The notes under the pieces: model-generated
What the model saw: the letters and a program-made list of their open reading frames with translations, nothing else
What the model was told of the DNA's origin: nothing
Database searches by the model: none
Program-made: the position numbers and the translations under genes
Shown: positions 1 through 64,000 of the stretch, in pieces
Layout of the letters: each line of letters begins with the position of its first letter
Numbering within the stretch: position 1 is the stretch's first letter
From: Candidatus Bathyarchaeota archaeon
GTDB taxonomy: Archaea > Thermoproteota > Bathyarchaeia > Bathyarchaeales > Bathycorpusculaceae
NCBI GenBank assembly: GCA_963702095.1
Contig: OY969706.1
Span: 2,528,001-2,592,000 of the forward strand
Length of the DNA: 64,000 nt
Direction of reading: 5' to 3'

Positions 1-678
1 GAAATCTTTGACCGGGGGCTACCTTGGGTTTGGAAATCCATTTCACTTCGGTTTTACTCATCTACCCTCATCGGTTTACATGAGTACTACCGAGCTATTC
101 CAGACGAAAACCTCAAAAAAACCGCTGAAAAACTCGGCAGCCACCTCGTCCACTGCTTCCATGACCAAGCAAAGGATGATTGGCGGTGGTTTGAACCCCA
201 CTTAACCTACGACAACGCCCGCTTAACAGAGGCGCTGTTTGTGGCGTATTTGATGGTTAAAGAAAAAGAGTTTTTGGATGTGGCGGTGGAGTCGATGGGG
301 TTTCTGTTAAAGACGCAGATGATAAACGGCGTGTATGTGCCCATAGGCAACGACGGCTGGTACAAGCGGGGCGGCAACAGACCCGTCTATGACCAGCAAC
401 CCTTGGAAGCCACTGCTATGGTAGCCGCAGCCGTAGACGGCTACTTCGCCACTAAAAACCGGCGTTACCTCAACGTGGCTAACTTGGCGTTTGGGTGGTT
501 TTTGGGTAGAAACAGCCTCAAAGCCATGGTGTACAGCCCCCGAACATACGGGTGCTGTGACGGCATATGTGCAGACCGTGTAAACCGCAATCAAGGCGCC
601 GAATCCTCCATTTCCTATTTGCTGGCGCGGCTAAAACTTGAAGAGGTCAGGCGGGGGTTGTGGCAGAAGAGAATTTAA
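1..678 (+). CDS. 5'-truncated glycosyltransferase-associated (alpha/alpha)6 C-terminal domain protein
   Basis: Frame 1 is open from base 1 (EIFDRGLPWVW...WRWFEPHLTYDNARL) into the listed ORF 241-678; carries the WFE..LTYDNA, DQQP and NQGAES motifs of this family, which typically sits next to GH130. Confidence 0.75.
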   Translation, partial: EIFDRGLPWVWKSISLRFYSSTLIGLHEYYRAIPDENLKKTAEKLGSHLVHCFHDQAKDDWRWFEPHLTYDNARLTEALFVAYLMVKEKEFLDVAVESMGFLLKTQMINGVYVPIGNDGWYKRGGNRPVYDQQPLEATAMVAAAVDGYFATKNRRYLNVANLAFGWFLGRNSLKAMVYSPRTYGCCDGICADRVNRNQGAESSISYLLARLKLEEVRRGLWQKRI

Positions 679-732
679 GGGCCAGCCAACTGCTTGATTA
701 CATAGAACAACTGGTTTTTTGGGGTGATTTGA

Positions 733-1146
733 TTGTGTGAACCCATGCTTAAAGTAAAAGACATCATGTGCAAAACCGTTATCACAGCAAAAGAAGACAC
801 GAGCATAGAAAAAGCAGTTCAGTTGCTCAACGATAGGCATGTGGGGTCAGTTGTTATAGTGGATGACGAACAGAAGGTAGCGGGGATTTTTACTGAACGC
901 GACGCCATCCGCATCGTAGCAAACAAGTACTCCACAGAGGAGCCGCTGGGCAAAGTTATGAGCCGCAACGTTGTCACGGTTTCGCTTGAAGCCTCCTTTG
1001 ACCAAGCCAAACAGCTAATGATGTCCCATAACATCAGGCATTTACCGGTCACAGACCAAACAGGGAAACTCATTGGAATGTTCTCTTTGCGTGCCTTCTT
1101 CGACGAGGTTTTAGGAATCAAAACGCCGATTTCAGAGGCAGAATAG
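733..1146 (+). CDS. CBS domain pair protein
   Basis: Two CBS repeats (VKDIM...GSVVIVD...GIFTERD; VMSRNVVTV...IRHLPV); start may be ATG at 745. Confidence 0.9.
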   Translation: MCEPMLKVKDIMCKTVITAKEDTSIEKAVQLLNDRHVGSVVIVDDEQKVAGIFTERDAIRIVANKYSTEEPLGKVMSRNVVTVSLEASFDQAKQLMMSHNIRHLPVTDQTGKLIGMFSLRAFFDEVLGIKTPISEAE

Positions 1147-1155
1147 GAATGGGTA

Positions 1156-2058
1156 ATGGAACGGTATCTGGGTAACCCGATTTTAAAACCCATTGAGGTG
1201 CATGCTTGGGAGTCAAGAGAAGTCTTCAACCCAGCCGCCGTCTACCTCAACGGCAAAGTTCATCTGCTCTACCGGGCAATGGGAAATGACAATGTTTCTA
1301 GAATCGGCTACGCCGCCACAACCGACGGCTTCCACATCGATGAACGCCTGTCCACCCCGGTTTATGTGCCTAAATCCAACTGCGAAAAAGACGGTTGCGA
1401 AGACCCGCGGATAACCCAACTCGACGACCAACTCATCATGGCGTACACGGCACTACGAGAGTACAGCCACCTCCAAGTTTACCAAGTCGCCTTAACCACT
1501 ATTAGAAAAGACGATTTTCTGGGGCGCAGATGGAACTGGACTGCTAGAAGACTGCCTTTTCCGGGCATACGCAACAAAGACGCAGTCGTGTTCCCCGAGA
1601 AAATCAACGGCAGATACGTGATGCTGCACCGCATCGACCCTGACCTCTGTATAGGCTTCTCTGACGATTTGGAGCATTGGTGTGATATCCGATCAGTTAT
1701 GAAGCCGCGTGCTAAGGGCTGGGATAACTGGAAAATCGGCGTCGGCGGCACACCGATAAAGATGGATGATTACTGGCTTGTGGTTTACCATGGTGTCAGC
1801 GTTGAACGCCTCTACTCGCTGGGCGTTGTGTTGCTGGATAAAAACAACCCTGAACGTGTGCTCTACCGCTCCAGAAGACCGATTTTGTCACCTAAAATGG
1901 ATTATGAGCGCTTCGGCAAAGTGCCCAATGTCGTGTTCAGCTGTGGAAACGTGGTTATCGGCAATGAACTCTTCGTGTATTATGGCGCCGCTGACAACGT
2001 AATCTGTGTTGCCCAGGTGAAACTGGAGAGTCTTCTTGCCTCACTGCGCACAAACTAG
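1156..2058 (+). CDS. GH130-family glycosidase/mannoside phosphorylase (PH1107-like)
   Basis: NPIL, VFNPAA, LLYRA, GCEDPRI, NKD, YHGV and VPNVVF motifs of the five-bladed GH130 fold. Confidence 0.9.
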   Translation: MERYLGNPILKPIEVHAWESREVFNPAAVYLNGKVHLLYRAMGNDNVSRIGYAATTDGFHIDERLSTPVYVPKSNCEKDGCEDPRITQLDDQLIMAYTALREYSHLQVYQVALTTIRKDDFLGRRWNWTARRLPFPGIRNKDAVVFPEKINGRYVMLHRIDPDLCIGFSDDLEHWCDIRSVMKPRAKGWDNWKIGVGGTPIKMDDYWLVVYHGVSVERLYSLGVVLLDKNNPERVLYRSRRPILSPKMDYERFGKVPNVVFSCGNVVIGNELFVYYGAADNVICVAQVKLESLLASLRTN

Positions 2059-3113
2059 GCGGCTTTTATTATGTGGTAGCCTGAAGCTTTACGCAGTCGA
2101 TTCATCACAGCTAACCCAAGCCCCTCAGAGGGCACACATTCGGCGACAATAACATCCACGCCTTCGGCGTCCACTTCACGGAGCAGGCGGAAGAGACTCT
2201 GCGCGACTGTGGAGAGGTTAACACGGCTGCCCATGGATTTAACCACGTCGGCTTTGTAGGCGGATTGGGTTTGGTCGGTAGCTAAAATACCCACTTTTGA
2301 GCCTCCAGCCCGGTAAGATTCAGCCAACTCCCCAACCTTCCTTACAACCGCGTCTAGGTTACCCTCAACAAGGATGACTACTGCTTTGGGTGCATAATGC
2401 TTATGTTTCATGCCGGGTGAACGGGCTTTTTCTTGTTCCAATTCATGCTCCGCCAAAACAAACGGGTGAAGCTGCAGGCTGGGCAACACTTTTTTTAGTA
2501 TCTCAAACGGGGTTCCGCCGGGCCTCAGAAGCATCGGGGGGTCACTGCTTAAGTCGACGACAGTGGATTCTACCCCTATGTTGGCGGCTCCTCCATCGAT
2601 GATGGCATCGATGCGTCCGTTGAGGTCTTCGTAGACATGCAGTGCAGTGGTTGGGCTGGGTTTGCCTGAGAGGTTGGCGCTTGGAGCCGCGATGGGACAA
2701 CGGCTCTGTCGGATTAATGCGAGGGCAACCTTGTGCTGGGGCATACGGATGGCTACTGTGTCGAGCCCCGCCACGGATTCATTGGGCACTTTGCTTGAAT
2801 GCCTAAAAACTAGGGTCAAGGGTCCGGGCCAAAACTGCTTCATAAGCAACTCCGCCTGCTCTGTCACCTCAACCACTAAAGGGTAAACCTCAGAGAAATC
2901 AGCTACATGCACAATCGGCGGGTTATCCAATGGGCGATTTTTAGCGGCAAACAACCTCAAAACCGCTTCCGCATTGAGCGCGTCTGCGCCAAGCCCATAA
3001 ACGGTTTCAGTGGGAAACGCAACCAAGCCGCCCCTTCGGATGATTTGGGCTGCCTGCTCAATCTTTGCTAGGTCAGGGTTGTCTGGGTCAACTTTTAGCA
3101 GTAGCGTCTTCAT
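2055..3113 (-). CDS. sua5: L-threonylcarbamoyladenylate synthase Sua5
   Basis: VAFPTETVYGLGA, KNRPxDNP, WPGPLT, APSANLSG, and a C-terminal SPGMKHKHYAP Sua5 domain. Confidence 0.95.
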   Translation of the reverse strand: MKTLLLKVDPDNPDLAKIEQAAQIIRRGGLVAFPTETVYGLGADALNAEAVLRLFAAKNRPLDNPPIVHVADFSEVYPLVVEVTEQAELLMKQFWPGPLTLVFRHSSKVPNESVAGLDTVAIRMPQHKVALALIRQSRCPIAAPSANLSGKPSPTTALHVYEDLNGRIDAIIDGGAANIGVESTVVDLSSDPPMLLRPGGTPFEILKKVLPSLQLHPFVLAEHELEQEKARSPGMKHKHYAPKAVVILVEGNLDAVVRKVGELAESYRAGGSKVGILATDQTQSAYKADVVKSMGSRVNLSTVAQSLFRLLREVDAEGVDVIVAECVPSEGLGLAVMNRLRKASGYHIIKAA

Positions 3114-3604
3114 TTCAGTTGCCTTTTCTTTTGGAGCACCACTGAGGTTTCAATTTGGCGCTCTGGGATATTCCAGTAAGTCTTGAGTTGCTTATTTGTT
3201 TCTTCCCTAGAAAGTAATTTGAACCCGTTTTTCTGGTAGAAACCAATAGCCCATGACGCTGCTATCCATGTGCCCACCAGAATCAGGTCTGTTTCTGCTA
3301 AGTCCATGAGATGTTTGAGGAGTTTCTCGCCGAGTCCCTGCCGCTGGCAACCTGTAAGCGTGTAGGCATGGCGGATCAATGTGACCCTGCCAACGGGTTG
3401 GATTCCCATGACCGCCACTACTTTGCCGTTTTGGATGTAACCGTAGAATTGGACGCCAGAGCTGATTTCTTCTCGGAGCTCTTCTTTGGGCATGTAGGGT
3501 TCTTTCCACCGGTCCGCTGGGATTTTGTCCTTGTAGGCGACTGCGGCGTCGTTTACTATGGCGTAGATGGCTTGGAAGTCGTTCTCTCCGAGTTTGCGGA
3601 TCAT
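3110..3604 (-). CDS. GNAT family N-acetyltransferase
   Basis: QRQGLG acetyl-CoA motif and AIGFYQKNGF; overlaps the sua5 start. Confidence 0.85.
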   Translation of the reverse strand: MIRKLGENDFQAIYAIVNDAAVAYKDKIPADRWKEPYMPKEELREEISSGVQFYGYIQNGKVVAVMGIQPVGRVTLIRHAYTLTGCQRQGLGEKLLKHLMDLAETDLILVGTWIAASWAIGFYQKNGFKLLSREETNKQLKTYWNIPERQIETSVVLQKKRQLK

Positions 3605-3609
3605 GCCGG

Positions 3610-3996
3610 TCAGATGGCTTCGGGTTCTTTTTTGCTGTCTTTTTTTAGCACTTTGTCGATTAGGTGCATGAAGAATTCTTGCGCTTGGACCTCGTTAACT
3701 TGGTCAAGGTAGACCGATACGATGGCGATTTTGCCTTTCTTGGCAGCCACGTACTCTGCGAACATGCGGGCAGAGATAACGTGTTTATCGCCCAGCAATA
3801 CAGATGAGGTGATTGAACCAAGCATGTCGTGGGGTTTAGGAACAGCAATCGCCATAGTGCCCAGTTTGTCGTCTTTTTCGCTAAGCATTACCATGATACT
3901 GTTTTTAGCTTCCACGTAAACGACTAAGAAGCGGTGTTCCTGCTGCTGGATTTCCTCTTTTATGACGTTGGCACGGTCGAAATCCTTACGTTCCAA
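3610..3996 (-). CDS. hypothetical protein, possibly proteasome-assembly-chaperone-like
   Basis: 128-aa ORF in an operon with GNAT/sua5; LGTMAIAVP...SSVLLG resembles small archaeal PAC-like proteins (weak). Confidence 0.55.
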   Translation of the reverse strand: MERKDFDRANVIKEEIQQQEHRFLVVYVEAKNSIMVMLSEKDDKLGTMAIAVPKPHDMLGSITSSVLLGDKHVISARMFAEYVAAKKGKIAIVSVYLDQVNEVQAQEFFMHLIDKVLKKDSKKEPEAI

Positions 3997-4189
3997 ATGT
4001 CTCTCCCTCTGCGCTCTGGTATTGCTTTAATGGCTTAAAAAGACTTCACACAAAAACAACGCAGTTTTTGCCCATGACCCAGCCAAAATAGAATATACTG
4101 CTCTATAGGGGAAACTATCAATTTGGGGTTGTTTATGGCAAAACCTTAAGGGGCATCGCCTACAAACCAGTCTACTGCGGGCTTTAACC

Positions 4190-5482
4190 ATGAGCAGCAA
4201 CAGGCGCATGAAGAAGTTTTTGGTTCCCACCATCCTCATCGCCATCATCGTTGTCTCAGCGTTCGCCACTCAGCAGGTCTACTTTAACGGCAGCCAAGAA
4301 AGCCTACCCATACCATACGTAGGCGTTGCCTTCGCTGGAAACACAACCACACAAGCCATCGAACAAATTGACCGAGTAAAAACTTACACTAACCTTTTCA
4401 TTTTGGATTCAGGCAGAAACCCCATCAGTCGCAACGAGTCAGCGGTCTATCAAATCTGCGATTATGCCGTCGCCAATGGATTGAACGTAATACTCAATTT
4501 AGGCATCAACGACATCATCCAAACCAACGAATCCACATGGTTTTGGCAGGAATCCATGACCGACATAAAACAGAACTTCACCCAACGCTGGGGAGCCAAA
4601 TTCATAGGCGTATACTATAACGATGAACCCGGCGGCATCCAGTTGGACGGCGACTGGACAGCATGGTACAAAACGTTCGGGTCGCATCTCAGCCAACTCA
4701 GCCAAACCCAGAATCCCGCATTCCAAGACCTCTACCAGATGTACCTCAAAATGCTCGCTTATGCAGAAAACGGCACCAAACCCGCCGACTACGATTTAGA
4801 AACAAGCTTTTTCGTAAACCATGTAGTGGCTGAAGACCCCGGATTAGTGGCGCTCAACAAAGCTCAAATCAGCACCTTCACCTCCGATTATGCGCTTTAC
4901 TGGTTTGACTACTTAGGCACTTACGATGTCATGTTTACAGAGTTAGGTTGGAATGAAAGCATTGCCCAGCAGATAGACCTCGTCAAAGGCGCGGCCAGGC
5001 TTATGGATAAAGACTGGGGCGCCATGGTCACCTGGAAATATATGGATGTACCATTTCTGGATACCGGAGGCCAGATTTACGATCAAATGCTAATGGCTTA
5101 CCAAGCTGGCGCCAAATACATCGCAATTTTCAATTACGCCAAAGACGACAAAGGCAACACCGCCGCCGCCATGACTGACGAACACTACCTTGCGCTGGAG
5201 CGGTTCTGGAACGACATGCACACCGAAAAATTCGCGGACTTAAGTAAGCCTGAGGCTGTGCTGGTTTTGCCGCATAACTACGGGTGGGGCATGCGTAACC
5301 CCACCGACACGATCTGGGGTTTTTGGCCTCCGGATGACAGGTCCGTGCAAGTGGGAACCGTCATGAGTCATTTGCTCGCCAAATACGGTGCCAGCCTCGA
5401 CATAGTCTACGAGGACTCCATGTACCCAATATCGAAGGTAGACTACCAGCATGTGTACTATTGGAACACAACAAATGTCTAG
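4190..5482 (+). CDS. secreted or membrane-anchored hypothetical protein
   Basis: Long ORF with an N-terminal hydrophobic signal (MKKFLVPTILIAIIVVSAFA; likely start 4208) and a YYNDEPGG motif suggestive of a TIM-barrel/glycoside-hydrolase-like fold. Confidence 0.7.
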   Translation: MSSNRRMKKFLVPTILIAIIVVSAFATQQVYFNGSQESLPIPYVGVAFAGNTTTQAIEQIDRVKTYTNLFILDSGRNPISRNESAVYQICDYAVANGLNVILNLGINDIIQTNESTWFWQESMTDIKQNFTQRWGAKFIGVYYNDEPGGIQLDGDWTAWYKTFGSHLSQLSQTQNPAFQDLYQMYLKMLAYAENGTKPADYDLETSFFVNHVVAEDPGLVALNKAQISTFTSDYALYWFDYLGTYDVMFTELGWNESIAQQIDLVKGAARLMDKDWGAMVTWKYMDVPFLDTGGQIYDQMLMAYQAGAKYIAIFNYAKDDKGNTAAAMTDEHYLALERFWNDMHTEKFADLSKPEAVLVLPHNYGWGMRNPTDTIWGFWPPDDRSVQVGTVMSHLLAKYGASLDIVYEDSMYPISKVDYQHVYYWNTTNV

Positions 5483-5510
5483 TATATCGAAATATTGGGG
5501 GAACGTTTTC

Positions 5511-5642
5511 TTTTTTTAGTGTTAGAAGAATAGGATGCCGCCCTTACTCATCATCTTCTCAGGGACATGGCAAGCAACTGTGTTTTGCGTTCGGCAATAG
5601 AGATGCGATGCTGGCTGGTTGAGGGCAAATCCTCAAGCAGAA
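5511..5642 (+). repeat. dispersed ~130-bp intergenic repeat, subfamily B copy
   Basis: Aligns without gaps to 54606-54736 (tagtgttagaWgaa...gccgcccttRctcatcWtcttc...gttttgcgttc.gcaat.ga.atg...tggttg.gggcaaatcc.caagcaga); lies between convergent genes. Confidence 0.85.
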
Positions 5643-5663
5643 CCAAAAAAACCCTTTGACTCT

Positions 5664-6386
5664 CTAGAAGGGCTCGTAGTATCTGGGGTCCGAGTATCTG
5701 CTTTGCTTGAAAATCGTATAGCCTGCTGCGCCCCCGATTACTGCGCCAAGGGTGAAGCTGATAATGATCCATGAGTTGAAGGTTGGAAACGGGTTATGAA
5801 ACCCCAACTGAACCAGCCCCGCCAACAATAAGCCACCTCCAAAAAACAGACCCACCGCACCCGCGAATGCTCCAGCAGCGATTATCGAGAGTTGAGCACC
5901 CAGCATTTGACGGTTCGGCTGCATCATTGACCTCTTAACCCTTGCCTTCTCGGCGGCGATTAGGAAAACAAAGGCTAAAACCGCCGTCAACAGGTACTCG
6001 GCAAACGGCTCCAGCAAAATCACTCCTGAAAGGAACAGCCCAAAATCCAAAGCAACCATCGCGACGGAGAAGAGGCTTACCACGATCATGTAGCCCCTTG
6101 GAAAAGGCGCTTCAATCTGTGACTGGCTCTTCCTCGCTGCTAAATCTTGTACGAGGTTGGCGGCAAGTTTTCCCTTATCAGTCAAGACATAGAGTCCCCC
6201 GCTGTCTTTCGTAACTAACTCGCTTAGGACTTTTAGGTGGTAGTTGAGTTTGCCCGTGTTGCTTATTCCAAGTGCCGTCATTAAGTCGGTGTAGCTTTGG
6301 CTGCCTTTCTCGTTTAGTAACGCAACGATTTTTCTTCTTTTTTCGTCCTTGAGTACTTTGTGCAGGGATTCAAGTCCAGAGGGCAT
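5664..6386 (-). CDS. ArsR-like winged-HTH protein with C-terminal transmembrane helices
   Basis: LKDEKRRKIV...SYTDLM...NTGKLNYHLKVL HTH followed by ~4 hydrophobic segments. Confidence 0.8.
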   Translation of the reverse strand: MPSGLESLHKVLKDEKRRKIVALLNEKGSQSYTDLMTALGISNTGKLNYHLKVLSELVTKDSGGLYVLTDKGKLAANLVQDLAARKSQSQIEAPFPRGYMIVVSLFSVAMVALDFGLFLSGVILLEPFAEYLLTAVLAFVFLIAAEKARVKRSMMQPNRQMLGAQLSIIAAGAFAGAVGLFFGGGLLLAGLVQLGFHNPFPTFNSWIIISFTLGAVIGGAAGYTIFKQSRYSDPRYYEPF

Positions 6387-6459
6387 ACGGGTAATGGGGC
6401 TATGATGGGATTTTAGGGTTTTTGATAAAAAAAGTTATCAACGGCGTCAGAGGGGCAAC

Positions 6460-7329
6460 CTAACTTTTTTGCTTCTCGGCTGCAACCTGTTGAAGCGTCG
6501 CCTTCATTTTCCGTGCATCCACATCCAGAATTGGCGATTCACAGATCATCGTGGGGTGCAGCCCAAACTCCACAATCACCTCGGCAAGCCAGCGGAAATC
6601 GGGTCCGTAGCCTTCGTCGAGGGTGTGGTGTTTTCTTTCTCCTTGGGCATTGAATTCGATGGCGCTGAAGTGGCAGTGCATGCTCCGCAGTGTTTCAGTG
6701 CCCAGTTCCTCCTCCACTTTCAAGGCGACGGCTCGCATGTCCTCCATTTTTTTGAAGGTTCCCTGATGCAACGCATGGAGGTGCCCCCAGTCGATGACCA
6801 ACTGCGTACCCTCGACTTCGCGGTTTATGGCGATGATTTCGTCGATGGTGCCCACTTGGAACTTGCGCCCCATCGTTTCAGGACCCAACTTGACTTTGAT
6901 GCCCAAAGATTTCATTTCGGCGCTGACTTCTTTGAGGCCTTGGATGCAGGTTTTAAGTGCATAGTCTTTTTCGAATTTGCCGTAGAAGCCCGTGTGGAAA
7001 ACCATGACGTAGGCATCCATCCAATCCGCCGCGGTTGCGCAGGCGATCATGCGGCGTTTGCTGGCTTCGACGACTTCGCGTTTGCCTGAGAGGTTTATGA
7101 AGTAGCTGCCATGCATGCTGAGGCGCACATCGTTTTTTTGGGCTTCTTCGCCGAGTTTGCGGGCTTCAACCTCTTTCATCTGCGGCTTAGGACCCCAGCG
7201 GACGGCTTGGTACTCAAACGCATCCAGTCCCTCCTCGTGTAGCAGCCTTGGCGTGTCGTTTGTTGCGGCGCCTAAGACGCGGAACATTGGCGGTACGCCT
7301 GCGGGTCCAAAACGGGTATGCTCAGACAT
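6460..7329 (-). CDS. nfo: endonuclease IV (AP endonuclease family 2)
   Basis: RFGPAG, SMHGSYFINL, FHTG, ETMG, DWGHLHA, HCHFS, HH and ICESP metal ligands. Confidence 0.85.
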   Translation of the reverse strand: MSEHTRFGPAGVPPMFRVLGAATNDTPRLLHEEGLDAFEYQAVRWGPKPQMKEVEARKLGEEAQKNDVRLSMHGSYFINLSGKREVVEASKRRMIACATAADWMDAYVMVFHTGFYGKFEKDYALKTCIQGLKEVSAEMKSLGIKVKLGPETMGRKFQVGTIDEIIAINREVEGTQLVIDWGHLHALHQGTFKKMEDMRAVALKVEEELGTETLRSMHCHFSAIEFNAQGERKHHTLDEGYGPDFRWLAEVIVEFGLHPTMICESPILDVDARKMKATLQQVAAEKQKS

Positions 7330-7376
7330 GAAATCCTCTGTATTTTAGGTTGTTCAATGCATCATTAAGGCTTTCT

Positions 7377-8159
7377 CTACAGCAGGCTCGTGATAGTTGG
7401 AATCGCCACGTAGAGTCGCGCGTAAACCGCTACAATTATGATTATTATGGTGATTGCCAAAAGCACGTAGTCGCCAGCACGTAGTTTTAGGGCGTAGAGG
7501 TTGGTGCGTTTTTTGCTTGCGCCCCATGCGCGGGACTCCATGGCTTCGGCGAGTTCGAGGCTGCGGCGGATGGCGCTCACGATTAAGGGGATAAGCACGG
7601 GTATGTAGTTGCGGATGCGCTTCATCAGATTGCCCTTCTCTAACTCTAAGCCGCGAGCTTTCTGGGCGTCCATAATGGTTTGGGCTTCCTCAGCCAAAAC
7701 TGGCACAAAGCGGACGGCTGTGGTGAATGCAAACGCGAATTCATAGGGAACCCGCGACGTCTCCAGTGCCAAGCCCAAATGATCCGGTGAAGTAGTTAAG
7801 AAGAACACCGAAAAAGACTCAACCAGCACAACAAAACGCAGGGTCATGGCTAATGCGCCTTCGATGATTGCTGCCGTTAAAGTGTAGCCATTTGTGAAGT
7901 AGGTGGTTCCAACGTTTAAAATAAAGATGAATGCTGCCAAGAAGGCTGCTCCACGCAACGAACGCAGCCACTGCTTCTGTACCCGCGCCAAAAACACAAA
8001 CGGCAACTGCATCAAGAAAAGGACAAGCAAGGGGATGATTTGGATGAAGAGAATGGCGGCGACGAATATGGCGATGACATAGATGAATTTGATGCGTGGG
8101 TCAAGGTTGTGGATGGGGCTTTTGACCTTGCGGAATTTTAAGCCGTCAAAAACACTCAC
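7377..8159 (-). CDS. ecfT: ECF transporter transmembrane component T
   Basis: LDPRIK, two AQKARG/AMESRA motifs, hydrophobic profile. Confidence 0.93.
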   Translation of the reverse strand: MSVFDGLKFRKVKSPIHNLDPRIKFIYVIAIFVAAILFIQIIPLLVLFLMQLPFVFLARVQKQWLRSLRGAAFLAAFIFILNVGTTYFTNGYTLTAAIIEGALAMTLRFVVLVESFSVFFLTTSPDHLGLALETSRVPYEFAFAFTTAVRFVPVLAEEAQTIMDAQKARGLELEKGNLMKRIRNYIPVLIPLIVSAIRRSLELAEAMESRAWGASKKRTNLYALKLRAGDYVLLAITIIIIIVAVYARLYVAIPTITSLL

Positions 8160-8980
8160 TTGCCCCGCTCCTCCCTAAGTTTTAGCAGTAACTTCTTTGC
8201 TTCATAGAGGTCAATGACGTCTTTGGGCAAGCCCAAACCGGATAGTTTAGTGAAGACCTGTGCCACCTGCGGCAGCACAATCGAGGACAACTCCAACATC
8301 GCGGGGTCGGTTAGGATTTCGCTGCCCACTCCGTCAGCGACGATTTTCCCCTCTTTCATCAATATGACGCGGGGGTTGCATTCTGCCACAAACTCCACGT
8401 CATGGGTCACTGTGACGACGGTTTTGCCCTGTGTCTGCATCTGCATGATGAATTGGCGCAGCTTCTCTTTCTGCTCATGGTCCTGCCCGATGGTGGGTTC
8501 GTCAAGAATCAAGGTTTTAGGGTTCCAAGCCAACACAGACGCCAACGCCACCCGTTTACGTTCGCCGCCGCTGAGTAGAAACGGCGAGGTTTTGCGGTAC
8601 TGAGTCAGCGAAAGAAGGTTAAGCGCCCACGTGACGCGTTCTTCGATGACGTTTGGTTCGAAGCCGAAGTTTTTGAGTGCAAAACTGATTTCTTCTTCGA
8701 CGGTTTCGCTGAAAAGTTGGTGGTCGGGGTTTTGGAATACGAAACCGACGTTTCGGGCTAGGGCGGCGACGCTGGATTTGGTGGTTGGGACGCCGTCGAT
8801 TTTGACTGTGCCAGAGGAGGGTTTGAGTAGTCCGTTGAAGTGTTTGACAAAGGTGGATTTGCCTGCGCCGTTTTGCCCCATGATGGCGACGAATTCGCCG
8901 TCTTTAACTGTGAGTGAAACGCCTTTTAGGGCTTCGACTTTGCTGGGGTAGCTGAAATGCACGTTTTCGGCTTCAATCAT
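8156..8980 (-). CDS. ecfA2: ECF transporter ATPase
   Basis: Walker A GQNGAGKS, FQNPDHQL, LSGGE, LDEPT. Confidence 0.92.
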   Translation of the reverse strand: MIEAENVHFSYPSKVEALKGVSLTVKDGEFVAIMGQNGAGKSTFVKHFNGLLKPSSGTVKIDGVPTTKSSVAALARNVGFVFQNPDHQLFSETVEEEISFALKNFGFEPNVIEERVTWALNLLSLTQYRKTSPFLLSGGERKRVALASVLAWNPKTLILDEPTIGQDHEQKEKLRQFIMQMQTQGKTVVTVTHDVEFVAECNPRVILMKEGKIVADGVGSEILTDPAMLELSSIVLPQVAQVFTKLSGLGLPKDVIDLYEAKKLLLKLREERGK

Positions 8981-9826
8981 TTAGCCGAGTGCCTCCAACA
9001 GTTGCTCCGCCAACTCCTCCGATGACAGCGGTGTTTTGTCGCCGAGGTTGAAGCCTTCTTTCTTTAGCATCTGATAGAGCAAGGTGGCTTTGGGAATGCC
9101 GACGCCGATTAAACGGGTTTCCTCGTTGCTTAGGATAACTCGGGGGTCGCCTTCCAATCGTACTGAGCCCTGATCCATGATGATGAGGTGGTTGGCATAT
9201 TTGGCGGTTAAATCCAGCCGGTGCTCAACTAGGACAACGGTAATGCCGTTTTCCTTGTTCAACTTGTAAATAACATCAAAAATCCTCTCAGCACTCAACG
9301 GATCCAAAAAAGAGGTTGGCTCATCAAGTACGATGATCTCTGGTTCCATTGCGAGAACCGACGCAATAGCCACCCGCTGCTGCTGTCCACCGCTAATCTC
9401 ATGCGGTGAGCGCTCGCGGATGCCGTAGATGTCGGTTTGGTTGAGTGCCCAATCGACTTTTTTACGCATCTCTTCGCGGTTGACTGCGACGTTTTCTAAG
9501 CCAAACGCCACGTCTTTTTCGACGGAGAGTGCGAAAAGCTGGTTTTCAGGGTTCTGAAACACTAAGCCAACGTGCTTAGCCATTTCGTAAGTGTGGTGGT
9601 CAAGGGTGTTTATGCCGGCGACGGCTATTTCGCCTTTTATTTCGCCTTGATAGAAATGGGGCACTAACCCGTTGAAGCATCGGCACAGAGTGGTTTTGCC
9701 GCAGCCGCTGGGCCCCGTAATCAAAACAAATTCGCCCCGCTCCACCTTTATAGACACGTCGCATATCGATGGTTTAGCGGCGCCGGGGTAGGTGTATGTG
9801 AGGTTCTTTGTTTCGATTATAGCCAT
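8981..9826 (-). CDS. ecfA1: ECF transporter ATPase
   Basis: GPSGCGKT, FQNPENQL, ISGGQQQR, LDEPT. Confidence 0.92.
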   Translation of the reverse strand: MAIIETKNLTYTYPGAAKPSICDVSIKVERGEFVLITGPSGCGKTTLCRCFNGLVPHFYQGEIKGEIAVAGINTLDHHTYEMAKHVGLVFQNPENQLFALSVEKDVAFGLENVAVNREEMRKKVDWALNQTDIYGIRERSPHEISGGQQQRVAIASVLAMEPEIIVLDEPTSFLDPLSAERIFDVIYKLNKENGITVVLVEHRLDLTAKYANHLIIMDQGSVRLEGDPRVILSNEETRLIGVGIPKATLLYQMLKKEGFNLGDKTPLSSEELAEQLLEALG

Positions 9827-9986
9827 TGTTTTAGTTTGCCCACCTTAAGCGTTACTGTTTGCTCATTTAAGCGTAGCTACACAGTTTTGTTTTTCATCTA
9901 AAAGTTTTGGCTGTAATTAAGAATTTCCGTTAAACCATCTAAACAAAACTAAAACTTCTAAACACCCGGCGTTTAGTAGTGACAAA

Positions 9987-10991
9987 CTAGTCAGAGCTTT
10001 GGGATTTAGCGATTTTCTGCTTCAAAAGAGACTCGCATTTTTTGAGGGCATCCTTGATTTCGCCTTTGCCGCTGACACCAGATGCCATCGCATGGCCGCC
10101 ACCCACACCACCCAAAAACTCGCCAAGAGGCGCCGCAATATCGGTTCCCAGATGCACAGCAGCTTTCTCGTTGAACTGGCGGGTGCTGCGGAGGCTGATT
10201 TCGACTTTACCGTTTTTTTTGCCTGCCACCGCCGCCACATGCGCCCCCAAATCCACAAGCGCCTTAGCTGCAGAAGCTTGGTAGGCACTTACATGTGAAA
10301 GCGCCACAATCCACCCTTCGATTCTGATTATTCTTGCACGTTTACATGCTTTGAGCTTCGCGACCCGCTCGGAATCCTCAATGGGCAGGGCAAACTGGGC
10401 AAGCGTCTCCTGTGCGTCTATGCCTGCCTTCACCAGTTCTGCGATGACGCCGAAAGTGGGTGAATTAGCCAGTGCAAAATGGCGGGTGTCAAACGCTATG
10501 CCGACAAAAAGCGCTTTTGCCTCGTTGAGGGCGGGTTTGACGTCTGCTTCGACGTAGAGGCGGTAGACGAGTTCGCAGTTGGCAGCGGCGGTTTGGTCGA
10601 GGATGCAGAGTTTGCAGATTGCGGTGGTTTCGGGGCTGGGGGCGTGGTGGTCGATGATGATTTTTGGGGCAGGCGACTTTTTGATGGCTCCAGCAACTTC
10701 GTCTAGCTGCTCCACGGTGTTCATGTCTAAGAGCACGATGACTTCGGCGGAGTCAATGTTGGGTTTTAGGTTAACTGTGATGGGCAAGTACTCAAGCAAT
10801 GTCTTGGCGGGTTTGTTGATGCCCTGCGGACACCCAATCTCCACTACAACGTTGGGTAAAAACCGCTTCAAAAGCATCTGCAACCCATAGGCGCTGCAAA
10901 TTGCGTCGGCGTCGGCGCTGCGGTGACAAAGCAAAAGAACAAAGCCTGCTTGCTGCTGCTCTAAAATTGTGATTAATTCTTTGAAGGACAT
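9987..10991 (-). CDS. DHH family phosphoesterase
   Basis: H..ADAD, IIDHH, DT and C-terminal GGGH (DHHA1). Confidence 0.9.
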   Translation of the reverse strand: MSFKELITILEQQQAGFVLLLCHRSADADAICSAYGLQMLLKRFLPNVVVEIGCPQGINKPAKTLLEYLPITVNLKPNIDSAEVIVLLDMNTVEQLDEVAGAIKKSPAPKIIIDHHAPSPETTAICKLCILDQTAAANCELVYRLYVEADVKPALNEAKALFVGIAFDTRHFALANSPTFGVIAELVKAGIDAQETLAQFALPIEDSERVAKLKACKRARIIRIEGWIVALSHVSAYQASAAKALVDLGAHVAAVAGKKNGKVEISLRSTRQFNEKAAVHLGTDIAAPLGEFLGGVGGGHAMASGVSGKGEIKDALKKCESLLKQKIAKSQSSD

Positions 10992-11278
10992 CGTAGTTTT
11001 CTCAGGTAGTTTTCTGTAGCTTCATGCGCCTTAGCCGTAGCAGCCTTAACCAATGCTTCCACGTCAACAGTTTGGGTTTGCTTGGTTAGGAGCAGGTTGA
11101 TTTCCACGGTGACGCTGACCGGTTTTGTGCCTTCCACTTCGACGCTGATGTCGAGGCGTTCCACGTCTTTGCTTGGAACTTGTTTTAGGATGTATCGGCG
11201 GGCTGCGTCTTCGGTGATTTGGCATAAAAGTTCGATTTGCTCGGTGGATAGCTCTGGAAAACCGAGCTCACCCATCAA
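10973..11278 (-). CDS. DUF3194-like hypothetical protein
   Basis: Small archaeal ORF (GFPELSTEQIE...) in its usual position between prefoldin beta and DHH. Confidence 0.7.
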   Translation of the reverse strand: MMGELGFPELSTEQIELLCQITEDAARRYILKQVPSKDVERLDISVEVEGTKPVSVTVEINLLLTKQTQTVDVEALVKAATAKAHEATENYLRKLRCPSKN

Positions 11279-11293
11279 GCATCAAATCTCCAT

Positions 11294-11674
11294 TTAAGAG
11301 AGGGGTTGACCTTGACCTGAAACTGGGCTTAGGTCTTCTTGCAGTTTAGTCTGTGACTCTTTAACTTGGCTGCGGACGCGTTCTTCCTGTCGGTTGATGA
11401 CGGTGCTGCGGGTTTCGAGCAGGGACTTGCGTTCGTTGAGGTCTTCGCTTACTTTGGCTTTTTCTGCTTTGACAAGCAGTGATCCAATGGCTTTGTAGAT
11501 GACTGCGTCGTCTGTGGTTTTGGCGAGTTCTGCGAGGGTTTGTTCTACCTCAACTTTTTCCATGTCAACCTGCTGTTTTTGAGCCATAATCGACTGCAGC
11601 GTCTGCTGTAACTGTTGGAGTCTGAGAAGCCTTTCTTGCACGTTAGGCGGTAATCTGGATAGTTCATCACTCAA
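11294..11674 (-). CDS. pfdB: prefoldin subunit beta
   Basis: LPPNVQ start, Gln-rich coiled coil, YKAIGSLLVK beta-hairpin. Confidence 0.93.
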   Translation of the reverse strand: MSDELSRLPPNVQERLLRLQQLQQTLQSIMAQKQQVDMEKVEVEQTLAELAKTTDDAVIYKAIGSLLVKAEKAKVSEDLNERKSLLETRSTVINRQEERVRSQVKESQTKLQEDLSPVSGQGQPLS

Positions 11675-11732
11675 AGTTTATTCCTTCCGTACCCCAAAAA
11701 GAGAGAAGCTATTAATTAAGGGTTTCCAACAC

Positions 11733-11867
11733 TTTTTTTCTATAGTAGTTGTTGGCGAAAACCCGCTATACACAACAACAACCAGCAGAGTTTGTGAACG
11801 GTTGCTTTTTCGGTTCAGAACCTATTTCGTGTTGCAGGCTGGTTGTGGAGCAAACCTCAAGCAGAAT
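11733..11867 (+). repeat. dispersed ~130-bp intergenic repeat, subfamily A copy
   Basis: tttttctatagtagttgttg-N18-caacaacaacca-N48-tgcaggctggttgtg...caagcaga; matches the copies at 27845, 50720 and 63802. Confidence 0.9.
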
Positions 11868-11924
11868 CAAATAACCTTTTAATCCACTGTATAAGGGGAA
11901 GGGGAGAGGCGGCAGAGCAACAGA

Positions 11925-12545
11925 TTAGCCCTTGCATCTTTGTCCCAATAATTTCTCTGCCAACTGCAACTCCTGCACGGTGTTGATGTTTACGGCGAGT
12001 TCCTCGTAGTTGAGGACGTAGATGTCTTGGTCGAGCCATTCGTCACCATAACGTTTGCTGCCATCAATGACGTTTATGCCCACTGGAACCAGTTCCTGCC
12101 CGCATTCGCTAAAAGAGTAGTCAACGCACATTCCAAGCTGGGTTTTAGCATTGATTGGAACCGCAACCGTCAACGCGGGCTTACCGCAACGCTCATACCG
12201 CTCCACAATCGCATCGATCATCTCGGACTTGACCAGTGGCAAGTCGGCGGCAATCGCCAAAAACACGCCCAACTTAAGCACCTGCACAGTGTAACCCATG
12301 TCGCTGACATAGTCGTTGCCGGGGGTTTCGATGACCTGCACGCTTTGCTGCTTCATCAACGCCGCAGTTTTTGGAGTAACAACGGTTGTGGCGACAATTA
12401 TCCTATCGATTTTCTTCGCGCCTCTCAGCGCTTCTATAACGTATTCGATGACGGGTTTACCGCAGACATAAATCAGCGGTTTCTCTTCGGCGAGTTTCAT
12501 GCGGGTGCCTTTGCCGCCTGCCATAACCAGTGCCGTTACACCCAT
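11925..12545 (-). CDS. cobY: GTP:adenosylcobinamide-phosphate guanylyltransferase CobY
   Basis: ALVMAGGKGTRM, EKPL, ADLP, NINT; in an operon with cobS/cobT. Confidence 0.85.
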   Translation of the reverse strand: MGVTALVMAGGKGTRMKLAEEKPLIYVCGKPVIEYVIEALRGAKKIDRIIVATTVVTPKTAALMKQQSVQVIETPGNDYVSDMGYTVQVLKLGVFLAIAADLPLVKSEMIDAIVERYERCGKPALTVAVPINAKTQLGMCVDYSFSECGQELVPVGINVIDGSKRYGDEWLDQDIYVLNYEELAVNINTVQELQLAEKLLGQRCKG

Positions 12546-13330
12546 GCAACCACCGCCAACAAAACAACCACGCAGATCATCCGTGTCAATTCGTTTGTTG
12601 CGCCGAACACGTCGCCTGTGACTCCGTTAAAGTTTTTGTGCGCCACCGCCACCATAACCAAGCCTGCTGTGACAGCGGCTAAAACGACAAAGACGCCTGC
12701 AACCCAGAGCAGTGGCACCGCAACTGCCAAAGAGATTGCCAAAGCAGCGGTTAAACGCCAATTTCCTGCTTTGCCATGCATGGCTTCAAGGAACGCTGAG
12801 TTCATGCCTTGATGGACGGATTTTCCAGCCCAAGCCGCCACAGTCATCGCCAATTTAGCGCAAAGCTCAACCACAATTACGCCTGGAACCACCAGTGGAA
12901 CCGCGAAACCGCCGATGGCTACGGTTCTGCCGAGTCCAACAAACGCAAAAGCAGTAATCACATAAGTCATCAAAGCTAAGCCGATGGCACCTGCACCGGT
13001 AAGTTGGTCATGCATAACCTCGATTCTGCGCTCGGGGGTACCGTGCACCATGACGGCGTCGCCGAAATCCAGCAGCCCATCGGTATGGTGGAGTCCAGTC
13101 ATCCAAAGCAGCAGCGCCAAAACCAAAGCGCCCACTGCTATGCCGACTGCGGGAAAGAATTGGTACATGACCCAACCGAATAAGCCTGCAAGCAAACCCA
13201 GAAATGCGCCGATGAGAGGAAAAGCCCACATGTTGCGTGCGCAGTCGTTGAACAGGTCCTTGTCCATGGTGACTGGGAAAACGGTTAAGAAAGATAGGAG
13301 GTTCTTGAGCTGCTTAACTACCACTTGCAC
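12536..13330 (-). CDS. cobS: adenosylcobinamide-GDP ribazoletransferase (cobalamin synthase)
   Basis: SFLT, GLHHTDGLLDFGD, MHD..TGAG, GVTGDVFGA.NE canonical motifs. Confidence 0.92.
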   Translation of the reverse strand: MQVVVKQLKNLLSFLTVFPVTMDKDLFNDCARNMWAFPLIGAFLGLLAGLFGWVMYQFFPAVGIAVGALVLALLLWMTGLHHTDGLLDFGDAVMVHGTPERRIEVMHDQLTGAGAIGLALMTYVITAFAFVGLGRTVAIGGFAVPLVVPGVIVVELCAKLAMTVAAWAGKSVHQGMNSAFLEAMHGKAGNWRLTAALAISLAVAVPLLWVAGVFVVLAAVTAGLVMVAVAHKNFNGVTGDVFGATNELTRMICVVVLLAVVAWV

Positions 13331-13331
13331 T

Positions 13332-14420
13332 TCACTTTGCTTGCATCAGTGAGGCATAATTACGCTCTATCTCCTTAAGAAGAATTTGCTTGGTAACTGC
13401 TCCGCCGGTCTTTGCCATGGCTGCGATGGATGCTCCGCCTGCACCGACGCCTTCTTTGACCAAGCCGGTTTCGTAGATTTGCAAACCAGGATATTTGGAT
13501 GAGCCAAAATCTAAGTCAGCGGCTAACACCGGGACTTTGCAGAACTGTTCGGTGATTCCACAGATGTCGCTGGATTTATCTTGGGTGACCCAGCGTGTGG
13601 TGCCTACAGCGACGTTGCAAAGGGATTCTGGGTGCAATGCGTTGATTACCGCCAATACCGCGGTCATCTGTGTGCCGCCCGCCATCAACACAGGCGCCTG
13701 ACGTGCCCCGCCGATGACTAAACCGGCAACCGCTGCCATCATCGGGTCGCCAACAGCAGAAACCGCCTTAATCGGGTCACCTCTGAAGCTACCGAATTTT
13801 TGCTCAGCGGCTTTCAAACCGGCAGAGACGACGTCCGCCTTGAGGTCATGCGGGTTATTCGGCAGTGTGCTGCTGACTTTGCCGTGAGCGTTGATGCCCA
13901 GAGCTGTCAGTACACCCAGTGCTGTCGTGGTTCCGCCGGGGATGCTCTCGCCAATAACAAGATAATCAGCCACTTTCGCCAACTGTTCACCAACAACTTT
14001 CGCCCGCTCTATAACTTCCTCCACGTTGTCGACGCTGTCACCTGTTCGGATGTCGCGTCCGGGGCTTCCGTTGACATCGATGTAGGGGATTTGCGGTTTA
14101 ACTTTGACGCCGCCGTTGACAACCAGCACGGGGATGTCGGCTAAATGCAGCGCCGAGGTGGTAATCAACGCGGGTGTGGGGATACCGTCGGGGGTGATGG
14201 GGACACCTTGGATGCTTCTGCATTTGCCCAGCAACAAGAGTTCGGCGTCTGCTGGAGGTGTGAAGTCGGTGAAATCGGGGTTTGCGCCTGCCGCCGACAA
14301 CCCGGGGATTTTGCCGGTTTCAGTGGTGGCGATTGTGGCGATGAACAGTGGGTTTTTAGCCTCGATTTCATCGAGGAAGGCTTTTGCCTTCAACTCATTA
14401 TTCGCAACTAAGACATCCAT
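13332..14420 (-). CDS. cobT: archaeal nicotinate-nucleotide:base phosphoribosyltransferase
   Basis: IPGLSAAGA, TPPADAE, GESIPGGTTTA, AGGTQM, VKEGVGAGG (MJ1598-type). Confidence 0.9.
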   Translation of the reverse strand: MDVLVANNELKAKAFLDEIEAKNPLFIATIATTETGKIPGLSAAGANPDFTDFTPPADAELLLLGKCRSIQGVPITPDGIPTPALITTSALHLADIPVLVVNGGVKVKPQIPYIDVNGSPGRDIRTGDSVDNVEEVIERAKVVGEQLAKVADYLVIGESIPGGTTTALGVLTALGINAHGKVSSTLPNNPHDLKADVVSAGLKAAEQKFGSFRGDPIKAVSAVGDPMMAAVAGLVIGGARQAPVLMAGGTQMTAVLAVINALHPESLCNVAVGTTRWVTQDKSSDICGITEQFCKVPVLAADLDFGSSKYPGLQIYETGLVKEGVGAGGASIAAMAKTGGAVTKQILLKEIERNYASLMQAK

Positions 14421-14429
14421 TTTGGTGGC

Positions 14430-15098
14430 CTACTTTTGGGTTACAGTGTACTTCTTGATTTCTAAGTACCCAAAGCCATTATCTAAGCGTTTCTTCTCAG
14501 TCTCAACCAACTCGATTTTCAGTTTGAAGTCGGGTCCATCAGTGATGACGGTATGGTATTCGCCGCCTTCACCACAGGCATCCACGCCGGGAAGCTTGAG
14601 GATATCATCGTAGAATTGGCGGTCTAACACGCGTCCAAGCCAATCCAAGCTCAGTTCGCGGTTGGTGCGCACCACCGTTGCCTTTAAGCCTGTGGCGATG
14701 TAGTCGAGGTAAATCTGTTTGGTGTCCCCCATCCACAGCGGCTTAACAGGTTGCAAGCCGACTTCTTTTAGGATGCGAGCCAGCCAGCCTTCTTCGTGAC
14801 CAGCGACTTCGTAGATGTCGCCTGTGACTAAGCCTTCTGCGCCTCTGTTTTTGCATTCGGTGAGTACTGCTTTGAAGTCGGCTTCGTAGGTTTCGGCGGA
14901 AGTCGTTTTTTTGATGAGTTGCACCCCTGTGGCTTTGGCTTGGGCGTCGAGGATGCCTGCGGGGATCATGTGGAAGTTGGATTTTTCCTCGTTCATCATC
15001 ATGGTTAATAGGGATAGGACTTGGTGTCCTTGCTGTTTTGCAAGGAGGTATGCGTAGGCGCTGTCTTTGCCGCCGCTCCATGAAGCAACAACTTTCAT
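14430..15098 (-). CDS. Dph6/diphthine-ammonia-ligase-family PP-loop ATPase (first gene of the cob operon)
   Basis: SWSGGKDS, VTGDI, PLW, DACGEGGEYHT. Confidence 0.85.
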   Translation of the reverse strand: MKVVASWSGGKDSAYAYLLAKQQGHQVLSLLTMMMNEEKSNFHMIPAGILDAQAKATGVQLIKKTTSAETYEADFKAVLTECKNRGAEGLVTGDIYEVAGHEEGWLARILKEVGLQPVKPLWMGDTKQIYLDYIATGLKATVVRTNRELSLDWLGRVLDRQFYDDILKLPGVDACGEGGEYHTVITDGPDFKLKIELVETEKKRLDNGFGYLEIKKYTVTQK

Positions 15099-15390
15099 CT
15101 AATTTTTCCTCCAGTTTGGTATGAAACAGTTAAACAGGAAAATAAGGTTTTACTTGCCAAACATTTAGAAGGCTTGGTTTCTGCTGACTTTTTGGGCAGT
15201 GCAAGCATGTTTTGTTTGATGTTTAGCAATTTTTCCTGCAACCCTTTTGGTTGGTTTATCCAACCTTTTCATATTAAGTTTACGGTGCCACCAACATTTT
15301 ATCGTAAGCAGACCCATCGCGCACTAAGAACTCATAGAATGGAAAGATTCGCAAAATATCCGTTAATACCTTGTTTATCAAAAGATTCAA

Positions 15391-15639
15391 ATGGCAACTC
15401 AACGAAAAGGATGTTCGAGGGCATTACGCTTGGATAAACCAACAGTGGTAATTACTGTGAATCGAAGAGGCAAAAGTGTCGATTACAAAATTGAATGTTC
15501 CAACAAAGTATCTACCGAAGAGTTGACGCATTATCTTGATGAAATAATTGAAGGCATATGCACTTGGAAACCTGGCGTCTGCGAAGAAACCGTACAAACC
15601 ATTGTCGGCTCCATAAAAGAAAAAACGGATAGGTTCTAA
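15391..15639 (+). CDS. hypothetical protein
   Basis: 82-aa ORF with no recognisable motif. Confidence 0.4.
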   Translation: MATQRKGCSRALRLDKPTVVITVNRRGKSVDYKIECSNKVSTEELTHYLDEIIEGICTWKPGVCEETVQTIVGSIKEKTDRF

Positions 15640-15650
15640 AGAGATAGTCG

Positions 15651-15950
15651 CTAAGTCGACGATTTAGAATACTCTTGCGTTTTTTCGGCTACTTTGCCGT
15701 CCGCTTTTTTTGAGTTCAAATTAATGTTGACAACGATATTGTTGTAAATCACAAGGTTTGCAGAGGCAGAAGCCTTTGGACTAAGCAGATTCGCCTCTTT
15801 TGAGTTACCCTTATCTTTTGTTTCAGAAGAATTGGAGGTTATTGCAAGCGCACCCAACAGTTCTACGGTTTGTGGGGATAAAATGGTTTGTTGGCTACCT
15901 AATGAAACAATAGAATGGCTTTCAGAAGACTTAAAACAATCCTTGCCCAT
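15651..15950 (-). CDS. hypothetical protein (doubtful)
   Basis: 99-aa ORF, low complexity, start only 19 bp from the divergent CobZ-like start. Confidence 0.3.
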   Translation of the reverse strand: MGKDCFKSSESHSIVSLGSQQTILSPQTVELLGALAITSNSSETKDKGNSKEANLLSPKASASANLVIYNNIVVNINLNSKKADGKVAEKTQEYSKSST

Positions 15951-15969
15951 AAAAAAAGCGGTCTAACAC

Positions 15970-16452
15970 ATGAACCAACAAACCCCGCCCCTACTAACCT
16001 ACCTCGAAAGCAAAGGCATCACTCTCCAAAGCCTCATTGACTGTGCCTTGGAAATGTATGTTCCCCACCCAGGAATAGAAACCGTCGAAAAAGCCACCGA
16101 AATGCTCAAAGAAGAATTCCTCGACGCCCTAAACGACGTAAACGTATCCATTTTGGAGTGGGCAGCATTCCATGCACAGGAAGACGCAGAAAACGGCTTA
16201 ATCCCCGGCTTAACCCAGGAACGCTTCAAGGGCAGACCAGGCCCAATTTCAGACGAGATCTTGGGGATAGCCATCGCCACCTACATCGGCGGAACCCGAG
16301 GCGTCTTCGAATACGTCCGTTTCGACCAAGCCAAACCAGGCATCCTCAAAAGCTTAGGCTCCATCACCAACGATGCCATAGGCGCTTTAGTCGCTGGTGT
16401 ATCCTCCAACGTCTACACACGTGCAATAAAGAGCGCTGGCACAACCTGCTAA
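15970..16452 (+). CDS. CobZ/PgpA-family phosphatase (alpha-ribazole-phosphate or lipid-phosphate phosphatase)
   Basis: D.NV, DEILG, YIGGTRG.FEYVRFDQAKPGIL as in archaeal CobZ; the C-terminal DD appears as ND. Confidence 0.75.
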   Translation: MNQQTPPLLTYLESKGITLQSLIDCALEMYVPHPGIETVEKATEMLKEEFLDALNDVNVSILEWAAFHAQEDAENGLIPGLTQERFKGRPGPISDEILGIAIATYIGGTRGVFEYVRFDQAKPGILKSLGSITNDAIGALVAGVSSNVYTRAIKSAGTTC

Positions 16453-16508
16453 GGGTTTTTCCGTAAATTATAATACCTCCGCGGTTGAGGGTTAATCGTT
16501 GGCTTCCC

Positions 16509-17666
16509 ATGGCTAAAACTCGGCTCTGCATCGTCACCCACACGTTTCTGCCCCATGTCGGCGGCATAGAAATAGTGACCAACGAACAGAGCAAACGGCT
16601 GCTACACAAAAACTATGCGCCCATGGTGGTTACTAACAGGATTGGGACGCCGCGGAGTTATGTGGTTGATGGGGTGCCTGTAGAATGTTATGAATCCCTA
16701 AACACCGGCTTTCGCTTAGGCATCCCCTACTCTATCCCAACAGTGCCCAGTTTCCCAACTTTTGCTAAAGCGGTGAAATCCGCCAAAATCGTTCATGCCC
16801 ACGGCCACCCCTACCTGACCTCGCTAGTCGCGGGCAAACTCGCCAAGTTCTACGGCAAACCCTTCGTCTTAACCCAACACAACACCTACATCGAATACAA
16901 CAACATCTTCAACCAAGTAGAACTCTTAAACGACCTATCCGTGGGCAAACAGAACCTAGCAGCCGCAGACAAAATCATAACAATCAGCAACGCCACCAGA
17001 GACTACGTGTTGAGGTTGGGGGCAGACCCAAACAAAATCAAAGTCATCTACAACGGCGTCGACCTCGCCAGATTCCGAGTCATCGCAGGGAGGAAACAGG
17101 AGATGCGAAAGAAACTGGGCATACCCCAAGAGGCTGTGGTGGTTTTGACTGTGCGTAGACTTGTTTACAAGAATGGCATCGACAACCTCCTTGAATGCGC
17201 CAACATCGCCATCGAAAAGAACCCCAAAATCGTGTTTGTGGCAGTGGGTAAGGGCCCCGACTTGGAAGGTGTCCGGGCGCAGGTTGCCCAGTTGGGGTTG
17301 ACAGGCAATTTCAGGTTAGCGGGTTTTGTCAGCGACGAGGATTTGCCTTCGTACTATAATTTGGCGGATTTGTTTGTGTTGCCTTCCAAGTCCGGTGAGG
17401 GTTTGCCGCTTGTGGCGTTGGAGGCGATGGCATGCGGGTTGCCAGTGGTAGCTACTAACGTGGGCGGCATCGGCGAGATTCCCGTTAGAGAGTTCGGCAA
17501 GTTGGTTCCGCCTAACCAGCCCCAACAGCTTGCGGGAGCGGTCTTGGAATTCGCAGCAGGTGACTTTTCGCCCCGTAAAGCAGAGCTAAGAGCTAGGGTG
17601 GAGGAGCGTTTTAGTTGGGATGCTAACGTTGAGCGACTTGTCGAAATATACGAAGAGCTTATTTAG
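16509..17666 (+). CDS. GT4 family glycosyltransferase
   Basis: PHVGGIE, HAHG, NGVD, EGLPLVALEAMACG; ATG at 16509 preferred. Confidence 0.92.
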   Translation: MAKTRLCIVTHTFLPHVGGIEIVTNEQSKRLLHKNYAPMVVTNRIGTPRSYVVDGVPVECYESLNTGFRLGIPYSIPTVPSFPTFAKAVKSAKIVHAHGHPYLTSLVAGKLAKFYGKPFVLTQHNTYIEYNNIFNQVELLNDLSVGKQNLAAADKIITISNATRDYVLRLGADPNKIKVIYNGVDLARFRVIAGRKQEMRKKLGIPQEAVVVLTVRRLVYKNGIDNLLECANIAIEKNPKIVFVAVGKGPDLEGVRAQVAQLGLTGNFRLAGFVSDEDLPSYYNLADLFVLPSKSGEGLPLVALEAMACGLPVVATNVGGIGEIPVREFGKLVPPNQPQQLAGAVLEFAAGDFSPRKAELRARVEERFSWDANVERLVEIYEELI

Positions 17667-17713
17667 CCATGTAACGGAAACAATATAGCTCTCTATACGG
17701 AATGTAGCAACTG

Positions 17714-18454
17714 ATGACGTCAAAAGTTGAGATGGTTTCGGTCGTCATTCCGACACTCAACGAAGCCGGAACCATAATGGAAGCCATAGATACAATCGAG
17801 AAGTACGTTAGTTACCCAAAGGAAATTATTATTGTCGACGGGAACTCAACGGATGGCACACTGGAGAAAGTAAAAGACTGTGAGCGTTGCCGACTCATCG
17901 TTGAACCCAGACGCGGCTACGGCGTCGCGTTGAGAACCGGCATGAAAGCCGCCAAAGGCAACATCCTAATTATGGTTGATGCCGACGGCACCTACGAGTT
18001 CAAACACATCGACCGCCTAGTCAGCCGCTTGATAGAAAAAGACGCGGACATGGTTTTAGCCACCCGAATGTATGACCCCAACAAAGCCATGGGGTTCCTC
18101 AACTTCTTAGGCAACAAAGTCATCACCTTTACCTACGACTTCTTCTACAGCCAATTCTTAAGCGACACTCAATCCGGTTTTCGGGCAATCGACCGCACAA
18201 AATATGACAGTGTACGGTTCAAGGAAACCGACATGCCCTTTGCCACGGAGATGCTTATCCAATTTGCCAGAGAGGGCTACAACATGGTAGAGATTCCCTC
18301 AACGTATAAACCTCGAATGTACGGTGAAACTAAGCTTAGACCGTTACAGTCGGGAATCAGAATTTTTACCACTATATTTAAGGGGTTCTTGGATGCTAAG
18401 ACGTTTAGAGTCTGCTATGCACATTGGAAGAAGAATCGGTATAAGCGACGATAA
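17714..18454 (+). CDS. GT2 family glycosyltransferase (polyprenol-P-sugar synthase-like)
   Basis: SVVIPTLNE, VDGNSTDGT, GYG.A, DADG, DTQSGFRA. Confidence 0.9.
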   Translation: MTSKVEMVSVVIPTLNEAGTIMEAIDTIEKYVSYPKEIIIVDGNSTDGTLEKVKDCERCRLIVEPRRGYGVALRTGMKAAKGNILIMVDADGTYEFKHIDRLVSRLIEKDADMVLATRMYDPNKAMGFLNFLGNKVITFTYDFFYSQFLSDTQSGFRAIDRTKYDSVRFKETDMPFATEMLIQFAREGYNMVEIPSTYKPRMYGETKLRPLQSGIRIFTTIFKGFLDAKTFRVCYAHWKKNRYKRR

Positions 18455-18929
18455 AGGCTACTTTGTTCCAGTTCTTATCGCTTTGATAGTTGTTGCCTCC
18501 ACAGTCGCAGGCTTCTACATCTACTACAACGTGGTTTCTGCTAAGCCTTCGCCTTACAACACGATTTTTCTCCTCGACGCCCAAGAACAAGCCACAGATT
18601 ACCCCCAAACCCTCGTTGCAAACCACAACAGCACCTTCAGCCTAAACGTTGGAGTAACCTGCCATGAAGGCAAAGCCGAAAAACAAAGCTACCAAGTACA
18701 GATAAAAGTAACCCAGAACCTGCCAGCCACTTTCCCAATGCAGACGCCACCCACCCAAACCTTTAACCTGAGCCTAAAAGACGGCGACACACAGGTGACC
18801 AAAGTCACCCTCACAGAGAACACTGTAGGAAACTATGCGGTGATCTTTGAACTCTACAAGTTGGACGATTCGGGGAATTTTGTTTTTACTCAGGATTACT
18901 GTGTGCTGCCCATACAAGTCGTCAGTTAA
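18417..18929 (+). CDS. DUF1616-like membrane-anchored protein
   Basis: One N-terminal TM helix, then LL...A.DYP and an Ig-like beta domain; start approximate. Confidence 0.65.
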   Translation: MHIGRRIGISDDKGYFVPVLIALIVVASTVAGFYIYYNVVSAKPSPYNTIFLLDAQEQATDYPQTLVANHNSTFSLNVGVTCHEGKAEKQSYQVQIKVTQNLPATFPMQTPPTQTFNLSLKDGDTQVTKVTLTENTVGNYAVIFELYKLDDSGNFVFTQDYCVLPIQVVS

Positions 18930-20298
18930 TTCGATTTTGTTTGCCTTTGCGCTTGATAGCATAGAGGAATAGAACAGCAAATACCCCAACAACAGCCACT
19001 ATAAGAAAGGGCAAAATCCATTCCGACAAGTTTGACGGATTATTCGGTGGCTGCGTCGGCGCTTGAGTGGGCTCTACGAAGGCGGGGATTTCAACCGGTG
19101 CCGCAAGTGGATAGTGGTCTATGTTGAGGCGTACTTGACTGATAAGGTATGCTTTGCCAGCTATGCCGTCGTGGTTGTTGTCAACTGTGGCGGAATCGCT
19201 CCAGTAGTTGCCTTCTCCATCGCTGTCCCAGACGTGTATACCGTTGGGGAGGGGTTTATAGTTGTATTCATGCCAATCCGTAGAATGCACTTGCTGGATG
19301 TTGTTGATGAGGTTGTTGCGGTAGATGACCTGCGCTGACCCAAGCAAGGATATGCCGACTTCGTTGTTTTCTATGGTGTTATTGGTTATAGTGTTGGCTT
19401 GTTCTGCGGTTATGACGATGCCGTGTGTGCCGTTTGCGAGGTAATTGTCGACGACTAGGTTGCCGTAGGAGTTGTAGAGGTAGATGCCTGCCCAAAGATG
19501 GGTGAAGTGGTTGTGGGTGATTGTGGAGTTTGTGGTGTTTTTTAGGATAATCCCGCTTGAGGGCCCGCTTATGGGGGCGGGGGCATCGTCTATCCAGAGG
19601 TCTTTTACGGTGACGTTGATGCAGCCTTGGAGTGCTAAGTAACCGATTTCAGGGTGGCTTTTACGGTCGATAACTAGGTCCTTCTGGTTGATTATGTAGT
19701 AGATGGGTTTACCGTCAATGGTGTTTGAGGTGTCAACATCGTTAGAGAAATCGTCCCCCTCGAGACTTATAATAAATGTACTGTTGACAAACCTGTTATC
19801 CCTAAATACGTTACCTGAGGAAACGTGAAAGCCCACGCCAGGTTTAGCGTCAACAAAAACGTTATCAGTTATAGAATTACCCATTGCACCTCTGAGCCAA
19901 ATTCCCGCCTGACAATTCAGGGTGCAGCCAGTGATAGTGTTGCCTGAGCTCTCAAGCGAGATAACGCTGCCAAACCCTTTGACATTGAGGTTTTTGATTG
20001 TAACTCCACCTACCCCGTTAAGCAGAATTATTGCCTGCGGTGGGTCTTCAGATAGACTGCCTCTGAGAGTGTAACCGGCACCATCAATGACTATGTTGCC
20101 TTTCTCAACCCTTATTGTGTGACTAATGTCGCCGGTAAAAGTGTACGTGTTGCCGTTGCGGTGCAGCTTATCGGTGCCTGTGATTGAGCCGTCGGCATTT
20201 ATAGTTAAAACTTCGGGAGGTTGAGCACTGACATAAAATGGGAGAAGAAAACACAAAAGCGCTAAAGCCAACGTTAACACTAAAACTGTTTTCTTCAT
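18922..20298 (-). CDS. NosD/CASH-like right-handed beta-helix surface protein
   Basis: Signal peptide, INADGSI..T, GIxL/N-T-I repeats, GNYWSD, DHYPL, Pro-rich linker, C-terminal TM plus basic tail. Confidence 0.85.
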   Translation of the reverse strand: MKKTVLVLTLALALLCFLLPFYVSAQPPEVLTINADGSITGTDKLHRNGNTYTFTGDISHTIRVEKGNIVIDGAGYTLRGSLSEDPPQAIILLNGVGGVTIKNLNVKGFGSVISLESSGNTITGCTLNCQAGIWLRGAMGNSITDNVFVDAKPGVGFHVSSGNVFRDNRFVNSTFIISLEGDDFSNDVDTSNTIDGKPIYYIINQKDLVIDRKSHPEIGYLALQGCINVTVKDLWIDDAPAPISGPSSGIILKNTTNSTITHNHFTHLWAGIYLYNSYGNLVVDNYLANGTHGIVITAEQANTITNNTIENNEVGISLLGSAQVIYRNNLINNIQQVHSTDWHEYNYKPLPNGIHVWDSDGEGNYWSDSATVDNNHDGIAGKAYLISQVRLNIDHYPLAAPVEIPAFVEPTQAPTQPPNNPSNLSEWILPFLIVAVVGVFAVLFLYAIKRKGKQNRIN

Positions 20299-21683
20299 TA
20301 CGCCAACCCTCCAGCGGCACTGTGGCTTTTGGGTTTACGTTTTGCTCTGTAAACCACAAATGCACCAATGGCTATGGCAACGGCACCTGCAATTGCAATC
20401 AAGATGGTCGTTGTCGGATAGGGCTGAGGTGACTCTGTGGCTGGCACCGGTGTTTGAATGAATTCCAGAGTTACGACTGGCTTTGCAAGAGGATAATTGT
20501 CTACATTGAGGCGACGTCCTGTATTGAGCACATAAGCTTCATCGCATATTCCGTCGCCGTCAGCATCGGTTGCATTGATTCCGCTCCAATAGTTGCCGCC
20601 GGAGGGGTAGCCGTTATCCCAGACGTGAACGGCGTAAGAAGGAGGGAGGCGGTTAAGGGGGCTCCAGTCGGCTGAATCTACCTGCTTGGTGTTGTTGAGG
20701 AAATTGTTGTGGTAGATGATCTGGTTTGACCCCGAAATGTATAGGCCGACTTTGTTGTCTTCGAAGGTGTTGTTGGTGATTGTGTTAGCGGTGGTCCCGC
20801 TGATGGCTATGCCGAATTCTTGGTTGTCCTTGAGATAGTTTTCTGTGATGATGTTACCGTATGAATCGGTGCTGCTGATGCCTTGCCAGAAGTTTGTGAG
20901 TTGATTGTGGATAATCGTTGAGTTGGATGTGCCCTTCAAAATTAATCCTATACTTGCTGCTGAACCGGAAAGTTGAAGGTCCCTAACAGTCATGTCGACG
21001 CAGTTTACTAAGGCAAGGTATCCGATTTCTGGGTAATCTTTGGGGCTGATGACTAAGCCGCTTTGGTTAACTATGTAGTAGATGGGTTTGCCATCAATCG
21101 TGTTGGAGGGGTCGATGTCGTTGGGGTTTGTGTCGAGTCCTGTGGAGATTGAGCTGTTGATGAATTGGTTGTTTCGAAGTTGATTGCCCGAGGAGTCGCT
21201 AAAGCGGACGCCTGAATTGAGATTTATGAAAACATTACCTTTGATGATGCTGTCTGTGGCTTCGTTTAGCCATATGCCCGAGGAGCAATCTTTTATGGTG
21301 CAGCCGAGGACAGAGTTGTCTTTGCCTTTTAGCGTCATGCCGCCCACAAAATCTTTTATGTTGAGGTTTTTTATGGTGACTCCGTGGATTTCTCCTGAAA
21401 GGAGCAGAAGCCCTGTGCCTTTAGCTTCCACCGTATTATCGGGTTTTACAGTGTAGCCTGCGCCGTCGAGTACGATGTTGCTTCTTCCAATCCTAATTGT
21501 GTAGAGAACATCGCCGGTAAGGCTGTAAACGTTGCCGTCGCATTTGATGTTGGATGTGCCCGATATGGAGCCGTCGCTGTTGATGTTGACAGCCTCCACC
21601 GAGGGCACGTAAAACACAAAGGAAGTGAAAGCCAACAAGCCAGCCAGCATCACAGCCAAACATCTGCTACGCACCGCTGCCAC
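20298..21683 (-). CDS. NosD/CASH-like beta-helix surface protein
   Basis: Paralogue of 18922-20298 (shared SNTIDGKPIYY..NQ...PEIGYLAL); WDNGYPSGGNYWS; C-terminal TM. Confidence 0.85.
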   Translation of the reverse strand: MAAVRSRCLAVMLAGLLAFTSFVFYVPSVEAVNINSDGSISGTSNIKCDGNVYSLTGDVLYTIRIGRSNIVLDGAGYTVKPDNTVEAKGTGLLLLSGEIHGVTIKNLNIKDFVGGMTLKGKDNSVLGCTIKDCSSGIWLNEATDSIIKGNVFINLNSGVRFSDSSGNQLRNNQFINSSISTGLDTNPNDIDPSNTIDGKPIYYIVNQSGLVISPKDYPEIGYLALVNCVDMTVRDLQLSGSAASIGLILKGTSNSTIIHNQLTNFWQGISSTDSYGNIITENYLKDNQEFGIAISGTTANTITNNTFEDNKVGLYISGSNQIIYHNNFLNNTKQVDSADWSPLNRLPPSYAVHVWDNGYPSGGNYWSGINATDADGDGICDEAYVLNTGRRLNVDNYPLAKPVVTLEFIQTPVPATESPQPYPTTTILIAIAGAVAIAIGAFVVYRAKRKPKSHSAAGGLA

Positions 21684-22539
21684 CTCGCCGTGTCTTCTTA
21701 ACTATCAAAAGGACAGCCGCAACCAATGCCACGGCAACGACAGGCAGCACAACATAGTAGGGATTGATTGGCGGTTGATTCTGTGGTGTACCTGTTGGGA
21801 AAGGGTCTGGTGAGTATGCGCGGGTGAGGAGTTTTGTTCGGGGGTGGTTATCTTGGCAGTTCTCGTTAATGACGTATGGGGTGTCCCATATGGCTGAATC
21901 GCCGAGTTGTTTGGCTTGCGGATACCTTGTGGTGTAGTCGCTCCAGTAATTCATATCCAGTACGGGTGGAGCTGATAGCCAACCCTGTATTGAGCAGTTT
22001 ACGAAGTCGTTGTTTGTGATTTCACTTGTGCCTGCATAGTTAATTGCTATGCCAGCTTTTTCCAAGCTGTTAGAGGATATTGTGTTGTTGAAGCTGCCGA
22101 TAATCCATATGCCGTCAATACAGTTTTTAATGGTGTTACTGCGGAAGGTGTTACTGTTGGTGTTGGCGATGTTTATGCCATAGTAAAAGTTGCTGATTGT
22201 TAGGTTAGCAACTGTTATGTTGTCTATTTCTGTTCGGGTTGGGTCCTGTCCTCTGCCGTTTGAAAGGTCCACTCCGAAGCCTTCACCGTTTCCCTCTATA
22301 CCAAACCCAGCGCCGTCCAAGACAATGTTACTTCTCTGGATGGATATGCCGCCTGAAATGTTGGCGGTTAAGGTGTAGATGTCTCCTTCGCGTTGGATGC
22401 TGCTGGTTCCTGTGACTGAGCCGTCAGGATTAATGATTATGCCTGTGTTGGATTGGGCGGTTGCGGGCTCAAAAAGGGCGACACATAGGGCAAGGGCAGA
22501 CAGCAGTATGAGCGTTAACGTTAGGGCGGGTTTTGGCAT
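21667..22539 (-). CDS. NosD/CASH-like beta-helix surface protein
   Basis: Signal peptide, INPDGSVTGT, NYWSDY, C-terminal TM; overlaps the next gene. Confidence 0.83.
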   Translation of the reverse strand: MPKPALTLTLILLSALALCVALFEPATAQSNTGIIINPDGSVTGTSSIQREGDIYTLTANISGGISIQRSNIVLDGAGFGIEGNGEGFGVDLSNGRGQDPTRTEIDNITVANLTISNFYYGINIANTNSNTFRSNTIKNCIDGIWIIGSFNNTISSNSLEKAGIAINYAGTSEITNNDFVNCSIQGWLSAPPVLDMNYWSDYTTRYPQAKQLGDSAIWDTPYVINENCQDNHPRTKLLTRAYSPDPFPTGTPQNQPPINPYYVVLPVVAVALVAAVLLIVKKTRRGGSGA

Positions 22540-22920
22540 GGAACTTCAGAGTATCGCTGACGTTGGCGGTTATAATGGGTTTTCGTCAAGAAACCTTGAC
22601 TAACAATGCGGCAGCAACGAGCAGTTTTGGCGAAGTTGGCTAAACAAAACGCTGTGGGGGTTTGTGAAAAAAAAACCAGATGGTGCATGCTTTCACACAC
22701 ACATCCTGACCCCTTCAACATGAAGCCATGTACCGCGTGTGGAGAAAAACACCGCTCCCAAACCATAACAGCCGCGTAAAATAAGTTGCAGACCCAAAAA
22801 GCAAACGTCTTCTCAAACAGTCTTGTGGCCCCCGTAAAACGCCACACCCACATAAAGAGAAGAAAACAATCTTTCTATAAACAGGGGAGTGGGAGAGGTT
22901 GGCAAAGCGACAGTTGCCGC

Positions 22921-24480
22921 TTATTTTTTGCGTCTGAGCTTCTGTGGCACCGTTATGGTTAATTCCCGTTTGACTGGTGTCTCCTTAATTGGTTGCTCCA
23001 TCTGAGGCACCACCTTCTTTTGCCGCTCAGCATAGTCTTTTTCGATGGCGACGCGGTGGACGTTGTTGTATGCGCAGAAGGGAATGATTTTCTTGTCAGG
23101 GGTAATGTAGTGGACTACACATCGGCGCACTCGGTTAACGTCAAAGTTGTAGCTGTCCATAAACGCCATGCAGCCTAAGAGGAAGATGCGGCGGCGGATT
23201 TTGCCCAAGGACTTGTATGTGGGGTCCATGTGCATTTGCAGGATGCTCTTCATCAATGTGAAGGTGCCGACTTCTTTGGTGACCAGCAGCATGTTCATCG
23301 AGATCATGGCGCCCATAAACAGCGGCGCAAGCAGTTGAAGTTTATTTTTAGACTCGGCATTTTCAGCTGTTTTGCGGATTGTGTTGAAGAATCGCTCAAA
23401 GTTCACGAAGCGGTTAATCGGATACATTTTACCCGTACGGGGGGAAACGTAAATCCAGTTTACGATGCCGCATTGTGGGCTGCAACTAAACAGCGGCCAA
23501 GGCTTCTGCATGAACTGCCGCATAATCTTAATCGGCGAAGTCATCACTGACATTGGGTAGAGGTCTGTGCTTTTGACTTCTCCGTTGGTCTGGTTCTCAA
23601 CGTCTTCAGCGAAGCTCCATTCGCGGAAGTTCTCGCGGAAAGGATTCTCCGTTGCCCTGCCAGTGAAGGCGATAGGCTGGAAAATTAAGCCTCGCACGAT
23701 GTCAGTGTTTTTGGCGGCGAAGCGGATCATGTCGCCGACTTCTTTGTCGTTGAGACTTTTCATCAAGGTATTAACTAGGATGACTTCCATGTCGTATTTG
23801 CGGCAAACATCAAGGGCTTTAAGCTTCATTTCCACAAGTGGTCGCCCACGGATTTTCTTGTTAAATTCCTCGTGGAAACTGTCAAATGATAAATAAACAA
23901 TGTTTAAGCCACTCTCCTTAAGCCGTTTAGCTAATCCTTCATCAGTAACCAAGTGGGTGCCGTTGGTCGCCAAAATCGTCATGAATTTTAGACGGTGTGC
24001 AGCCGCGACGATTTCAGGCATGTCTTCGCGTTCAAGCGGTTCGCCTCCACTGAACAGTATCGCAGGCGGTTTAGGGTTGGCTTTAGCAGCGAACTCTAAC
24101 ATGTCGATGAGGGCTTCTTTGGTGGGCTCGTAATCGGTGGTTTCCTGATTTGGAAAAGTGGAGAAGCACACTGCACATCGGAAGTTACAGCGCTTGGTTA
24201 CGTCGATTACGCCGATGACTGTGCCTGATGCGTGGTTGTGGCATGTTTCGCAGACGTATGGGCAGCCCGGGGGGTTTTTGGGTGCGTTGAGGTCGCCAAG
24301 GTACTGGAACTGGTCGTATTTGCGCATGTGGTCAAAGATGGGTGGGCTCTGCCAGTGAGTGGCTTTGAATTCGCCGTGTTCGGGGCATTGTTTGGTGATT
24401 TGGATTTTGCCGTTTACGTTTCTGAGTTGGGCGTCTATTTTCTTTTGGCATTCGGGACAGATGCTTTTGGTTTCACTCAA
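22921..24480 (-). CDS. tes: tetraether lipid synthase Tes/GDGT-MAS homologue (radical SAM)
   Basis: N-terminal CPEC...CPEH rubredoxin site, CPYVCETCHNH cluster motif, CNFRCAVC, GGEP, FQP..FTGR, and C-terminal CMAFMDSYNFD..RV.RC..HY.TPD..IIPFC.YN, as in the MJ0619 family. Confidence 0.85.
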   Translation of the reverse strand: MSETKSICPECQKKIDAQLRNVNGKIQITKQCPEHGEFKATHWQSPPIFDHMRKYDQFQYLGDLNAPKNPPGCPYVCETCHNHASGTVIGVIDVTKRCNFRCAVCFSTFPNQETTDYEPTKEALIDMLEFAAKANPKPPAILFSGGEPLEREDMPEIVAAAHRLKFMTILATNGTHLVTDEGLAKRLKESGLNIVYLSFDSFHEEFNKKIRGRPLVEMKLKALDVCRKYDMEVILVNTLMKSLNDKEVGDMIRFAAKNTDIVRGLIFQPIAFTGRATENPFRENFREWSFAEDVENQTNGEVKSTDLYPMSVMTSPIKIMRQFMQKPWPLFSCSPQCGIVNWIYVSPRTGKMYPINRFVNFERFFNTIRKTAENAESKNKLQLLAPLFMGAMISMNMLLVTKEVGTFTLMKSILQMHMDPTYKSLGKIRRRIFLLGCMAFMDSYNFDVNRVRRCVVHYITPDKKIIPFCAYNNVHRVAIEKDYAERQKKVVPQMEQPIKETPVKRELTITVPQKLRRKK

Positions 24481-25382
24481 CTTAGTAGCACTCCAGCGAG
24501 TCCTTCAACTATTAACGCTAAGGGCAGCAGCATCATTGACATGGTTACGATGCGCTCATATTTACGTATATTCTGCACCGTTGACCCAGAAGTGAACAAA
24601 CGTATGGCTGAATAAATCAACAGTACACTCCACATTAAGATGAAAGGTAAATAGAAAACCATGAATTCCCCGATGAAATAGGGCAGCGGCGCAAACAATC
24701 CAGTTAAAAGGAAGAAAACCGCGCCAACTTTAGCGGCGTTGTAGCTGCCGATTTTCTGCGGCAAGGTGGGATAACCGACTTTGGCGTCGCCTTCTGCACT
24801 AAAGACGTCACGTAGCACGTTACCGCCTATTGTGCCCAAAGCGATGGGGTAGAGGCTTATCGACGCGAAGTTAACTGTTCCAGTTACCGTTGCCTGTCCA
24901 TAGATGAATGCGGTGCCTGTTAGAATACCCATCAACAGGTTCGCAGCGAAACCTGATTTGCGTTTAATCAAGAAAGAGTACACCACAAGCAACAATGAGT
25001 CAGCGGCGATTATTGCAAAGGCAAGCCAGTTAATAAAAAACGACAAAACCAACCCCAAAGCAAAAAACGTGCCTGAGATGGCAACAGCCTGTTTGTATGA
25101 GAGTGCACCTGAGGGAATGGGGCGTTTGGGTTTGATGACTGCGTCGCTTTCGCGGTCGAAGTAATCGTTTATGGCAAAACCGCCTGAGGCAATGAATGCC
25201 ATAGATAAGAAAGTCAATAGTGCCACCGCCCCAACGTTCATGGGACCCAGAAGTGTTTGGATATCTGCAAAGTTGCCTTTTAGAATGGCGAACGCTGTTA
25301 GAACCGCTAAGCCACCAGTCATGAGCCAATAGGGCAAGCGGAGGAGCGCGATTAATCCTCGTGTGGGCGAGGACTGGTTCAT
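24477..25382 (-). CDS. UbiA prenyltransferase, digeranylgeranylglyceryl-phosphate synthase-like
   Basis: INDYFDRESD...PKRPIPSG, multiple TMs, EGD...Y.TLP; ATG at 25382 overlaps the upstream stop (ATGA). Confidence 0.82.
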   Translation of the reverse strand: MNQSSPTRGLIALLRLPYWLMTGGLAVLTAFAILKGNFADIQTLLGPMNVGAVALLTFLSMAFIASGGFAINDYFDRESDAVIKPKRPIPSGALSYKQAVAISGTFFALGLVLSFFINWLAFAIIAADSLLLVVYSFLIKRKSGFAANLLMGILTGTAFIYGQATVTGTVNFASISLYPIALGTIGGNVLRDVFSAEGDAKVGYPTLPQKIGSYNAAKVGAVFFLLTGLFAPLPYFIGEFMVFYLPFILMWSVLLIYSAIRLFTSGSTVQNIRKYERIVTMSMMLLPLALIVEGLAGVLLS

Positions 25383-26323
25383 ACCTTGATTTTCCTGTCG
25401 GCTATGACTTCTTTTATGCTCTCTTCCAAGGTGACTTTGGGTGTCCAGCCGAGTTCTTTTTTGGCTTTGGTGATGTCGAACCAGATTTTGGTAACATCCC
25501 CTTGCCATGATACACCTGTGGTTGAAACAGCCGTTCGGTTCTGGAGGTTGAGGATTTCAAGGATCATGTTTGCAAGTTCAAGTATGGAAACTGTTTTTCC
25601 TAATCCTAAGTTGTAGACTTCGCCGTTGACATCTACTTTTTTGCCCAGAAGAACAAGGGCTTCCACAACGTCAGAGACATGTACAAAGTCTCGGCATTGC
25701 TTCCCTGTACCTATAATTTCTAGTTTGTCGGGGTTTTTCGCCAGTTTCTCAAGAAAATCATGGATGACTCCGTGGCAACGTAAGCCGTAGACGTTGGCGA
25801 ACCTTGTGATTACGATGTCTAAGCCGTATTGTTCACGGTACATTTGGCAGTATTCTTCGCCTACGACTTTGCTTAAGCCATAGCAGGAGAAAGGGTGGAA
25901 ACCGTATGATTCAGGTGTTGGAAAAACGGTTGGGTTACCGTAGACAGCCGCGGATGAGGCGAACACGAGTTTTGCGTCGTCTTTGCGTGCTTTCTCGAGC
26001 ACGTTGAGGGTTCCTTTGGCGTTTGTTTCGAAGTCTACCAGCGGGTTCTCCATGGAGTAGCCCACGACGACTTGCGCTGCTAAATGGTAGATTAAATCCT
26101 GTTTGGGCTGGCTGCAGAGGGTTTTTAGGTCTAAGATGTCGCCTTGGACGAACTTTGCGTCTGGTACATCTTTAACATTCTGCAGTGTGCCGCTTGAGAG
26201 GTTATCGTAAATAGTCAAGTTGCTGGTTAAGCCAGATAGTTTCTTGCAGAGGTGATAGCCTATGAAGCCTGCTCCGCCAGTAACCAGTGTTTTTTTCCCT
26301 TCCACATTGTTTCCCCCAATCAA
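25379..26323 (-). CDS. NAD-dependent nucleotide-sugar epimerase/dehydratase
   Basis: TGGAGFIG, HLAA, SSAAVYG, YGLSK, RFANVYG, RDFVHV. Confidence 0.92.
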   Translation of the reverse strand: MIGGNNVEGKKTLVTGGAGFIGYHLCKKLSGLTSNLTIYDNLSSGTLQNVKDVPDAKFVQGDILDLKTLCSQPKQDLIYHLAAQVVVGYSMENPLVDFETNAKGTLNVLEKARKDDAKLVFASSAAVYGNPTVFPTPESYGFHPFSCYGLSKVVGEEYCQMYREQYGLDIVITRFANVYGLRCHGVIHDFLEKLAKNPDKLEIIGTGKQCRDFVHVSDVVEALVLLGKKVDVNGEVYNLGLGKTVSILELANMILEILNLQNRTAVSTTGVSWQGDVTKIWFDITKAKKELGWTPKVTLEESIKEVIADRKIKV

Positions 26324-26362
26324 CGATAAGCCTATATTTTATACAGGCGAGTTGGTAGGTAT

Positions 26363-27211
26363 ATGTCGGCGATGAAAGCTATAAAAGTTTTCAGGGATTT
26401 ACTGTCCTTCTTAACCATCATCCCAGTGGGTGGAAAAGAAGACTTCATTTTCACCACAGCAAAGAACATGTGGCTTTTTCCCCTCATCGGCGGCTTCATG
26501 GGGCTACTCGGCGGCGCATACTTCATAGCTTCCAGCTGGGTGGTGAATTTTCTGCTCGGCTTAGCCAGCGCCTACGTGGCTTTGCCCACCTCATTGTTGG
26601 GAACAGCTATTCCGGCGGCGATGACCATTGCCTTTCTGCTGGTGTTGACTGGGCTGCAGCATTTTGACGGCTTAATCGATTTAGGCAACGCAGTCGGCAT
26701 CCGCAGTGAGCATGACCGCAACATGAAAGCACACGCGTGGACGGTGACCTATGCAGGTGCGGTATTGGCGATTGCCGTTGAATTGTTGGCGTTTATCGGG
26801 TTGTTTTTGGTTAATCCCTCAAACCTCTGGTTTGGGTTCTCAGCCATCGTTTTAGCAGAGGTCGCAGCGAAACTGTCCATGGTAACCATTGTGTGGGCTG
26901 GGAAGCCTTCGCACAAGGGGTTAGGCTCGATTTTCCTTGCTAAAGCCAAAAAGAACCTCAACGTAGTCGCCTACGTGTTCTCAGCACTAATCGCCCTATC
27001 AATCGTCTTTGTCACTGGGAGCATCATTTTGGGTTTAGCCTCAGTTGCTTTGGTGTTCGTTAGTGTTCCAGTTGCGTTTGTCATGAGAAAAGTGTCCAAC
27101 AGTGTCTTTGGCGGAGTCAGCGGCGACATGATTGGGGCAACCAACGAAACCGCAAGGGCGGTGACACTGGTGCTGTTTGCAGTGGTGCTTTGGGTGGTGG
27201 CTGCTGCATGA
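26363..27211 (+). CDS. cobS: CobS-family membrane protein, second divergent copy
   Basis: LSFLT, GLQHFDGLIDLGN, GGVSGDMIGATNE; lacks the MxD...G motif seen in copy 1. Confidence 0.75.
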   Translation: MSAMKAIKVFRDLLSFLTIIPVGGKEDFIFTTAKNMWLFPLIGGFMGLLGGAYFIASSWVVNFLLGLASAYVALPTSLLGTAIPAAMTIAFLLVLTGLQHFDGLIDLGNAVGIRSEHDRNMKAHAWTVTYAGAVLAIAVELLAFIGLFLVNPSNLWFGFSAIVLAEVAAKLSMVTIVWAGKPSHKGLGSIFLAKAKKNLNVVAYVFSALIALSIVFVTGSIILGLASVALVFVSVPVAFVMRKVSNSVFGGVSGDMIGATNETARAVTLVLFAVVLWVVAAA

Positions 27212-27822
27212 AGATTCCCGCTTTGATTATGGCTGGCGGCAGAGGCAGCCGCATGGGGTTGCCCACTGAGAAGCCGATGCTGCCTTTTTTGGGTAAGCCG
27301 CTGCTGGATTGGGTAACCTCGGCAGTTTTGAGTGCAACCAAAATCTCAGAGTTCTACATAGTCACAAGCGCCAATACGCCGAAAACTGAGGCGCACTGTA
27401 AAGAGATGGGCTGGAAAACCGTACACACTGAAGCAAAAGGCTACCACGATGACCAAAAGCAGGCTATTCGCCAGTTGGGTTGGATGGGACCAGTGTTGAC
27501 CATGCCTTCGGATGTGCCTGCGATTACTGGACCAGTTTTGGACCGGGTGGTCGATGAGTTTGAGGCAAGTGGCAAAGACTTCCTTGCCGTGTTTGTCCCT
27601 ATCGAGAAGCGGCAGGAGTTGGGTCTGTCGATTTCCTCCACTGACGAGTACAAAGGCGTGTGGTATGCTGTGTCAGGCGTAAACGTGATAAACGGCGCAA
27701 AAACGTTGGGGGAAGGTAAAATTGAAACGGCAGCCATAATTACAGAGGACCCCCAGGTTATCTTAAACGTTAATACGACGAAGGATTTTGAGGTTGCTGA
27801 GCGTCTGATGGCGAAAAGTTGA
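27208..27822 (+). CDS. cobY: CobY-family nucleotidyltransferase, second copy
   Basis: ALIMAGGRGSRM, EKP, SDVP, GVNV, NVNT; ATG at 27208 overlaps the cobS2 stop. Confidence 0.75.
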   Translation: MKIPALIMAGGRGSRMGLPTEKPMLPFLGKPLLDWVTSAVLSATKISEFYIVTSANTPKTEAHCKEMGWKTVHTEAKGYHDDQKQAIRQLGWMGPVLTMPSDVPAITGPVLDRVVDEFEASGKDFLAVFVPIEKRQELGLSISSTDEYKGVWYAVSGVNVINGAKTLGEGKIETAAIITEDPQVILNVNTTKDFEVAERLMAKS

Positions 27823-27844
27823 GTTGTACTTAACCGCTGGTTTG

Positions 27845-27977
27845 TTTTTTTCTATAGTTGTTGTTGCCATGACCCCCTCTTTTTTCAACAACAACCAGCA
27901 GATTGTGGGAATGGTTGTGTTTTGGCTTTGGGCTTAGCTGATAGTTGCAGGTTGGTTGTGGAGCATTCTACAAGCAG
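27845..27977 (+). repeat. dispersed ~130-bp intergenic repeat, subfamily A copy
   Basis: tttttctatagttgttgttg-N19-caacaacaacca-N48-tgcaggttggttgtggagc...caagcag; between convergent genes. Confidence 0.9.
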
Positions 27978-28062
27978 TTCTATTGCCATGTTGGGTGGTC
28001 ACCGCGACCTACCTCAAAGGTACCTCCTCTTACTAGAGGCAGAATTGTCAAAGAAAAGAAAG

Positions 28063-29462
28063 TTAAATGTACGCGGTCAGCCAGAGGTCTGCAGCTACAA
28101 ACACAGTGTCGCCCGCTTTGACTGGCGGCAGTACATAGTGGTCATAGTTTGTGCAGTCTATCAGGTTGCCCGCTTGCGCATTGAACTTCCAAAGCGACGT
28201 GTTCTCCGTCAAGAAAACAGTACCTCTGTTAACAACCAATCCCACGGGTGGATCGTAGAAAACGCCGCTGGCCTCCATCGGTGTAGACCAGAGCAAATTG
28301 CCGTTTGCCAAATCTAGGCTGCAGACGGTACCCGTGTAGGTATCATGCTTGTCACCGCTGTTGGTGCCAAGTTGGTGGGTGACGCCAAAGCTCCAGTACA
28401 AGCTGCCGTTATCAACCTGTATAGGATAAGTTGTGAGGGTTATGTTGCCGCCGTTGACTGTGGGTATGAGGTTTTGGCTGTCCACATTGGTTTTCCAGAG
28501 TTGAGTGCCATCTTGGAGGTTTAGGGCATAGAGGTTGCCATCAGAAGCCCCGAAATAAAGCACGTTGCCGCTGATTTTTGGCTGGTAGATGGATGCGTCC
28601 ACATCTTTGCTCCAAAGTTGGTTGCCTGAAGCTGTATCTAAGCTTAGGATTTGGTTGATGTTCTCTATAACTACTTGCCCGTTGTAGGTGCCTATTACGC
28701 TTACTTTGTTGGCGCTATTGCCGGGCCGGTTTCAGGGTAAACTATAGGAAAATCTGTTAGGGTGATGCTGCTGTTCCAGAGGAAGGTCTGGGTTTGGAAG
28801 TTGAATTTGCTGATATAGGGTTGCGAGAAGTTGCCTGATAAAACATAAACGTAGTTGCCTTCGAAGGGGTTTCCGCCAATGGGGTAAGCGCCAACCCACC
28901 ATGTGCTGAGGTCGGTGAGGTTTCCGAAGTTTGGAGGTTCCGGGTAGCCATATGGGCGTGAAGCCTGCCACAGAAAAGCTCCTGTCGTTATATCGTGAAC
29001 ACTGACGCCGCCATCAACCGAAGCAGCAACCTTATCACTAACAATGATTTCGTCGGGTGCATGTTTTACCCAGAGGTCAGTGTTTATGTCGCCCTCGAAG
29101 CTCCATTTAAACCGACCCGTAGCTTTATCTAAGCAGCCCACAGAAGCCATCGCGGTACCCCCGTACACTCTATTGTCAGTTACTATTAGCCCAGAGGAGA
29201 AGTACCATGCTTGTGCGCTTGAGTTCCAAGTTGAAGCACCTGTACCAGCGGAAAAAGCACTTACATAGCCAGAACTGTCGTCGGTGTATACCCCGTTTTG
29301 GTCTGCAGCTAAGCCAGTGGCGAAGTTTTCGAGGGGGCGCTGCCAACCCGTCTTTGAGCCGATGGGATTGAGAGAGATGTTTGCATAGATGACCAAAGAA
29401 GAAACCACAAGGACACCGATTGCTGCTATGATGAGGACCAGTTTGACTCGCCCATTCATCAA
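28063..29462 (-). CDS. PQQ-like beta-propeller membrane-anchored protein (frameshifted near 28727)
   Basis: ORFs 28701-29462 and 28063-28602 join if one base is added at ccgggccggt (...YPETxPGNSANKVSVIGTY...LWSKDVDASIYQP). Confidence 0.75.
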
Positions 29463-29661
29463 CGTTCACCTGTCGCCCCCCATTGTTGGCGTCGCTTAAA
29501 TGGTTTTGCCGATTAGCACAAGTAAGCATAGCAGTGGACTTTAGCGAAGTTGGATGCATGGGACAAGCTGAATGGGTTGAAAATATCAAGCCAGCACTGG
29601 TTAATAGACAGTTTAGAGAAATCTTTACATCCCTCACATCATCATTTAGGTATCAGACCGC

Positions 29662-31147
29662 TTGGAGGACACATCCGCAGTGAGCATCCTATCCCACGAC
29701 ACGTTTTGGAACGCAATCGTCACCATGCCGATGACCAAGCGGATGCTTCAACTCTCACTCAAAAAGTGTCCAGCTTGCGGCAGAACCGTTTTGGAAGCGG
29801 CGCTGGATGATTACGGCGGCAAAACAGACCATAAATGCGACAAATGCAGAGGATTGTACTCGCAAATCATCGCTTTTTGGATAGAGTTCCTGCGCCGGGC
29901 GCTTGGGTTTAAGCGGGCTAAAGTCGAGAAGCTCCTATCTGACCGCTATGCTCGCAACGCCGTCCTTAACCTCGTCGAGTCGTTCGAATACTTTGGCATC
30001 AAGAAGCCTATGTCACTGGTTGCCCCGTTTCTTGTAGTTTGGGATTTCACCCACAAATGCAACCTCCGCTGTAAGCACTGCTACAGCAACAGCGGCGAAC
30101 CCGACGAAGGCGAATTAACCACCGAGCAGGCGCTAAACGTCGTTGACCAGTTGGCGGATGCGCATGTGACGGCGTTGGCGTTTAGTGGCGGTGAACCCTT
30201 AACCCGCAAAGATTTCTTCGCCGTTGCCAAGCATGCTTCTGACCGAGGACTGTATGTGTCGCTTGCCTCAAACGGCACCCTGCTCAACAGCGAAAACGTG
30301 CAGAAACTCAAAGAAGCTCACGTCAACTACATCGACATATCAATCGACGGCGCAACCGCCAAAACCCACGACGAATTCCGAGGAGTCCCAGGCGCCTACG
30401 ACCGCGCCGTTGCGGGGCTTAAGAAATGCATTGAAGCCGACATCTGCGCCTGCATCGCCACCACCGTGGGCAAAAATAACAGGGCAGAGCTCCCCGGCAT
30501 CATCGACTTAGCCGAGGAGTTGCGGGTGGAGCGGTTTACTTACTTCAATTTCATCCCTGCTGGACGCGGCAAAGACTACGTTGACCAAGACCTCTCCGCT
30601 CAAGAACGCGAAGACGTCATGCACTACCTTCTCAATCGCATGTCGGCTGGCTGCAAAACCACAATCTTAGCCACGGCGCCCCAACTGGCACGCGTAGCCG
30701 CACAATGCCAAGGCGACATGGGCACAGGCGAAGTCACAATGGCACTGGCGCACATGCAAACCGTCAAAGTCACCAAAAAAGCCGTGCCACTGGGAGAATT
30801 CATCGGCGGTTGCGGAGCGGGCAGGCTCTACTGCGCCATCTGCCCACAAGGCGACGTGCGCCCCTGTGTATTCCTCCCCGTCAACGTGGGCAACCTCAAA
30901 AAGCGAACATTCGAAGACATCTGGCTTAACCGCCCCACTGTTTAACGCTTTCCGAAACCGAGCCAACCTCAAAGGCAGCTGCAGCAAATGCCAATACAAG
31001 TATATCTGCGGCGGTTGCCGAGCACGTTCAGCGGCTTACCACAACGGCGACACCTTAAACGGCGATCCAGGCTGCCTTAAACGGAGTGAAAATAGCAAAT
31101 GGCAGCTAATCCCACCGTTAAGATTAGCCGTGCAGGCGAAGACGTAA
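29662..31147 (+). CDS. radical SAM/SPASM protein, GMGT-synthase (Gms)-like (frameshifted near 30930)
   Basis: N-terminal CPAC...CDKC, APFLVVWDFTHKCNLRCKHCY, LAHM...EFIGGCGAGRLYC, PCVF; the SPASM end CSKCQYKYICGGCRAR...DPGC continues in another frame. Confidence 0.7.
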
Positions 31148-32056
31148 GCGACATCATAAAAGAAGCCGTCGCAAAGGCTAATCTCGCGTGGCAAAAAACG
31201 CATCTTCATAAAACCCAACCTCAGCCACCCTGAATACCTCCCAGGCGTAGTCACCAGCCCCGAAGTCATGCAACAAGTCGTGGAGCTACTGCGGGACTGC
31301 AACAGCGAAGTGGTTGTGGGCGAATCTAACGGTTTCAACTATCCCTGCTGGACCGCGTTTGATAAAACGGGCGTGCAGAAAGCCGTTGAAGCCGCAGGTG
31401 GAGTCGCAGTCAACCTCTCTGAGGACAAGGTGGTTGAAGTCAAGTTCCCAGACGGCTGCCCACTCAAAAGGCTCTACCTCCCCAAAACCGTGCTGGACGC
31501 CGACGCCGTCGTCGATTTACCCCTGATGAAAACCCATGAGTTTATGGCTTACAGCGGCGCCATCAAAAACCTCTTCGGCTGCGTTCCCAGCAACAAACGC
31601 ATCTACTTGCATCCGTATTTGCCAGAGGTGTTCTACCGTCTCTACACACTGTTTAAGCCTGCCCTGACGATCATGGATGCACGCATAGGCATTGAGGGCA
31701 ACGGACCCACCAAAGGCAAACCAGTCAAAATGGACCTATTCCTCACAGGCAACGACGCCTTAGCAGTCGACATAGTCGCCGCAGAAGCTATGATGCTTGA
31801 TTGGCAGAAAACCTACCTCAAATACATCGCCGACAAAACAGGCTTCGATGGCGACAACATCGCAGTGGAGGGCTTGCAGGTGGCTGAAGTTGCACACCGC
31901 TTTGAACCTCCCCGCATCGACCTGCCCGTTAAAGCGCAGATGATGATTTACCAGCATGAATTCCTAACAAAATTCTTCTTCTGCTCCCTCGACATCGTGC
32001 ATCTGTTCCAACGAATAACTCTGGCTTACAGAAAAGAGCCGATGCAGACCGCGTAG
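31099..32056 (+). CDS. DUF362 domain protein (frameshifted near 31187)
   Basis: ATG at 31099 after GGAGTG; IFIKPNL, VVTSP, GES, P.MKTH, GAIKNLFG, EGNGP, D.LAVD motifs. Confidence 0.8.
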
Positions 32057-32073
32057 AATTTAGACTATACTTC

Positions 32074-32415
32074 TTACTCTTTCATTTCAGCTAAAACTTC
32101 AAACATCAAAAGGCGCACTGCAGGCAAACGCTCCTTAATCGTCTTCCAAACAACATCTAACTGTACGCCGAAGTATCCATGGATTAGTTTGTCTCTCATC
32201 CCCGCCATATCTCTCCATGGTACTTTGGGATAAGTTTGCCTGACAGCTAAGGGTATTTGCTTTGTTGCTTCGCCGATAACCTCAAAATTTCGAATGACCG
32301 CGTCAATGGTTTTTCTATCCTTAACAAAGTCGTCGTAGGTTAAGTCTTTAGTGTATGCTTCTATGCTGTTTATGGCGTCGATTATATCTTCAAGGTACAC
32401 TTGGAAGTCTCTCAA
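32074..32415 (-). CDS. hepT: HEPN/DUF86 RNase toxin
   Basis: [13 protein letters not shown] and RDKLIHGY (RX4HXY) motifs. Confidence 0.92.
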
Positions 32416-32705
32416 ACGTAGACAGCCTCGCTTAGGATTCTCTCTTTGAGGCGAGGTTTAATCCCATCCTTCATGACCAAGTCAACTTTGACCCCTAAAA
32501 GGTCGCTTAAGTAATTCTCAAGCTCAACAAACGTGAAAAGGTCAATGGTTTCCCTAAAGGTAACCAAAACATCAACATCGCTTTTGCTTGTTTGTTCATT
32601 CCTAACGTAAGAACCGAAAATCCCAATTTCATCAACCTTATAATTTTTCTTCAATTCTTCTTTATTTGAAGCCAAGGCTGCTTTTAATTTCTCTATTGTA
32701 GGCAT
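32412..32705 (-). CDS. mntA: minimal nucleotidyltransferase antitoxin
   Basis: [16 protein letters not shown] (GSX10DXD); overlaps the HEPN start. Confidence 0.92.
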
Positions 32706-32778
32706 TTTCAGTCGAGATACAGTTAGGCTATTTTCCTATTAAAGATTGACACCGAAATCCGTTTGGCACTAATTCCGA

Positions 32779-33976
32779 TTAGCTGAGGGCTTCATCGTAG
32801 ACTTTCATTGCGTCTTTTACCACAATGCGCCAGTCCAGTTCTTGCTCAACGGTCTGCCGTGCTTTCTTCCCCATCTCCGCTGCCTCCACGGGGTGCTCCA
32901 GCAGGTAGAGGATGCGGTCAGAGAACTGCTTCGAATTAAACGGCTGGACCAGCAAGCCGTTTTTGCCGCTCTGGATAGTTTCTGGTATGCCGCCCACAGT
33001 CGTCGTCACCACCGGCAAACCAGTCGCCAACGCCTCTAACACAGCAAAGGGGTGGTGCTCGTAGAAGGTGCTAAAAGCGAAGACATCGGCGGCTTGGTAG
33101 AGCAGGGGCAGTTTCTTGTCAGGATAGTAACCTGTGAAGACGATGTTGCCGATTACGCCGAGGCGGGTGGCGTGGGCGGTGAGTTTAGCCATTTCGTCGC
33201 TTTGTCCCTTGCCAGAGATGATGAATTTGGCGTTGGGGAAACGCTTGACGACGGCGGGCATGCTCTCGATTAGGGTGAAGCAGGCCTTTGCGTGCGTAGA
33301 GTCGTCCGACGGAGACGATGGCGATGTCGTCTGGGTTGAAGCCTAACTCTGCCTTAACTTTACTTTTGTCGGCGGCTGGCTGGAACTTTTTGATGTCTAC
33401 GCCGTTGTGGATGACTTTGATTTTGTGTGCGGGTATTTTGTAGTAGTTGGTGAGTTCCCATTTGGTGAAGTGGCTGACCGCAATGATCTTCCGCGCCCGA
33501 TGAAGCATGCCTTCCTCAAAGAACCGCAGGAACCTGTTGAAGCTGACAAGGAACTTTTCGTTGGCGTTGAGCCGCAGGTAGGGTTCGCTTCGGATGGCTT
33601 CGGCTTCGCCCTTCCATGTGGAGTGCACCGTGCAGACCAACGCTTTGCCAAAGTTGGGCGGAACCGCAAAATTGGGCGTCAAAGGCAACTGCGGATGCAC
33701 TATGTCGATGTCCGCGGTGTCTTTGACGGATTGGAGTTTGCGGCTGCTTGTCTGCGCCAACATAAACGATTTGACAATGGGAATCTTGGGGATTTTCAAG
33801 AACGAAACGTCAAGCTGCGAGTTAACATGCACGTCTTTGGGCTGGTTTGCGCCTGTCACCACGTAGATTCGGTGGCCATTTTTGAGGAGTTCGCTGCTGA
33901 GGTAGTAGACATAGCTGCCTGTACCACCGGTGAGGGGCCAGTATTCGGGGCTGATAAAGCAGATTTTGGGCTGCAT
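32779..33976 (-). CDS. GT4 family glycosyltransferase (frameshifted near 33280)
   Basis: EYWP..GG, HNGVD, GRLYARKGL then [FTLIES]MP...EHHPFAVLEALATG in the next frame. Confidence 0.85.
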
Positions 33977-34965
33977 TAGCGGTTGCTCCCTGTCAGGTAT
34001 GTAAGGGTGGTTGCGACGGCGCCGTCAAACCATGCGCCTGAACGGACAAAGTAGAGCACAATCAGCCGTAGCGCCGACCAATCATGGAATTTAGCTGAAA
34101 CCTTATCGGCTGAATAAGTAAAGTAAACCAACATACCCAGCAAAATCGCGAACGGACCAAACCAAAGAAGCCTAAGCAACGGCACAATCCCCAAGAAAAA
34201 CAGCACCACAGCCGTAAGCAGCAGAATCGGCTGGATGTTCATGCCGACATCGGTGATTTCATCTCCCTTTGCCAGCCGCCCATGTTTGAAGTAGAGTTTA
34301 AGCGTGTTCTTGCCGTACTGCAACTGCTGACGATAATACGCCTTAAGCGTGGGGCGGTTGTAGTGGTAGCAGACCGCGGTGGGTTCATAAGCGATTTTGT
34401 AGCCTCTGGCAGCGATTCGGTAGCCGAAGTCAGTGTCGTATTGGCTCGGCAAATTCTCATCCCAACCTCCAGCCTCGTCGATCACCGATTTTTTAAGCAG
34501 CAAATTCATGGTGGCAATGCGCCCTGTGTATTTGCCTATGCGGCGGTAGCGGTTTTTAATTTCATAGCCGATGCTACGTGCCCATGGATTGTTGTTGTTC
34601 CAGGTTTCGATGCTGCCGCTGACTCCAGCGACCTGCTGCTCGTTTAGGTGGGGCACGACTTTTTTTAGCCAGTCACGTTCAACTTTTGCGTCTGAGTCAA
34701 TGAAGCCTAAAATGGGGTGAGCGGCGATTTTTTGGGCATAGTTGTAGGCTGCGGGGGCGTTGAGGCGGATGGAGATGACTCTTATGGGGAACTGCTGGGC
34801 GATTTTAACCGTGGTATCGCGGCTGACGCCGTCCATAACGATGACTTCAAAGTAGCCCTCGGGGTAATCGAGCGCCAGAATCGATTTGAGGCATTCTTCG
34901 ATGGTGTCTTGGTTGTTGTAGGACGCCACTATAATCGAAACCTTGGGGTAATCAACGTCAGCCAT
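33976..34965 (-). CDS. GT2 glycosyltransferase with C-terminal TMs
   Basis: VSIIVASYN, DGVSRD, FIDSD, GGWDE, YDTD, RQQLQY. Confidence 0.88.
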   Translation of the reverse strand: MADVDYPKVSIIVASYNNQDTIEECLKSILALDYPEGYFEVIVMDGVSRDTTVKIAQQFPIRVISIRLNAPAAYNYAQKIAAHPILGFIDSDAKVERDWLKKVVPHLNEQQVAGVSGSIETWNNNNPWARSIGYEIKNRYRRIGKYTGRIATMNLLLKKSVIDEAGGWDENLPSQYDTDFGYRIAARGYKIAYEPTAVCYHYNRPTLKAYYRQQLQYGKNTLKLYFKHGRLAKGDEITDVGMNIQPILLLTAVVLFFLGIVPLLRLLWFGPFAILLGMLVYFTYSADKVSAKFHDWSALRLIVLYFVRSGAWFDGAVATTLTYLTGSNR

Positions 34966-34966
34966 A

Positions 34967-35671
34967 TCAGACAGTACCCCTTAGAATCGCCGTTAAGATT
35001 GAAAGCAATATTTTGCTGCCATCCACCAAGGGATCCACGCCTGAGCGCCCGTAAGTGCGCTGCTCAAACCTAATCGGCACCTCAGCCACTCGGAAACCAG
35101 CCTTAACGGTTTTGACAAGCATCTCAGATTCTATCTCGTATCCGCCTGACTTTAACGTTTGGCAACTGAGGACTTCACGTTTCATGGCGCGGTAGCCTGA
35201 TTGGCTGTCGGTTACAGCGACTCCTGTGAAGAGTTCGATGATGTAGTTGAAGATGCGGACGCCGAACTTGTTGAGTTTGCGCGCTTCAACCCGTTTATGG
35301 TTCATGTATCGGCTGCCAATGACCATATCCGCCCTATCCGCCAAAACGGGCGCTAAAACCTCGTGGAGTTCTTCGGGCCAATGTGAACCGTCGGAGTCTA
35401 TGGTGACTATTATGTCGCCTCTGGCTTTGGCAAACCCCGCTCGCAACGCATAGCCTTTGCCCAGATGCTTACGAAGAGAATACACTCTCACCCTTCGATG
35501 AAGCGCCACTTCAAGAGACCGGTCAAAAGAAAGGTCGTTTACAACGATTATCTCGTAGGGGCAACCGATTTGTCCTGCTGCGTCTTTGGCGCGGTCAATG
35601 ATGTTGCCTACGGTTAATTCCTCGTTGTAGACGGGAATTATGATGGAAAGCAGCATTTGACGTTTGCCCAT
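34967..35671 (-). CDS. GT2 glycosyltransferase (DPM-synthase-like)
   Basis: SIIIPVYNE, GKG.A, DSDGSH, GSRY, DSQSGYRA. Confidence 0.9.
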   Translation of the reverse strand: MGKRQMLLSIIIPVYNEELTVGNIIDRAKDAAGQIGCPYEIIVVNDLSFDRSLEVALHRRVRVYSLRKHLGKGYALRAGFAKARGDIIVTIDSDGSHWPEELHEVLAPVLADRADMVIGSRYMNHKRVEARKLNKFGVRIFNYIIELFTGVAVTDSQSGYRAMKREVLSCQTLKSGGYEIESEMLVKTVKAGFRVAEVPIRFEQRTYGRSGVDPLVDGSKILLSILTAILRGTV

Positions 35672-35754
35672 TTTATCTTAACCTCCAATGGAAGACCTTA
35701 TAAAGTTTGGCTACCCCAACCTTGTAAGCAATCAAATGGGACAACTGGGATAAA

Positions 35755-36309
35755 ATGCAGACCGCAACCGCCGCCAAAGCTTATTCTGACCGGAAAGTAT
35801 GGTTTTCCATGTGGTTCCTCGGTGCAGTCGTCACCTTCGGCTTGGCTTTTTTCCCCATGTTCTACCGGCTGGTGGATGGCCGAAACAGGCACCTCTGCCA
35901 CGAAGAAGAGTTTGAGCAGCACATAGGCGCATACCTCAAGAGCCAAGGCAAAACGCCCCCTGCACCGACGGTGCCGTTTAAGCAGCGCAACGCCAAGCTG
36001 TGGGCTGCAAGCATCATCCTAATCATCCCCGCATTCGTCCTACTCTACCATTTATCAAAAGACGTAGCCGCCCATGAACAGCAGCAAGACGCCTACCTCG
36101 CGGCTGCCCTTCCAGAACGCGTCTTCATGCCGCAGACCATACCGTTAACCACTTATGTATTGCTTACAATTGTAACGTTGGGCGTCGGAGGCGTGTACTG
36201 GCTCTATAAACTCGTCAACCTGTATAACGCCCACTACAAGGCTCACCTAGCGGTTGAAAAAGAGTTGAGCCGTCTGATGGAGGAACAACAAAGTGTCCAG
36301 CACATGTAA
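35755..36309 (+). CDS. DUF4234-like membrane protein
   Basis: Duplicated [L..VT.G....YW/F.Y.L....N.H...] hydrophobic units. Confidence 0.6.
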   Translation: MQTATAAKAYSDRKVWFSMWFLGAVVTFGLAFFPMFYRLVDGRNRHLCHEEEFEQHIGAYLKSQGKTPPAPTVPFKQRNAKLWAASIILIIPAFVLLYHLSKDVAAHEQQQDAYLAAALPERVFMPQTIPLTTYVLLTIVTLGVGGVYWLYKLVNLYNAHYKAHLAVEKELSRLMEEQQSVQHM

Positions 36310-37411
36310 AAAACGCAGGTTCGTCAGCCACGGCGGCGACATCTGGGGATTTAGCAGAAAACACAACATTCCCCTAGAAGAAGTGCTGGAGTTCAGCGGC
36401 CCCATCAACTTTATGGGTCCACCGCCCAAAGCCGTAGAAGCCGTTAAAGAGAATGCCCGTTTAATCAAGTTTTATCCTGACCCAAACCCTGTGGAATTCA
36501 AAGAAAAAATCGCAGAGTACATAGGGCACGGAGTGGAAGCCGAAAACCTGCTGCTGGGCAATGGTTCCATCGAACTCATCTACATGATTACCGAGATACT
36601 GCCAGAGCATTTCAAAGCTGTAATTCCAGTCCCGTCCTTCTCAGAATACGAAAAAGCCACACTGCGAGTCGGCGGAGAAGTCACCTTCGTCCAATTGCCA
36701 GCCGATTTCTCTTTGGAAACTGAGAAAATCAAAGCCGCCGTAGCAGAGGACACCAAAATCATGTGCCTCTGCAACCCCCACAGCCCTTCAGGCACACTGT
36801 ACAGTAAAAAAGCAGTAATGGAGCTGGTGGATTTCTGCCAGAAAAAAGACATAATCTTCAGCATCGACGAGAACTACATAGAGTTCGCACAGGAAGGCGA
36901 CAAAAACACTGTCGTAGGCATTGTTAAGGACTACGAGAACCTCTTTGTCATCCGCAGTGTCACCAAGTTTTATGGTTTGGCGGGGTTGCGTTTCGGCTAC
37001 GCCGTCGCCGCAGGTTCCCTCATCGAAAAGCTTGAGGCGATGCGGCAGCCGTGGAGCATCAACGGCTTAGCTCAAGTCGCCACGCTAGGCGCTTTCGGCG
37101 ATACTGAATTCATAGAGGGCACCAAAGCAACCATCACTAAGAACCGCGCTGAACTGGCGAAGGCCTTGGGCGAGATTGAAGGCTTACACGTTTACCCCTC
37201 AACAACCAACTTCCTGCTTGTTAAAATCCTCAACCGCAAACTAACATCCACCATGCTAAAAGAACTCCTTGCCCAAGAACGCATCCTCATACGCGACTGC
37301 TGCACATTCATGGGCATGGACGACAGCTACATCCGCATAACAGTCCGCTCAGCAAAAGACAACCAGAAGATAGTTGAAACGATAAAGCAAGTGATAGCAA
37401 AGCAGCTTTAG
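36293..37411 (+). CDS. cobD: L-threonine-O-3-phosphate decarboxylase / HisC-like PLP enzyme
   Basis: HGGD N-terminus, YPD, GNGS.ELI, CNPHSPSG, DENY, RSVTKFYGLAGLRFGY, IRDC. Confidence 0.8.
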   Translation: MSSTCKKRRFVSHGGDIWGFSRKHNIPLEEVLEFSGPINFMGPPPKAVEAVKENARLIKFYPDPNPVEFKEKIAEYIGHGVEAENLLLGNGSIELIYMITEILPEHFKAVIPVPSFSEYEKATLRVGGEVTFVQLPADFSLETEKIKAAVAEDTKIMCLCNPHSPSGTLYSKKAVMELVDFCQKKDIIFSIDENYIEFAQEGDKNTVVGIVKDYENLFVIRSVTKFYGLAGLRFGYAVAAGSLIEKLEAMRQPWSINGLAQVATLGAFGDTEFIEGTKATITKNRAELAKALGEIEGLHVYPSTTNFLLVKILNRKLTSTMLKELLAQERILIRDCCTFMGMDDSYIRITVRSAKDNQKIVETIKQVIAKQL

Positions 37412-37530
37412 AAGCAAAAAGTTCTCGCCCAATATCTGTTTCTATATCTGTAGAGGCTATATGGTCAATCGCATGGTCATTTATCAAAATATTTAATATT
37501 AACTATTTAGTTTTCGAATAGCCAGAGAAT

Positions 37531-37941
37531 GTGATGGGGCAAAAATTAAAGTTAACCCTGATTACAGGTCGAACCATAGACCAAGGCGTAGGCAAAGAAA
37601 CAGGAAAAGGCTCCAAAGAATACATAGAAACCGCTGCAATCTGCATGTTAGACCCAACAGACATGGATAAACTCGGCGCAAGAAATGGAAAAAACGTAGA
37701 AGTCACCTCCAAGTTCGGCTCAGTCGTCGTTAAAGCCCAAAGATTTCCACGCGGCGCCCACCCCGGACTGGCATTCATTCCATGTGGTTTATGGGCAAAC
37801 GCAGTCTGCGGCGACGACACCTACAGCATGGGCATGCCCCTATTCAAGGGCTTCACAGTTGAAGTCCAAGCTGCCCCAGACAAACCCATTCTAACCCTAA
37901 ATGAACTCCTAAAAGAAGAATACGGAAAAGAAATGCCATGA
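37531..37941 (+). CDS. fwdD: formylmethanofuran dehydrogenase subunit D
   Basis: LITGRTIDQG, FIP.G.WAN, GMP.FKG. Confidence 0.9.
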   Translation: MMGQKLKLTLITGRTIDQGVGKETGKGSKEYIETAAICMLDPTDMDKLGARNGKNVEVTSKFGSVVVKAQRFPRGAHPGLAFIPCGLWANAVCGDDTYSMGMPLFKGFTVEVQAAPDKPILTLNELLKEEYGKEMP

Positions 37942-39506
37942 CAGTTTTTAAGGCAGTGGTTTGCCCAATCTGCGGCTCCCTATGTGACGACCTCGAAGTA
38001 ACCGTGAAAAATAACAAGATTGTAAAAATGAAGAATGGCTGTGCCGTCTGCGAAGCAAAGATGGTGCACGGCTACAACAGTGAGGAACGGATTCTAAAAC
38101 CGATGATTCGAAAAGACGGCAAACTCATCCCTGTAACCTTGGAGGAAGCCATAAAAAAAGCCGCCCAAATCCTAACAGACGCCAAATACCCCCTGCTGTT
38201 CGGTTGGGAATGCTGCACCGGCGAAGTCCAGCACATCGGTGTAGAGTTAGCTGAGGAATTAGGTTCAGCCCTCGATAATGTCTGCAGCATCTGTCATGGA
38301 CCCTCAGTGATGGCACTTCAAGAAGCAGGTCTCCCCACTGCCACTTTAGGCCAAATCCGCCACCGAGCAGACCTCATAATCTACTGGGGAGCTAACCCCT
38401 GGGCTTCACATCCACGTCACGTTGAAAGATACACGATGTTTCCTGAGGGGCGGTTTGAGAAAAGCGAATGGAAAAGTTACATGCAAAAAGTGAAGGCGAA
38501 TGCGGGTAAACGTAAATTTGAGGCGGTCGCCCGCAGAGAAGAAATAGATTATCAGCCGCCTCCTCGCCCGCAAACATGCACGGTGGATGCGCCGCCGCAG
38601 ACAATCCATAAGATGGGACGCAAAATGATAGTTTTTGACCCCATCAAAACCATGACTGCAGAAGCCGCCGATTACTTTGTGCAGGTTGAACCAAACAAAG
38701 ACTATGAAGTAATTGAAGCCCTCAGATGCTTAGTTAACGACCAAGAAATCGACGTTGAAAAAGTCGGCGGTATCCCAGTGGATTACCTAAAAGAAATCGC
38801 GGATGCCATGGTAAACTGTGAGTTCGGCGCTATCTTTTTTGGGCTAGGCATGACGGCGTCTGCGGGCAGGTTTAGAAACGTCGAAATAGCAATCAAACTA
38901 GTCCAGGACCTCAACAAGAAAACAAAGTTTGTAATCACACCCATGAGAGGGCACTTCAACATTGCAGGCGCAAACGTGGCGTTTACCTGGCAAACCGGCT
39001 ACCCATACGCAATCGATTTTTCACAGGGGTATCCGCAGTATAATCCAGGAGAATACACAACCATCGATTTACTAAAACAGGACGATAACGATGCAACCCT
39101 TGTCATAGGAGCAGACCCAGGCGCGCATTTTCCTAAGCCGTCGATGCAGAAAATGATGAAGCACCCTACGATTGTCATTAACCCCGATTGGAACTGCACC
39201 TCAAGAGTCGGCGACGTAGTTTTTCCCACACAGTGGTGCGGCATAGAACGGGAAGGCACCGCTTACCGCATGGATACTGTGCCTATTATGCTGCGTAAAG
39301 TTGTAGAGCCGCCGCCAGGAGTCCCATGCGACGAGGAAATCCTACAGAGAATACTCGATGAAGTCAGGTTGATTAAGGCTAAACAAGACAAAAAGGCAGC
39401 GCCTAAGAAAGCCAAGGAAGTATCACTCAAAGTTGCTAGACCAAAGATGACTGCGCCGCTGATTGTAAAAGAGAGCCGAAAACAAAGAAAAAGGGCTTTA
39501 GCATAG
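37938..39506 (+). CDS. fwdB: formylmethanofuran dehydrogenase subunit B
   Basis: VCPICGSLCDD, CHGPS (Cys ligand), WGANP..SHPRH, PMRGHFN, GTAYRMD. Confidence 0.9.
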   Translation: MTVFKAVVCPICGSLCDDLEVTVKNNKIVKMKNGCAVCEAKMVHGYNSEERILKPMIRKDGKLIPVTLEEAIKKAAQILTDAKYPLLFGWECCTGEVQHIGVELAEELGSALDNVCSICHGPSVMALQEAGLPTATLGQIRHRADLIIYWGANPWASHPRHVERYTMFPEGRFEKSEWKSYMQKVKANAGKRKFEAVARREEIDYQPPPRPQTCTVDAPPQTIHKMGRKMIVFDPIKTMTAEAADYFVQVEPNKDYEVIEALRCLVNDQEIDVEKVGGIPVDYLKEIADAMVNCEFGAIFFGLGMTASAGRFRNVEIAIKLVQDLNKKTKFVITPMRGHFNIAGANVAFTWQTGYPYAIDFSQGYPQYNPGEYTTIDLLKQDDNDATLVIGADPGAHFPKPSMQKMMKHPTIVINPDWNCTSRVGDVVFPTQWCGIEREGTAYRMDTVPIMLRKVVEPPPGVPCDEEILQRILDEVRLIKAKQDKKAAPKKAKEVSLKVARPKMTAPLIVKESRKQRKRALA

Positions 39507-39522
39507 CCACACCTTCTCTTAT

Positions 39523-40618
39523 TTATTGGGAGAGTTCTTGTGCGGCTTTTTTGAGTTTATTTAGAATTGGCAGTTGGTAGGGGCATTTGGGTTCGCATTC
39601 CCCGCAACCGCTGCATTTGTCAGCTTTGACTTCTAAGCCGCCATAAAGCTTCTTACCCCATTTCTGCAAGCCGTAGACTTCGCCGAATGATTGGAAGTGG
39701 AGCACGGCGGGGATGTTGGTGTTTTGGGGGCAGGGCAGGCACTGGGCGCAGTCGCGGCAGTAGTCGCCCAATTCGAAGCTGAACCGTTTCTGCTCCTGCA
39801 GCGTTAAGCCTCTGTAGTTCTGTCCGGCTTTGGCGGCGGTTTCCACTTCGCCGATGCTCCGCAAGCCGGGGATGACAACGGAGATGTCCTGTGAGAGCAC
39901 ATACCGCAACAGACTGTTCACCTGCACCTCGGGGGATTCGCCTAGCAACGCCTTAAGTTCAGGCTCCTCAGACACCAGCGACAGCGAGGGCTGGTAGAGG
40001 CACGTTATCAAGTTGGAGGTTTTAGCGGACAGCGGCTTCATCGCAACCACCCCCACATCATGCGCCTTGGCAACTGGCAAAAGGTCTTCGAGTGCCTGCC
40101 TGGTAACCACGTTGAGGGGCACCAAGACCGTGTCGAACTCGCCGGTCGCCACCGCCTTCGCAAGAACCTGCTGGCGTATGCCCCGTGATGCCGACGAAAT
40201 CCACCAGCCCTTCACGGCGGGCTTCTTTGCAGGTTTGCAGTGACCCATCGGCGCCCATGGCTTTGGCAAGTGTTTTTTCGTCGTCGATGCCATGCAATTG
40301 GATGATGTCTAATCTGTCGGTTCTGAGGCGTTTGAGGCTGCCCTGAAAATCCTCCAGCGACTCTTTTTTGGTGCGGCTGCCGGTTTTTGTGGCTAAAACG
40401 CATTGGTCGCGGACGCCTTTTAGGGCGGTGCCAATTTTTTCTTCGCTGTCCCCGTCGAGTTTGGCGGTGTCAAAATAGTTAATGCCCAAATCATAGGCGC
40501 ACCGAACCACCTTTACCGCTTCATCGGCGGAGAGTTCGGATATCCATGTGCCGCCAAAGCCCACCTGCGAAACCCACAGGCCAGTTCTTCCAAGCCGCCG
40601 CTTATCCAAACTCTGCAC
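39523..40618 (-). CDS. aldo/keto reductase with C-terminal 2x[4Fe-4S] domain (frameshifted near 40172)
   Basis: LGRTG, GFGG, FDTA, LATK, SLKRLRTD, GITGH; then AMKPL, CRDCAQCLPCP and CSGCGECEPKCP in the second frame. Confidence 0.85.
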
Positions 40619-41452
40619 CTACTTTTTTGCTACCCAAAAACTCATTTCAGGTCTGCAAAGCAAGCGGTAAATTGGGAAAATCGGGTTTGGTGCAAAGGTG
40701 GCGGTTTGGTAGTAGTCGGTGCGGTCATAAGAGCGGAATCCTGCGGTTTTGAAGATGTGGGCGATGACTTGGTGGTTCATGGGGTGGTCTTTTTTGTGCC
40801 AGTAATCCGACAACGTGTAGTCGATCATGGGGACGTGCAGGCCTGTTAGCATGAAGTAGAGGCTGTTTATCATGGGCACCGAGTGGAAGTAGATACCTTT
40901 GACCATGGTTGCCATGCCACTGGGCTCACTTGTCCAGTAGTAGGGTGAGGCTTCGTGGTCGATGTAGATTACGCCGCCCTTTTTGAGGTAGCCAATCACC
41001 GTTTTGAGTGCGGCGGGGTAGTCGGGGAGGTGATGGAGGACGCTGTAGAAGGTGATTAAGTCAAACTGTCCCTTCTCGAAATTCAACTCTTCAATCGGGG
41101 AATTGATGACTGTTAACTGGTGGGGGATGTATGAGGCGTATTTTTCTTTAAGAATCCGACACATATCCGGCGAAATGTCAGTGGCGGTTACGGTGTAGCC
41201 CATCTGCAAAAGCTTGCCCGTCAAGTTGCCGGTGCCAGCCCCCACGTCAAACGCCTTTTTTTGGTTGTTGTCGATTCGGCTGTCGATGGCTCTGAGTTTG
41301 GCGGTTATGCGTTTCTGCTCTTTTTTACTGTAGACCTCTGGGTGGAGCGCCTCGTAGTATTTAGCTTCAGAACGATGCACGGCTACGTTGGCTTGGTGAA
41401 TTTGGTCGCTAAGAGATGCATCGTTTACCAATTGTTTTCCATCCAGGGGCAA
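40619..41452 (-). CDS. class I SAM-dependent methyltransferase
   Basis: DVGAGTG, DIS..M, FD, SVLHHLPD, LKKGG. Confidence 0.88.
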   Translation of the reverse strand: MPLDGKQLVNDASLSDQIHQANVAVHRSEAKYYEALHPEVYSKKEQKRITAKLRAIDSRIDNNQKKAFDVGAGTGNLTGKLLQMGYTVTATDISPDMCRILKEKYASYIPHQLTVINSPIEELNFEKGQFDLITFYSVLHHLPDYPAALKTVIGYLKKGGVIYIDHEASPYYWTSEPSGMATMVKGIYFHSVPMINSLYFMLTGLHVPMIDYTLSDYWHKKDHPMNHQVIAHIFKTAGFRSYDRTDYYQTATFAPNPIFPIYRLLCRPEMSFWVAKK

Positions 41453-41501
41453 ATTAAACTGGTTGTATGTTAATTCGCCAGTTAATATATAATTTGAAGA
41501 T

Positions 41502-42863
41502 TTAGCGGAGCATCATTGGAGCTTTCTTTATTGTGGTCCACAATCCATCTCGCTTAATCTTGTGCAAGATACGCTTGGGGGATTTGTTGAAGCTCATGTG
41601 GAACTGGCGCTGTATCTTTAGCAGTGAGTCGTAGTCGAAGTCGGCGGTTTTCACGTATGCGGCGTAGTCTTCGATTTTGCTGTAGAGGTGGTTCTGCATG
41701 ATTTCGTCGTAGAGTGGGCTGCCGGGGACTGCGATGTAGATGTTCCAGCGGCAGAAGTCAGGGTCGAGCTTGCGGGCCAATTTGAAGGAGGCATTCATGT
41801 CCTCCACGGTTTCGCCGGGGATACCTAAGAGGAAGGAGCAGGCTGTCATGACGCCTTCGTCGCGGCACATCTGGAATGCCTTCTCAGTCTGCTCAACTGT
41901 GACGCCCTTATTGATTTTTTCGAGTATGCGGGGTGAACCTGATTCGACGCCGAACCAAATTGTTCTACATCCGGCGGACTTCATTTCTTGGATAAGTTCT
42001 CTTGATAGGAGGTCGGCGCGGGTATCGCAGACCCACTGCAGACCCAGCTTGTTTTCACGCATCAACCGACAAAGCTCCAAGGTTTCTTTCTTTTTGATGG
42101 TAAAGTTGTCGTTGATGAAGTAGACGCCTTTGGTGCCAAAGTTATTCATGAGATACTTGATTTCGTCGACCACTCGCTGGGGGCTAAAGGTGCGGCAGGT
42201 TCTGCCCATTAACCCTGTGGTTTCGCAGAAGGCGCAGCTAAACGGGCAGCCGCGGGCGATGCTCATGTTGTCAACGGGTTTAACGTCTGGGAGATACTCC
42301 ATTTCGCGAACGTATTGGTCCATGGGCAGCAGGTGCCAAGCGGGAAAGGGAATTTCATCCATGTTGCTGATGAATTGGCGCTGGTTTTTGACGATTCCGC
42401 CGTCACTTCTGTAGGCAAGCCCAGCAATCTTGGCTGGTTCACAGGCTTTGTCGCCTTTGATGAGGTACTTGGCGAGTTGCACCATCGCGCGTTCGCCTTC
42501 CCCCATGACTACGTAGTCGACTTCGGGGTTAGTGAGCAAGGTTTCAGGTTCATATGAGGCATGCCAGCCGCCGATCACCACTTTGCAGGATGGCACTGCG
42601 TCTTTTACAGCCCGAGCGGTTTCTATGACACGGCTGTAAGTGACTGAGCTGCAGGTTATACCGAGGATTTGTGGTTGGAGTTTTGCTGCGGTGGATTTGA
42701 TTTCTTCTAGGGGTTTCTCCTGCAGGTAGTTGTCTATCATCTGCACTTCAAAACCGCTTTTCTCCACTGCAGCGGCAACGTATGCTAACCCCATGGGGAT
42801 GAATCTTCTTCCATGTATCCAAGGTCCCTGTGTTGGGGGTGATGGCGTCATTAGCAAAATCAA
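41502..42863 (-). CDS. cobalamin-binding radical SAM protein (class B type) #1
   Basis: PMGLAYVAA B12-binding domain, GGWHAS, GEGE, RGCPFSCAFC, GVESGS, G.PGET. Confidence 0.92.
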   Translation of the reverse strand: MILLMTPSPPTQGPWIHGRRFIPMGLAYVAAAVEKSGFEVQMIDNYLQEKPLEEIKSTAAKLQPQILGITCSSVTYSRVIETARAVKDAVPSCKVVIGGWHASYEPETLLTNPEVDYVVMGEGERAMVQLAKYLIKGDKACEPAKIAGLAYRSDGGIVKNQRQFISNMDEIPFPAWHLLPMDQYVREMEYLPDVKPVDNMSIARGCPFSCAFCETTGLMGRTCRTFSPQRVVDEIKYLMNNFGTKGVYFINDNFTIKKKETLELCRLMRENKLGLQWVCDTRADLLSRELIQEMKSAGCRTIWFGVESGSPRILEKINKGVTVEQTEKAFQMCRDEGVMTACSFLLGIPGETVEDMNASFKLARKLDPDFCRWNIYIAVPGSPLYDEIMQNHLYSKIEDYAAYVKTADFDYDSLLKIQRQFHMSFNKSPKRILHKIKRDGLWTTIKKAPMMLR

Positions 42864-43069
42864 GTGGTATACATCCTAGGTGTGCGAGTGGAATAGGTAC
42901 ATTGGAAGTTTGTAAAAAAGTTTACTTAAAAAAGCCATTCCCAAACGAAGAAGACGATTAGTGCTGTTTCATCACCTTCAACGTTATCTGGAATTTTTGA
43001 TTGTATCTAGGAAATGTTTTAAGCAGCCCAATGTTGTATTTTGCAACAAAAAGGGCACCAGTGAATCCA

Positions 43070-44455
43070 ATGAAGCCGCATGTAACACTTATCAATCCAC
43101 CCACCCCGCTTGGGTCAATGGGGCATTTACCGTTTGCAGTCTTAGGTTTAGGCTACCTAGCAGCTGTCCTAGAAAAAAACAATTTCCAAGTTGACGTTAT
43201 CGACTGCCAAGCATCTAAACTAACCTTGGAGCAGACTAAAGAGGAAATAGCCAAACGCCAACCCGACATAGTGGGCTTAAGTGCGAGTACCCTCTCTTAC
43301 AAGTCAGGCTTAAAGATTGTCCAGTTAGCCAAAGAAGTCAACCCCAACACTTTAACAGTGATGGGTGGACCCCACATTACCTTCTGGGACCACCAAGCGC
43401 TTGAAGAATGCCCCCAACTCGACATCGTTGTACGCAGAGAAGGCGAATACACGATGTTAGAGGTCGCCCAGAGGTTTGAGGCTAAACGGGGTTTTGAAGG
43501 CGTCTTAGGCATAACCTACCGCAGCGGCGGCAAAATCGTCAAAAACGACGATCGCCCCTACATCGAAAACCTCGATGAGTTACCCTTTCCTGCAAGACAC
43601 CTCTGGCCGATGGATCAACTCCGCAAAAAAGAGAACATCATATACTTAATCGCCAGCAGAGGCTGCGTGTTCTGGTGCAACTTCTGCGCCACCGTCCGCA
43701 TGCATGGCAGAAAGTTCAGGTTTAGAAGTCCCGAAAACGTCGTGGATGAACTTGAGTTTCTACACAAAACCTACGGAGTGGAAACCTTCACGTTCTGTGA
43801 CGACGCCTTCACCATTGACCAAACCCGTGTTGAGAAAATCTGCAAACTAATTTTTGAACGCAAACTACAGGTTAAATGGAACTGCGGCACCCGCGTTGAC
43901 ATGCTCACAAAAGAGCTTCTAATCAAAATGAAGGAGGCAGGCTGCATTTCGGTGTGGTTCGGAGTTGAATCTGGAACGCAGGAAGTTCTCGACGAAATGA
44001 ACAAGGGCATCACCACCGAGCAAACCGTCAAGTCGCTGGGTTGGGTTCAAGAAGTCGGGTTAAGGCCGGTTCCAAACGTCATTTTAGGTTTCCCCAGCGA
44101 AACAAAGAAGACGGCTTGGAGGACCATTCATTATGCTGAGAAACTCAGCCCCAAAGACGTGCCCTTCTACAACATTGCAACCCCGTTCCCCGGTACCCCC
44201 ATGTACGATCAAATATTAGAGAAGGGCTGGCTAAAAGTCACTGACTTCGACAGGTACGACACTGCCACGCCCATCTTTGAAACGCCCATGTTGAAAATGA
44301 AAGTGCTCAAAGAAATCCGGCAGCAAGCGTTCAACCATTTTTATCTGCGACGAGCCTACTACCTTGACAAGTCACGGCGGTTCAAAGTTTCCACGGCTTT
44401 GACGGTTGGAATCAACTTTGCAGGGTTCATTAAATCGAAGCTAAGAGCCCTCTAA
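43070..44455 (+). CDS. cobalamin-binding radical SAM protein #2
   Basis: LINPP, LGLGYLAA, GGPH, RGCVFWCNFC, DDAF, GVESG, TPFPGT; ATG at 43070 preferred over 43001. Confidence 0.92.
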   Translation: MKPHVTLINPPTPLGSMGHLPFAVLGLGYLAAVLEKNNFQVDVIDCQASKLTLEQTKEEIAKRQPDIVGLSASTLSYKSGLKIVQLAKEVNPNTLTVMGGPHITFWDHQALEECPQLDIVVRREGEYTMLEVAQRFEAKRGFEGVLGITYRSGGKIVKNDDRPYIENLDELPFPARHLWPMDQLRKKENIIYLIASRGCVFWCNFCATVRMHGRKFRFRSPENVVDELEFLHKTYGVETFTFCDDAFTIDQTRVEKICKLIFERKLQVKWNCGTRVDMLTKELLIKMKEAGCISVWFGVESGTQEVLDEMNKGITTEQTVKSLGWVQEVGLRPVPNVILGFPSETKKTAWRTIHYAEKLSPKDVPFYNIATPFPGTPMYDQILEKGWLKVTDFDRYDTATPIFETPMLKMKVLKEIRQQAFNHFYLRRAYYLDKSRRFKVSTALTVGINFAGFIKSKLRAL

Positions 44456-44535
44456 CACCCTCTTTCATGTTTTTCCGCTTTTTTAGTTGCTTTTTCTGGT
44501 CAACGATGCGATGGTTTGTGAGCTGCTAAAAATAT

Positions 44536-44548
44536 GCAAAATATATAT
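44536..44548 (+). promoter_or_regulatory. putative BRE/TATA box
   Basis: gcaaaatatatat about 50 bp upstream of the 44598 start. Confidence 0.4.
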
Positions 44549-44597
44549 GGTTCAGTTAGTATTAGAGCTACCTAACAATGCACACTAGGGAAGAGAA

Positions 44598-46004
44598 ATG
44601 ACCATCCACATCACGTTGGTAAATCCCCCATACCCCGTCGGGTCACATTTACACCCGCCGTTTCTGCCTTTGGGTCTTGGCTATTTAGCTGCAGTTCTAG
44701 AGAAAAACAACTACAAAGTCGACATAATCGATTGCCAAGCCCTAAAAATAGGATACGACGAAGCAAAAGAGGAACTCAGAGCACGGCAGCCAGACATAGT
44801 AGGAATAACCTCAACCACATTAACATACAAATCCGCGCTCATAATTGTCAAGGCCGCTAAGGAAGTCAACCCAAACATCTTAACGCTCATCGGCGGACCC
44901 CACGTTACCTTCTGGGATACACAAGCCCTAGAAGAATGCCCAGAAATCGACGTCGTCATAAGGCGTGAAGGCGAACAGACAATCCTGGAATTAGTGCAAA
45001 AAGCAGAGGCGAAACAAAGCTTTAAAGACATCTTGGGCATCACCTACCGTGAAAACGGCAAAATAGTAAAAACTGAAGACCGCCCATGGCAGGAAAACCT
45101 CGACGAATTGCCCTTCCCAGCCATTCACCTCTGGCCCATCGAGAAAATGCGCAGTTTCGGCGAAGTCATCTTCCCATTAACCACTAGCAGAGGATGCGTG
45201 TTTTGGTGTAACTTCTGCACTGCTGTTCGAATGATGGGCAGAAAATACCGCATGAGAAGCGTCAAAAACGTGGTTGACGAACTCGAATACTTGCATAAGA
45301 ACTTCGGCGCAGAGCACTTCACATTCTACGACGACGCATTCACAGTTGACCAGGCAAGAACAGAAAAGATGTGCCAAGAAATTCTGGACCGCGGCTTAAA
45401 GATTCGTTGGAACTGTGAAACTCGCGTGGACATGGTTACCAAAGAATTGCTTGCCAAAATGAAGGCGGCAGGCTGCACTGATGTCTGGTTCGGCGTAGAA
45501 TCTGGTTCAAACAAAGTCTTAAACTCCATGGACAAAGGAATCAGCATCGAACTTACGCAGAAGGTCTTCAAATGGGCTCATGAAGTCAAACTGATGACCG
45601 TCGCCAACGTAATCTTAGGCTTCCCAACGGAGACAAAAGAAAGCATCTGGGAAACTGTAAGATTCATCGAAAAGTTAGACCCTGACGACGTCGGCTACTA
45701 CATCGCCACACCCTATCCGGGAACACCCATGTACGAACAGGTGCGAGACAGCGGTGCCCTCCAAGTGTTCGACTTCGACAAATACGACACCGCCACACCA
45801 ACCTTCAAACTCGACAACTTAACCATGGAGGAACTGCGGGACACACGTGAACAAGCCTTCCACAGCTTCTACCTGCGACCACGCTTCATGGTCCGTGTGC
45901 TCATCAAAGGTGGAGTCTACGGGCGTGCCTCATCGATGCTAGTGTTAGCTCACCTGCGCAGAGCAACCCGTCAAAAACTCTCGTTTGGCAAAAAATCAGC
46001 TTAG
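44598..46004 (+). CDS. cobalamin-binding radical SAM protein #3 (tandem paralogue of #2)
   Basis: LVNPP, LGLGYLAAVLEKNN, GGPHVTFWD, RGCVFWCNFC, GVESGS, TPYPGT. Confidence 0.93.
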   Translation: MTIHITLVNPPYPVGSHLHPPFLPLGLGYLAAVLEKNNYKVDIIDCQALKIGYDEAKEELRARQPDIVGITSTTLTYKSALIIVKAAKEVNPNILTLIGGPHVTFWDTQALEECPEIDVVIRREGEQTILELVQKAEAKQSFKDILGITYRENGKIVKTEDRPWQENLDELPFPAIHLWPIEKMRSFGEVIFPLTTSRGCVFWCNFCTAVRMMGRKYRMRSVKNVVDELEYLHKNFGAEHFTFYDDAFTVDQARTEKMCQEILDRGLKIRWNCETRVDMVTKELLAKMKAAGCTDVWFGVESGSNKVLNSMDKGISIELTQKVFKWAHEVKLMTVANVILGFPTETKESIWETVRFIEKLDPDDVGYYIATPYPGTPMYEQVRDSGALQVFDFDKYDTATPTFKLDNLTMEELRDTREQAFHSFYLRPRFMVRVLIKGGVYGRASSMLVLAHLRRATRQKLSFGKKSA

Positions 46005-46007
46005 CCC

Positions 46008-46014
46008 TTTTTTT
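46008..46014 (+). terminator. putative oligo-T terminator
   Basis: T7 run 3 nt after the stop codon. Confidence 0.4.
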
Positions 46015-46103
46015 CGGCTAGCTTAACACGATTTTTGTTTTCTTCTTGCCTCTAAAAGTGAGGCTTTATATCAGATTTTAGCACCTTCTACGCTGGGGAT
46101 ACA

Positions 46104-46940
46104 ATGAAAGTCGCCGCTATGTGGAGCGGGGGAAAAGACAGTTCGCTCGCCACCTACGATGCCACCCTGCAGGGGCACACAATCACCGACATCGTCAGTT
46201 ACAGCTACAAAGGAGCGGCGCAAGCCAACCCCAACATGCCTGTGAGCCCATTGAGCCGCATTTTTAGCACTGTCGGACGTGCGGCGCCAAGCATCTTCGC
46301 TAACCTTGCAAGCGTCATCTACGGCAAAGACCTAAGCACCATGATACCCCACGAAGTCGCCCCCGAAATCATCCAGAAACAGGCAGAGGCATTTGATGTG
46401 CCCTTGGTTCAGGGGGAGGTCAGATGGGACACAATTGATATGTTCCTAAAAATCAGCATCCGCAGGCTTAAAACTAAAGGGGTGGAAGGTTTGGTTTTTG
46501 GAGTTGCTCCCCCAACATTCCCGTTGGATACAAGCGAGAAGCTCCGGGAATACCAGACTTTGGTGGCGCATAAGGAATGGATGAACCGCATCTGCCACGA
46601 ATTAGACGTGAAACCGATGACGCCGCTTTGGGAGAGCACCCCCGACCAGATATTAAGGGACCTCATCGCCAAAGGCTTCGAATCAATAATTATAGTTGTG
46701 GACTCGAAGTATTTCGGTGAGGAATGGTTGGGACGCAAAATCGACAAAGACTTCCTCGACGCCGCCTACAAGCTGCAAAAGGAGAAAAGCGTGCATATCG
46801 GAGGCAGCGGCTACCACACGCTGGTTTTGGATGCGCCGATGTTTAAGAAACGCCTAAAAATCCTCAAGAGCCGCAAGGTTTGGAAGCGTGGCTACGGCGT
46901 GCTCGAAATTGAAAGGCTTGAACTGGTGGAGAAACAGTAA
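46104..46940 (+). CDS. divergent Dph6-family PP-loop ATPase
   Basis: MWSGGKDS, PLW, WLGR, YHTLV.DAP.F; about 35-aa insertion and loss of GEGGE. Confidence 0.75.
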   Translation: MKVAAMWSGGKDSSLATYDATLQGHTITDIVSYSYKGAAQANPNMPVSPLSRIFSTVGRAAPSIFANLASVIYGKDLSTMIPHEVAPEIIQKQAEAFDVPLVQGEVRWDTIDMFLKISIRRLKTKGVEGLVFGVAPPTFPLDTSEKLREYQTLVAHKEWMNRICHELDVKPMTPLWESTPDQILRDLIAKGFESIIIVVDSKYFGEEWLGRKIDKDFLDAAYKLQKEKSVHIGGSGYHTLVLDAPMFKKRLKILKSRKVWKRGYGVLEIERLELVEKQ

Positions 46941-46984
46941 AAGCAGCAAATCCAATTTTGCTCGCTCTTTTACGCGATTTTTTG

Positions 46985-46997
46985 GAAACTATATAAA
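46985..46997 (+). promoter_or_regulatory. putative BRE/TATA box
   Basis: gaaactatataaa about 45 bp upstream of the 47040 start. Confidence 0.45.
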
Positions 46998-47039
46998 CTG
47001 TTTCTCAGTATATTTGTCGAAATTGACTCGGGGCTCTGT

Positions 47040-48488
47040 ATGTCGAGGGTGGATAAGAAAAACGTGAAGGTAGCATTAGTTAACCCACCGATCACGGAGG
47101 GCACTTTCCGCCACCAACTCTACCTTCCGATGGGACTCGCCTATTTAGCGGCGGTTTTGGAGCAAAACGGTGTCGAAGCCAAAATCATCGATTGCCAAGC
47201 CCTCTACATAGATCACCAGCACCTGAAGTCGGAGTTAAGCCGTTTCCAACCCGACATTGTCGGCGTAACTTCGATTGCGCCATTGATGAGCTCCGCCTTG
47301 CAATCAGCCAAGGCAGCGAAAGAAGCTTTGCCCGGCGTCGAAGTCGTCATGGGCGGACCCCACGCCACCTTTATGGACGAGCAAATCATCACCGAACAAC
47401 CCTCTGTGGATTTGATTGTGCGGGGCGAAGGCGAGCAGACCCTGCTTGAAATCGCCCAGTCCTTAGGCGACCGCTCTAAACTCCACACAATAAAAGGCAT
47501 CACCTTCAAAGAAAACGGCAAAGTCCAGCGCACCCCAAACCGCCCCTTCATCGCAGACTTAGACTCACTGCCGCGGCCAGCCTACCACCTCTTTGACCTC
47601 GACAAGTACCGCCTCTTCGGCAAACGGTTGCTGCCAGTCATCACCAGCCGAGGCTGCCCCTTCCAATGCAACTTCTGCGTCGCCACACGCATGTTCGGAG
47701 CCCAGTACCGCATGAGAAGCGCCGAAAACGTCCTCGACGAGTTAGAATGGCTCAAAAACACGCATGGCGCAGAAGCCTTCACCTTCTATGATGACACATT
47801 AACGTTTAACAAGGAACGTCTCTTCAAAATCCTCGATGGCATGAAGAGCCGAGGCATTAATTTGCCCTGGGACTGCCAAACCCGAGTCGATCAGGTTACG
47901 CCTGAGGTTTTGGCGCGGATGCATGCGGCAGGCTGCGAGCAAGTCTTTTTCGGCGTCGAATCAGGCTGCCAAAAAATCCTCAACGCTATAAGCAAAAAAA
48001 CCCGCGTTGAACAAAACGAGAAAGCCATCAAAATGGCCAAAGACGCAGGCCTCTTCGTCACCATCTCACTCATCATCGGCTATCCAGGCGAAACTCAGGA
48101 CACGCTGCGAGAGACGTTGACGTTTGTGAAGAAAACCAAACCCGACGACGTCTATGTCTGCGTAGCCACACCCTTCCCCGGCACCGAACTCCGAGCCGCC
48201 GTGGAGCGCAACGGCTGGAAAATCTCCGACAACTTCGACTGCTTCGACACCATGACACCAGTCTTCGAAAACCCAGAGTTATCGCTTACACTCGAAGAAA
48301 TCAAAACCTTCCGAGAGCAATTCTACGACAGCATCTACTCCCCAAGCTACGTGGTACAGCACCTACTAAGGCGCAACACGTACAGCCGCATGATGGCAAG
48401 AACAGCAGCAAACCACATACTATGGCGATTAAAGTCTGCGAGAAAACCCAAAAAAGCTGCCTCAGCAGAAGCTTCACCCACTGCCTAA
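47040..48488 (+). CDS. cobalamin-binding radical SAM protein #4
   Basis: LVNPP, PMGLAYLAA, GGPHAT, RGEGE, RGCPFQCNFC, GVESG, TPFPGT. Confidence 0.93.
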   Translation: MSRVDKKNVKVALVNPPITEGTFRHQLYLPMGLAYLAAVLEQNGVEAKIIDCQALYIDHQHLKSELSRFQPDIVGVTSIAPLMSSALQSAKAAKEALPGVEVVMGGPHATFMDEQIITEQPSVDLIVRGEGEQTLLEIAQSLGDRSKLHTIKGITFKENGKVQRTPNRPFIADLDSLPRPAYHLFDLDKYRLFGKRLLPVITSRGCPFQCNFCVATRMFGAQYRMRSAENVLDELEWLKNTHGAEAFTFYDDTLTFNKERLFKILDGMKSRGINLPWDCQTRVDQVTPEVLARMHAAGCEQVFFGVESGCQKILNAISKKTRVEQNEKAIKMAKDAGLFVTISLIIGYPGETQDTLRETLTFVKKTKPDDVYVCVATPFPGTELRAAVERNGWKISDNFDCFDTMTPVFENPELSLTLEEIKTFREQFYDSIYSPSYVVQHLLRRNTYSRMMARTAANHILWRLKSARKPKKAASAEASPTA

Positions 48489-48499
48489 AGTTTTACTGT

Positions 48500-49633
48500 T
48501 TATTGGCTAGGTTTTCGGCAGCTAATTATGACTGCGAAAAGTAATGCAACCGCAAGCAATGGCAAGATTGTCAGTCCTGAGAACTCAGGAACAGAAACGG
48601 GTGCTTGTGGAGTGTTTATATCAACTGGTTCCGTCAGTGGGTAGTGATCTATGTTATAGTTTGGTATAGCATGAGCACGGTCAATGTTATCAATAGCTAC
48701 TCCGTAAGGAGTATCTGCAACCCCATTTTCGCCGCTTGACGCTTTGGGATATTTTGTTTGGTAATCACTCCAATAATTACCAAACCTGCCATTATCCCAA
48801 GAATTGGCAGCGGTTCCCAAAACTAAACCGTTCTGTGAATTGCCAATTAGATTGTTAAGGTAAAAGCTGTTGTGTTTAGCGTCAATCATCACCCGAATGC
48901 CAACGCCTGGCCAGACGCGGTTACCTGTATTGTTTCCTATGTTATTCCAATAAACGGTATTATCGTGTGAGTTTGAAATAACGATGCCATACTCATTTGA
49001 ATCTATACTGTTGTTATAAATACGGTTGTAGTTACTTGAATCTAAAACGATTCCTGTACCTTCAATCCCTGAATTATTGGTTATGGTGTTGTAGTAGATG
49101 TTGTTGTTGCTTGATCTCTCAGATTTAATGCCAACACCGCTGCTCATTATAGTATTTCCGTTAATGTTTATGTCTGAAGTGTTGTCAAGGTAGATGGCAT
49201 AGCCTTCAAAGCCAATGCCTTTGAAGCCCATATAATCGTAAGGAATATCGTGAAAATTTCTAATATTCGTGTTAGTGATGGTAACGTTGTTGATCTGGTG
49301 TAAGTTGAATCCAGTTGACCCAGTCCAGTTCCAGTCAAATGGATTCGCCAAAGTTGACGTTTCTAAATTAACGCTAAACCCGTTTCCATCGATCACTATA
49401 TTGCTGCACTCTACTATTATAGAGCCATAAATGTCTCTCGTTAAGAAATAGGTGCTCCCAACTTTTTGTATGGGAACGGAACCGCTGTTGGGGTTTATTG
49501 TACCGTTGGCGTTGATAACAATAGTTCCTTGGATAGTTTGTCCTTTTACTGAAGCGTTTGGTGTAAAGATTAGTGTTAGGCAAAAGAGAGCCGCTATAAG
49601 AATAAAAGTAAAAGTCTTAGCGCCTTTTCTCAT
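48500..49633 (-). CDS. NosD-like beta-helix surface protein with PEF-CTERM-type tail
   Basis: Signal peptide, INANG, Asn-rich repeats, GNYWSDY, DHYPL, VPEF+TM+basic tail; visibly AT-rich. Confidence 0.85.
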   Translation of the reverse strand: MRKGAKTFTFILIAALFCLTLIFTPNASVKGQTIQGTIVINANGTINPNSGSVPIQKVGSTYFLTRDIYGSIIVECSNIVIDGNGFSVNLETSTLANPFDWNWTGSTGFNLHQINNVTITNTNIRNFHDIPYDYMGFKGIGFEGYAIYLDNTSDININGNTIMSSGVGIKSERSSNNNIYYNTITNNSGIEGTGIVLDSSNYNRIYNNSIDSNEYGIVISNSHDNTVYWNNIGNNTGNRVWPGVGIRVMIDAKHNSFYLNNLIGNSQNGLVLGTAANSWDNGRFGNYWSDYQTKYPKASSGENGVADTPYGVAIDNIDRAHAIPNYNIDHYPLTEPVDINTPQAPVSVPEFSGLTILPLLAVALLFAVIISCRKPSQ

Positions 49634-49641
49634 AATTAGTT

Positions 49642-49866
49642 TTAGCGACCGTTTGTGATAAAAGGTTTCCGAAAAAGAGCTTTTGACTGGTTAACACTTA
49701 ATACTATTCTCCTCTTGCTACGAATAAGCACTATCGTCATCAAGGGTATAACTACAAACAAAAGTAAAATCACAGCATTAATGGAAAACTCTGAAACAGT
49801 GGTCGAAGGAGCCACTGAAACTTGAGGTTTCAGGATGTTTACTGTTATTGAAAAACAGGGTTTGAT
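49642..49866 (-). pseudogene. orphan C-terminal fragment of a PEF-CTERM-type surface protein
   Basis: Startless frame reads ...ITVNILKPQVSVAPSTTVSEFSINAVILLLFVVIPLMTIVLIRSKRR...; in-frame stop immediately upstream. Confidence 0.55.
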
Positions 49867-49922
49867 AAGTTAGTATTATTGGAAACCCTCACTAGCGCTG
49901 ATGCATAGCATTGTATAACGGT

Positions 49923-50480
49923 CTATACAGTCTTTTTTAGTAGCTTAACCGTAATCAGTGTAACTCCGACTGCACATACAATGGCTCCAACCAGCAGAGC
50001 CCAGTAACCTAGCAACGGAAAATTCACAAGCATAGTGAACTGCTTTGGCCCATGCCAGGATTTAGTTGCCATTATGAGTACGTCTTTGGAGGCGCTGTCA
50101 AAACGGTTGTCGAACACGAAAAAATAGCTTCCGTTTTGAGGAACAGTCCAGTGTAGAGTCACATTTGGGGTTCTGCTATAGAAATGGTAGGTTGTTGTGT
50201 TGTCTTTGATCCAGAAGTCTACTTTGGCACCCAGAGACCGATTTGATTGAGGCTGCGTGATAACTCCGTTGATATTCAAATCATCGTTCTTGCTTAGATT
50301 CAACATGTAGCTTGCCATATCAGACCCTGGAAGTTCAAAAGCTTTGTTAAGCGCAAGGTCTGTTTGGGGCGTATCATTAGTGAAAGACTGCCAACGTGGA
50401 ATAGGGATGGCTGATAAACTTGCCACTACAATTCCTGCAATCAATAGTGCGATACCGAGGACGAGCGGGGCATTTTTCAA
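49923..50480 (-). CDS. membrane protein with GOLD/emp24-like beta domain
   Basis: N- and C-terminal TMs, G.Y.FVFDN...SK motif. Confidence 0.65.
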   Translation of the reverse strand: MKNAPLVLGIALLIAGIVVASLSAIPIPRWQSFTNDTPQTDLALNKAFELPGSDMASYMLNLSKNDDLNINGVITQPQSNRSLGAKVDFWIKDNTTTYHFYSRTPNVTLHWTVPQNGSYFFVFDNRFDSASKDVLIMATKSWHGPKQFTMLVNFPLLGYWALLVGAIVCAVGVTLITVKLLKKTV

Positions 50481-50572
50481 GGTTGACCATTTGAGGGGAA
50501 GCTTGTTTATGTATTAGAGACTTTCGGCACTTGTTAAATGCCAAGTTATGGCTTGTTGTATTGGAGATTGGT

Positions 50573-50713
50573 ATGTGGGTTTGCGCTAAATGGGGGTTTA
50601 AAGCTGAAGATAAATTGGCTAAGTGCCCAAAATGCGAGGGTACAAGCTGGAAAGAGGAGCCGGTTATGAAGATAGCGACGAAGAAGGTTCCGGCTTTTAA
50701 AACCCGCCGATAA
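50573..50713 (+). CDS. small rubredoxin-like Zn-ribbon protein
   Basis: GGAG RBS then MWVCAKWGF...CPKCEG; the first knuckle is CxxW instead of CxxC. Confidence 0.55.
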   Translation: MWVCAKWGFKAEDKLAKCPKCEGTSWKEEPVMKIATKKVPAFKTRR

Positions 50714-50719
50714 GATTGC

Positions 50720-50842
50720 GGCTTGCTGCACAACCAGCCTGCAACACAAACCAAACGCTGACGCAAAAAAGCAACCGCCTACACAATTGATTGGTTGTTG
50801 TTGTGTATAGGGGGTTTTCTGCAACAACTACTATAGAAAAAA
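50720..50842 (-). repeat. dispersed ~130-bp intergenic repeat, subfamily A copy
   Basis: Reverse complement ttttctatagtagttgttg-N18-caacaacaacca-N48-tgcaggctggttgtg; between convergent genes. Confidence 0.9.
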
Positions 50843-50861
50843 GACTTTTCTGTAAAAGGGG

Positions 50862-51942
50862 TTACTTGGGATAGTACCCGACAACCTTCAGGAATGCCTT
50901 TGTGAAGGAGCTTCTGCCATACTTCACATGGATAACCTGCAACATTTCCTTGATTGGAAACATAAAGTTGGCTGTCTTGTTTAGTTCATGGAAGGGTTTG
51001 CCCTTGAATTCGCCGTAGTTGTGGATGTAGAAAAGCATCGCCTGCTTCCGCGAGTAGAAGTGGGGAATATAGTTTTCTACGCCATATCTTCGGCAGACCC
51101 TGTCGAAGCGCACGTAGGTGGCGTAGAGGTATGATTCATCCATGTTGCCACAGGACGGAGCTAGTGGCCAGCCCCTCATAGAGGTAACTGTATTTCGACA
51201 GCAGCGGCTCCTGGCGGCACCGCAGAAAGTTCTTGAAGCGGTCCGTGCCACGCATGTCAAGCATACCGGTTAAAACGAATTGGGCGCCGGCTTTAGTTGC
51301 GGCTTCAATAACCCCCGACATGTTCTCTTCCGTGTCAGTCACGTAGGGGATAAGTGGAATCATCCAGAGCCCAACCGTTATGCCCCTATCCGACAGCGCC
51401 TTTATGACTTCAAGCCGCCTTTTGGGGGACGGCGCGTTTGGCTCCAAGGTTTTAGCTAATTTCTCGTCAAGCGTGGTTATGGTTATGGCGACGCAGCACC
51501 AGGATTTCTTAGACGCCTCCTCTAAAAGGTCGATGTCGCGTAGGATAAGGTCGGATTTGGTGCCGATGGCTATGGGCCAGCCGTTTTTGTTTAGGATTTG
51601 CAGGATTTGCCGTGTAATTTGGTATTTCTTTTCGGCTGGCTGGTAGGGGTCGGTGCTTAAGCTGAGCCGAACGACGCCTTTGCGTTTAAACTGGGAAAAC
51701 TCGTGAGCCAACACTTTTGGCGAGTTGGTCTTGGCGAAGACTGGAACACTGAATTCTTTGCAGCCCTCGAACTTCTGCGCTGCTGTGTGGCAGTAGAGGC
51801 AGTTGAATTCACAGTTGTTGTAGGGGTCAAAGCAGTAGCTTGCATAGAACTGGGTATTTAACAATCCAAAGGTGCCCAAGACACTTTTGCACTTGACTTC
51901 TTGATACTTTGGCGGTTCTGTGGACATTAAATCCCTTCCCAA
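50862..51942 (-). CDS. SplB/Rv2578c-like radical SAM protein (frameshifted at the C4 run near 51173)
   Basis: DPYNNCEFNCLYC, TDPYQPAE, TKS.LI.RD.D, LEP.AP.P..R; C-terminus continues in ORF 50862-51260. Confidence 0.82.
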
Positions 51943-51997
51943 ATCATAGATTAAACCTTATTAACTTTAGCTGTAAACTGCAATGGTTTCGGTGTGG

Positions 51998-53443
51998 TCA
52001 TGGTTTTCCCAGCAGAAACTTTACGGCTCTCTTGGGATCCCGGAATGCTTTGAGCACCTTCTCCGAAGTGATGGCATGGTTGATTAAGTGAGCTTTAGCG
52101 CAGAGTTCGCGGACCTCTTGGGGGGTGAAGTCGGGGGTTTCAATCAGCGGCTCCACCTCAGCCAAACTGGAATCACTAAACGTTTCCTTTAGGTAGCCGC
52201 CTTTGACGGCTTGGTCGTAGAGTTCAGTGCCATAAACAGGCATAGCAATACTGAAGTAGAATCGGTCAGCGCCGAGTTTACGCAGTTTGTAAGCATATGA
52301 GATGGTTTGGTTCATTTCATCCTTGGTTTCCCCGATGAGTCCCATCACAAAGAAGCAGCCCACTCTTATGCCGACTTTGCGGGCTAAAACCACAGCGTTC
52401 TCCACGTCGCTGAGCTTCTGGTTCTTTTTGATGACTTGGTCGACAACACGTTGCACGCCTGATTCTGGGGCGACACGGATTTTTTTGCAGCCTGACGCCT
52501 TCATTTTCCTCAGCAACGGTTCGTCGAGGGTGTCGGCGCGGACTCCGTTGGGCGTAAACCACTCGATGTGGAGGTCTTTTTTCACTATCAAATCAAAGAT
52601 TGCCGCCGCCCTTTTCGTGTCAAGGGTCATGTTGTCGTCGAAGAAGTCAATCTGCTTCACCCCATAAGTGTGGACTAACTGCTCGATTTCAGCGACCACA
52701 TTTTGGGGGCTTCTGCCACGCCATGTGCGTCCCATGACGTTGTGGATGGTGCAGAAGACACATTGGTTGGGACAGCCTCGGCTGGTTATCATCATGGACC
52801 ATGGCTTGCTTATTTCGCCTCGCAGAGGGTTTTCTTTGACCGCAGCAAAGTATTCTTTCATGGGCAAGAGGTGTCTTGCGGGGAAGGGCAAGCTGTCTAA
52901 GTCTTTGATAAGCGGCCTCGGCGGTGTGAGCATGGTTTTTCCGTCTTTAACAAAACCAAGTCCCCGAACGTCTGCGGGGTTTTTGCCCTGCTCCAGCGCA
53001 TCTGCGAGTTCGGCGACTGTCTGTTCGGGTTCGCCGACCACGGCAAAATCGATGTTATGGTCCTCAAGGCACTCTTTGGGCCGCACAGACGGATGCAATC
53101 CGGTCAATAGGGTTGTGGTGTCTTTGTTGACCTCTTTAACAGCTGAGATAACCTCGTTTATTGAGATCCACCAGCCCGAAAAAGGCACCGTCACGCCAAC
53201 CATGTCAGGCGACCACGCTTTAACTTTGGCGGCGATTTCCTCGTTACACAAGCCCTGACGGTACTTTAGTCCGCCGATGTCTTCGAGGTTCCGCCACCCC
53301 TCTGTTGGCGCGTCAATAACTTGGACTTTATGGTTTTTTTCGAGCACCGCTGCTATGTACGCTATTTCGAGCGGTTGAAAAACGCTGGGTTTGCCCCAGA
53401 GTTTGGGGTGAATGCGGGGTGGATTGATGAGACAAACACGCAT
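51998..53443 (-). CDS. cobalamin-binding radical SAM protein #5
   Basis: LINPP, PLEIAYIAA, GLHPS, GEPE, SRGCPNQCVFC, DDN, PNGVRAD, APESG. Confidence 0.92.
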   Translation of the reverse strand: MRVCLINPPRIHPKLWGKPSVFQPLEIAYIAAVLEKNHKVQVIDAPTEGWRNLEDIGGLKYRQGLCNEEIAAKVKAWSPDMVGVTVPFSGWWISINEVISAVKEVNKDTTTLLTGLHPSVRPKECLEDHNIDFAVVGEPEQTVAELADALEQGKNPADVRGLGFVKDGKTMLTPPRPLIKDLDSLPFPARHLLPMKEYFAAVKENPLRGEISKPWSMMITSRGCPNQCVFCTIHNVMGRTWRGRSPQNVVAEIEQLVHTYGVKQIDFFDDNMTLDTKRAAAIFDLIVKKDLHIEWFTPNGVRADTLDEPLLRKMKASGCKKIRVAPESGVQRVVDQVIKKNQKLSDVENAVVLARKVGIRVGCFFVMGLIGETKDEMNQTISYAYKLRKLGADRFYFSIAMPVYGTELYDQAVKGGYLKETFSDSSLAEVEPLIETPDFTPQEVRELCAKAHLINHAITSEKVLKAFRDPKRAVKFLLGKP

Positions 53444-53531
53444 CTGTGGGGTACACGCTCTTTCGGTGCCGAGGTTACGGGAAAAAGGGTGTTGCCGCGA
53501 TTAATAGCTTCCGAAAAAACTCGCCCTGCAC

Positions 53532-54527
53532 TTAGATTGGGAAGAAGAACAGCCGAGTGAACACCAACACAGGCAAAAACAAAAGCACACACAGCACAAT
53601 TGTCATGTCGCGGATTTTTAGCGCCTCGAGGATTTTGTCGCCCGTTAAGGGTTCGTCGGGGTCGCCTAAGATGTATCGGTCAGGTTTCACCAGTTGCACC
53701 CGCAAAGCACCTGCCGTTGCCGCCATGGGCCAACCGTGGTTTCGACTCTGCGTTTTGCCGTTGTCCCGCTTCGCAATGCGCCAAGCATTCCTGTAATCAT
53801 AACGCAGAAGCGCCGCTGAAGCAACTATCAGCAGTGCGGCTAGGCGCGTGGGGATATAGTTGACTACTGTGTCTAGGGTGGCGCTGAACCAGCCTGTGTT
53901 TATGTGCTCTGGGTCTTTGAAGCCCACCATGCCGTCGAGGGTGTTTATGGCGCGGAACGCGATGGCGCCTGTGACTCCGAAAAGCGAGAACGAAATTATC
54001 GGGGACATTTTAAAGTCGATCAGGTTCTCAGACATGGATTCGATGATGGCGGAGCCCATTTGCTGGGCGTTTAAGTGGCTTGAATCACGCCTTGAGAAGT
54101 GAGCATATTTTTTGGCTTCTTGGGCGTCATTGGAGTCGATGGCTTTTGCAGCTGCTTTTGCCCAGTCAGTTTCCAGTTTTATGCAGATGGTGGCTTTAAG
54201 CAGGATTATGCCTATGAAGGCATAGAGGAAAATGCTCAAGGCGGCTACGGTGATGTAGCTGCGGATTGCCCACAGCACCAAAAAAGTGGGCACAGCAAAA
54301 ACAGCAATCACTGTTAAGCCCAAGAGTACGCCTAGGAACTTTTCGGTTTGGGGGTTGGGGTTTTTGAAGGCGGGCTCGATTTTTTTTGTGAAATTACCCA
54401 TCAAAACCGTTGGGTGCAACTTGAACAGTAGGCGGTCGGGGTTGTTGGGGGATGGGTCGCCAAGAATGAGGTCTAGTGCTATTGCGAGAACCAGCATGAC
54501 GATGGCGACCAACACGTCTGTTAGCAA
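53532..54527 (-). CDS. cbiB: adenosylcobinamide-phosphate synthase CbiB
   Basis: LD..LGDP, HP, ES.SEN, INTLDGMVG, LD.V.NYIP.R, N.GWP. Confidence 0.85.
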   Translation of the reverse strand: MLTDVLVAIVMLVLAIALDLILGDPSPNNPDRLLFKLHPTVLMGNFTKKIEPAFKNPNPQTEKFLGVLLGLTVIAVFAVPTFLVLWAIRSYITVAALSIFLYAFIGIILLKATICIKLETDWAKAAAKAIDSNDAQEAKKYAHFSRRDSSHLNAQQMGSAIIESMSENLIDFKMSPIISFSLFGVTGAIAFRAINTLDGMVGFKDPEHINTGWFSATLDTVVNYIPTRLAALLIVASAALLRYDYRNAWRIAKRDNGKTQSRNHGWPMAATAGALRVQLVKPDRYILGDPDEPLTGDKILEALKIRDMTIVLCVLLFLPVLVFTRLFFFPI

Positions 54528-54605
54528 GTTTTGGACCCAATAGTTCTTTGCTCCACTACTTCTGGGGAACAGTTAATATCGATTACGGTCACACAGTCTT
54601 GTCGG

Positions 54606-54736
54606 TTTTTCTAGTGTTAGATGAAGGCAAAGCCGCCCTTGCTCATCTTCTTCCAGCGGGTTTGACGGACGGCTTTGTTTTGCGTTCTGCAATGGAAATG
54701 GGTTGCTATTTGGTTGTGGGCAAATCCGCAAGCAGA
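54606..54736 (+). repeat. dispersed ~130-bp intergenic repeat, subfamily B copy
   Basis: Ungapped match to 5511-5642 and same ccagc...ggYt..gtttt...tgc...tggttgt...caagcaga spacing as subfamily A. Confidence 0.85.
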
Positions 54737-54865
54737 CCACACAAACACTTTTTTGATTTACCGATACAGGCTCAATGAGGATTAGCGGAGTGTTCCAGGG
54801 CTGGAACGTTTTGTTCCATGAGTAGAGCTATGAGCGGCAGCATGCTATGGAAATGCAGTGTCTCT

Positions 54866-55981
54866 ATGAATAGAACCTGGCTTCCAATCCTGCTTCTCCT
54901 GACCGCCATCATAGTGTCCGCTGTACCCGTGTATGCCCAAACCTCAACGGTGACCATCGATGGAAACGGCAATATTATCCCCTCAACCGTGGCAATACAG
55001 AAGGCTGGAAACGTCTACACCTTAACCGCCGACCTCGGGGATACCTCAATAGTCGTTTTGGCCAACGACATCGTAATCGACGGTGCCAACCATGCCCTTG
55101 CTGGACTAGGGTCAAAACAGAACAAGATAGCACTTAACCTAACCGCAACCAACGTCACTATCCAAAACCTCCACATCATCAACTGGAAGGCGGGGATACT
55201 GGGCGCATGGAACAACAATACAATCACAAGATGTACCTTAAGTGGCAACAGCCAAGCAATAGCAATCTACGGAAACGACTACATCATTCGTGGAAACGCC
55301 ATAATGGGCAGCGATAGGGCACTGCTTATCGACGGCGGAGCCATCCGACCGAAAGGCGACAGCAACCTCATATCAGAAAACTGCATCTCCGCCAACATTG
55401 AAGCGTTGGACGTTTTAAACAGCAACGGAACAACAATAACAGCAAACACCATAGCAGGCAACACCTACATCTTAACGTTAGCAACCAACACCCAAAACAC
55501 CATCCTGTTCCTCAACAACTTCACGGGCAACACACAGGTTTTGCACATTCCTTTTGGTGGACCCTTCATAGAGGGCGTGCCTACTTTTTCGCCAGCTGGG
55601 CAGTGGGATAATGGTTCTGTGGGGAATTACTGGAGCGACTACAAAACCCTTTACCCCAACGCAACCGAAGTCGGACACAGCGGAATAGGTAACACCGCCT
55701 ACACAATCACCGATAAAGTCCCCTATTCAAGTACACATGCGAACGGAATATCCAAATCGGGAATCGCTACCTTGGGAACGGCAGTCGACAACCACCCCTT
55801 TATCGACCCTATCGTGGTATCAACAGGCTTCTCTGATGCACAGCCGAATCCTTCGCCTACAGTTCCCGAGTTCCAGTACTGGATACTGCTGGTTACAGTA
55901 CTGCTGGCAGTCTACTCGGTAATCTTAGTTGCCTTACGGTACCCAAAACTTTTTGCGAAGCGCAAAAGCAAAAAGAGTTAG
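54866..55981 (+). CDS. NosD-like beta-helix surface protein with PEF-CTERM-type tail
   Basis: Signal peptide from MNRTWLP, IDGNG, WDNG..GNYWSDY, VPEF+TM+KRK. Confidence 0.85.
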   Translation: MNRTWLPILLLLTAIIVSAVPVYAQTSTVTIDGNGNIIPSTVAIQKAGNVYTLTADLGDTSIVVLANDIVIDGANHALAGLGSKQNKIALNLTATNVTIQNLHIINWKAGILGAWNNNTITRCTLSGNSQAIAIYGNDYIIRGNAIMGSDRALLIDGGAIRPKGDSNLISENCISANIEALDVLNSNGTTITANTIAGNTYILTLATNTQNTILFLNNFTGNTQVLHIPFGGPFIEGVPTFSPAGQWDNGSVGNYWSDYKTLYPNATEVGHSGIGNTAYTITDKVPYSSTHANGISKSGIATLGTAVDNHPFIDPIVVSTGFSDAQPNPSPTVPEFQYWILLVTVLLAVYSVILVALRYPKLFAKRKSKKS

Positions 55982-57528
55982 CTTACCACCTTGCCGTCGA
56001 CTATTACCATTTCTACCGCGATATCCTTGATGTGGCTGCTATGCACTTTCTCGGGGTCTTTGGAGAGAACCGTTAAGTCAGCAAGTTTGCCCTCTTCAAT
56101 CGAGCCCTTTAGCGTTTCTTCGCCTGAAACGTAAGCTGCATCCAAAGTGTACATTCTAAGCGCTTGCTCCACTGTAAGGCGCTGATCAACAAAGCAAGGT
56201 CGCTCCACAGCCTCCTGCATGCCCAACAGGGGACTCAATGGCTCCATAGGGCAGTCTGAGCCGCCGCCGATTTTGACGCCTGAGTCGAGGAGGGTTTTGA
56301 GGGGATGCAGCCACTTCGCCCGTTCCTCGCCCAAGTGCTCGATGGCGGACCAGACGGTGAACTCGGTTGTGACGACTTTGGGCTGGACGGTGACGACGAC
56401 GCCAAGCCGCTTGAGTTGTTCTAAAAGCTTGGGGTTTAGGAGTGCGGCTTGTTCAAGGCGGAAACGTGTACCATTCTGTTTGGGTGCTTGCTCAATAACT
56501 TTTAGTGCCATTAAGATGGCTTGGTCTCCCATCGCGTGAATAACAGGTTGATAACCCATCGCCAGCACTTCCTCGACTAAACTTGCCAACGCTTTCTCGC
56601 CGAAGCAGAGTTTGCCGCTGTTGTCTGGGTCGTCGCTGTAGGGTTCCGTCAGCGCCGCGGTTTTGGAGTCCAAGTAGCCGTCGGTGGCGATGAAGACGCC
56701 GCCCAGTCGCAGCATCAAAGGGTCATTTGAACTACGGAAACACGCAGTCCTCTTATGGAATTCTTGGGGCACAATAACGTTTACTCTAAGCGGCAGCTTG
56801 CCCTCGATATGCAGCCGCTGGATTATGGCTAATTCGGTTTCTGAGAGGATTATCCAGTGCACGCTGGTTAAACCCGCCTTGACCAACTCTTTGCAGGCGA
56901 CTGCTGTTGCCTCAGAGAGTTCATCAAGCGATGGTTCGGGGACTTTTTGCCACACAAGGTTAGTAGCGCTATCATGCAAGATGCCTGTGAGCTCACCTGA
57001 TTGGTCCTTGTCGATGCCGCCGCCCTCTGGGGTAGGAGTCTGTTTTGTCACTTGGGCTTTGGACAGTGCAAGGCTATTAACGGCACAGAGGTAGGCAGCT
57101 TCGTGGTAGAGGATAACGGGGTTGTCTGGCACAGCCCTATCTAAATCGGTGAGGTTTAGGAAGCGTTTTTCTCTGAAGCGTTTGTCGTTCCAGTTTCTAC
57201 CGATAATCCAGCCATCAGCCGGCAGTTTTTTCGCCTTCGCCTTCAGCATATCAGCTACGTCTTGGATAGATTCTGCCAGAGTTAGGTCAACCCAGAGGAG
57301 GCATCTGCCAAAATCCGCCACGTGAACATGGGTGTCGATTAAGCCGGGAACCACAGTTTTACCTTCTAAGCTAAGTACCGTGGTGTTTTCATCGATTAGC
57401 GAAGCGATTTCTGTGTTGCTGCCGACTTTGACGATTTTATTTTCGGCTACGGCAACTGCTTGGGCGCGGGGGTGTTTGGGGTTTAGGGTTTCGATGGTGG
57501 TGTTTATGAGGACTAAGTCGGCTGGCAA
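55978..57528 (-). CDS. amidohydrolase family 3 (YtcJ-like)
   Basis: PGLIDTHVH, NS.AL, HAMGD, GSD.P, GSIEEGKLADL. Confidence 0.88.
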   Translation of the reverse strand: MPADLVLINTTIETLNPKHPRAQAVAVAENKIVKVGSNTEIASLIDENTTVLSLEGKTVVPGLIDTHVHVADFGRCLLWVDLTLAESIQDVADMLKAKAKKLPADGWIIGRNWNDKRFREKRFLNLTDLDRAVPDNPVILYHEAAYLCAVNSLALSKAQVTKQTPTPEGGGIDKDQSGELTGILHDSATNLVWQKVPEPSLDELSEATAVACKELVKAGLTSVHWIILSETELAIIQRLHIEGKLPLRVNVIVPQEFHKRTACFRSSNDPLMLRLGGVFIATDGYLDSKTAALTEPYSDDPDNSGKLCFGEKALASLVEEVLAMGYQPVIHAMGDQAILMALKVIEQAPKQNGTRFRLEQAALLNPKLLEQLKRLGVVVTVQPKVVTTEFTVWSAIEHLGEERAKWLHPLKTLLDSGVKIGGGSDCPMEPLSPLLGMQEAVERPCFVDQRLTVEQALRMYTLDAAYVSGEETLKGSIEEGKLADLTVLSKDPEKVHSSHIKDIAVEMVIVDGKVVS

Positions 57529-57576
57529 ATCGGTGTTCCCACTTCGCCTATTGGGTGCTTGTGATAAAAGCTTTGC

Positions 57577-60129
57577 TTAGAGGGTGGCGGCTGCTTTTTT
57601 GGTTTGTTTTCTAAGACGATAGCCGAGTAGGGCAATCACCAAAACAGTCACCAGAATCGCGACTACAATTGCAATCGATTCCATACTGATGGGCACCGCA
57701 GGATTAGACGGATTTGTCGAAGTCGAATCAGGCGCTGAGTCGGTAATTTCGTTGGCGAAGCAGTAGAGGTTCCAGTCGTTGCAGCCCACATATAGCCGAT
57801 TATTAGCTATGGCTGGTGCAGACCAGCTGCTAGAGGGCGTGGTGGCTTGAGCGATGACTTTTCCCTGTTGGGCAGTGTCTAAGATGAATATGTGGCGTTG
57901 GCTGGTAACCATGTAGACTTTGCCGTTGGCGTAGGCTGGAGCAACGGTGAGTTCGTCGCCTGTGAAGTAGCTCCATTTGGTTTGACCGTTGCTGGCGTCG
58001 AGGCAGGCAAGGTTGAATTTGTCGATGACATAGAGGTTGCCATCTACGGGGATGGGGCTTGAAACGATGAATTCGCCTGCGCTGGGATCAGTGAAGTTCC
58101 ACACAAAGTTGCCTGTGGCTTCATCTATGCCATAATATGAGCGCATGTTAGAGGAGACATACACCATGCCGTTGGCTACGGAGGGGGTGCCGAGCATTTC
58201 GGTGCCGCCTTGGAACTGGTAAACGTAGGGAATCTCCTGTTTCCATGCGACAGCCCCATTGGAGGTGTCCAGCTTGTAGAGTCCTGCTGAATCAGGTTCC
58301 TGGGAATAGAAGAATACGCTGTTGTCAGCCACCGCCGGAGAAGACGTTATGGGACCATCTGTTTTGGCTTTCCAAACCATATTGCCGCTGGAAGCGTCTA
58401 GGCAGTAGAGGTTTCCGTCTATGGAGCCAACGTAGACTCTGCCGTTTACGACGGTAGGGGAAGACTTCATCACGATGGTGTTGAAGGTGAATGGCAGGTT
58501 GCCGTTGACAAACGTTTTCCAAAGAAGCTTACCCGTTGACGTATCGAGACAGTAAACGTATCCGTCGTCGCCACCAGTGTAGAGTTTGCCGCCAACCACT
58601 GCAGGGGTGGATTCCACTGCGCCACCTGTGGTGTATTTCCAGATTAAAGCGCCGCTCCATGCTCCGACGGCGTAAACGTTTTTGTCTTGGGAGCCAAAGT
58701 AGACGACGCCGTTAACCACTGACGGGGCAGATATGACGGAGCCGTTAGTTGTAAATTTCCAGGCCATGGTCAGGTTGTAGGGACCTTCAGGGGCGGCTGA
58801 GGAGTGCTCTGGGTCTGCTCGCCACATTGGCCAGTTACTGGCTGGAGTGGAGTCTGAACCTATGCACCATAACTCGTTTAGACGTGAATACTCGTTGCCT
58901 GTGGAAGCGTCAACTGAGGTGGTGACGTTGCCGGGGATCATGTAGAGTTTGCCGTAGGCGATGGCGATTGATTCTCTGGGTGCGAGGGCTTCCACCGGTA
59001 GGGTCCAGATGGGTTCGCCTGTGAATGCGTCGATGCAGGCAAATTGGGAGGTGCCGACTTGGCCAAAGTACTGGGCAACTTCGCCGGTGGTAACGTAGAC
59101 TTTGCCGTCTGCAACAGCGGGCATACCAGGCCACAGTAGCGACTCGTCGGGGCCTTTGTAGCGCCAAACTAAGCTGCCGGTTTGGCCGTCGAGGGCATAG
59201 AGGTAGCCGTCTTTGTTCATTTCGTAAACTATGCCGTAAGCCACAGCTGGGCCCGTGGTGAAGTATCCGTCGGTGTCGTTTTCGGGGGTGTAGGTCCAGA
59301 TTATGGCGCCGTTGCTGGCGTTGAAACAGTACATTGTGTTGTCGTCGGTTCCGCCTCTGTAGAATTTGCCGTCTGAGTAGGCGCCGTTGAAAATCATCGG
59401 TCCCTTAGTCAGCGTAGTCCACACGATCTCACCTGTTTTAGCGTTGACTCCGAACTGCTGGTTCTCAAATGACCCAGTGAAGACTAAGCCGCCGCCGTAG
59501 GTGGCGCCTACGCCTGTTTTGCCGCCGCCAGGAATATAGGTGTTCCAAGCCAGGGTGGGCGGTTGATCGGGGTTAGAGAAGTCCCACGCTTGGAGGAATG
59601 TATCAGATTTTACATAGAACATTCTTTCTTCTGGACTGTAAACGTTTGCCGTAAAGATTCCTGTGTCAGGGGTAAAGTTGGGGCTGGTCCAGATGATCTG
59701 CCCAGTTTTAGGGTTAAGGCAGGTACCTTCCACGACCATGTGGGTGTCGTCGATTTTGAAGGCGATGGGCCAGGTTCCATTCATCTCAATCGGTGTTTGC
59801 CAAGCAATACTGCCAGATTGGTCTACTGCAACCACAGAGGTGCTTGAGCAAACATAGATCATGCCGTCGAACGCTGAGAGGTAGGGTTGTATGCCTGGGA
59901 CGTTGGCTTTCCAAAGGATTTGGGAACTTGAGGGGGCGGGTCCCGCTGAGAAACGGGTGAAGGAGGAGTCGCCTTGGAACTGTGACCATTCATACTGCGA
60001 GAGATCGACGTTCGCAGCGCTCGTTGGAGTGCTGGATTGGGCATGTATGATTGAGAGGGAGGCAAGCATTGAGCATGCTAAAATCAGGGTCAAGGCAACT
60101 GTTATTTTGATGTTTTTTAGTTTGGTCAT
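57577..60129 (-). CDS. two-domain PQQ-like beta-propeller surface protein
   Basis: Signal peptide, W..F.G and WPMWR propeller starts, SSP.V repeats, C-terminal TM plus basic tail. Confidence 0.88.
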   Translation of the reverse strand: MTKLKNIKITVALTLILACSMLASLSIIHAQSSTPTSAANVDLSQYEWSQFQGDSSFTRFSAGPAPSSSQILWKANVPGIQPYLSAFDGMIYVCSSTSVVAVDQSGSIAWQTPIEMNGTWPIAFKIDDTHMVVEGTCLNPKTGQIIWTSPNFTPDTGIFTANVYSPEERMFYVKSDTFLQAWDFSNPDQPPTLAWNTYIPGGGKTGVGATYGGGLVFTGSFENQQFGVNAKTGEIVWTTLTKGPMIFNGAYSDGKFYRGGTDDNTMYCFNASNGAIIWTYTPENDTDGYFTTGPAVAYGIVYEMNKDGYLYALDGQTGSLVWRYKGPDESLLWPGMPAVADGKVYVTTGEVAQYFGQVGTSQFACIDAFTGEPIWTLPVEALAPRESIAIAYGKLYMIPGNVTTSVDASTGNEYSRLNELWCIGSDSTPASNWPMWRADPEHSSAAPEGPYNLTMAWKFTTNGSVISAPSVVNGVVYFGSQDKNVYAVGAWSGALIWKYTTGGAVESTPAVVGGKLYTGGDDGYVYCLDTSTGKLLWKTFVNGNLPFTFNTIVMKSSPTVVNGRVYVGSIDGNLYCLDASSGNMVWKAKTDGPITSSPAVADNSVFFYSQEPDSAGLYKLDTSNGAVAWKQEIPYVYQFQGGTEMLGTPSVANGMVYVSSNMRSYYGIDEATGNFVWNFTDPSAGEFIVSSPIPVDGNLYVIDKFNLACLDASNGQTKWSYFTGDELTVAPAYANGKVYMVTSQRHIFILDTAQQGKVIAQATTPSSSWSAPAIANNRLYVGCNDWNLYCFANEITDSAPDSTSTNPSNPAVPISMESIAIVVAILVTVLVIALLGYRLRKQTKKAAATL

Positions 60130-60358
60130 AGCTCATCGCTTAGAGTTGTTTAGGGATCTGTTGGAGAACTTTTTGGGTCTCTTGACGGAAGGATGAATAA
60201 TTACTTCCCCGCTGCCACTATAAAGTTTACGGAAAACAAGGTTTGTCAAAAAAACAGATGCTGGTAGAAACCCCAAAGATGGTTAAAACTAGAAAAGTGC
60301 AGAAGACTTTTTAAGCTATAGAGAATCTAAAAAATGGTAAATTGAGGGGAATTTTACC

Positions 60359-61450
60359 TTGACACAGAATGGTCCATTACTCATGACTTCTTGGAGAGCA
60401 ACAGGCGCCTGCAACGCCCGATGCCTATACTGCAACGTTGACGCCACGGGCAAGCATGCTCCAAGAGAAATGACAACTCAGGAAGCCTTCCACCTCGTCG
60501 ATGAGGTGCAAAAGTTTGGGGTAAGATGGTTCGGTTTGAAAGGCGGCGAACCCCTAACACGCCCAGACATATTTGAAATTGCCACTTACGCTAAAAGTAA
60601 AGGCTTAAACGTGTGCCTCTTAACCAACGGTGTCTTCGTGGACGGTTCAATCTATGACAACTTGGTTAAAAACCAGATTTGGTCGTCAGTAAGCATCGAC
60701 GGTCCAGAAGAAATCAACGATCAACTCAGAGGGAAAGGCAGCTACAAGAAAGCAGTCGCAGCCATTGAAAAACTTGCCAACGGCAAAATCCTAAACGGCT
60801 TAGCCTGCGCAATAACAACAATCAACCTTAAACACCTCGATCACGTCGCTGAACTCGCAGACAAGTATCATGCAAACTTTGTCTGGTATAATGCCCTTGT
60901 TCCCAGCGGCAGAGCAAAAACAACCATGGAATTAGAACCCACCCCAGAACAATACGAATGGGTACTCAACCACATCTGGGACATTACAGAAAAATACAAG
61001 GGCAAATTCGAAGTCCATGTACATTGCCCATTCTTTGCGCGTGTGGTAAAGCAGCGTCTTCCAGAAAAAGAATTCAACGAATGGTATGAAAAAGAATTCC
61101 ACGGCAAATGCACCTACTTCGCCTTCGGCGGCTACCTCTCAGTAACCGAAAACGGAGACTTGATTCCCTGCTTCTACACTGACTTGCAGCCCAACGAACC
61201 CATGATGCTGGGTAACATCCGCAGTAAATCCTTAAACACAGCATGGGAAGAAGTCAAAGCCTCAAAATACTACAACAGGTTCCAAGACCGCAAAATTCTC
61301 AAGGGCAAATGCGGAGTCTGCGAATACCTTGATGTCTGTGGCGGATGCCGAAACCGAGCCTACGCATACACTGGCGACATAACGGAGTCTGACCCAGCCT
61401 GCGGCTATATTCCTAAGGCATGGGCTGAAATGCAGAAGAAAAAGAAGTAA
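60359..61450 (+). CDS. radical SAM/SPASM domain protein
   Basis: CNARCLYC, GGEP, SIDG; SPASM C..(G).PC...KGKCGVCEYLDVCGGCR.RA...DPAC. Confidence 0.9.
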   Translation: MTQNGPLLMTSWRATGACNARCLYCNVDATGKHAPREMTTQEAFHLVDEVQKFGVRWFGLKGGEPLTRPDIFEIATYAKSKGLNVCLLTNGVFVDGSIYDNLVKNQIWSSVSIDGPEEINDQLRGKGSYKKAVAAIEKLANGKILNGLACAITTINLKHLDHVAELADKYHANFVWYNALVPSGRAKTTMELEPTPEQYEWVLNHIWDITEKYKGKFEVHVHCPFFARVVKQRLPEKEFNEWYEKEFHGKCTYFAFGGYLSVTENGDLIPCFYTDLQPNEPMMLGNIRSKSLNTAWEEVKASKYYNRFQDRKILKGKCGVCEYLDVCGGCRNRAYAYTGDITESDPACGYIPKAWAEMQKKKK

Positions 61451-61537
61451 ATTCTGCAAATTCTTCTCTTATTTTGGTTTTCAGTTTTTAGCATAACTAA
61501 CATAAGCGAATTAGTTGACTCGTTATCATGAGCAGAA

Positions 61538-63763
61538 ATGCATAGAACTGCAATTGTGTGCCTTGTTCTGTCGGCGATGCTTCTTTTTCCAAGCTTCGTC
61601 TTTGCAGTAGAACAGAGCATCAGCGACACGTGGCCGATGTTTCAGCATGACCTTGCCCACACCGGTTCCTCAACATCTCAGGCGCCACAAACCAACCAAA
61701 CCCTCTGGAAATTCAACACAGGCGGACAAGTGGGTTCCCCAACCACAGCAGAAGGCGTCGTCTACGTGGGCTCCTACGACCACAAACTCTACGCCTTCAA
61801 CGCCTCCACAGGTGAAACCCTATGGTCTGGTCTCACAAACGGCATAATAATCTCCAAACCTGCAGTGTCCAACGGCATCGTTTGTGTTGGCTCCGAAGAC
61901 CACAACTTCTATGCATTCAACGCCTCAAACGGCAAACGACTCTGGAGTTACAAGACAGGCTACTACGTTGACTCCGACCCCACAATCGCCAGCGGCACCG
62001 TTTATGTGGCATCAGAAGACCATAACATCTACGCCTTCAACCTCCAATCGGGGGCGCTGCTATGGAGTTACCCAACAGGCGACAAAATCATGCTTTCCTC
62101 CACCGTCGTGAGCGGCGGCTTGGTCTACGTTGGTTCACTGGATAGAAACCTCTATGCCCTCAACGCAGCGGACGGTAGGTTGGTGTGGAACTACACCGCT
62201 GGCAACGGAATCGCCTCAACCCCCACCGTTGAAGGTGGTATAGTCTATTTTGGCTCGCTTGACGGCAAACTCTACGCATTAGACGCCTTGGATGGTAGCT
62301 TGAGGTGGACTTACACAACAGGCGGCGCCATCTACTCCTCACCCGCAGTATCGGGGGGCTTGGTTTATTTTGGGTCGTTTGACGGCAAAGTCTACGCTTT
62401 AGACGCAGCCGATGGCAGGGAAGTATGGAATTTCAGCACTGGCGGAGGCGTCGCGTCTTCCCCGACAGTTACGGGCAACCGCGTATATGTGGGTTCCAGC
62501 GACCACAAAATCTATGTCCTAAATGCCCAAACTGGTGGTGCCCTATGGAGTTACAGTACAGGCGACCAAGTCATCTCCCAACCCGACGTTGCAGGCGGCA
62601 CGGTTTATGTGGGTTCGTGGGATGGCAAACTCTATGCCCTAAACACGGAAAATGGCACATTGGTGTGGAATTATACGACAGGCGGCAAAATCGACGCTTC
62701 CCCAACCGTCGCTGACGGATTGGTCTATTTGGGTTCCCACGACGGCAAAATCTACGCGCTCAACGCTTCGACGGGGATGGTGGGGTACGATTGGGAACTC
62801 CACAACAACGTTGTGTGGAGTTACGACACGGGCGATATGGTTATGTTTTCGTCGCCTGCAATCGCCGATGGCGTCCTCTATGTGGGCAGTTACAACGGCA
62901 AAGTCTACGCACTCGACGCTCCGGACGGCGGTTACTTGTGGAGTTACCAAACCGGTTACGCGGTGGTTTCGTCTCCAGCAGTCAGCGATGGGGTGGTGTA
63001 TGTGGGTTCAGAGGACCACTGTGTTTATGCACTCAACACTTCGAATGGCGCTTTGATTTGGAAGTTTGAGACCGGCGATATGGTGATGGTGTCTTCGCCC
63101 GCAGTCGCCGACGGCAAAGTCTACATTGGCTCAAACGACGGCAACCTCTACTGTCTCGAGGCATCCACTGGGGGGTCCATCTGGAATTACACCGCAGGCG
63201 GCTACGTTGTCTCGTCTCCAGCAGTCGCAAACGGTGTAGTCTACGTGGGTTCATACGACAACAACGTCTATGCGCTAAACGCCCAGACGGGACAGCTTGT
63301 CTGGAAAATCAGCACAGGGGGCAGTGTAGCCTCGTCCCCCGCCATAGCCATCGGCGTGGTCTATGTGGGTTCAGGCGACGGCAAAGTTTACGCCCTCAAC
63401 GCCGCCAACGGCAAAGTGCTCTGGACTTATCAAACGGGCGGAGAGGTGGATTCTTCGCCTGCAGTAGCGGATGGAGTGGTCTATGTGGGTTCATACGACG
63501 ACAACGTTTACGCCCTGTCTGCGGTGGATGGCTCTCGATTGTGGAGTTATGCAACGGGTGGAGAGGTTGTTTCTTCACCATCAGTGGCAGATGGAGCGGC
63601 TTACGTGGGTTCCTATGACCACCTGCTCTACGCTTTCGGCGCCACAACAGGAAATGCTCCTTCGATCTCCGGGGGCACTCTTGTTTCTTTGGCGTTGGTA
63701 GCAGCCATCTTTTTAGCTGTCTTGATAGCGGCGTTTGCCTATAGCAAGAGACACAGGGAATAG
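61538..63763 (+). CDS. PQQ-like beta-propeller surface protein with 16 tandem ~40-aa repeats
   Basis: Signal peptide, WPMFQHD, 16x W.Y.TG..V.SSP.V..G.VYVGS.D...YAL, C-terminal TM. Confidence 0.9.
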   Translation: MHRTAIVCLVLSAMLLFPSFVFAVEQSISDTWPMFQHDLAHTGSSTSQAPQTNQTLWKFNTGGQVGSPTTAEGVVYVGSYDHKLYAFNASTGETLWSGLTNGIIISKPAVSNGIVCVGSEDHNFYAFNASNGKRLWSYKTGYYVDSDPTIASGTVYVASEDHNIYAFNLQSGALLWSYPTGDKIMLSSTVVSGGLVYVGSLDRNLYALNAADGRLVWNYTAGNGIASTPTVEGGIVYFGSLDGKLYALDALDGSLRWTYTTGGAIYSSPAVSGGLVYFGSFDGKVYALDAADGREVWNFSTGGGVASSPTVTGNRVYVGSSDHKIYVLNAQTGGALWSYSTGDQVISQPDVAGGTVYVGSWDGKLYALNTENGTLVWNYTTGGKIDASPTVADGLVYLGSHDGKIYALNASTGMVGYDWELHNNVVWSYDTGDMVMFSSPAIADGVLYVGSYNGKVYALDAPDGGYLWSYQTGYAVVSSPAVSDGVVYVGSEDHCVYALNTSNGALIWKFETGDMVMVSSPAVADGKVYIGSNDGNLYCLEASTGGSIWNYTAGGYVVSSPAVANGVVYVGSYDNNVYALNAQTGQLVWKISTGGSVASSPAIAIGVVYVGSGDGKVYALNAANGKVLWTYQTGGEVDSSPAVADGVVYVGSYDDNVYALSAVDGSRLWSYATGGEVVSSPSVADGAAYVGSYDHLLYAFGATTGNAPSISGGTLVSLALVAAIFLAVLIAAFAYSKRHRE

Positions 63764-63801
63764 CCGCCTCCACTTTTCCAGGCAGATCAAAAAGTTGTCT
63801 G

Positions 63802-63934
63802 TTCTGCTTGTGGAAAGCTTTACAACCAGCCTGCAGCCACAAAAACTAGCCAACACCAAAACACAGCCGTCCAGACAGCCCGCTGGTTGTTGTTGTGTAT
63901 AGGGGGTTCTCTGCAACAACAACTAAACAAAAAA
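63802..63934 (-). repeat. dispersed ~130-bp intergenic repeat, subfamily A copy
   Basis: Reverse complement tagttgttgttg-N18-caacaacaacca-N48-tgcaggctggttgta...caagcagaa. Confidence 0.9.
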
Positions 63935-64000
63935 CAGATGATTTGATATACTGTTTAGAGATGAAACGATTCAAACTGCATTCTCCAAGAATTTAAAGAG

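Follow-up and report, generated by a model that had tools for sequence, protein, structure and literature searches.

Background

Bathyarchaeia rank with the most abundant archaea of anoxic sediments and are known nearly solely from assembled genomes. In classical MITEs the inverted flanks are the best-kept part of the sequence, and the bacterial REP/BIME, ERIC and Correia-type repeats are 100–150 bp in length, are sometimes exploited by the host and act as rearrangement hot spots. REP elements require a Y1 transposase, and Correia elements carry clear inverted ends together with a TA duplication.

Members of the IS6 family such as IS26 and IS257 are described, in the pertinent sections of the literature, as forming cointegrates by replicative transposition and as recombining in a targeted manner at existing copies (PMC7986276, PMC4471558, PMC4894685). 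Their intramolecular replicative transposition is summarised in part of the review as producing a deletion or an inversion with loss of the flanking repeats, and the relevant portion of the same review mentions only two IS6 MITEs, of 227 and 336 bp (PMC7986276).

The dispersed repeat analysed here was studied in the genome holding the window (G000) and in genomes compared with it (G001, G003, G005 and so on). Literature search found no description of the element; repeat, transposon and MITE terms occur 0 times in the Bathy-6 genome paper (PMC11697101), and Bathyarchaeia go unmentioned in the main text of two large archaeal transposon and MITE surveys. Judged from sequence comparison, the copies probably (probability of roughly 0.6) belong to a MITE-like family of small mobile DNA elements that is non-autonomous and restricted to one genus.

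Anatomy and genomic setting of the element

An nhmmer scan of the window, i.e. the whole 64-kb stretch of DNA analysed, recovered the six copies of the original prediction at their positions and strands, with E-values (2e-38 to 1e-32) far beyond chance and a nearly gap-free alignment, and no seventh copy was found in it. The copies and their flanking features are listed below in window coordinates.

5482..5662, + strand: copy 1, subfamily B; core ~5506-5648, from the T-run to CAAGCAGAAC (nhmmer 5507-5648)
5482-5492: upstream motif GTATATCGAAA of copy 1
11732..11925, + strand: copy 2, subfamily A; core 11732-11871 (nhmmer)
11876-11925: inverted outer module of copy 2, the reverse complement of TCTGTTGCTCTGCC...CTCCCC...TTATACAGTGGATTAAAAG
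27844..27981, + strand: copy 3, subfamily A, between convergent ORFs (nhmmer)
50710..50844, - strand: copy 4, subfamily A, with a degenerate 3' end (nhmmer)
54603..54762, + strand: copy 5, subfamily B, in a divergent spacer; core 54603-54744 (nhmmer)
~54750-54760: downstream motif TTTTGATTTAC of copy 5
63782..63951, - strand: copy 6, subfamily A; core 63795-63937 (nhmmer)
63941-63951 and 63782-63792: inverted flanking motifs on both sides of copy 6, GTATATCAAAT and TTTTGATCTGC respectively

The 3' extension of copy 1 to ~5662 is common to its 97.7%-identical twin at genome position 2,345,6xx. The outer module of copy 2 adjoins the stop codon of the next gene, and the left boundary of this copy is set by its matching sites in G003 and G001, which are empty. 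No flanking inverted motif was found at copy 3. The site matching copy 4 in G007 also has a copy, within a collinear alignment of 3.9 kb, and the site of copy 5 is occupied by an A-type copy in G007, a B-like copy in G014 and a remnant in G005, with nothing in G003.

Scanning of the 2,937,366-base genome of G000 revealed a family of 179–183 copies, and partial copies detected by genome-wide nhmmer are solitary. Alignment-based counts of subfamilies, indels and flanks refer to 167 aligned copies. The two predicted subfamilies are real, with 58 copies in A (arms GTTGTTG/CAACAAC), 103 in B (arms GAWGAAG/CATCWTCTTC) and 6 mixed; mean identity is 66–69% inside subfamilies as against 55% between A and B. 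The rigid spacing seen in the window likewise holds genome-wide, indels affecting less than 10% of copies across the ~137-nt core except at an insertion hot spot in the loop of hairpin 1 (~30%) and a single deletion column (~20%). Blocks that are conserved and rigidly spaced alternate with spacers of free sequence, an arrangement that would fit the multi-site protein-DNA platform of the original prediction, and the core of ~137 bp extends to ~160–200 bp where the optional inverted flanks are present. The element is short (~137–175 bp) and non-coding: open frames on its strand are due solely to low A content and its conservation is not codon-like.

All copies (183/183) lie outside ORF calls of at least 100 aa, so the intergenic placement noted for the window holds throughout the genome. 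The statement that three window copies lie between convergent genes is verifiable in the window for copies 1 and 3 (placed at 5511 and 27845 in the original prediction); the partner gene of copy 6 (63802) is beyond the window end. Copies 2 and 4 (11733 and 50720) sit in tandem-gene spacers and copy 5 (54606) in a divergent spacer. A gene-orientation rule is absent among copies in tandem spacers (34 same versus 50 opposite), and no clear strand pattern of the copies along the chromosome was found.

Target duplications had been reported as lacking, and the longest flank repeats are indeed equal to those of a shuffled-partner control; no fixed-offset duplication was found in the flanks and none is definable at any of the empty sites. 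The companion claim that terminal inverted repeats are missing applies to most copies but not to a minority with inverted GTAGATCAAAA / TTTTGATCTAC flanks. At 2 mismatches or fewer, the upstream GTAGATCAAAA-type flank accompanies 25/167 copies versus 0/167 control windows and the downstream inverted flank 28/167 versus 6/167; flanks on both sides occur in 11/167 copies, and among the six window copies four carry at least one such flank. A long outer module, containing CTGTTGC at its distal end, is present in ~10–14 copies, and its matches in the genome lie only beside cores. The GG tip of IS6 type was seen in one of ten seeds, the caaa motif is absent, and the 11-mer shows no enrichment genome-wide (85 matches versus 131 for the reversed control). 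TATA-like A/T-rich hexamers sit before the optional flanking motif.

Distribution, constraint and rearrangement among relatives

The element is confined to one Bathyarchaeia genus. Matches were found in 14 of 24 same-genus genomes, with 1 to at least 76 copies each; ten genomes are without any copy and seven have only 1–4, and 16 genomes of other genera gave one marginal match only (E 8.4e-4). Species differ in whether a copy is present at matching sites, orthology being judged by one or two flanks only. G007 has an insertion of ~165–170 bp where G000 has none, and two tandem copies in G000 correspond to an empty site in G005. One and the same spacer holds an A-type copy in G005 and a B-type copy of opposite orientation in G000, and a shared left junction upstream of one gene is followed by an A-type copy in G007, a B-type copy in G000 and an empty site in G003. 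Several copies are kept at matching sites across species. The original prediction had set the element apart from MITEs, an emphasis contradicted by this comparative evidence for an element that is or was mobile and multiplies, and by the optional inverted flanks.

That the copies do not decay neutrally is supported by their fixed spacing and by the slow change of their conserved columns. In 28 between-species pairs at matching sites, conserved columns differ by 13% and variable columns by 53%; in young within-genome pairs the values are 2.8% and 8.8–9.3%. Conserved blocks hence diverge 3–4 times more slowly even in young pairs, which argues against neutral decay, and the low rate of change after insertion suggests that selection also retains the copies or that they are repeatedly replaced.

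The copies coincide with breakpoints of synteny. Among 45 relatives' copies with both 400-nt flanks mapped to G000, 31 have flanks at non-adjacent G000 places and thus mark synteny breaks, a count taken without a matched copy-free-spacer control. Both flank ends abut a G000 copy in 6 of these 31 and one flank end does so in 12, and it is our rough impression that synteny breaks away from copies are few. Ten young pairs (at least 90% identity) were identified in G000, of which seven lie within 60 kb, a number reached in 0 of 10,000 permutations, and eight are inverted (430 of 10,000 permutations); the seven nearby pairs are all inverted.

Three young inverted pairs were examined, giving one clean copy-and-invert case, one ambiguous case and one without inversion. 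In the clean case the pair at 1,169,668(+) and 1,183,150(-), 96% identical, flanks a 13.5-kb segment that in G007 lies in the other orientation with one copy, 76–77% identical to both G000 copies. The other orientation is also found in G005, G015 and G024, so that the segment of G000 is inverted with respect to four species, and at the new junction G015 shows a copy-free spacer of 27 nt. The orientations of this pair are as textbooks give them for intramolecular replicative transposition. The segment between the 99%-identical copies at 1.12 Mb has the opposite orientation in G007, whose own junction copy points the other way, and G015 suggests the orientation of G000; the segment of the 91% pair at 2.62 Mb is not inverted relative to G005 or G007.

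Proposed mechanism and candidate enzymes

We infer that replicative (copy-in) transposition inside the chromosome would generate new copies, whereby the donor would stay, an inverted copy would be placed at the target and the intervening DNA would flip. Such an intramolecular replicative route would account for single copies without target duplication. The enzyme would act in trans, and the rigid and block-wise conserved interior may be the platform recognised by it and by host partners, if there are any. Selective retention or repeated replacement could lie behind the slow change of copies once inserted.

An autonomous parent sharing the ends of the element was found neither in G000 nor in plasmid, phage and viral collections, the latter giving no match to the element, and G000 has no detectable multi-copy transposase family. 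Three IS6-family transposase homologues (PF13610 / NF033587) are present in G000, with scores of 58–73 bits for PF13610 (cut-off 27) and 124.4, 129.9 and 125.2 bits for NF033587 (cut-off 125). They are the only candidate enzymes seen, as putative candidates from protein similarity, and nothing links them to the element. G008, G014, G015 and G024, with 21 to at least 76 copies, have no PF13610 match, whereas G003 has two matches and no element copy; element-like inverted ends were not found around the IS6-like genes of G000, at five loci of other genomes or around seven G053 paralogues.

Weighing of alternative explanations

A structured RNA family had been proposed as an alternative, in which the copies would be genes or cis-elements of a non-coding RNA. 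Between A and B, the arms of hairpin 1 swap A for T on both sides with G/C positions unchanged, so that the pairing of hairpin 1 is kept between subfamilies; moreover, copies repeatedly show a small 3' hairpin on the element strand, pairing between CAACCAGC and GCTGGTTG is possible in A-type copies (fold of copy 11733), and the TATA-like hexamers ahead of the flanking motif could be read in the same sense. The tests of structure do not support the proposal, which we consider to have a very slight chance. Rfam search matched no family, covariation with subfamilies split yielded no helix (best single-pair z ~4.6 among ~10,000 pairs), RNAalifold gave no consensus structure in either subfamily, and averaged pair probabilities reach a maximum of 0.34 in one small 3' hairpin, with nothing on the other strand. 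Whole-element folds of the six window copies resemble dinucleotide shuffles on both strands (z +1.1 to -1.7), minimum-energy folds vary from copy to copy, B-type arms pair in different registers among aligned copies, and orientation relative to genes follows no rule. The lack of target duplication, the poorly conserved ends and the hairpins close to both core ends are also features to be expected if the copies were IS200/IS605 palindrome-associated or REP elements (Y1/HUH) or TnpB guide-RNA scaffolds, an explanation that is largely refuted and scarcely credible. The two hairpins are unlike one another, and IS200/IS605 enzymes are excluded by 0 matches to PF01797 (Y1 transposase) in G000 and all seven copy-rich genomes; genomes with up to 10 PF01797 matches carry just 1–4 element copies. 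PF07282 (TnpB) has 0 matches in G000. A CRISPR-derived stand-alone repeat was rejected as well, the k-mer scan of G000 showing no CRISPR-like array; two short tandem repeats were all that the scan brought up.

The copies might instead be primarily host-serving, as rigid multi-site platforms for a host protein in chromosome organisation, replication or transcription control, with mobility as their historical origin only. The fixed distances between conserved blocks, with spacer sequence left free, the 3–4 times lower change of conserved columns between species and in young duplicates alike, the position of 183/183 copies outside ORFs and the retention of several copies at cross-species matching sites speak for this explanation, which is nonetheless unlikely: since 10/24 same-genus genomes have no copy and seven have 1–4, no conserved cellular process can depend on the copies. 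Copies at matching sites have also been replaced by the other subfamily or flipped, neither a gene-orientation rule nor a clear chromosomal strand pattern is apparent, and no binding protein is known. Rather improbable, too, is a domesticated network of ~180 platforms, each held at its own site by purifying selection and read by an IS6-derived SWIM/zinc-ribbon protein that would seed new sites by copy-and-invert and also put them to use for the host, for instance in organising domains or in programmed inversions of gene blocks; proteins of this kind are conserved across the genus as low-copy paralogues. Rearrangement through pre-existing sites rather than transposition, the copies being shufflon-like or dif-like targets of a site-specific recombinase, would agree with breakpoints at or near element ends, with the 6/45 relatives' copies whose two flanks abut two different G000 copies, and with an identity of 66%, too diverged for ordinary homologous recombination; the recombination of IS26 at pre-existing copies, in the sections concerned, offers a precedent (PMC4894685; PMC7986276). 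Yet site recombination makes no copies and near-identical pairs exist, one new copy lies at a junction where G015 has none, and genomes carry anything from 0 to at least 76 copies, rendering this explanation highly improbable.

Comparison with known systems

Should the copies be a mobile, MITE-like family, the element, with ~180 copies and a presence at most synteny breaks examined, would be a main driver of rearrangement in the genus and, in practice, a source of broken assemblies and mis-binning. The unusual conservation together with the lack of a recognisable parent makes it a good case for the recognition and copying of archaeal non-autonomous elements and for the question of co-option.

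The bacterial REP/BIME, ERIC and Correia repeats share with the element their dispersed intergenic placement, internal hairpins and modular variants; however, they belong to another domain of life and have no sequence relation to it, the Y1 transposase of REP elements is lacking in its genome, and the clear inverted ends and TA duplication of Correia elements are not its own. Unlike in MITEs, the flanks of the element are its least conserved part (15–17% of copies) and the interior, at fixed spacing, its most conserved; ends so loose around a fixed interior, with slow block change after insertion, are unusual for a MITE, and neither a target duplication nor a parent insertion sequence was identified. 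Its likeness to MITEs lies in its being small, non-coding, high-copy, intergenic and taxon-restricted, in a very uneven copy number among relatives with presence/absence at matching sites, and in the inverted flanks of some copies.

With respect to the IS6 family, as characterised in the relevant parts of its literature, the GG tip and caaa of the 15–20-bp ends are not conserved in the element, the 8-bp duplication is not seen, and the IS6-like genes of the host are without element ends and do not co-vary with load. The likeness lies in young copies that are nearby and inverted, with one clean copy-plus-inversion event, in the loss of flanking repeats and the exchange of flanks between copies, in IS6-family transposase homologues in the host genome, and in the outer-module CTGTTGC, which recalls the cTGTt motif of IS6.

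Anatomy, copy number and distribution

The dispersed repeat of the window is real and abundant; it is a mobile element, hitherto undescribed, that belongs to a single genus of Bathyarchaeia. Its six copies in the window are numbered here by start position, the element strand being the one that reads the T-run first.

5511, plus strand: copy 1
11733, plus strand: copy 2
27845, plus strand: copy 3
50720, minus strand: copy 4
54606, plus strand: copy 5
63802, minus strand: copy 6

Alignment of these copies over about 140 columns, 44 of them invariant and the core essentially ungapped, bears out the rigid spacing claimed in the original prediction. The genome-wide profile scan that it had proposed gave 179 matches at E <= 1e-3 with a profile from the six copies, and a refined profile gave 183 copies in the 2,937,366-base genome (G000), a single contig in which the window occupies bases 2,528,001–2,592,000. 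The window copies rank among the top matches, and no seventh copy was found in the window by profile search. When 167 near-full copies were aligned to the profile, the conserved span ran from the T-run (TTTTTGTTTTT-CTAG) to CAAGCAGAAC, about 137 nt, and indels above 10% were confined to one insertion hot spot in the first-hairpin loop and one deletion column. From some 14 nt upstream and some 10 nt downstream of the element outwards, base composition is random. The division into subfamilies A (58 copies) and B (103) was likewise upheld, with 6 mixed copies among the 167 and a mean identity of 66–69% inside a subfamily versus 55% between A and B; the MAFFT alignment shifts the two by one column in hairpin 1.

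A minority of copies is flanked by inverted motifs, which read ...TTATAACA-GTAGATCAAAA-TTTGGGC upstream and, as the complement, TTTTGATCTAC-TG.. downstream. At up to 2 mismatches the upstream motif occurs in 25/167 copies versus 0/167 control windows and the downstream motif in 28/167 versus 6/167, while 11 copies have motifs on both sides and span 159–202 bp. A longer upstream module, composed of TCTGTTGCTCTGCC, about 8 nt, CTCCCC and an A/T-rich hexamer, accompanies some 10–14 copies and was never found away from a core, 14/14 matches at E < 0.01 lying within 23 nt of one. At copy 2 this module is inverted on the right side and adjoins the stop codon of the next gene.

The claim that the copies are all intergenic extends to the whole genome, as 0/183 fall inside ORF calls of at least 100 aa made with the copies masked, the calling being crude (longest ORFs taken greedily). 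Convergent spacers hold 50 copies, divergent spacers 49 and tandem spacers 84, against genome totals of 494, 494 and 1,597 (chi-square p = 6e-5), and the convergent and divergent excess goes with the greater length of those spacers. Within tandem spacers, 34 copies are oriented with the genes and 50 against them. Plus and minus copies counted by octant gave no clear pattern of strand bias along the chromosome.

A covariance model built on sequence alone from 46 copies was run over the genomes of 40 relatives, at most 76 candidates being scored in each. At least 76 matches each were obtained in G005, G007 and G014, followed by G024 (38), G015 (30) and G008 (21); 1–4 matches occur in 8/24 same-genus genomes and none in 10/24, three of these ten being less than 70% complete. 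Outside the genus, 16 genomes of the same order yielded one marginal match (E 8.4e-4). Element matches were also seen by nhmmer in two public contigs titled Prevotella and Pseudomonas MAGs (L126 and L130), which are probably Bathyarchaeia contigs in the wrong bin.

Mobility at matching sites

Comparison of matching sites reveals copies that differ in presence, type or orientation between species. One spacer, from a gene end to a downstream conserved element, holds an A-type copy in G005 and a B-type copy on the other strand in G000, at different distances from the stop codon. Upstream of the gene at window 53532–54527, G000 has a B-type copy (copy 5), and the copy in G007 is A-type with an identical left junction and orientation, despite flanking genes of 82–97% protein identity; a B-like copy occupies this site in G014, a remnant in G005 and nothing in G003. 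At the copy 2 site, G003 and G001 have the same flank up to ...TTTCCAAC and then enter an unrelated spacer, whereas G000 and G007 enter the T-run at that point, so the T-run belongs to the element. At another site G007 has about 165–170 extra bases, including a copy, versus a plain spacer in G000, and the first bases of the inserted DNA, AATCAAACGTGGCTTTGG, are one form of the optional left motif. Where G000 has 591 nt with two tandem copies, G005 has 64 nt and no copy, and beside the gene at window 5664–6386 the G007 copy is oriented opposite to copy 1.

G000 (2,539,640–2,539,864; window 11640–11864) and G007 (L058 1–225) share 98% identity over copy 2 and its left flank, the neighbouring genes being 80–87% identical and the similarity ending exactly after CAAGCAG; conversion or a recent transfer could account for this, as could an artefact of assembly at the start of a contig. 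At G000 132,122–133,294 (L059 2122–3294), two same-strand copies surround one 284-aa ORF of unknown family, and the sole copy of G016 is at the matching locus. This ORF was discarded as an autonomous element, having no transposase look by eye. In locus L198 (G000 2,619,201–2,623,500), the flank of two tandem copies ends in a tRNA-like 3' half (...CAGTAGTTCAAATCTACTCCCCGCTACCA), and a degenerate second copy of this piece, about 45 nt long, is found between the elements, an arrangement like that of an integrase attachment site. ARAGORN called no tRNA at L198; the T-arm-like GTAGTTCAAATCTAC is similar to the motif that flanks the element.

L198, about 640–680: tRNA-like piece
L198, about 930–975: tRNA-like piece

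Rearrangements and new copies

The association of the element with rearrangements is strong. In a breakpoint survey, 77 copies from other species were mapped to G000 with 400-nt flanks; both flanks mapped for 45 copies, 14 collinearly and 31 to distant places, counts taken without a matched baseline of copy-free spacers. Among the 31, both flank ends adjoin a G000 copy in matching orientation in 6 cases and one end does in 12. Only one flank mapped for 25 copies, 8 of which adjoin a G000 copy. Six comparisons of G000 with G007, incidental rather than a designed test, showed few breaks off copies and one 3.9-kb indel. In G003 and G001 the DNA left of copy 1 is joined, in inverted order and copy-free, to the DNA left of copy 2; the 6.3-kb block from copy 1 to copy 2 is therefore bounded by a breakpoint on either side.

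Identity of at least 90% is reached by 10 of 13,861 copy pairs. Seven of these ten young pairs lie less than 60 kb apart (a value reached in 0/10,000 position permutations), eight are inverted (430/10,000), and the nearby ones are inverted in 7/7 cases. The pair designated example 1 is 96% identical and encloses a 13.5-kb segment.

1,169,668–1,169,800, plus strand: left copy of example 1
1,183,150–1,183,284, minus strand: right copy of example 1

G007 has a single copy here, 76–77% identical to both G000 copies, which joins the left outer flank to the far end of the segment. The near end adjoins the right outer flank in G005, G015 and G024, the junction in G015 being a 27-nt copy-free spacer between two convergent gene ends. 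The ancestral order is therefore flank-copy-segment(reversed)-flank, and the order in G000 is flank-copy(+)-segment-copy(-)-flank. Replicative transposition of the resident copy within its own molecule, with the far junction as target, would produce exactly the arrangement of G000; intramolecular replicative transposition, according to an IS6 review (PMC7986276), leads to deletion or inversion, with the flanking repeats lost.

In example 2, 99%-identical copies lie 8.5 kb apart and the segment is inverted versus G007, where one junction is copy-free (2-nt gap) and the other has a copy oriented opposite to that of G000; in G015 the flank and segment have the relative orientation of G000. In example 3, 91%-identical copies lie 2.7 kb apart and the segment is not inverted versus G005 or G007. 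Copy-and-invert is thus shown once, in example 1, and is backed by the family-wide bias; it is not the sole route.

Constraint and alternative readings

Constraint was assessed in 28 pairs, each a relative's copy and the G000 copy adjoining the same flank in the same orientation, with flank identity of 73–94% and copy identity of only 55–99%. Conserved columns (information of at least 1 bit, n = 67) mismatch at 231/1,720 positions (13%) versus 350/655 (53%) in variable columns (below 0.5 bit, n = 25; Fisher p ~1e-84), and the 15 pairs with identity of at least 72% give 11% versus 40%. The ten young pairs within the genome show 19/669 mismatches (2.8%) in conserved columns and 38/408 (9.3%) and 22/250 (8.8%) in the other two classes, with a chi-square of about 23 and p ~1e-6 that is overstated, as pairs share some copies. 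Either the blocks are kept by selection at each site, or copies are often overwritten by other members, as at the copy 5 site; both exclude plain neutral decay, against which the original prediction had argued.

Of the two roles proposed there, a structured RNA found no support in any test run. Rfam gave no match at gathering scores over the whole window and two chance-level matches for one copy (E 2.8 and 6.9). Mutual information mostly reflects the A/B split, the diagnostic columns all covarying mutually whether paired or unpaired; with A and B analysed separately, no run of stacked pairs was enriched in complementary changes, and the top isolated pair reached z ~4.6 among about 10,000 tested. 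RNAalifold returned no consensus structure inside either subfamily. On the element strand averaged pair probabilities peak at 0.27–0.34, in a small 3' hairpin (TTGTGG/CCACAA); on the opposite strand none reaches 0.25. For neither strand do the folds of the six window copies surpass those of dinucleotide shuffles (z 0.04, 0.03, 1.12, -0.92, -1.70 and 0.86 on the element strand; 0.42, 0.24, 0.18, 0.27, -1.16 and 0.65 on the opposite one), and their predicted folds vary. The observation of an arm swap does stand: between GTTGTTG/CAACAAC in A and GAWGAAG/CATCWTCTTC in B, A and T are exchanged in both arms of the first hairpin with G/C kept, which argues that pairing of these arms matters, in DNA or RNA. 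The exchange is a single event, inherited by whole subfamilies.

Further roles were considered and rejected. The three element-strand frames are all open through rarity of A, and conservation is not codon-like; a C/D-box or K-turn RNA would draw on box-like GAUGAUGA, which is restricted to the reverse strand of B-type copies, A-type copies lacking it. A general terminator role is at odds with the tandem spacers, as the T-runs stand on one strand only, yet copies in both orientations occur there. No CRISPR arrays were found in G000. As to carriers, plasmids and phages gave no element match, and a single pattern match in a viral contig was due to chance, nhmmer showing no element in it.

Candidate mobilising enzymes

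No Y1 (IS200/IS605) transposase or TnpB domain was detected in G000, and Y1 genes occur in 22/61 genus genomes and in 0/7 copy-rich ones. Among 20 scanned of 22 paralogue clusters, G000 has no multi-copy transposase family, the scanned clusters being housekeeping genes, four TFB paralogues, a duplicated terminase region and unknowns. The TFB paralogues, all outside the window and at least 70% identical, include one representative whose scan gave a complete TFIIB/TFB transcription factor (PF00382, PF08271). The presence of several TFBs in a single archaeon is suggestive of alternative promoter programmes.

253,493–254,443: TFB paralogue
577,929–578,873: TFB paralogue
2,106,728–2,107,699: TFB paralogue
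2,921,494–2,922,486: TFB paralogue

Duplicated blocks at 1,090,399–1,092,259 and 1,210,465–1,212,310, and also at 650–661 kb and 1,107–1,114 kb, may be a pair of related proviruses or integrated elements, one block having a large-terminase gene (PF03237) and another consisting of unknown ORFs.

Three diverged proteins of G000 have an IS240/IS6 DDE domain (PF13610, 58–73 bits) and score 124.4, 129.9 and 125.2 bits against the NCBIfam IS6 family transposase model (cut-off 125).

1,161,792–1,162,949: IS6-like gene
1,195,022–1,195,942: IS6-like gene
1,962,817–1,963,947: IS6-like gene

Two of them have an N-terminal region and a zinc-ribbon part; this region scores significantly as a SWIM zinc finger in one, and a second is similar by eye. 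Since the IS6 family is the textbook case of replicative cointegrate formation and inversion (PMC7986276), these proteins are candidates for the mobilising enzyme. Against this link, G008, G014, G015 and G024 lack the domain, and copy-free G003 has it. No element-like inverted repeats were found around the IS6-like genes in G000, at five other loci or at seven paralogues of G053. Of seven independent young pairs, two are no more than 45 kb from an IS6-like gene, which is not significant. The lone copy of G020, beside an IS6-like gene, precedes a two-gene unit by about 0.9 kb; it is degenerate, without T-run or shared ends, and was taken as coincidence.

IS6-family homologues in many genus genomes are low-copy, diverged and of similar length, and may be domesticated. 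The seven G053 paralogues (L217–L223) have in common only the gene and a small divergent ORF that by eye resembles AbrB; no inverted ends can be seen.

In comparison with known systems, CTGTTGC of the outer module resembles the cTGTt motif of the IS6 family; the likeness is short, and the 11-mer shows no enrichment in the genome. Overall, the biology of the element is MITE-like and its anatomy unusual, the interior being rigid and conserved and the ends loose, a pattern compatible with the multi-site protein-DNA platform proposed in the original prediction.

Follow-up and report, generated by a model that had tools for sequence, protein, structure and literature searches.

A conserved neighbourhood of candidate tetraether-lipid and cobamide genes in Bathyarchaeia

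About 40 kb of a Bathyarchaeia chromosome is a neighbourhood of lipid and cobamide genes that is kept class-wide. We analysed a window of 64,000 nucleotides (Table 1), for which an initial annotation had proposed a clustered pathway to heavily modified tetraether lipids. Every gene which that annotation had listed was found at or near its assigned position. The grouping of these genes exceeds chance, because five of the genome's 12 full-size B12-binding radical SAM (B12-rSAM) ORFs lie inside 12 kb of a 2.94 Mb chromosome and because the linkage is kept in relatives. The supercluster is old within Bathyarchaeia, and the window holds this genome's copy. Five modules working together in lipid tailoring would be the best explanation, one that we hold tentatively, at slightly less than an even chance; families, paralogy and linkage were computed, and substrates and products are what we infer.

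Table 1. Genes of the window, with the fraction of related loci (of 80) or full-flank species loci (of 39) in which they were found.
Feature	Position	Strand	Basis	Loci
CbiQ and two ABC ATPases, ECF or cobalt-type transporter (left flank)	7377-9826	-	Pfam CbiQ, ABC_tran x2	
cobY1 (canonical operon)	11925-12545	-	TIGR00454 148 bits (cutoff 174.7)	
cobS1 (canonical operon)	12536-13330	-	TIGR00317 145 bits (cutoff 110)	
cobT (canonical operon)	13332-14420	-	TIGR00303 416 bits (cutoff 240)	11/80 (CobT near cluster)
Dph6-like PP-loop ATPase paralogue 2, upstream of cobT	14430-15098	-	Pfam Diphthami_syn_2 155 bits; TIGR03679 125 bits (below cutoff 197)	21/80
CobZ-like alpha-ribazole phosphatase	15970-16452	+	TIGR03161 127.6 bits, E 4e-37 (below cutoff 152.5)	25/80
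GT4a (block A)	16485-17666	+	Pfam	23/39
GT2a (block A)	17714-18454	+	Pfam	23/39
DUF1616 membrane protein (block A)	18324-18929	+	Pfam	23/39
Three NosD/beta-helix genes and 110-aa ORF	18922-22853	-	Pfam	NosD1, NosD3, 110-aa ORF 0/80; NosD2 2/80
Tes2, divergent second tetraether synthase paralogue	22921-24480	-	Zn_ribbon_HMPTM and Radical_SAM domains	29/39
UbiA2, DGGGP-synthase-like prenyltransferase paralogue	24477-25508	-	Pfam UbiA 119 bits; PRK12884/PRK12882 161/159 bits (under cutoffs of 269-296)	29/39
Epim, NAD-dependent sugar epimerase/dehydratase, GalE-like	25379-26323	-	Pfam Epimerase 187 bits; GalE profile 175 bits (below cutoff 262)	31/39
CobS2	26363-27211	+	TIGR00317 107 bits (cutoff 110)	
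CobY2	27190-27822	+	TIGR00454 123 bits (cutoff 174.7)	
Two PQQ-repeat fragments (variable insert)	28063-29462	-	Pfam PQQ_2	6/80
Gms-like rSAM/SPASM gene	29662-31090 (ORF stop at 30945)	+	Pfam	
DUF362 protein	31100-32056 (ORF here 31268-32056)	+	Pfam DUF362 143 bits	36/39
HepT-like toxin (insert)	32074-32415	-	Pfam HepT-like	2/80
GT4b (block B), split near 33281 by frameshift	32779-33976	-	Pfam; NCBIfam	35-36/39
GT2b (block B)	33976-34965	-	Pfam; NCBIfam	35-36/39
GT2c, AglJ-like (block B)	34967-35671	-	Pfam; NCBIfam	35-36/39
DUF6693/DUF4234 membrane protein	35755-36309	+	Pfam	36/39
CobD2, threonine-phosphate decarboxylase-like	36293-37411	+	Pfam; TIGR01140 275 bits (cutoff 290.55)	36/39
FwdD/FwdB-like molybdopterin pair (insert)	37531-39506	+	Pfam	0/80
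AKR-ferredoxin fusion, split by frameshift	39523-40618	-	Pfam Aldo_ket_red and Fer4	15/39
Class I SAM methyltransferase, downstream of B12r1	40619-41452	-	Pfam Methyltransf_11	16/39
B12r1, own orthogroup	41502-42863	-	Pfam B12-binding radical SAM	22/39
B12r2	43001-44455	+	Pfam B12-binding rSAM	
B12r3	44598-46004	+	Pfam B12-binding rSAM	
Dph6-like PP-loop ATPase paralogue 1, between B12r3 and B12r4	46104-46940	+	Pfam Diphthami_syn_2; TIGR03679 125.5 bits (below cutoff 197)	
B12r4	47040-48488	+	Pfam B12-binding rSAM	
NosD-like gene, three small ORFs, truncated PA0069/Rv2578c-like rSAM (insert)	48500-51942	-	Pfam, NCBIfam	
B12r5, own orthogroup	51998-53443	-	Pfam B12-binding rSAM	
CbiB2, adenosylcobinamide-phosphate synthase	53532-54527	-	NF002281 275 bits (cutoff 273); TIGR00380 217 bits	

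Linkage in relatives and lineage-specific inserts

Linkage was counted around the Gms-like gene in 80 related loci, with a subset of 39 species loci that retain full 10-kb flanks. Within this subset DUF362, GT4b, GT2b, GT2c, DUF6693 and CobD each recur in 36 of 39 loci, and a CobS of either kind lies within the flanks of 35; these counts overstate independence because the loci are related to one another and were selected for their resemblance to the Gms-like gene. A genome from another family (G040) holds 19 cluster genes inside 31.5 kb at 25-64% identity, and in G307 the cluster is compressed into 15.5 kb. The clustering noted in the initial annotation is thus real across families of Bathyarchaeia, and its claim, for which linkage in relatives was the proposed check, survives around the Gms-like gene.

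Several genes in the window stand apart from this conserved core. The NosD genes, the FwdD/FwdB-like pair and HepT are lineage-specific inserts, and the NosD block at 18922-22853 lies outside the conserved cluster. NosD4, hyp185, hyp132 and the small rSAM of the insert at 48500-51942 were each found in none of the 80 related loci, in counts that omit a 129-aa ORF at 50377-50766. The FwdD/FwdB-like pair, 63-68% identical to a paralogous pair elsewhere in the genome (from G000:1762197-1763118 onward), was likewise absent from all 80, a result that does not support it as the Fe-S/redox partner it had been taken for. The clustered pathway as originally interpreted is supported in part, by conserved linkage, Tes, the Gms-like architecture and neighbourhood, and the cob families; this support does not extend to BDGT or PDGT. 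Additions to the original gene list are DUF1616, DUF6693, HepT, the small rSAM, a Dph6-like PP-loop gene, the PQQ-repeat fragments and the NosD/beta-helix genes, four in number.

Second copies of lipid and cobamide genes

Epim is the first gene of an Epim-UbiA2-Tes2 operon, in which the end of UbiA2 overlaps the beginning of Tes2; translation of UbiA2 itself probably begins at Met43, near 25382. Tes2 had been called a Tes homologue, soundly so: it passes the Tes equivalog cutoff of NF045702 (455 bits, cutoff 450) and matches PDB 7tol with E 1.5e-108. The alignment to the solved GDGT-MAS spans the whole of Tes2, in which the motifs of the zinc ribbon, the radical SAM domain and the C-terminal cysteines are all retained. 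A canonical Tes1 is encoded elsewhere in the genome (G000:2848269-2849894) and scores 668 bits against 455 for Tes2. UbiA2, which carries an NDYFDRESD motif, is like Tes2 a second, divergent copy. In all ten relatives examined, one of them from another family, this operon adjoins the divergently transcribed CobS2-CobY2 pair.

The cob genes of the earlier list are by profile score genuine or near members of their families, and CobS, CobY, CobD and CbiB of the island form a divergent second paralogous set. CobS2 and CobY2 are 31-34% identical to CobS1 and CobY1. The other CobD (G000:1167382-1168614) scores 291 bits; CbiB2 is the lower-scoring copy next to the CbiB at G000:1168616-1169602 (335 and 284 bits). 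Each of five other Bathyarchaeia genomes tested has one high-scoring and one low-scoring CobS, and three of these five have two CbiB copies. The initial annotation did not record the second-copy status of Tes, UbiA and the island cob genes. It also lacked the canonical cobT-cobS-cobY operon, 11925-14420(-), immediately to the left of the stretch it covered. The CbiQ/ABC transporter possibly belongs to the same cobamide neighbourhood.

Radical SAM enzymes and their neighbours

By phylogeny, the B12-rSAMs of the window represent four to five old, separate orthogroups. B12r1, B12r2, B12r3 and B12r5 each have their own orthologue in the G040 cluster. B12r1 forms a clade with copies from G040 and G307, and B12r5 with the G040 copy (support 100/100 for both); B12r5 also adjoins CbiB in G014, G022 and G040. 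B12r2 and B12r3 are 62% identical, have orthologues in G307 as well, and B12r4 is sister to their clade (support 99/100). The SAM methyltransferase is likewise part of the G040 cluster.

In this assembly frameshifts interrupt four conserved genes (Gms-like, DUF362, GT4b and AKR-ferredoxin), which counts against the lipid reading; the initial annotation did not mention them. Of 61 relatives, 53 have GT4b in one ORF, and an indel is seen here; AKR-ferredoxin is undivided in 16 of 20, with a length of 361-385 aa. The Gms-like gene carries a one-base insertion relative to L157, and, by frame inspection and tblastn, its last ~55 codons, including the CxxCx5CxxC motif, sit in other frames; in 67 of 70 loci its relatives are 450 aa or longer. 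The 5' end of DUF362 is out of frame and its N-terminus is visible in another frame. In L086 and L082 the end of the Gms-like gene and the beginning of DUF362 share 11 nt, and in relatives the two genes are translationally coupled.

Proposed working and comparison with known systems

Lipid tailoring is the role that we infer as the best reading. A first module, the translationally coupled operon of the SDR sugar epimerase, UbiA2 and Tes2, would supply a specialised pool of ether lipid that spans the membrane. In a second module, the Gms-type rSAM/SPASM enzyme with its coupled DUF362 protein would cross-link the chains of this lipid. In the third, the glycosyltransferases of two blocks, accompanied by small membrane proteins, could add sugar head groups. 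In the fourth, the B12-rSAM orthogroups may methylate, desaturate or cyclise chains or backbone by C-H chemistry of the Gmm, Ted or Grs type, alongside the SAM methyltransferase and with AKR-ferredoxin as putative reductant. A fifth module, the full second nucleotide-loop set of CbiB2, CobD2, CobY2 and CobS2 beside the canonical cobT-cobS-cobY and the CobZ-like gene, would complete the cobamide on which the B12 enzymes depend.

Several observations argue against a lipid role. Within NCBIfam the Gms-like protein comes closest to AhbD and NirJ, which are tetrapyrrole enzymes (241 bits, cutoff 500). None of the B12-rSAMs in the window passes any NCBIfam cutoff, the best matches being BchE, HpnJ, ApyD and Sden_1168. 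Only 23 of the 39 full-flank loci have a B12-rSAM within 10 kb of the Gms-like gene. G033, a genome 97% complete, has two Gms-like genes, and an HMM search found no Tes in it. The glycosyltransferases have generic matches only in PDB and NCBIfam, and GT2c is most like AglJ, an enzyme of N-glycosylation. A different function, lignin metabolism, has been proposed for these enzymes in a paper on a Bathy-6 MAG (PMC11697101). Lipid tailoring nevertheless remains our preferred reading, under which the cluster offers testable candidates for membrane decoration in uncultured Bathyarchaeia.

The closest comparison is with Gms. The architecture given for Gms in PMC11186832 runs from six N-terminal helices to a radical SAM domain and then SPASM. 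A model of an ortholog of the Gms-like protein shows the same order, in agreement with the identity first suggested for this gene. The resemblance is one of domain architecture and neighbourhood, and is drawn from published descriptions. Of 301 Thermoproteota genomes, 154 encode a full-length member of the Gms-like family; for family f18 the count is none of 43. From Bathyarchaeota, 188 Gms and 307 Gmm sequences are on record, with multiple "Gmm2" copies per genome (PMC11214058). B12r2 and B12r3 are this genome's closest B12-rSAMs to the Gms-adjacent ones of distant genomes (263-368 bits), and in a maximum-likelihood tree the deep nodes between the B12-rSAMs of the window and the Gms-adjacent ones have support below 80, which counts against the lipid reading. 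In four of 14 distant genomes the Gms-like homologue directly adjoins a B12-rSAM, most like B12r2, B12r3 or B12r4, which is the gms-gmm adjacency described in PMC11214058.

Gene content of the island and its flanks

We scanned the 41 open reading frames (ORFs) between positions 15970 and 54527, referred to as the island, against Pfam and NCBIfam, and recovered every gene that the initial annotation had listed for this region. In addition to the Tes homologue (Tes2), the UbiA protein (UbiA2), the GalE-like SDR (Epim) and the radical SAM/SPASM protein (Gms-like), the island encodes five B12-binding radical SAM proteins (B12r1 to B12r5), a class I methyltransferase, five glycosyltransferases (GT4a and GT2a in one block, GT4b, GT2b and GT2c in another), a DUF362 protein, an AKR-ferredoxin protein, a FwdD/FwdB-like pair and a CobZ-like protein, together with CobS, CobY-like, CobD-like and CbiB proteins. 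The B12-binding radical SAM genes are densely packed: the source genome (G000, a single contig of 2.94 Mb, 90% complete) contains 12 full-size ORFs of this type, and five of them lie within 12 kb. Since the canonical cob operon and a CbiQ transporter adjoin the island on the left, the cobamide neighbourhood is wider than the island itself. Rfam and tRNA scans of the 64-kb window gave no match.

Coordinates of features in the window
Feature	Position	Strand	Remark
CbiQ and two ABC ATPases	7377-9826		ECF-type transporter, left flank
Canonical cobT-cobS-cobY operon	11925-14420	-	directly left of the island, with a Dph6-like gene
Dph6-like PP-loop ATPase, paralogue 2	14430-15098		adjoins cobT
Three NosD genes and a doubtful 110-aa ORF	18922-22853		insert
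NosD/right-handed beta-helix genes	18922-22539		
Tes homologue (Tes2)	22921-24480	-	Pfam/NCBIfam
UbiA (UbiA2)	24477-25508	-	Pfam/NCBIfam
GalE-like SDR (Epim)	25379-26323	-	Pfam/NCBIfam
rSAM/SPASM (Gms-like)	29662-30945	+	Pfam/NCBIfam
Frameshift, Gms-like gene	30929		
Frameshift, DUF362 gene	~31100-31270		
Frameshift, GT4b gene	~33281		
GT2c	34967-35671		
FwdD/FwdB-like pair	37531-39506		insert
Frameshift, AKR-ferredoxin gene	40058-40293		
Dph6-like PP-loop ATPase, paralogue 1	46104-46940		between B12-binding radical SAM genes
Block	48500-51942		insert
NosD/right-handed beta-helix gene	48500-49633		
Right flank	54818-63763		
NosD-like gene	54818-55981		right flank
Second rSAM/SPASM gene	60359-61450		right flank, 363 aa

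The two Dph6-like paralogues share 27% identity, and each reaches 125 bits with the model for archaeal Dph6, against a cutoff of 197. The one beside cobT was found in 21 of 80 related loci (the best 80 of 569 relatives), and a third, weaker homologue occurs at G000:423878. In addition to its NosD-like gene, the right flank contains an amidohydrolase gene, a second radical SAM/SPASM gene, the product of which lacks the N-terminal domain, and genes for two large repeat proteins of the PQQ/beta-propeller type, with 850 and 741 aa.

Four conserved genes are broken in the assembly, namely those for the Gms-like protein, DUF362, GT4b and the AKR-ferredoxin protein. In the Gms-like gene, the final ~55 codons, which carry the CxxCx5CxxC motif, are out of frame, and the 5' end of the DUF362 gene is likewise broken. 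In relatives these genes form single ORFs: 67 of 70 loci have a Gms-like ORF of at least 450 aa, 53 of 61 an unbroken ORF for GT4b and 16 of 20 one for the AKR-ferredoxin protein. Compared with the nearest related locus, L157, two of the frameshifts are due to one inserted base each. The frameshifts could be assembly errors or real decay; the fact that the contig is closed and yet only 90% complete hints at indel errors. A search of public sequencing runs for checking the frameshifts returned one DNA run containing 0.05 of the sampled words and listed no RNA run.

Several stretches of the window appear to be inserts, as they occur in 0 to 6 of 80 related loci (the best 80 of 569 relatives). 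These are three NosD genes with the doubtful ORF, PQQ fragments, HepT, the FwdD/FwdB-like pair and the block starting at 48500. The FwdD/FwdB-like pair, which occurs in none of these best 80 of 569 relatives, is 63-68% identical to a pair at G000:1762197-1763118 onward. Five NosD genes are spread across the window. Four of them served as queries and were absent or nearly so at the equivalent positions in relatives (0 to 2 of the best 80 of 569); the fifth (54818-55981) lay outside the query set. This distribution suggests a lineage-specific expansion or insertion of the NosD genes.

Conservation of the gene neighbourhood

To compare loci, species-representative genomes were scanned with a diverse alignment of Gms-like proteins. 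The best 80 of 569 relatives all belong to Bathyarchaeia (44-94% identity), and linkage was counted in the 39 of these 80 loci with full 10-kb flanks. The counts are 36 of the 39 for each of DUF362, GT4b, GT2b, GT2c, DUF6693 and CobD, 35 for a CobS of any type, 31 for Epim, 29 for Tes2 and for UbiA2, 23 for the GT4a/GT2a/DUF1616 block and for any B12-binding radical SAM gene, 16 for the methyltransferase and 15 for the AKR protein; since the loci are kin chosen by similarity to one gene, these counts are not independent trials. Epim-UbiA2-Tes2 and the island copies CobS2-CobY2 occur together in all 10 relatives examined at the DNA level. The left part of the usual order reads CobT and the Dph6-like gene (both leftward), CobZ, GT4a, GT2a and DUF1616 (rightward), and Tes2, UbiA2 and Epim (leftward). 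It continues with CobS2, CobY2, Gms-like and DUF362 (rightward), GT4b, GT2b and GT2c (leftward), DUF6693 and CobD2 (rightward), followed by B12r1, the AKR-Fer4 gene and the methyltransferase gene.

This linkage extends beyond the genus. In G307, a genome of another genus, the cluster spans 15.5 kb. In G040, a genome of another family, 19 cluster genes with 25-64% identity lie within 31.5 kb, namely those for CbiB2, B12r1, B12r5, B12r2, B12r3, the methyltransferase, the Gms-like protein, GT4b, GT2b, GT2c, DUF6693, CobD2, CobY2, CobS2, Tes2, UbiA2, Epim, DUF1616 and GT4a. We are therefore highly confident that these genes form a conserved supercluster. The initial annotation had named a lack of conserved linkage in relatives as evidence against its reading; we looked for linkage across the Bathyarchaeia loci and found it kept. 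The proposal that the island is a clustered pathway for tetraether tailoring is partly supported: the clustering is conserved across families, and the tailoring function is predicted.

Candidate lipid enzymes and alternative substrates

Judged by its sequence, Tes2 is a clear member of the Tes family, the enzymes of which join two archaeol tails to give GDGT or macrocyclic archaeol. It matches the Tes model NF045702 with 455 bits (E 2.7e-136), only just above the equivalog cutoff of 450, and aligns over residues 3-484 with the GDGT-MAS structure 7tol (E 1.5e-108). It also keeps the N-terminal zinc ribbon, the CxxxCxxC motif and the cysteines of the C-terminal auxiliary cluster (alignment; Pfam Zn_ribbon_HMPTM and Radical_SAM). 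The canonical Tes of the same genome (G000:2848269-2849894), to which Tes2 is 36-39% identical, scores 668 bits and has no lipid genes in its neighbourhood. Orthologues of Tes2, as complete, partial or split copies with 75-90% identity, were found in 22 of 24 genomes of the genus; completeness of the remaining two is 58% and 65%. The other families of the order were represented by 16 genomes, of which G040 alone has a Tes2-like copy (45%). From this distribution, Tes2 appears restricted to part of Bathyarchaeia. Another genome has, in addition to its canonical Tes, a 493-aa ORF (G084:C8:39373-40305) whose match to the Tes model (312 bits) is confined to positions 1-314; it may encode a TrsS-like relative.

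UbiA2 is a UbiA protein (Pfam UbiA, 119 bits). The first Asp-rich motif of such proteins has the form NDxxDxxxD and is present here as NDYFDRESD. With 161, 159 and 107 bits, UbiA2 falls below all NCBIfam equivalog cutoffs for DGGGP synthase (269-353). Another UbiA protein of the same genome (L001) reaches 232 and 181 bits, which is above UbiA2 but also under the cutoffs. By these scores, UbiA2 is less similar to DGGGP synthase than the other UbiA protein. The stop codon of UbiA2 overlaps the start of Tes2, and the likely start of UbiA2 (Met43) abuts the stop codon of Epim. From this spacing we infer that Epim, UbiA2 and Tes2 may be translationally coupled. Taken together, Tes2 and UbiA2 probably act on lipids.

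The family of the Gms-like protein is characterised by a length of ~475 aa and an additional N-terminal domain. Of the 301 Thermoproteota genomes sampled, 154 encode a full-length member; none was found among 43 genomes of family f18. The orthologue in G307 is 61% identical, and its AF2 model (pLDDT 83) contains six N-terminal helices (residues 4-16, 18-27, 38-46, 59-74, 79-86 and 89-105) followed by a radical SAM barrel and a SPASM domain. Li et al. (PMC11186832) describe Gms as a six-helix N-terminal domain joined to radical SAM and SPASM domains. The SPASM cysteines are conserved in 14 Gms-like orthologues. A Foldseek search with the model returned PqqE and SuiB as best matches, which reflect the generic SPASM fold. 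Directly beside the Gms-like gene, four of 14 more distant loci carry a gene for a B12-binding radical SAM protein, and the best matches of these neighbours in the source genome are B12r3, B12r4 and B12r2 (263-368 bits). This adjacency is in line with the report by Garcia et al. (2024, PMC11214058) that gmm is frequently located near gms in archaeal genomes; the same authors count 188 Gms and 307 Gmm sequences in Bathyarchaeota, with several "Gmm2" copies per genome. On the other hand, G033 (97% complete, same order) contains two full-length Gms-like genes and no Tes detectable by HMM at E<=1e-30; G025 and G028 likewise gave no Tes by HMM. The combination in G033 is a point against the lipid reading. 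On balance, we consider it reasonably likely that the Gms-like enzyme is a lipid cross-linker.

The start of the DUF362 gene overlaps the stop codon of the Gms-like gene by 11 nt in relatives. At one related locus (L119:9977-12388), both are encoded by a single 803-aa ORF (Radical_SAM, partial SPASM, DUF362), which may represent a genuine fusion or result from an indel error. A PDB sequence search with DUF362 gave no match. Another member of the Gms-like family (P0129, 956 aa) is split by an intein with a LAGLIDADG domain, which recalls the intein-containing Tes model of NCBIfam.

In all five B12-binding radical SAM proteins, the B12-binding domain precedes the radical SAM domain (Pfam). A maximum-likelihood tree of 22 such proteins separates the orthogroups clearly and does not resolve the deep nodes, among them the connection to enzymes encoded beside Gms-like genes. 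The G040 cluster contains a separate orthologue for each of B12r1, B12r2, B12r3 and B12r5 (support 99-100), and B12r4 is the sister of the B12r2/B12r3 clade. This topology shows that the five genes are not recent tandem copies. None of the five passes an NCBIfam family cutoff; their PDB matches are AprD4, CysS, OxsB and TokK, and an ESM Atlas search with B12r3 returned only clusters named generically as B12-binding radical SAM. Two leads to narrower assignments were tried and rejected. With 453-484 aa, the five proteins are shorter than the filter of at least 500 aa used for Ted homologues, and PF07143 (CrtC, AttH-like), sought to locate a Ted-Hgs pair, found no match in the 90% complete source genome. 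TIGR04190, tried as a proxy for Grs, returned nothing over its cutoff in the source genome or in the control S. acidocaldarius, hence this model does not represent the Grs family.

The closest NCBIfam matches would also fit an island that tailors tetrapyrroles or corrinoids, with BchE-like B12-binding radical SAM enzymes, an AhbD/NirJ-like radical SAM/SPASM protein, a ChlG-like UbiA, the methyltransferase and, as one variant, Bza-type modification of the lower ligand. BchE is indeed the best match of B12r1, B12r3 and B12r4, AhbD and NirJ are the best matches of the radical SAM/SPASM protein, ChlG is among the matches of UbiA2, and all of these genes are embedded among cob genes. These matches are however far below the cutoffs, as is typical for generic superfamily neighbours, and Tes2 is clearly a Tes. 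Furthermore, a profile search with the Gms-like family across 1.84 billion representatives showed that the low-scoring AhbD/NirJ-type matches begin at profile position ~125 and lack the N-terminal helical domain. In the same search, a cluster look-up of 10 mid-scoring matches returned names of metagenome-assembled genomes, Promethearchaeota and Theionarchaea. Since no ThiC/BzaF gene and no BzaD above cutoff were found in the source genome (90% complete), the Bza-type pathway was rejected. We consider tetrapyrrole tailoring in general highly improbable.

In the pathway favored here, UbiA2 and Tes2 would provide a second pool of membrane-spanning ether lipid, the chains of which would be cross-linked by the Gms-like enzyme with DUF362 as a partner. 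The B12-binding radical SAM orthogroups would contribute C-H chemistry of the Gmm, Ted or Grs type with the AKR-ferredoxin protein as reductant, the glycosyltransferase blocks would add sugars fed by the epimerase, and the cob genes would finish the cobamide required by the B12 enzymes. Every functional step in this scheme is predicted, and we hold the picture as a whole tentatively, at close to an even chance. Action on lipids falls a little short of an even chance for the B12-binding radical SAM enzymes, and is somewhat doubtful for the glycosyltransferases. PDB sequence searches with GT4b and GT2b gave generic GT4 and GT2 matches, and GT2c is closest to AglJ. A second copy of GT2c, 88% identical, lies at G000:~714257.

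The similarity to AglJ, together with the surface-type DUF1616 and NosD genes beside the glycosyltransferases in the window, would also agree with a neighbourhood centred on cobamide. The B12-binding radical SAM enzymes would then act on non-lipid substrates such as lignin-derived aromatics, the glycosyltransferases would serve protein or S-layer modification, and Tes2-UbiA2, perhaps with the Gms-like gene, would be the only lipid genes, linked by chance. The cob genes are real family members and occur throughout the region. Bathy-6 metagenome-assembled genomes have been reported to contain 7-20 B12-binding radical SAM genes each, with a proposed role in lignin metabolism (PMC11697101), and the words "lipid" and "tetraether" are absent from the main text of that study. 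Moreover, the five island enzymes score under all family cutoffs and were not resolved with the Gms-adjacent enzymes in the tree. This explanation is nevertheless unlikely, though it retains some weight. Tes2/UbiA2 and the Gms-like gene remain linked to the same cob and glycosyltransferase genes across families, which makes chance an unlikely cause. B12r2, B12r3 and B12r4 are the closest kin in the source genome of the enzymes beside Gms-like genes in distant genomes without nearby cob genes, and the NosD genes are not conserved.

A second set of cobamide genes and comparison with known systems

Judged by profile scores, CobS2, CobY2, CobD2 and CbiB2 make up a second, lower-scoring set within the island. 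CobS2 scores 107.1 bits on TIGR00317, under the cutoff of 110, and CobS1 in the left flank 145.1; both pass Pfam CobS. CbiB2 exceeds the cutoffs of NF002281 (275 bits, cutoff 273) and TIGR00380 (216.8, cutoff 165.9), for which the other copy reaches 334.8 and 283.9. CobD2 scores 275.2 bits on TIGR01140, under the cutoff of 290.55, and the copy elsewhere 291.0; this higher-scoring cobD-cbiB pair is 1.36 Mb away from the island. The CobZ-like protein matches TIGR03161 over its full length (127.6 bits, E 4e-37, cutoff 152.5) and Pfam PgpA with only 18.6 bits. CobT is present as one copy only in the source genome.

The doubling raises the possibility that the second nucleotide-loop set and the glycosyltransferases build a dedicated cobamide variant, with another linker, an altered tail or even a tail that carries a sugar or lipid anchor, for a membrane-bound line of B12-binding radical SAM enzymes that tailors lipids, or that the set applies its phosphodiester logic to a lipid head group. 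All four enzymes are doubled with lower-scoring island copies, CobT is single, and the paralogy is class-wide. A high- and a low-scoring CobS were found in all five other Bathyarchaeia genomes tested, and the low-scoring one lies inside the cluster in all three genomes with coordinates compared (G040, G332 and G333). The link to the glycosyltransferases is tight, as CobD2, CobY2 and CobS2 remain beside GT4b-GT2b-GT2c-DUF6693 even at ~40% identity. In contrast, the score of CbiB2 lies above its equivalog cutoff, and those of CobS2 and CobD2 are just short of theirs. Two CbiB copies occur in three of the five other genomes, while G334 and G335 have a single CbiB. In addition, canonical-type CobS1-CobY1 occupies the same place before the Gms-like gene at three related loci (L085, L088 and L126). 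Such a cofactor or head-group function is therefore improbable. If true, the cluster would encode an unusual tetraether lipid pathway together with its own special cofactor, and the class-wide doubling of loop genes beside B12-binding radical SAM genes raises the question of cofactor specialisation.

Bathyarchaeia are abundant and uncultured, their lipids are used as sediment biomarkers, and archaeal lipid genes are usually scattered. A class-wide neighbourhood of ~20 genes would supply a candidate list for unassigned tetraether modifications of these organisms: the second Tes/UbiA pair, the Gms-type enzyme with DUF362, four B12-binding radical SAM orthogroups, five glycosyltransferases and the methyltransferase. 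The value of the cluster lies in this list of predicted functions, each of which could be tested in the heterologous hosts that have already served for work on Gms, Gmm and Ted. Published studies describe Gms and several Gmm homologues in Bathyarchaeota, as well as tailoring clusters of two or three genes (PMC11214058; 10.1101/2025.10.20.683597). By title and abstract, we found no description of the supercluster, of the Tes2/UbiA2/SDR operon or of the duplicated loop genes. The terms BDGT, butanetriol and Bathyarchae are absent from a 2026 review of lipid radical SAM enzymes (PMC13459092), and another review, citing Dong et al. 2025, ties BDGTs to Baizosediminiarchaeum, a different genus and lineage (PMC12694404).

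Compared with Tes/GDGT-MAS MJ0619 (PDB 7tol, 7tom), Tes2 is alike in full-length homology, zinc ribbon, radical SAM motif and C-terminal cysteines, and differs as a second copy in an operon with a UbiA paralogue and an SDR. All six families of archaeal nucleotide-loop genes (cobT, cobS, cobY, cobZ, cobD, cbiB) are present, and CobT, CobS1 and CbiB2 pass equivalog cutoffs; here, however, four families are doubled, and across the class the genes of the lower-scoring set are interspersed with lipid-type and glycosyltransferase genes. In pdu, eut and reductive dehalogenase loci, cofactor-supply genes lie beside cobamide-dependent enzymes. The island resembles them in that cobamide-finishing genes are close to potential consumers, but the predicted consumers belong to class B of the radical SAM enzymes, and the supply set is duplicated.

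A preprint by Garcia et al. (2025, 10.1101/2025.10.20.683597) describes the ted-hgs-grs locus of Ca. Bathyarchaeota B1_G15, with a B12-binding radical SAM enzyme that acts on GDGTs and was recognised by its co-location with other lipid genes; Ted illustrates that divergent Gmm homologues can perform chemistry other than methylation. As in that locus, Bathyarchaeial B12-binding radical SAM genes are co-located with candidate lipid genes in the island. In the preprint, ted overlaps an AttH-like hydratase gene, and Ted homologues from BLASTP were filtered at the length cited earlier; the island enzymes are shorter than this filter, and no AttH-like match was found in the source genome. With the gms-gmm-grs cluster of Thermococcus guaymasensis (PMC11214058), the island shares a linkage between a radical SAM/SPASM gene of the cross-linker type and B12-binding radical SAM genes, a likeness of architecture and linkage. 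The island is far larger, and adds a second Tes, a UbiA, an SDR, DUF362, five glycosyltransferases, an AKR-ferredoxin protein, a methyltransferase and a second cobamide set.
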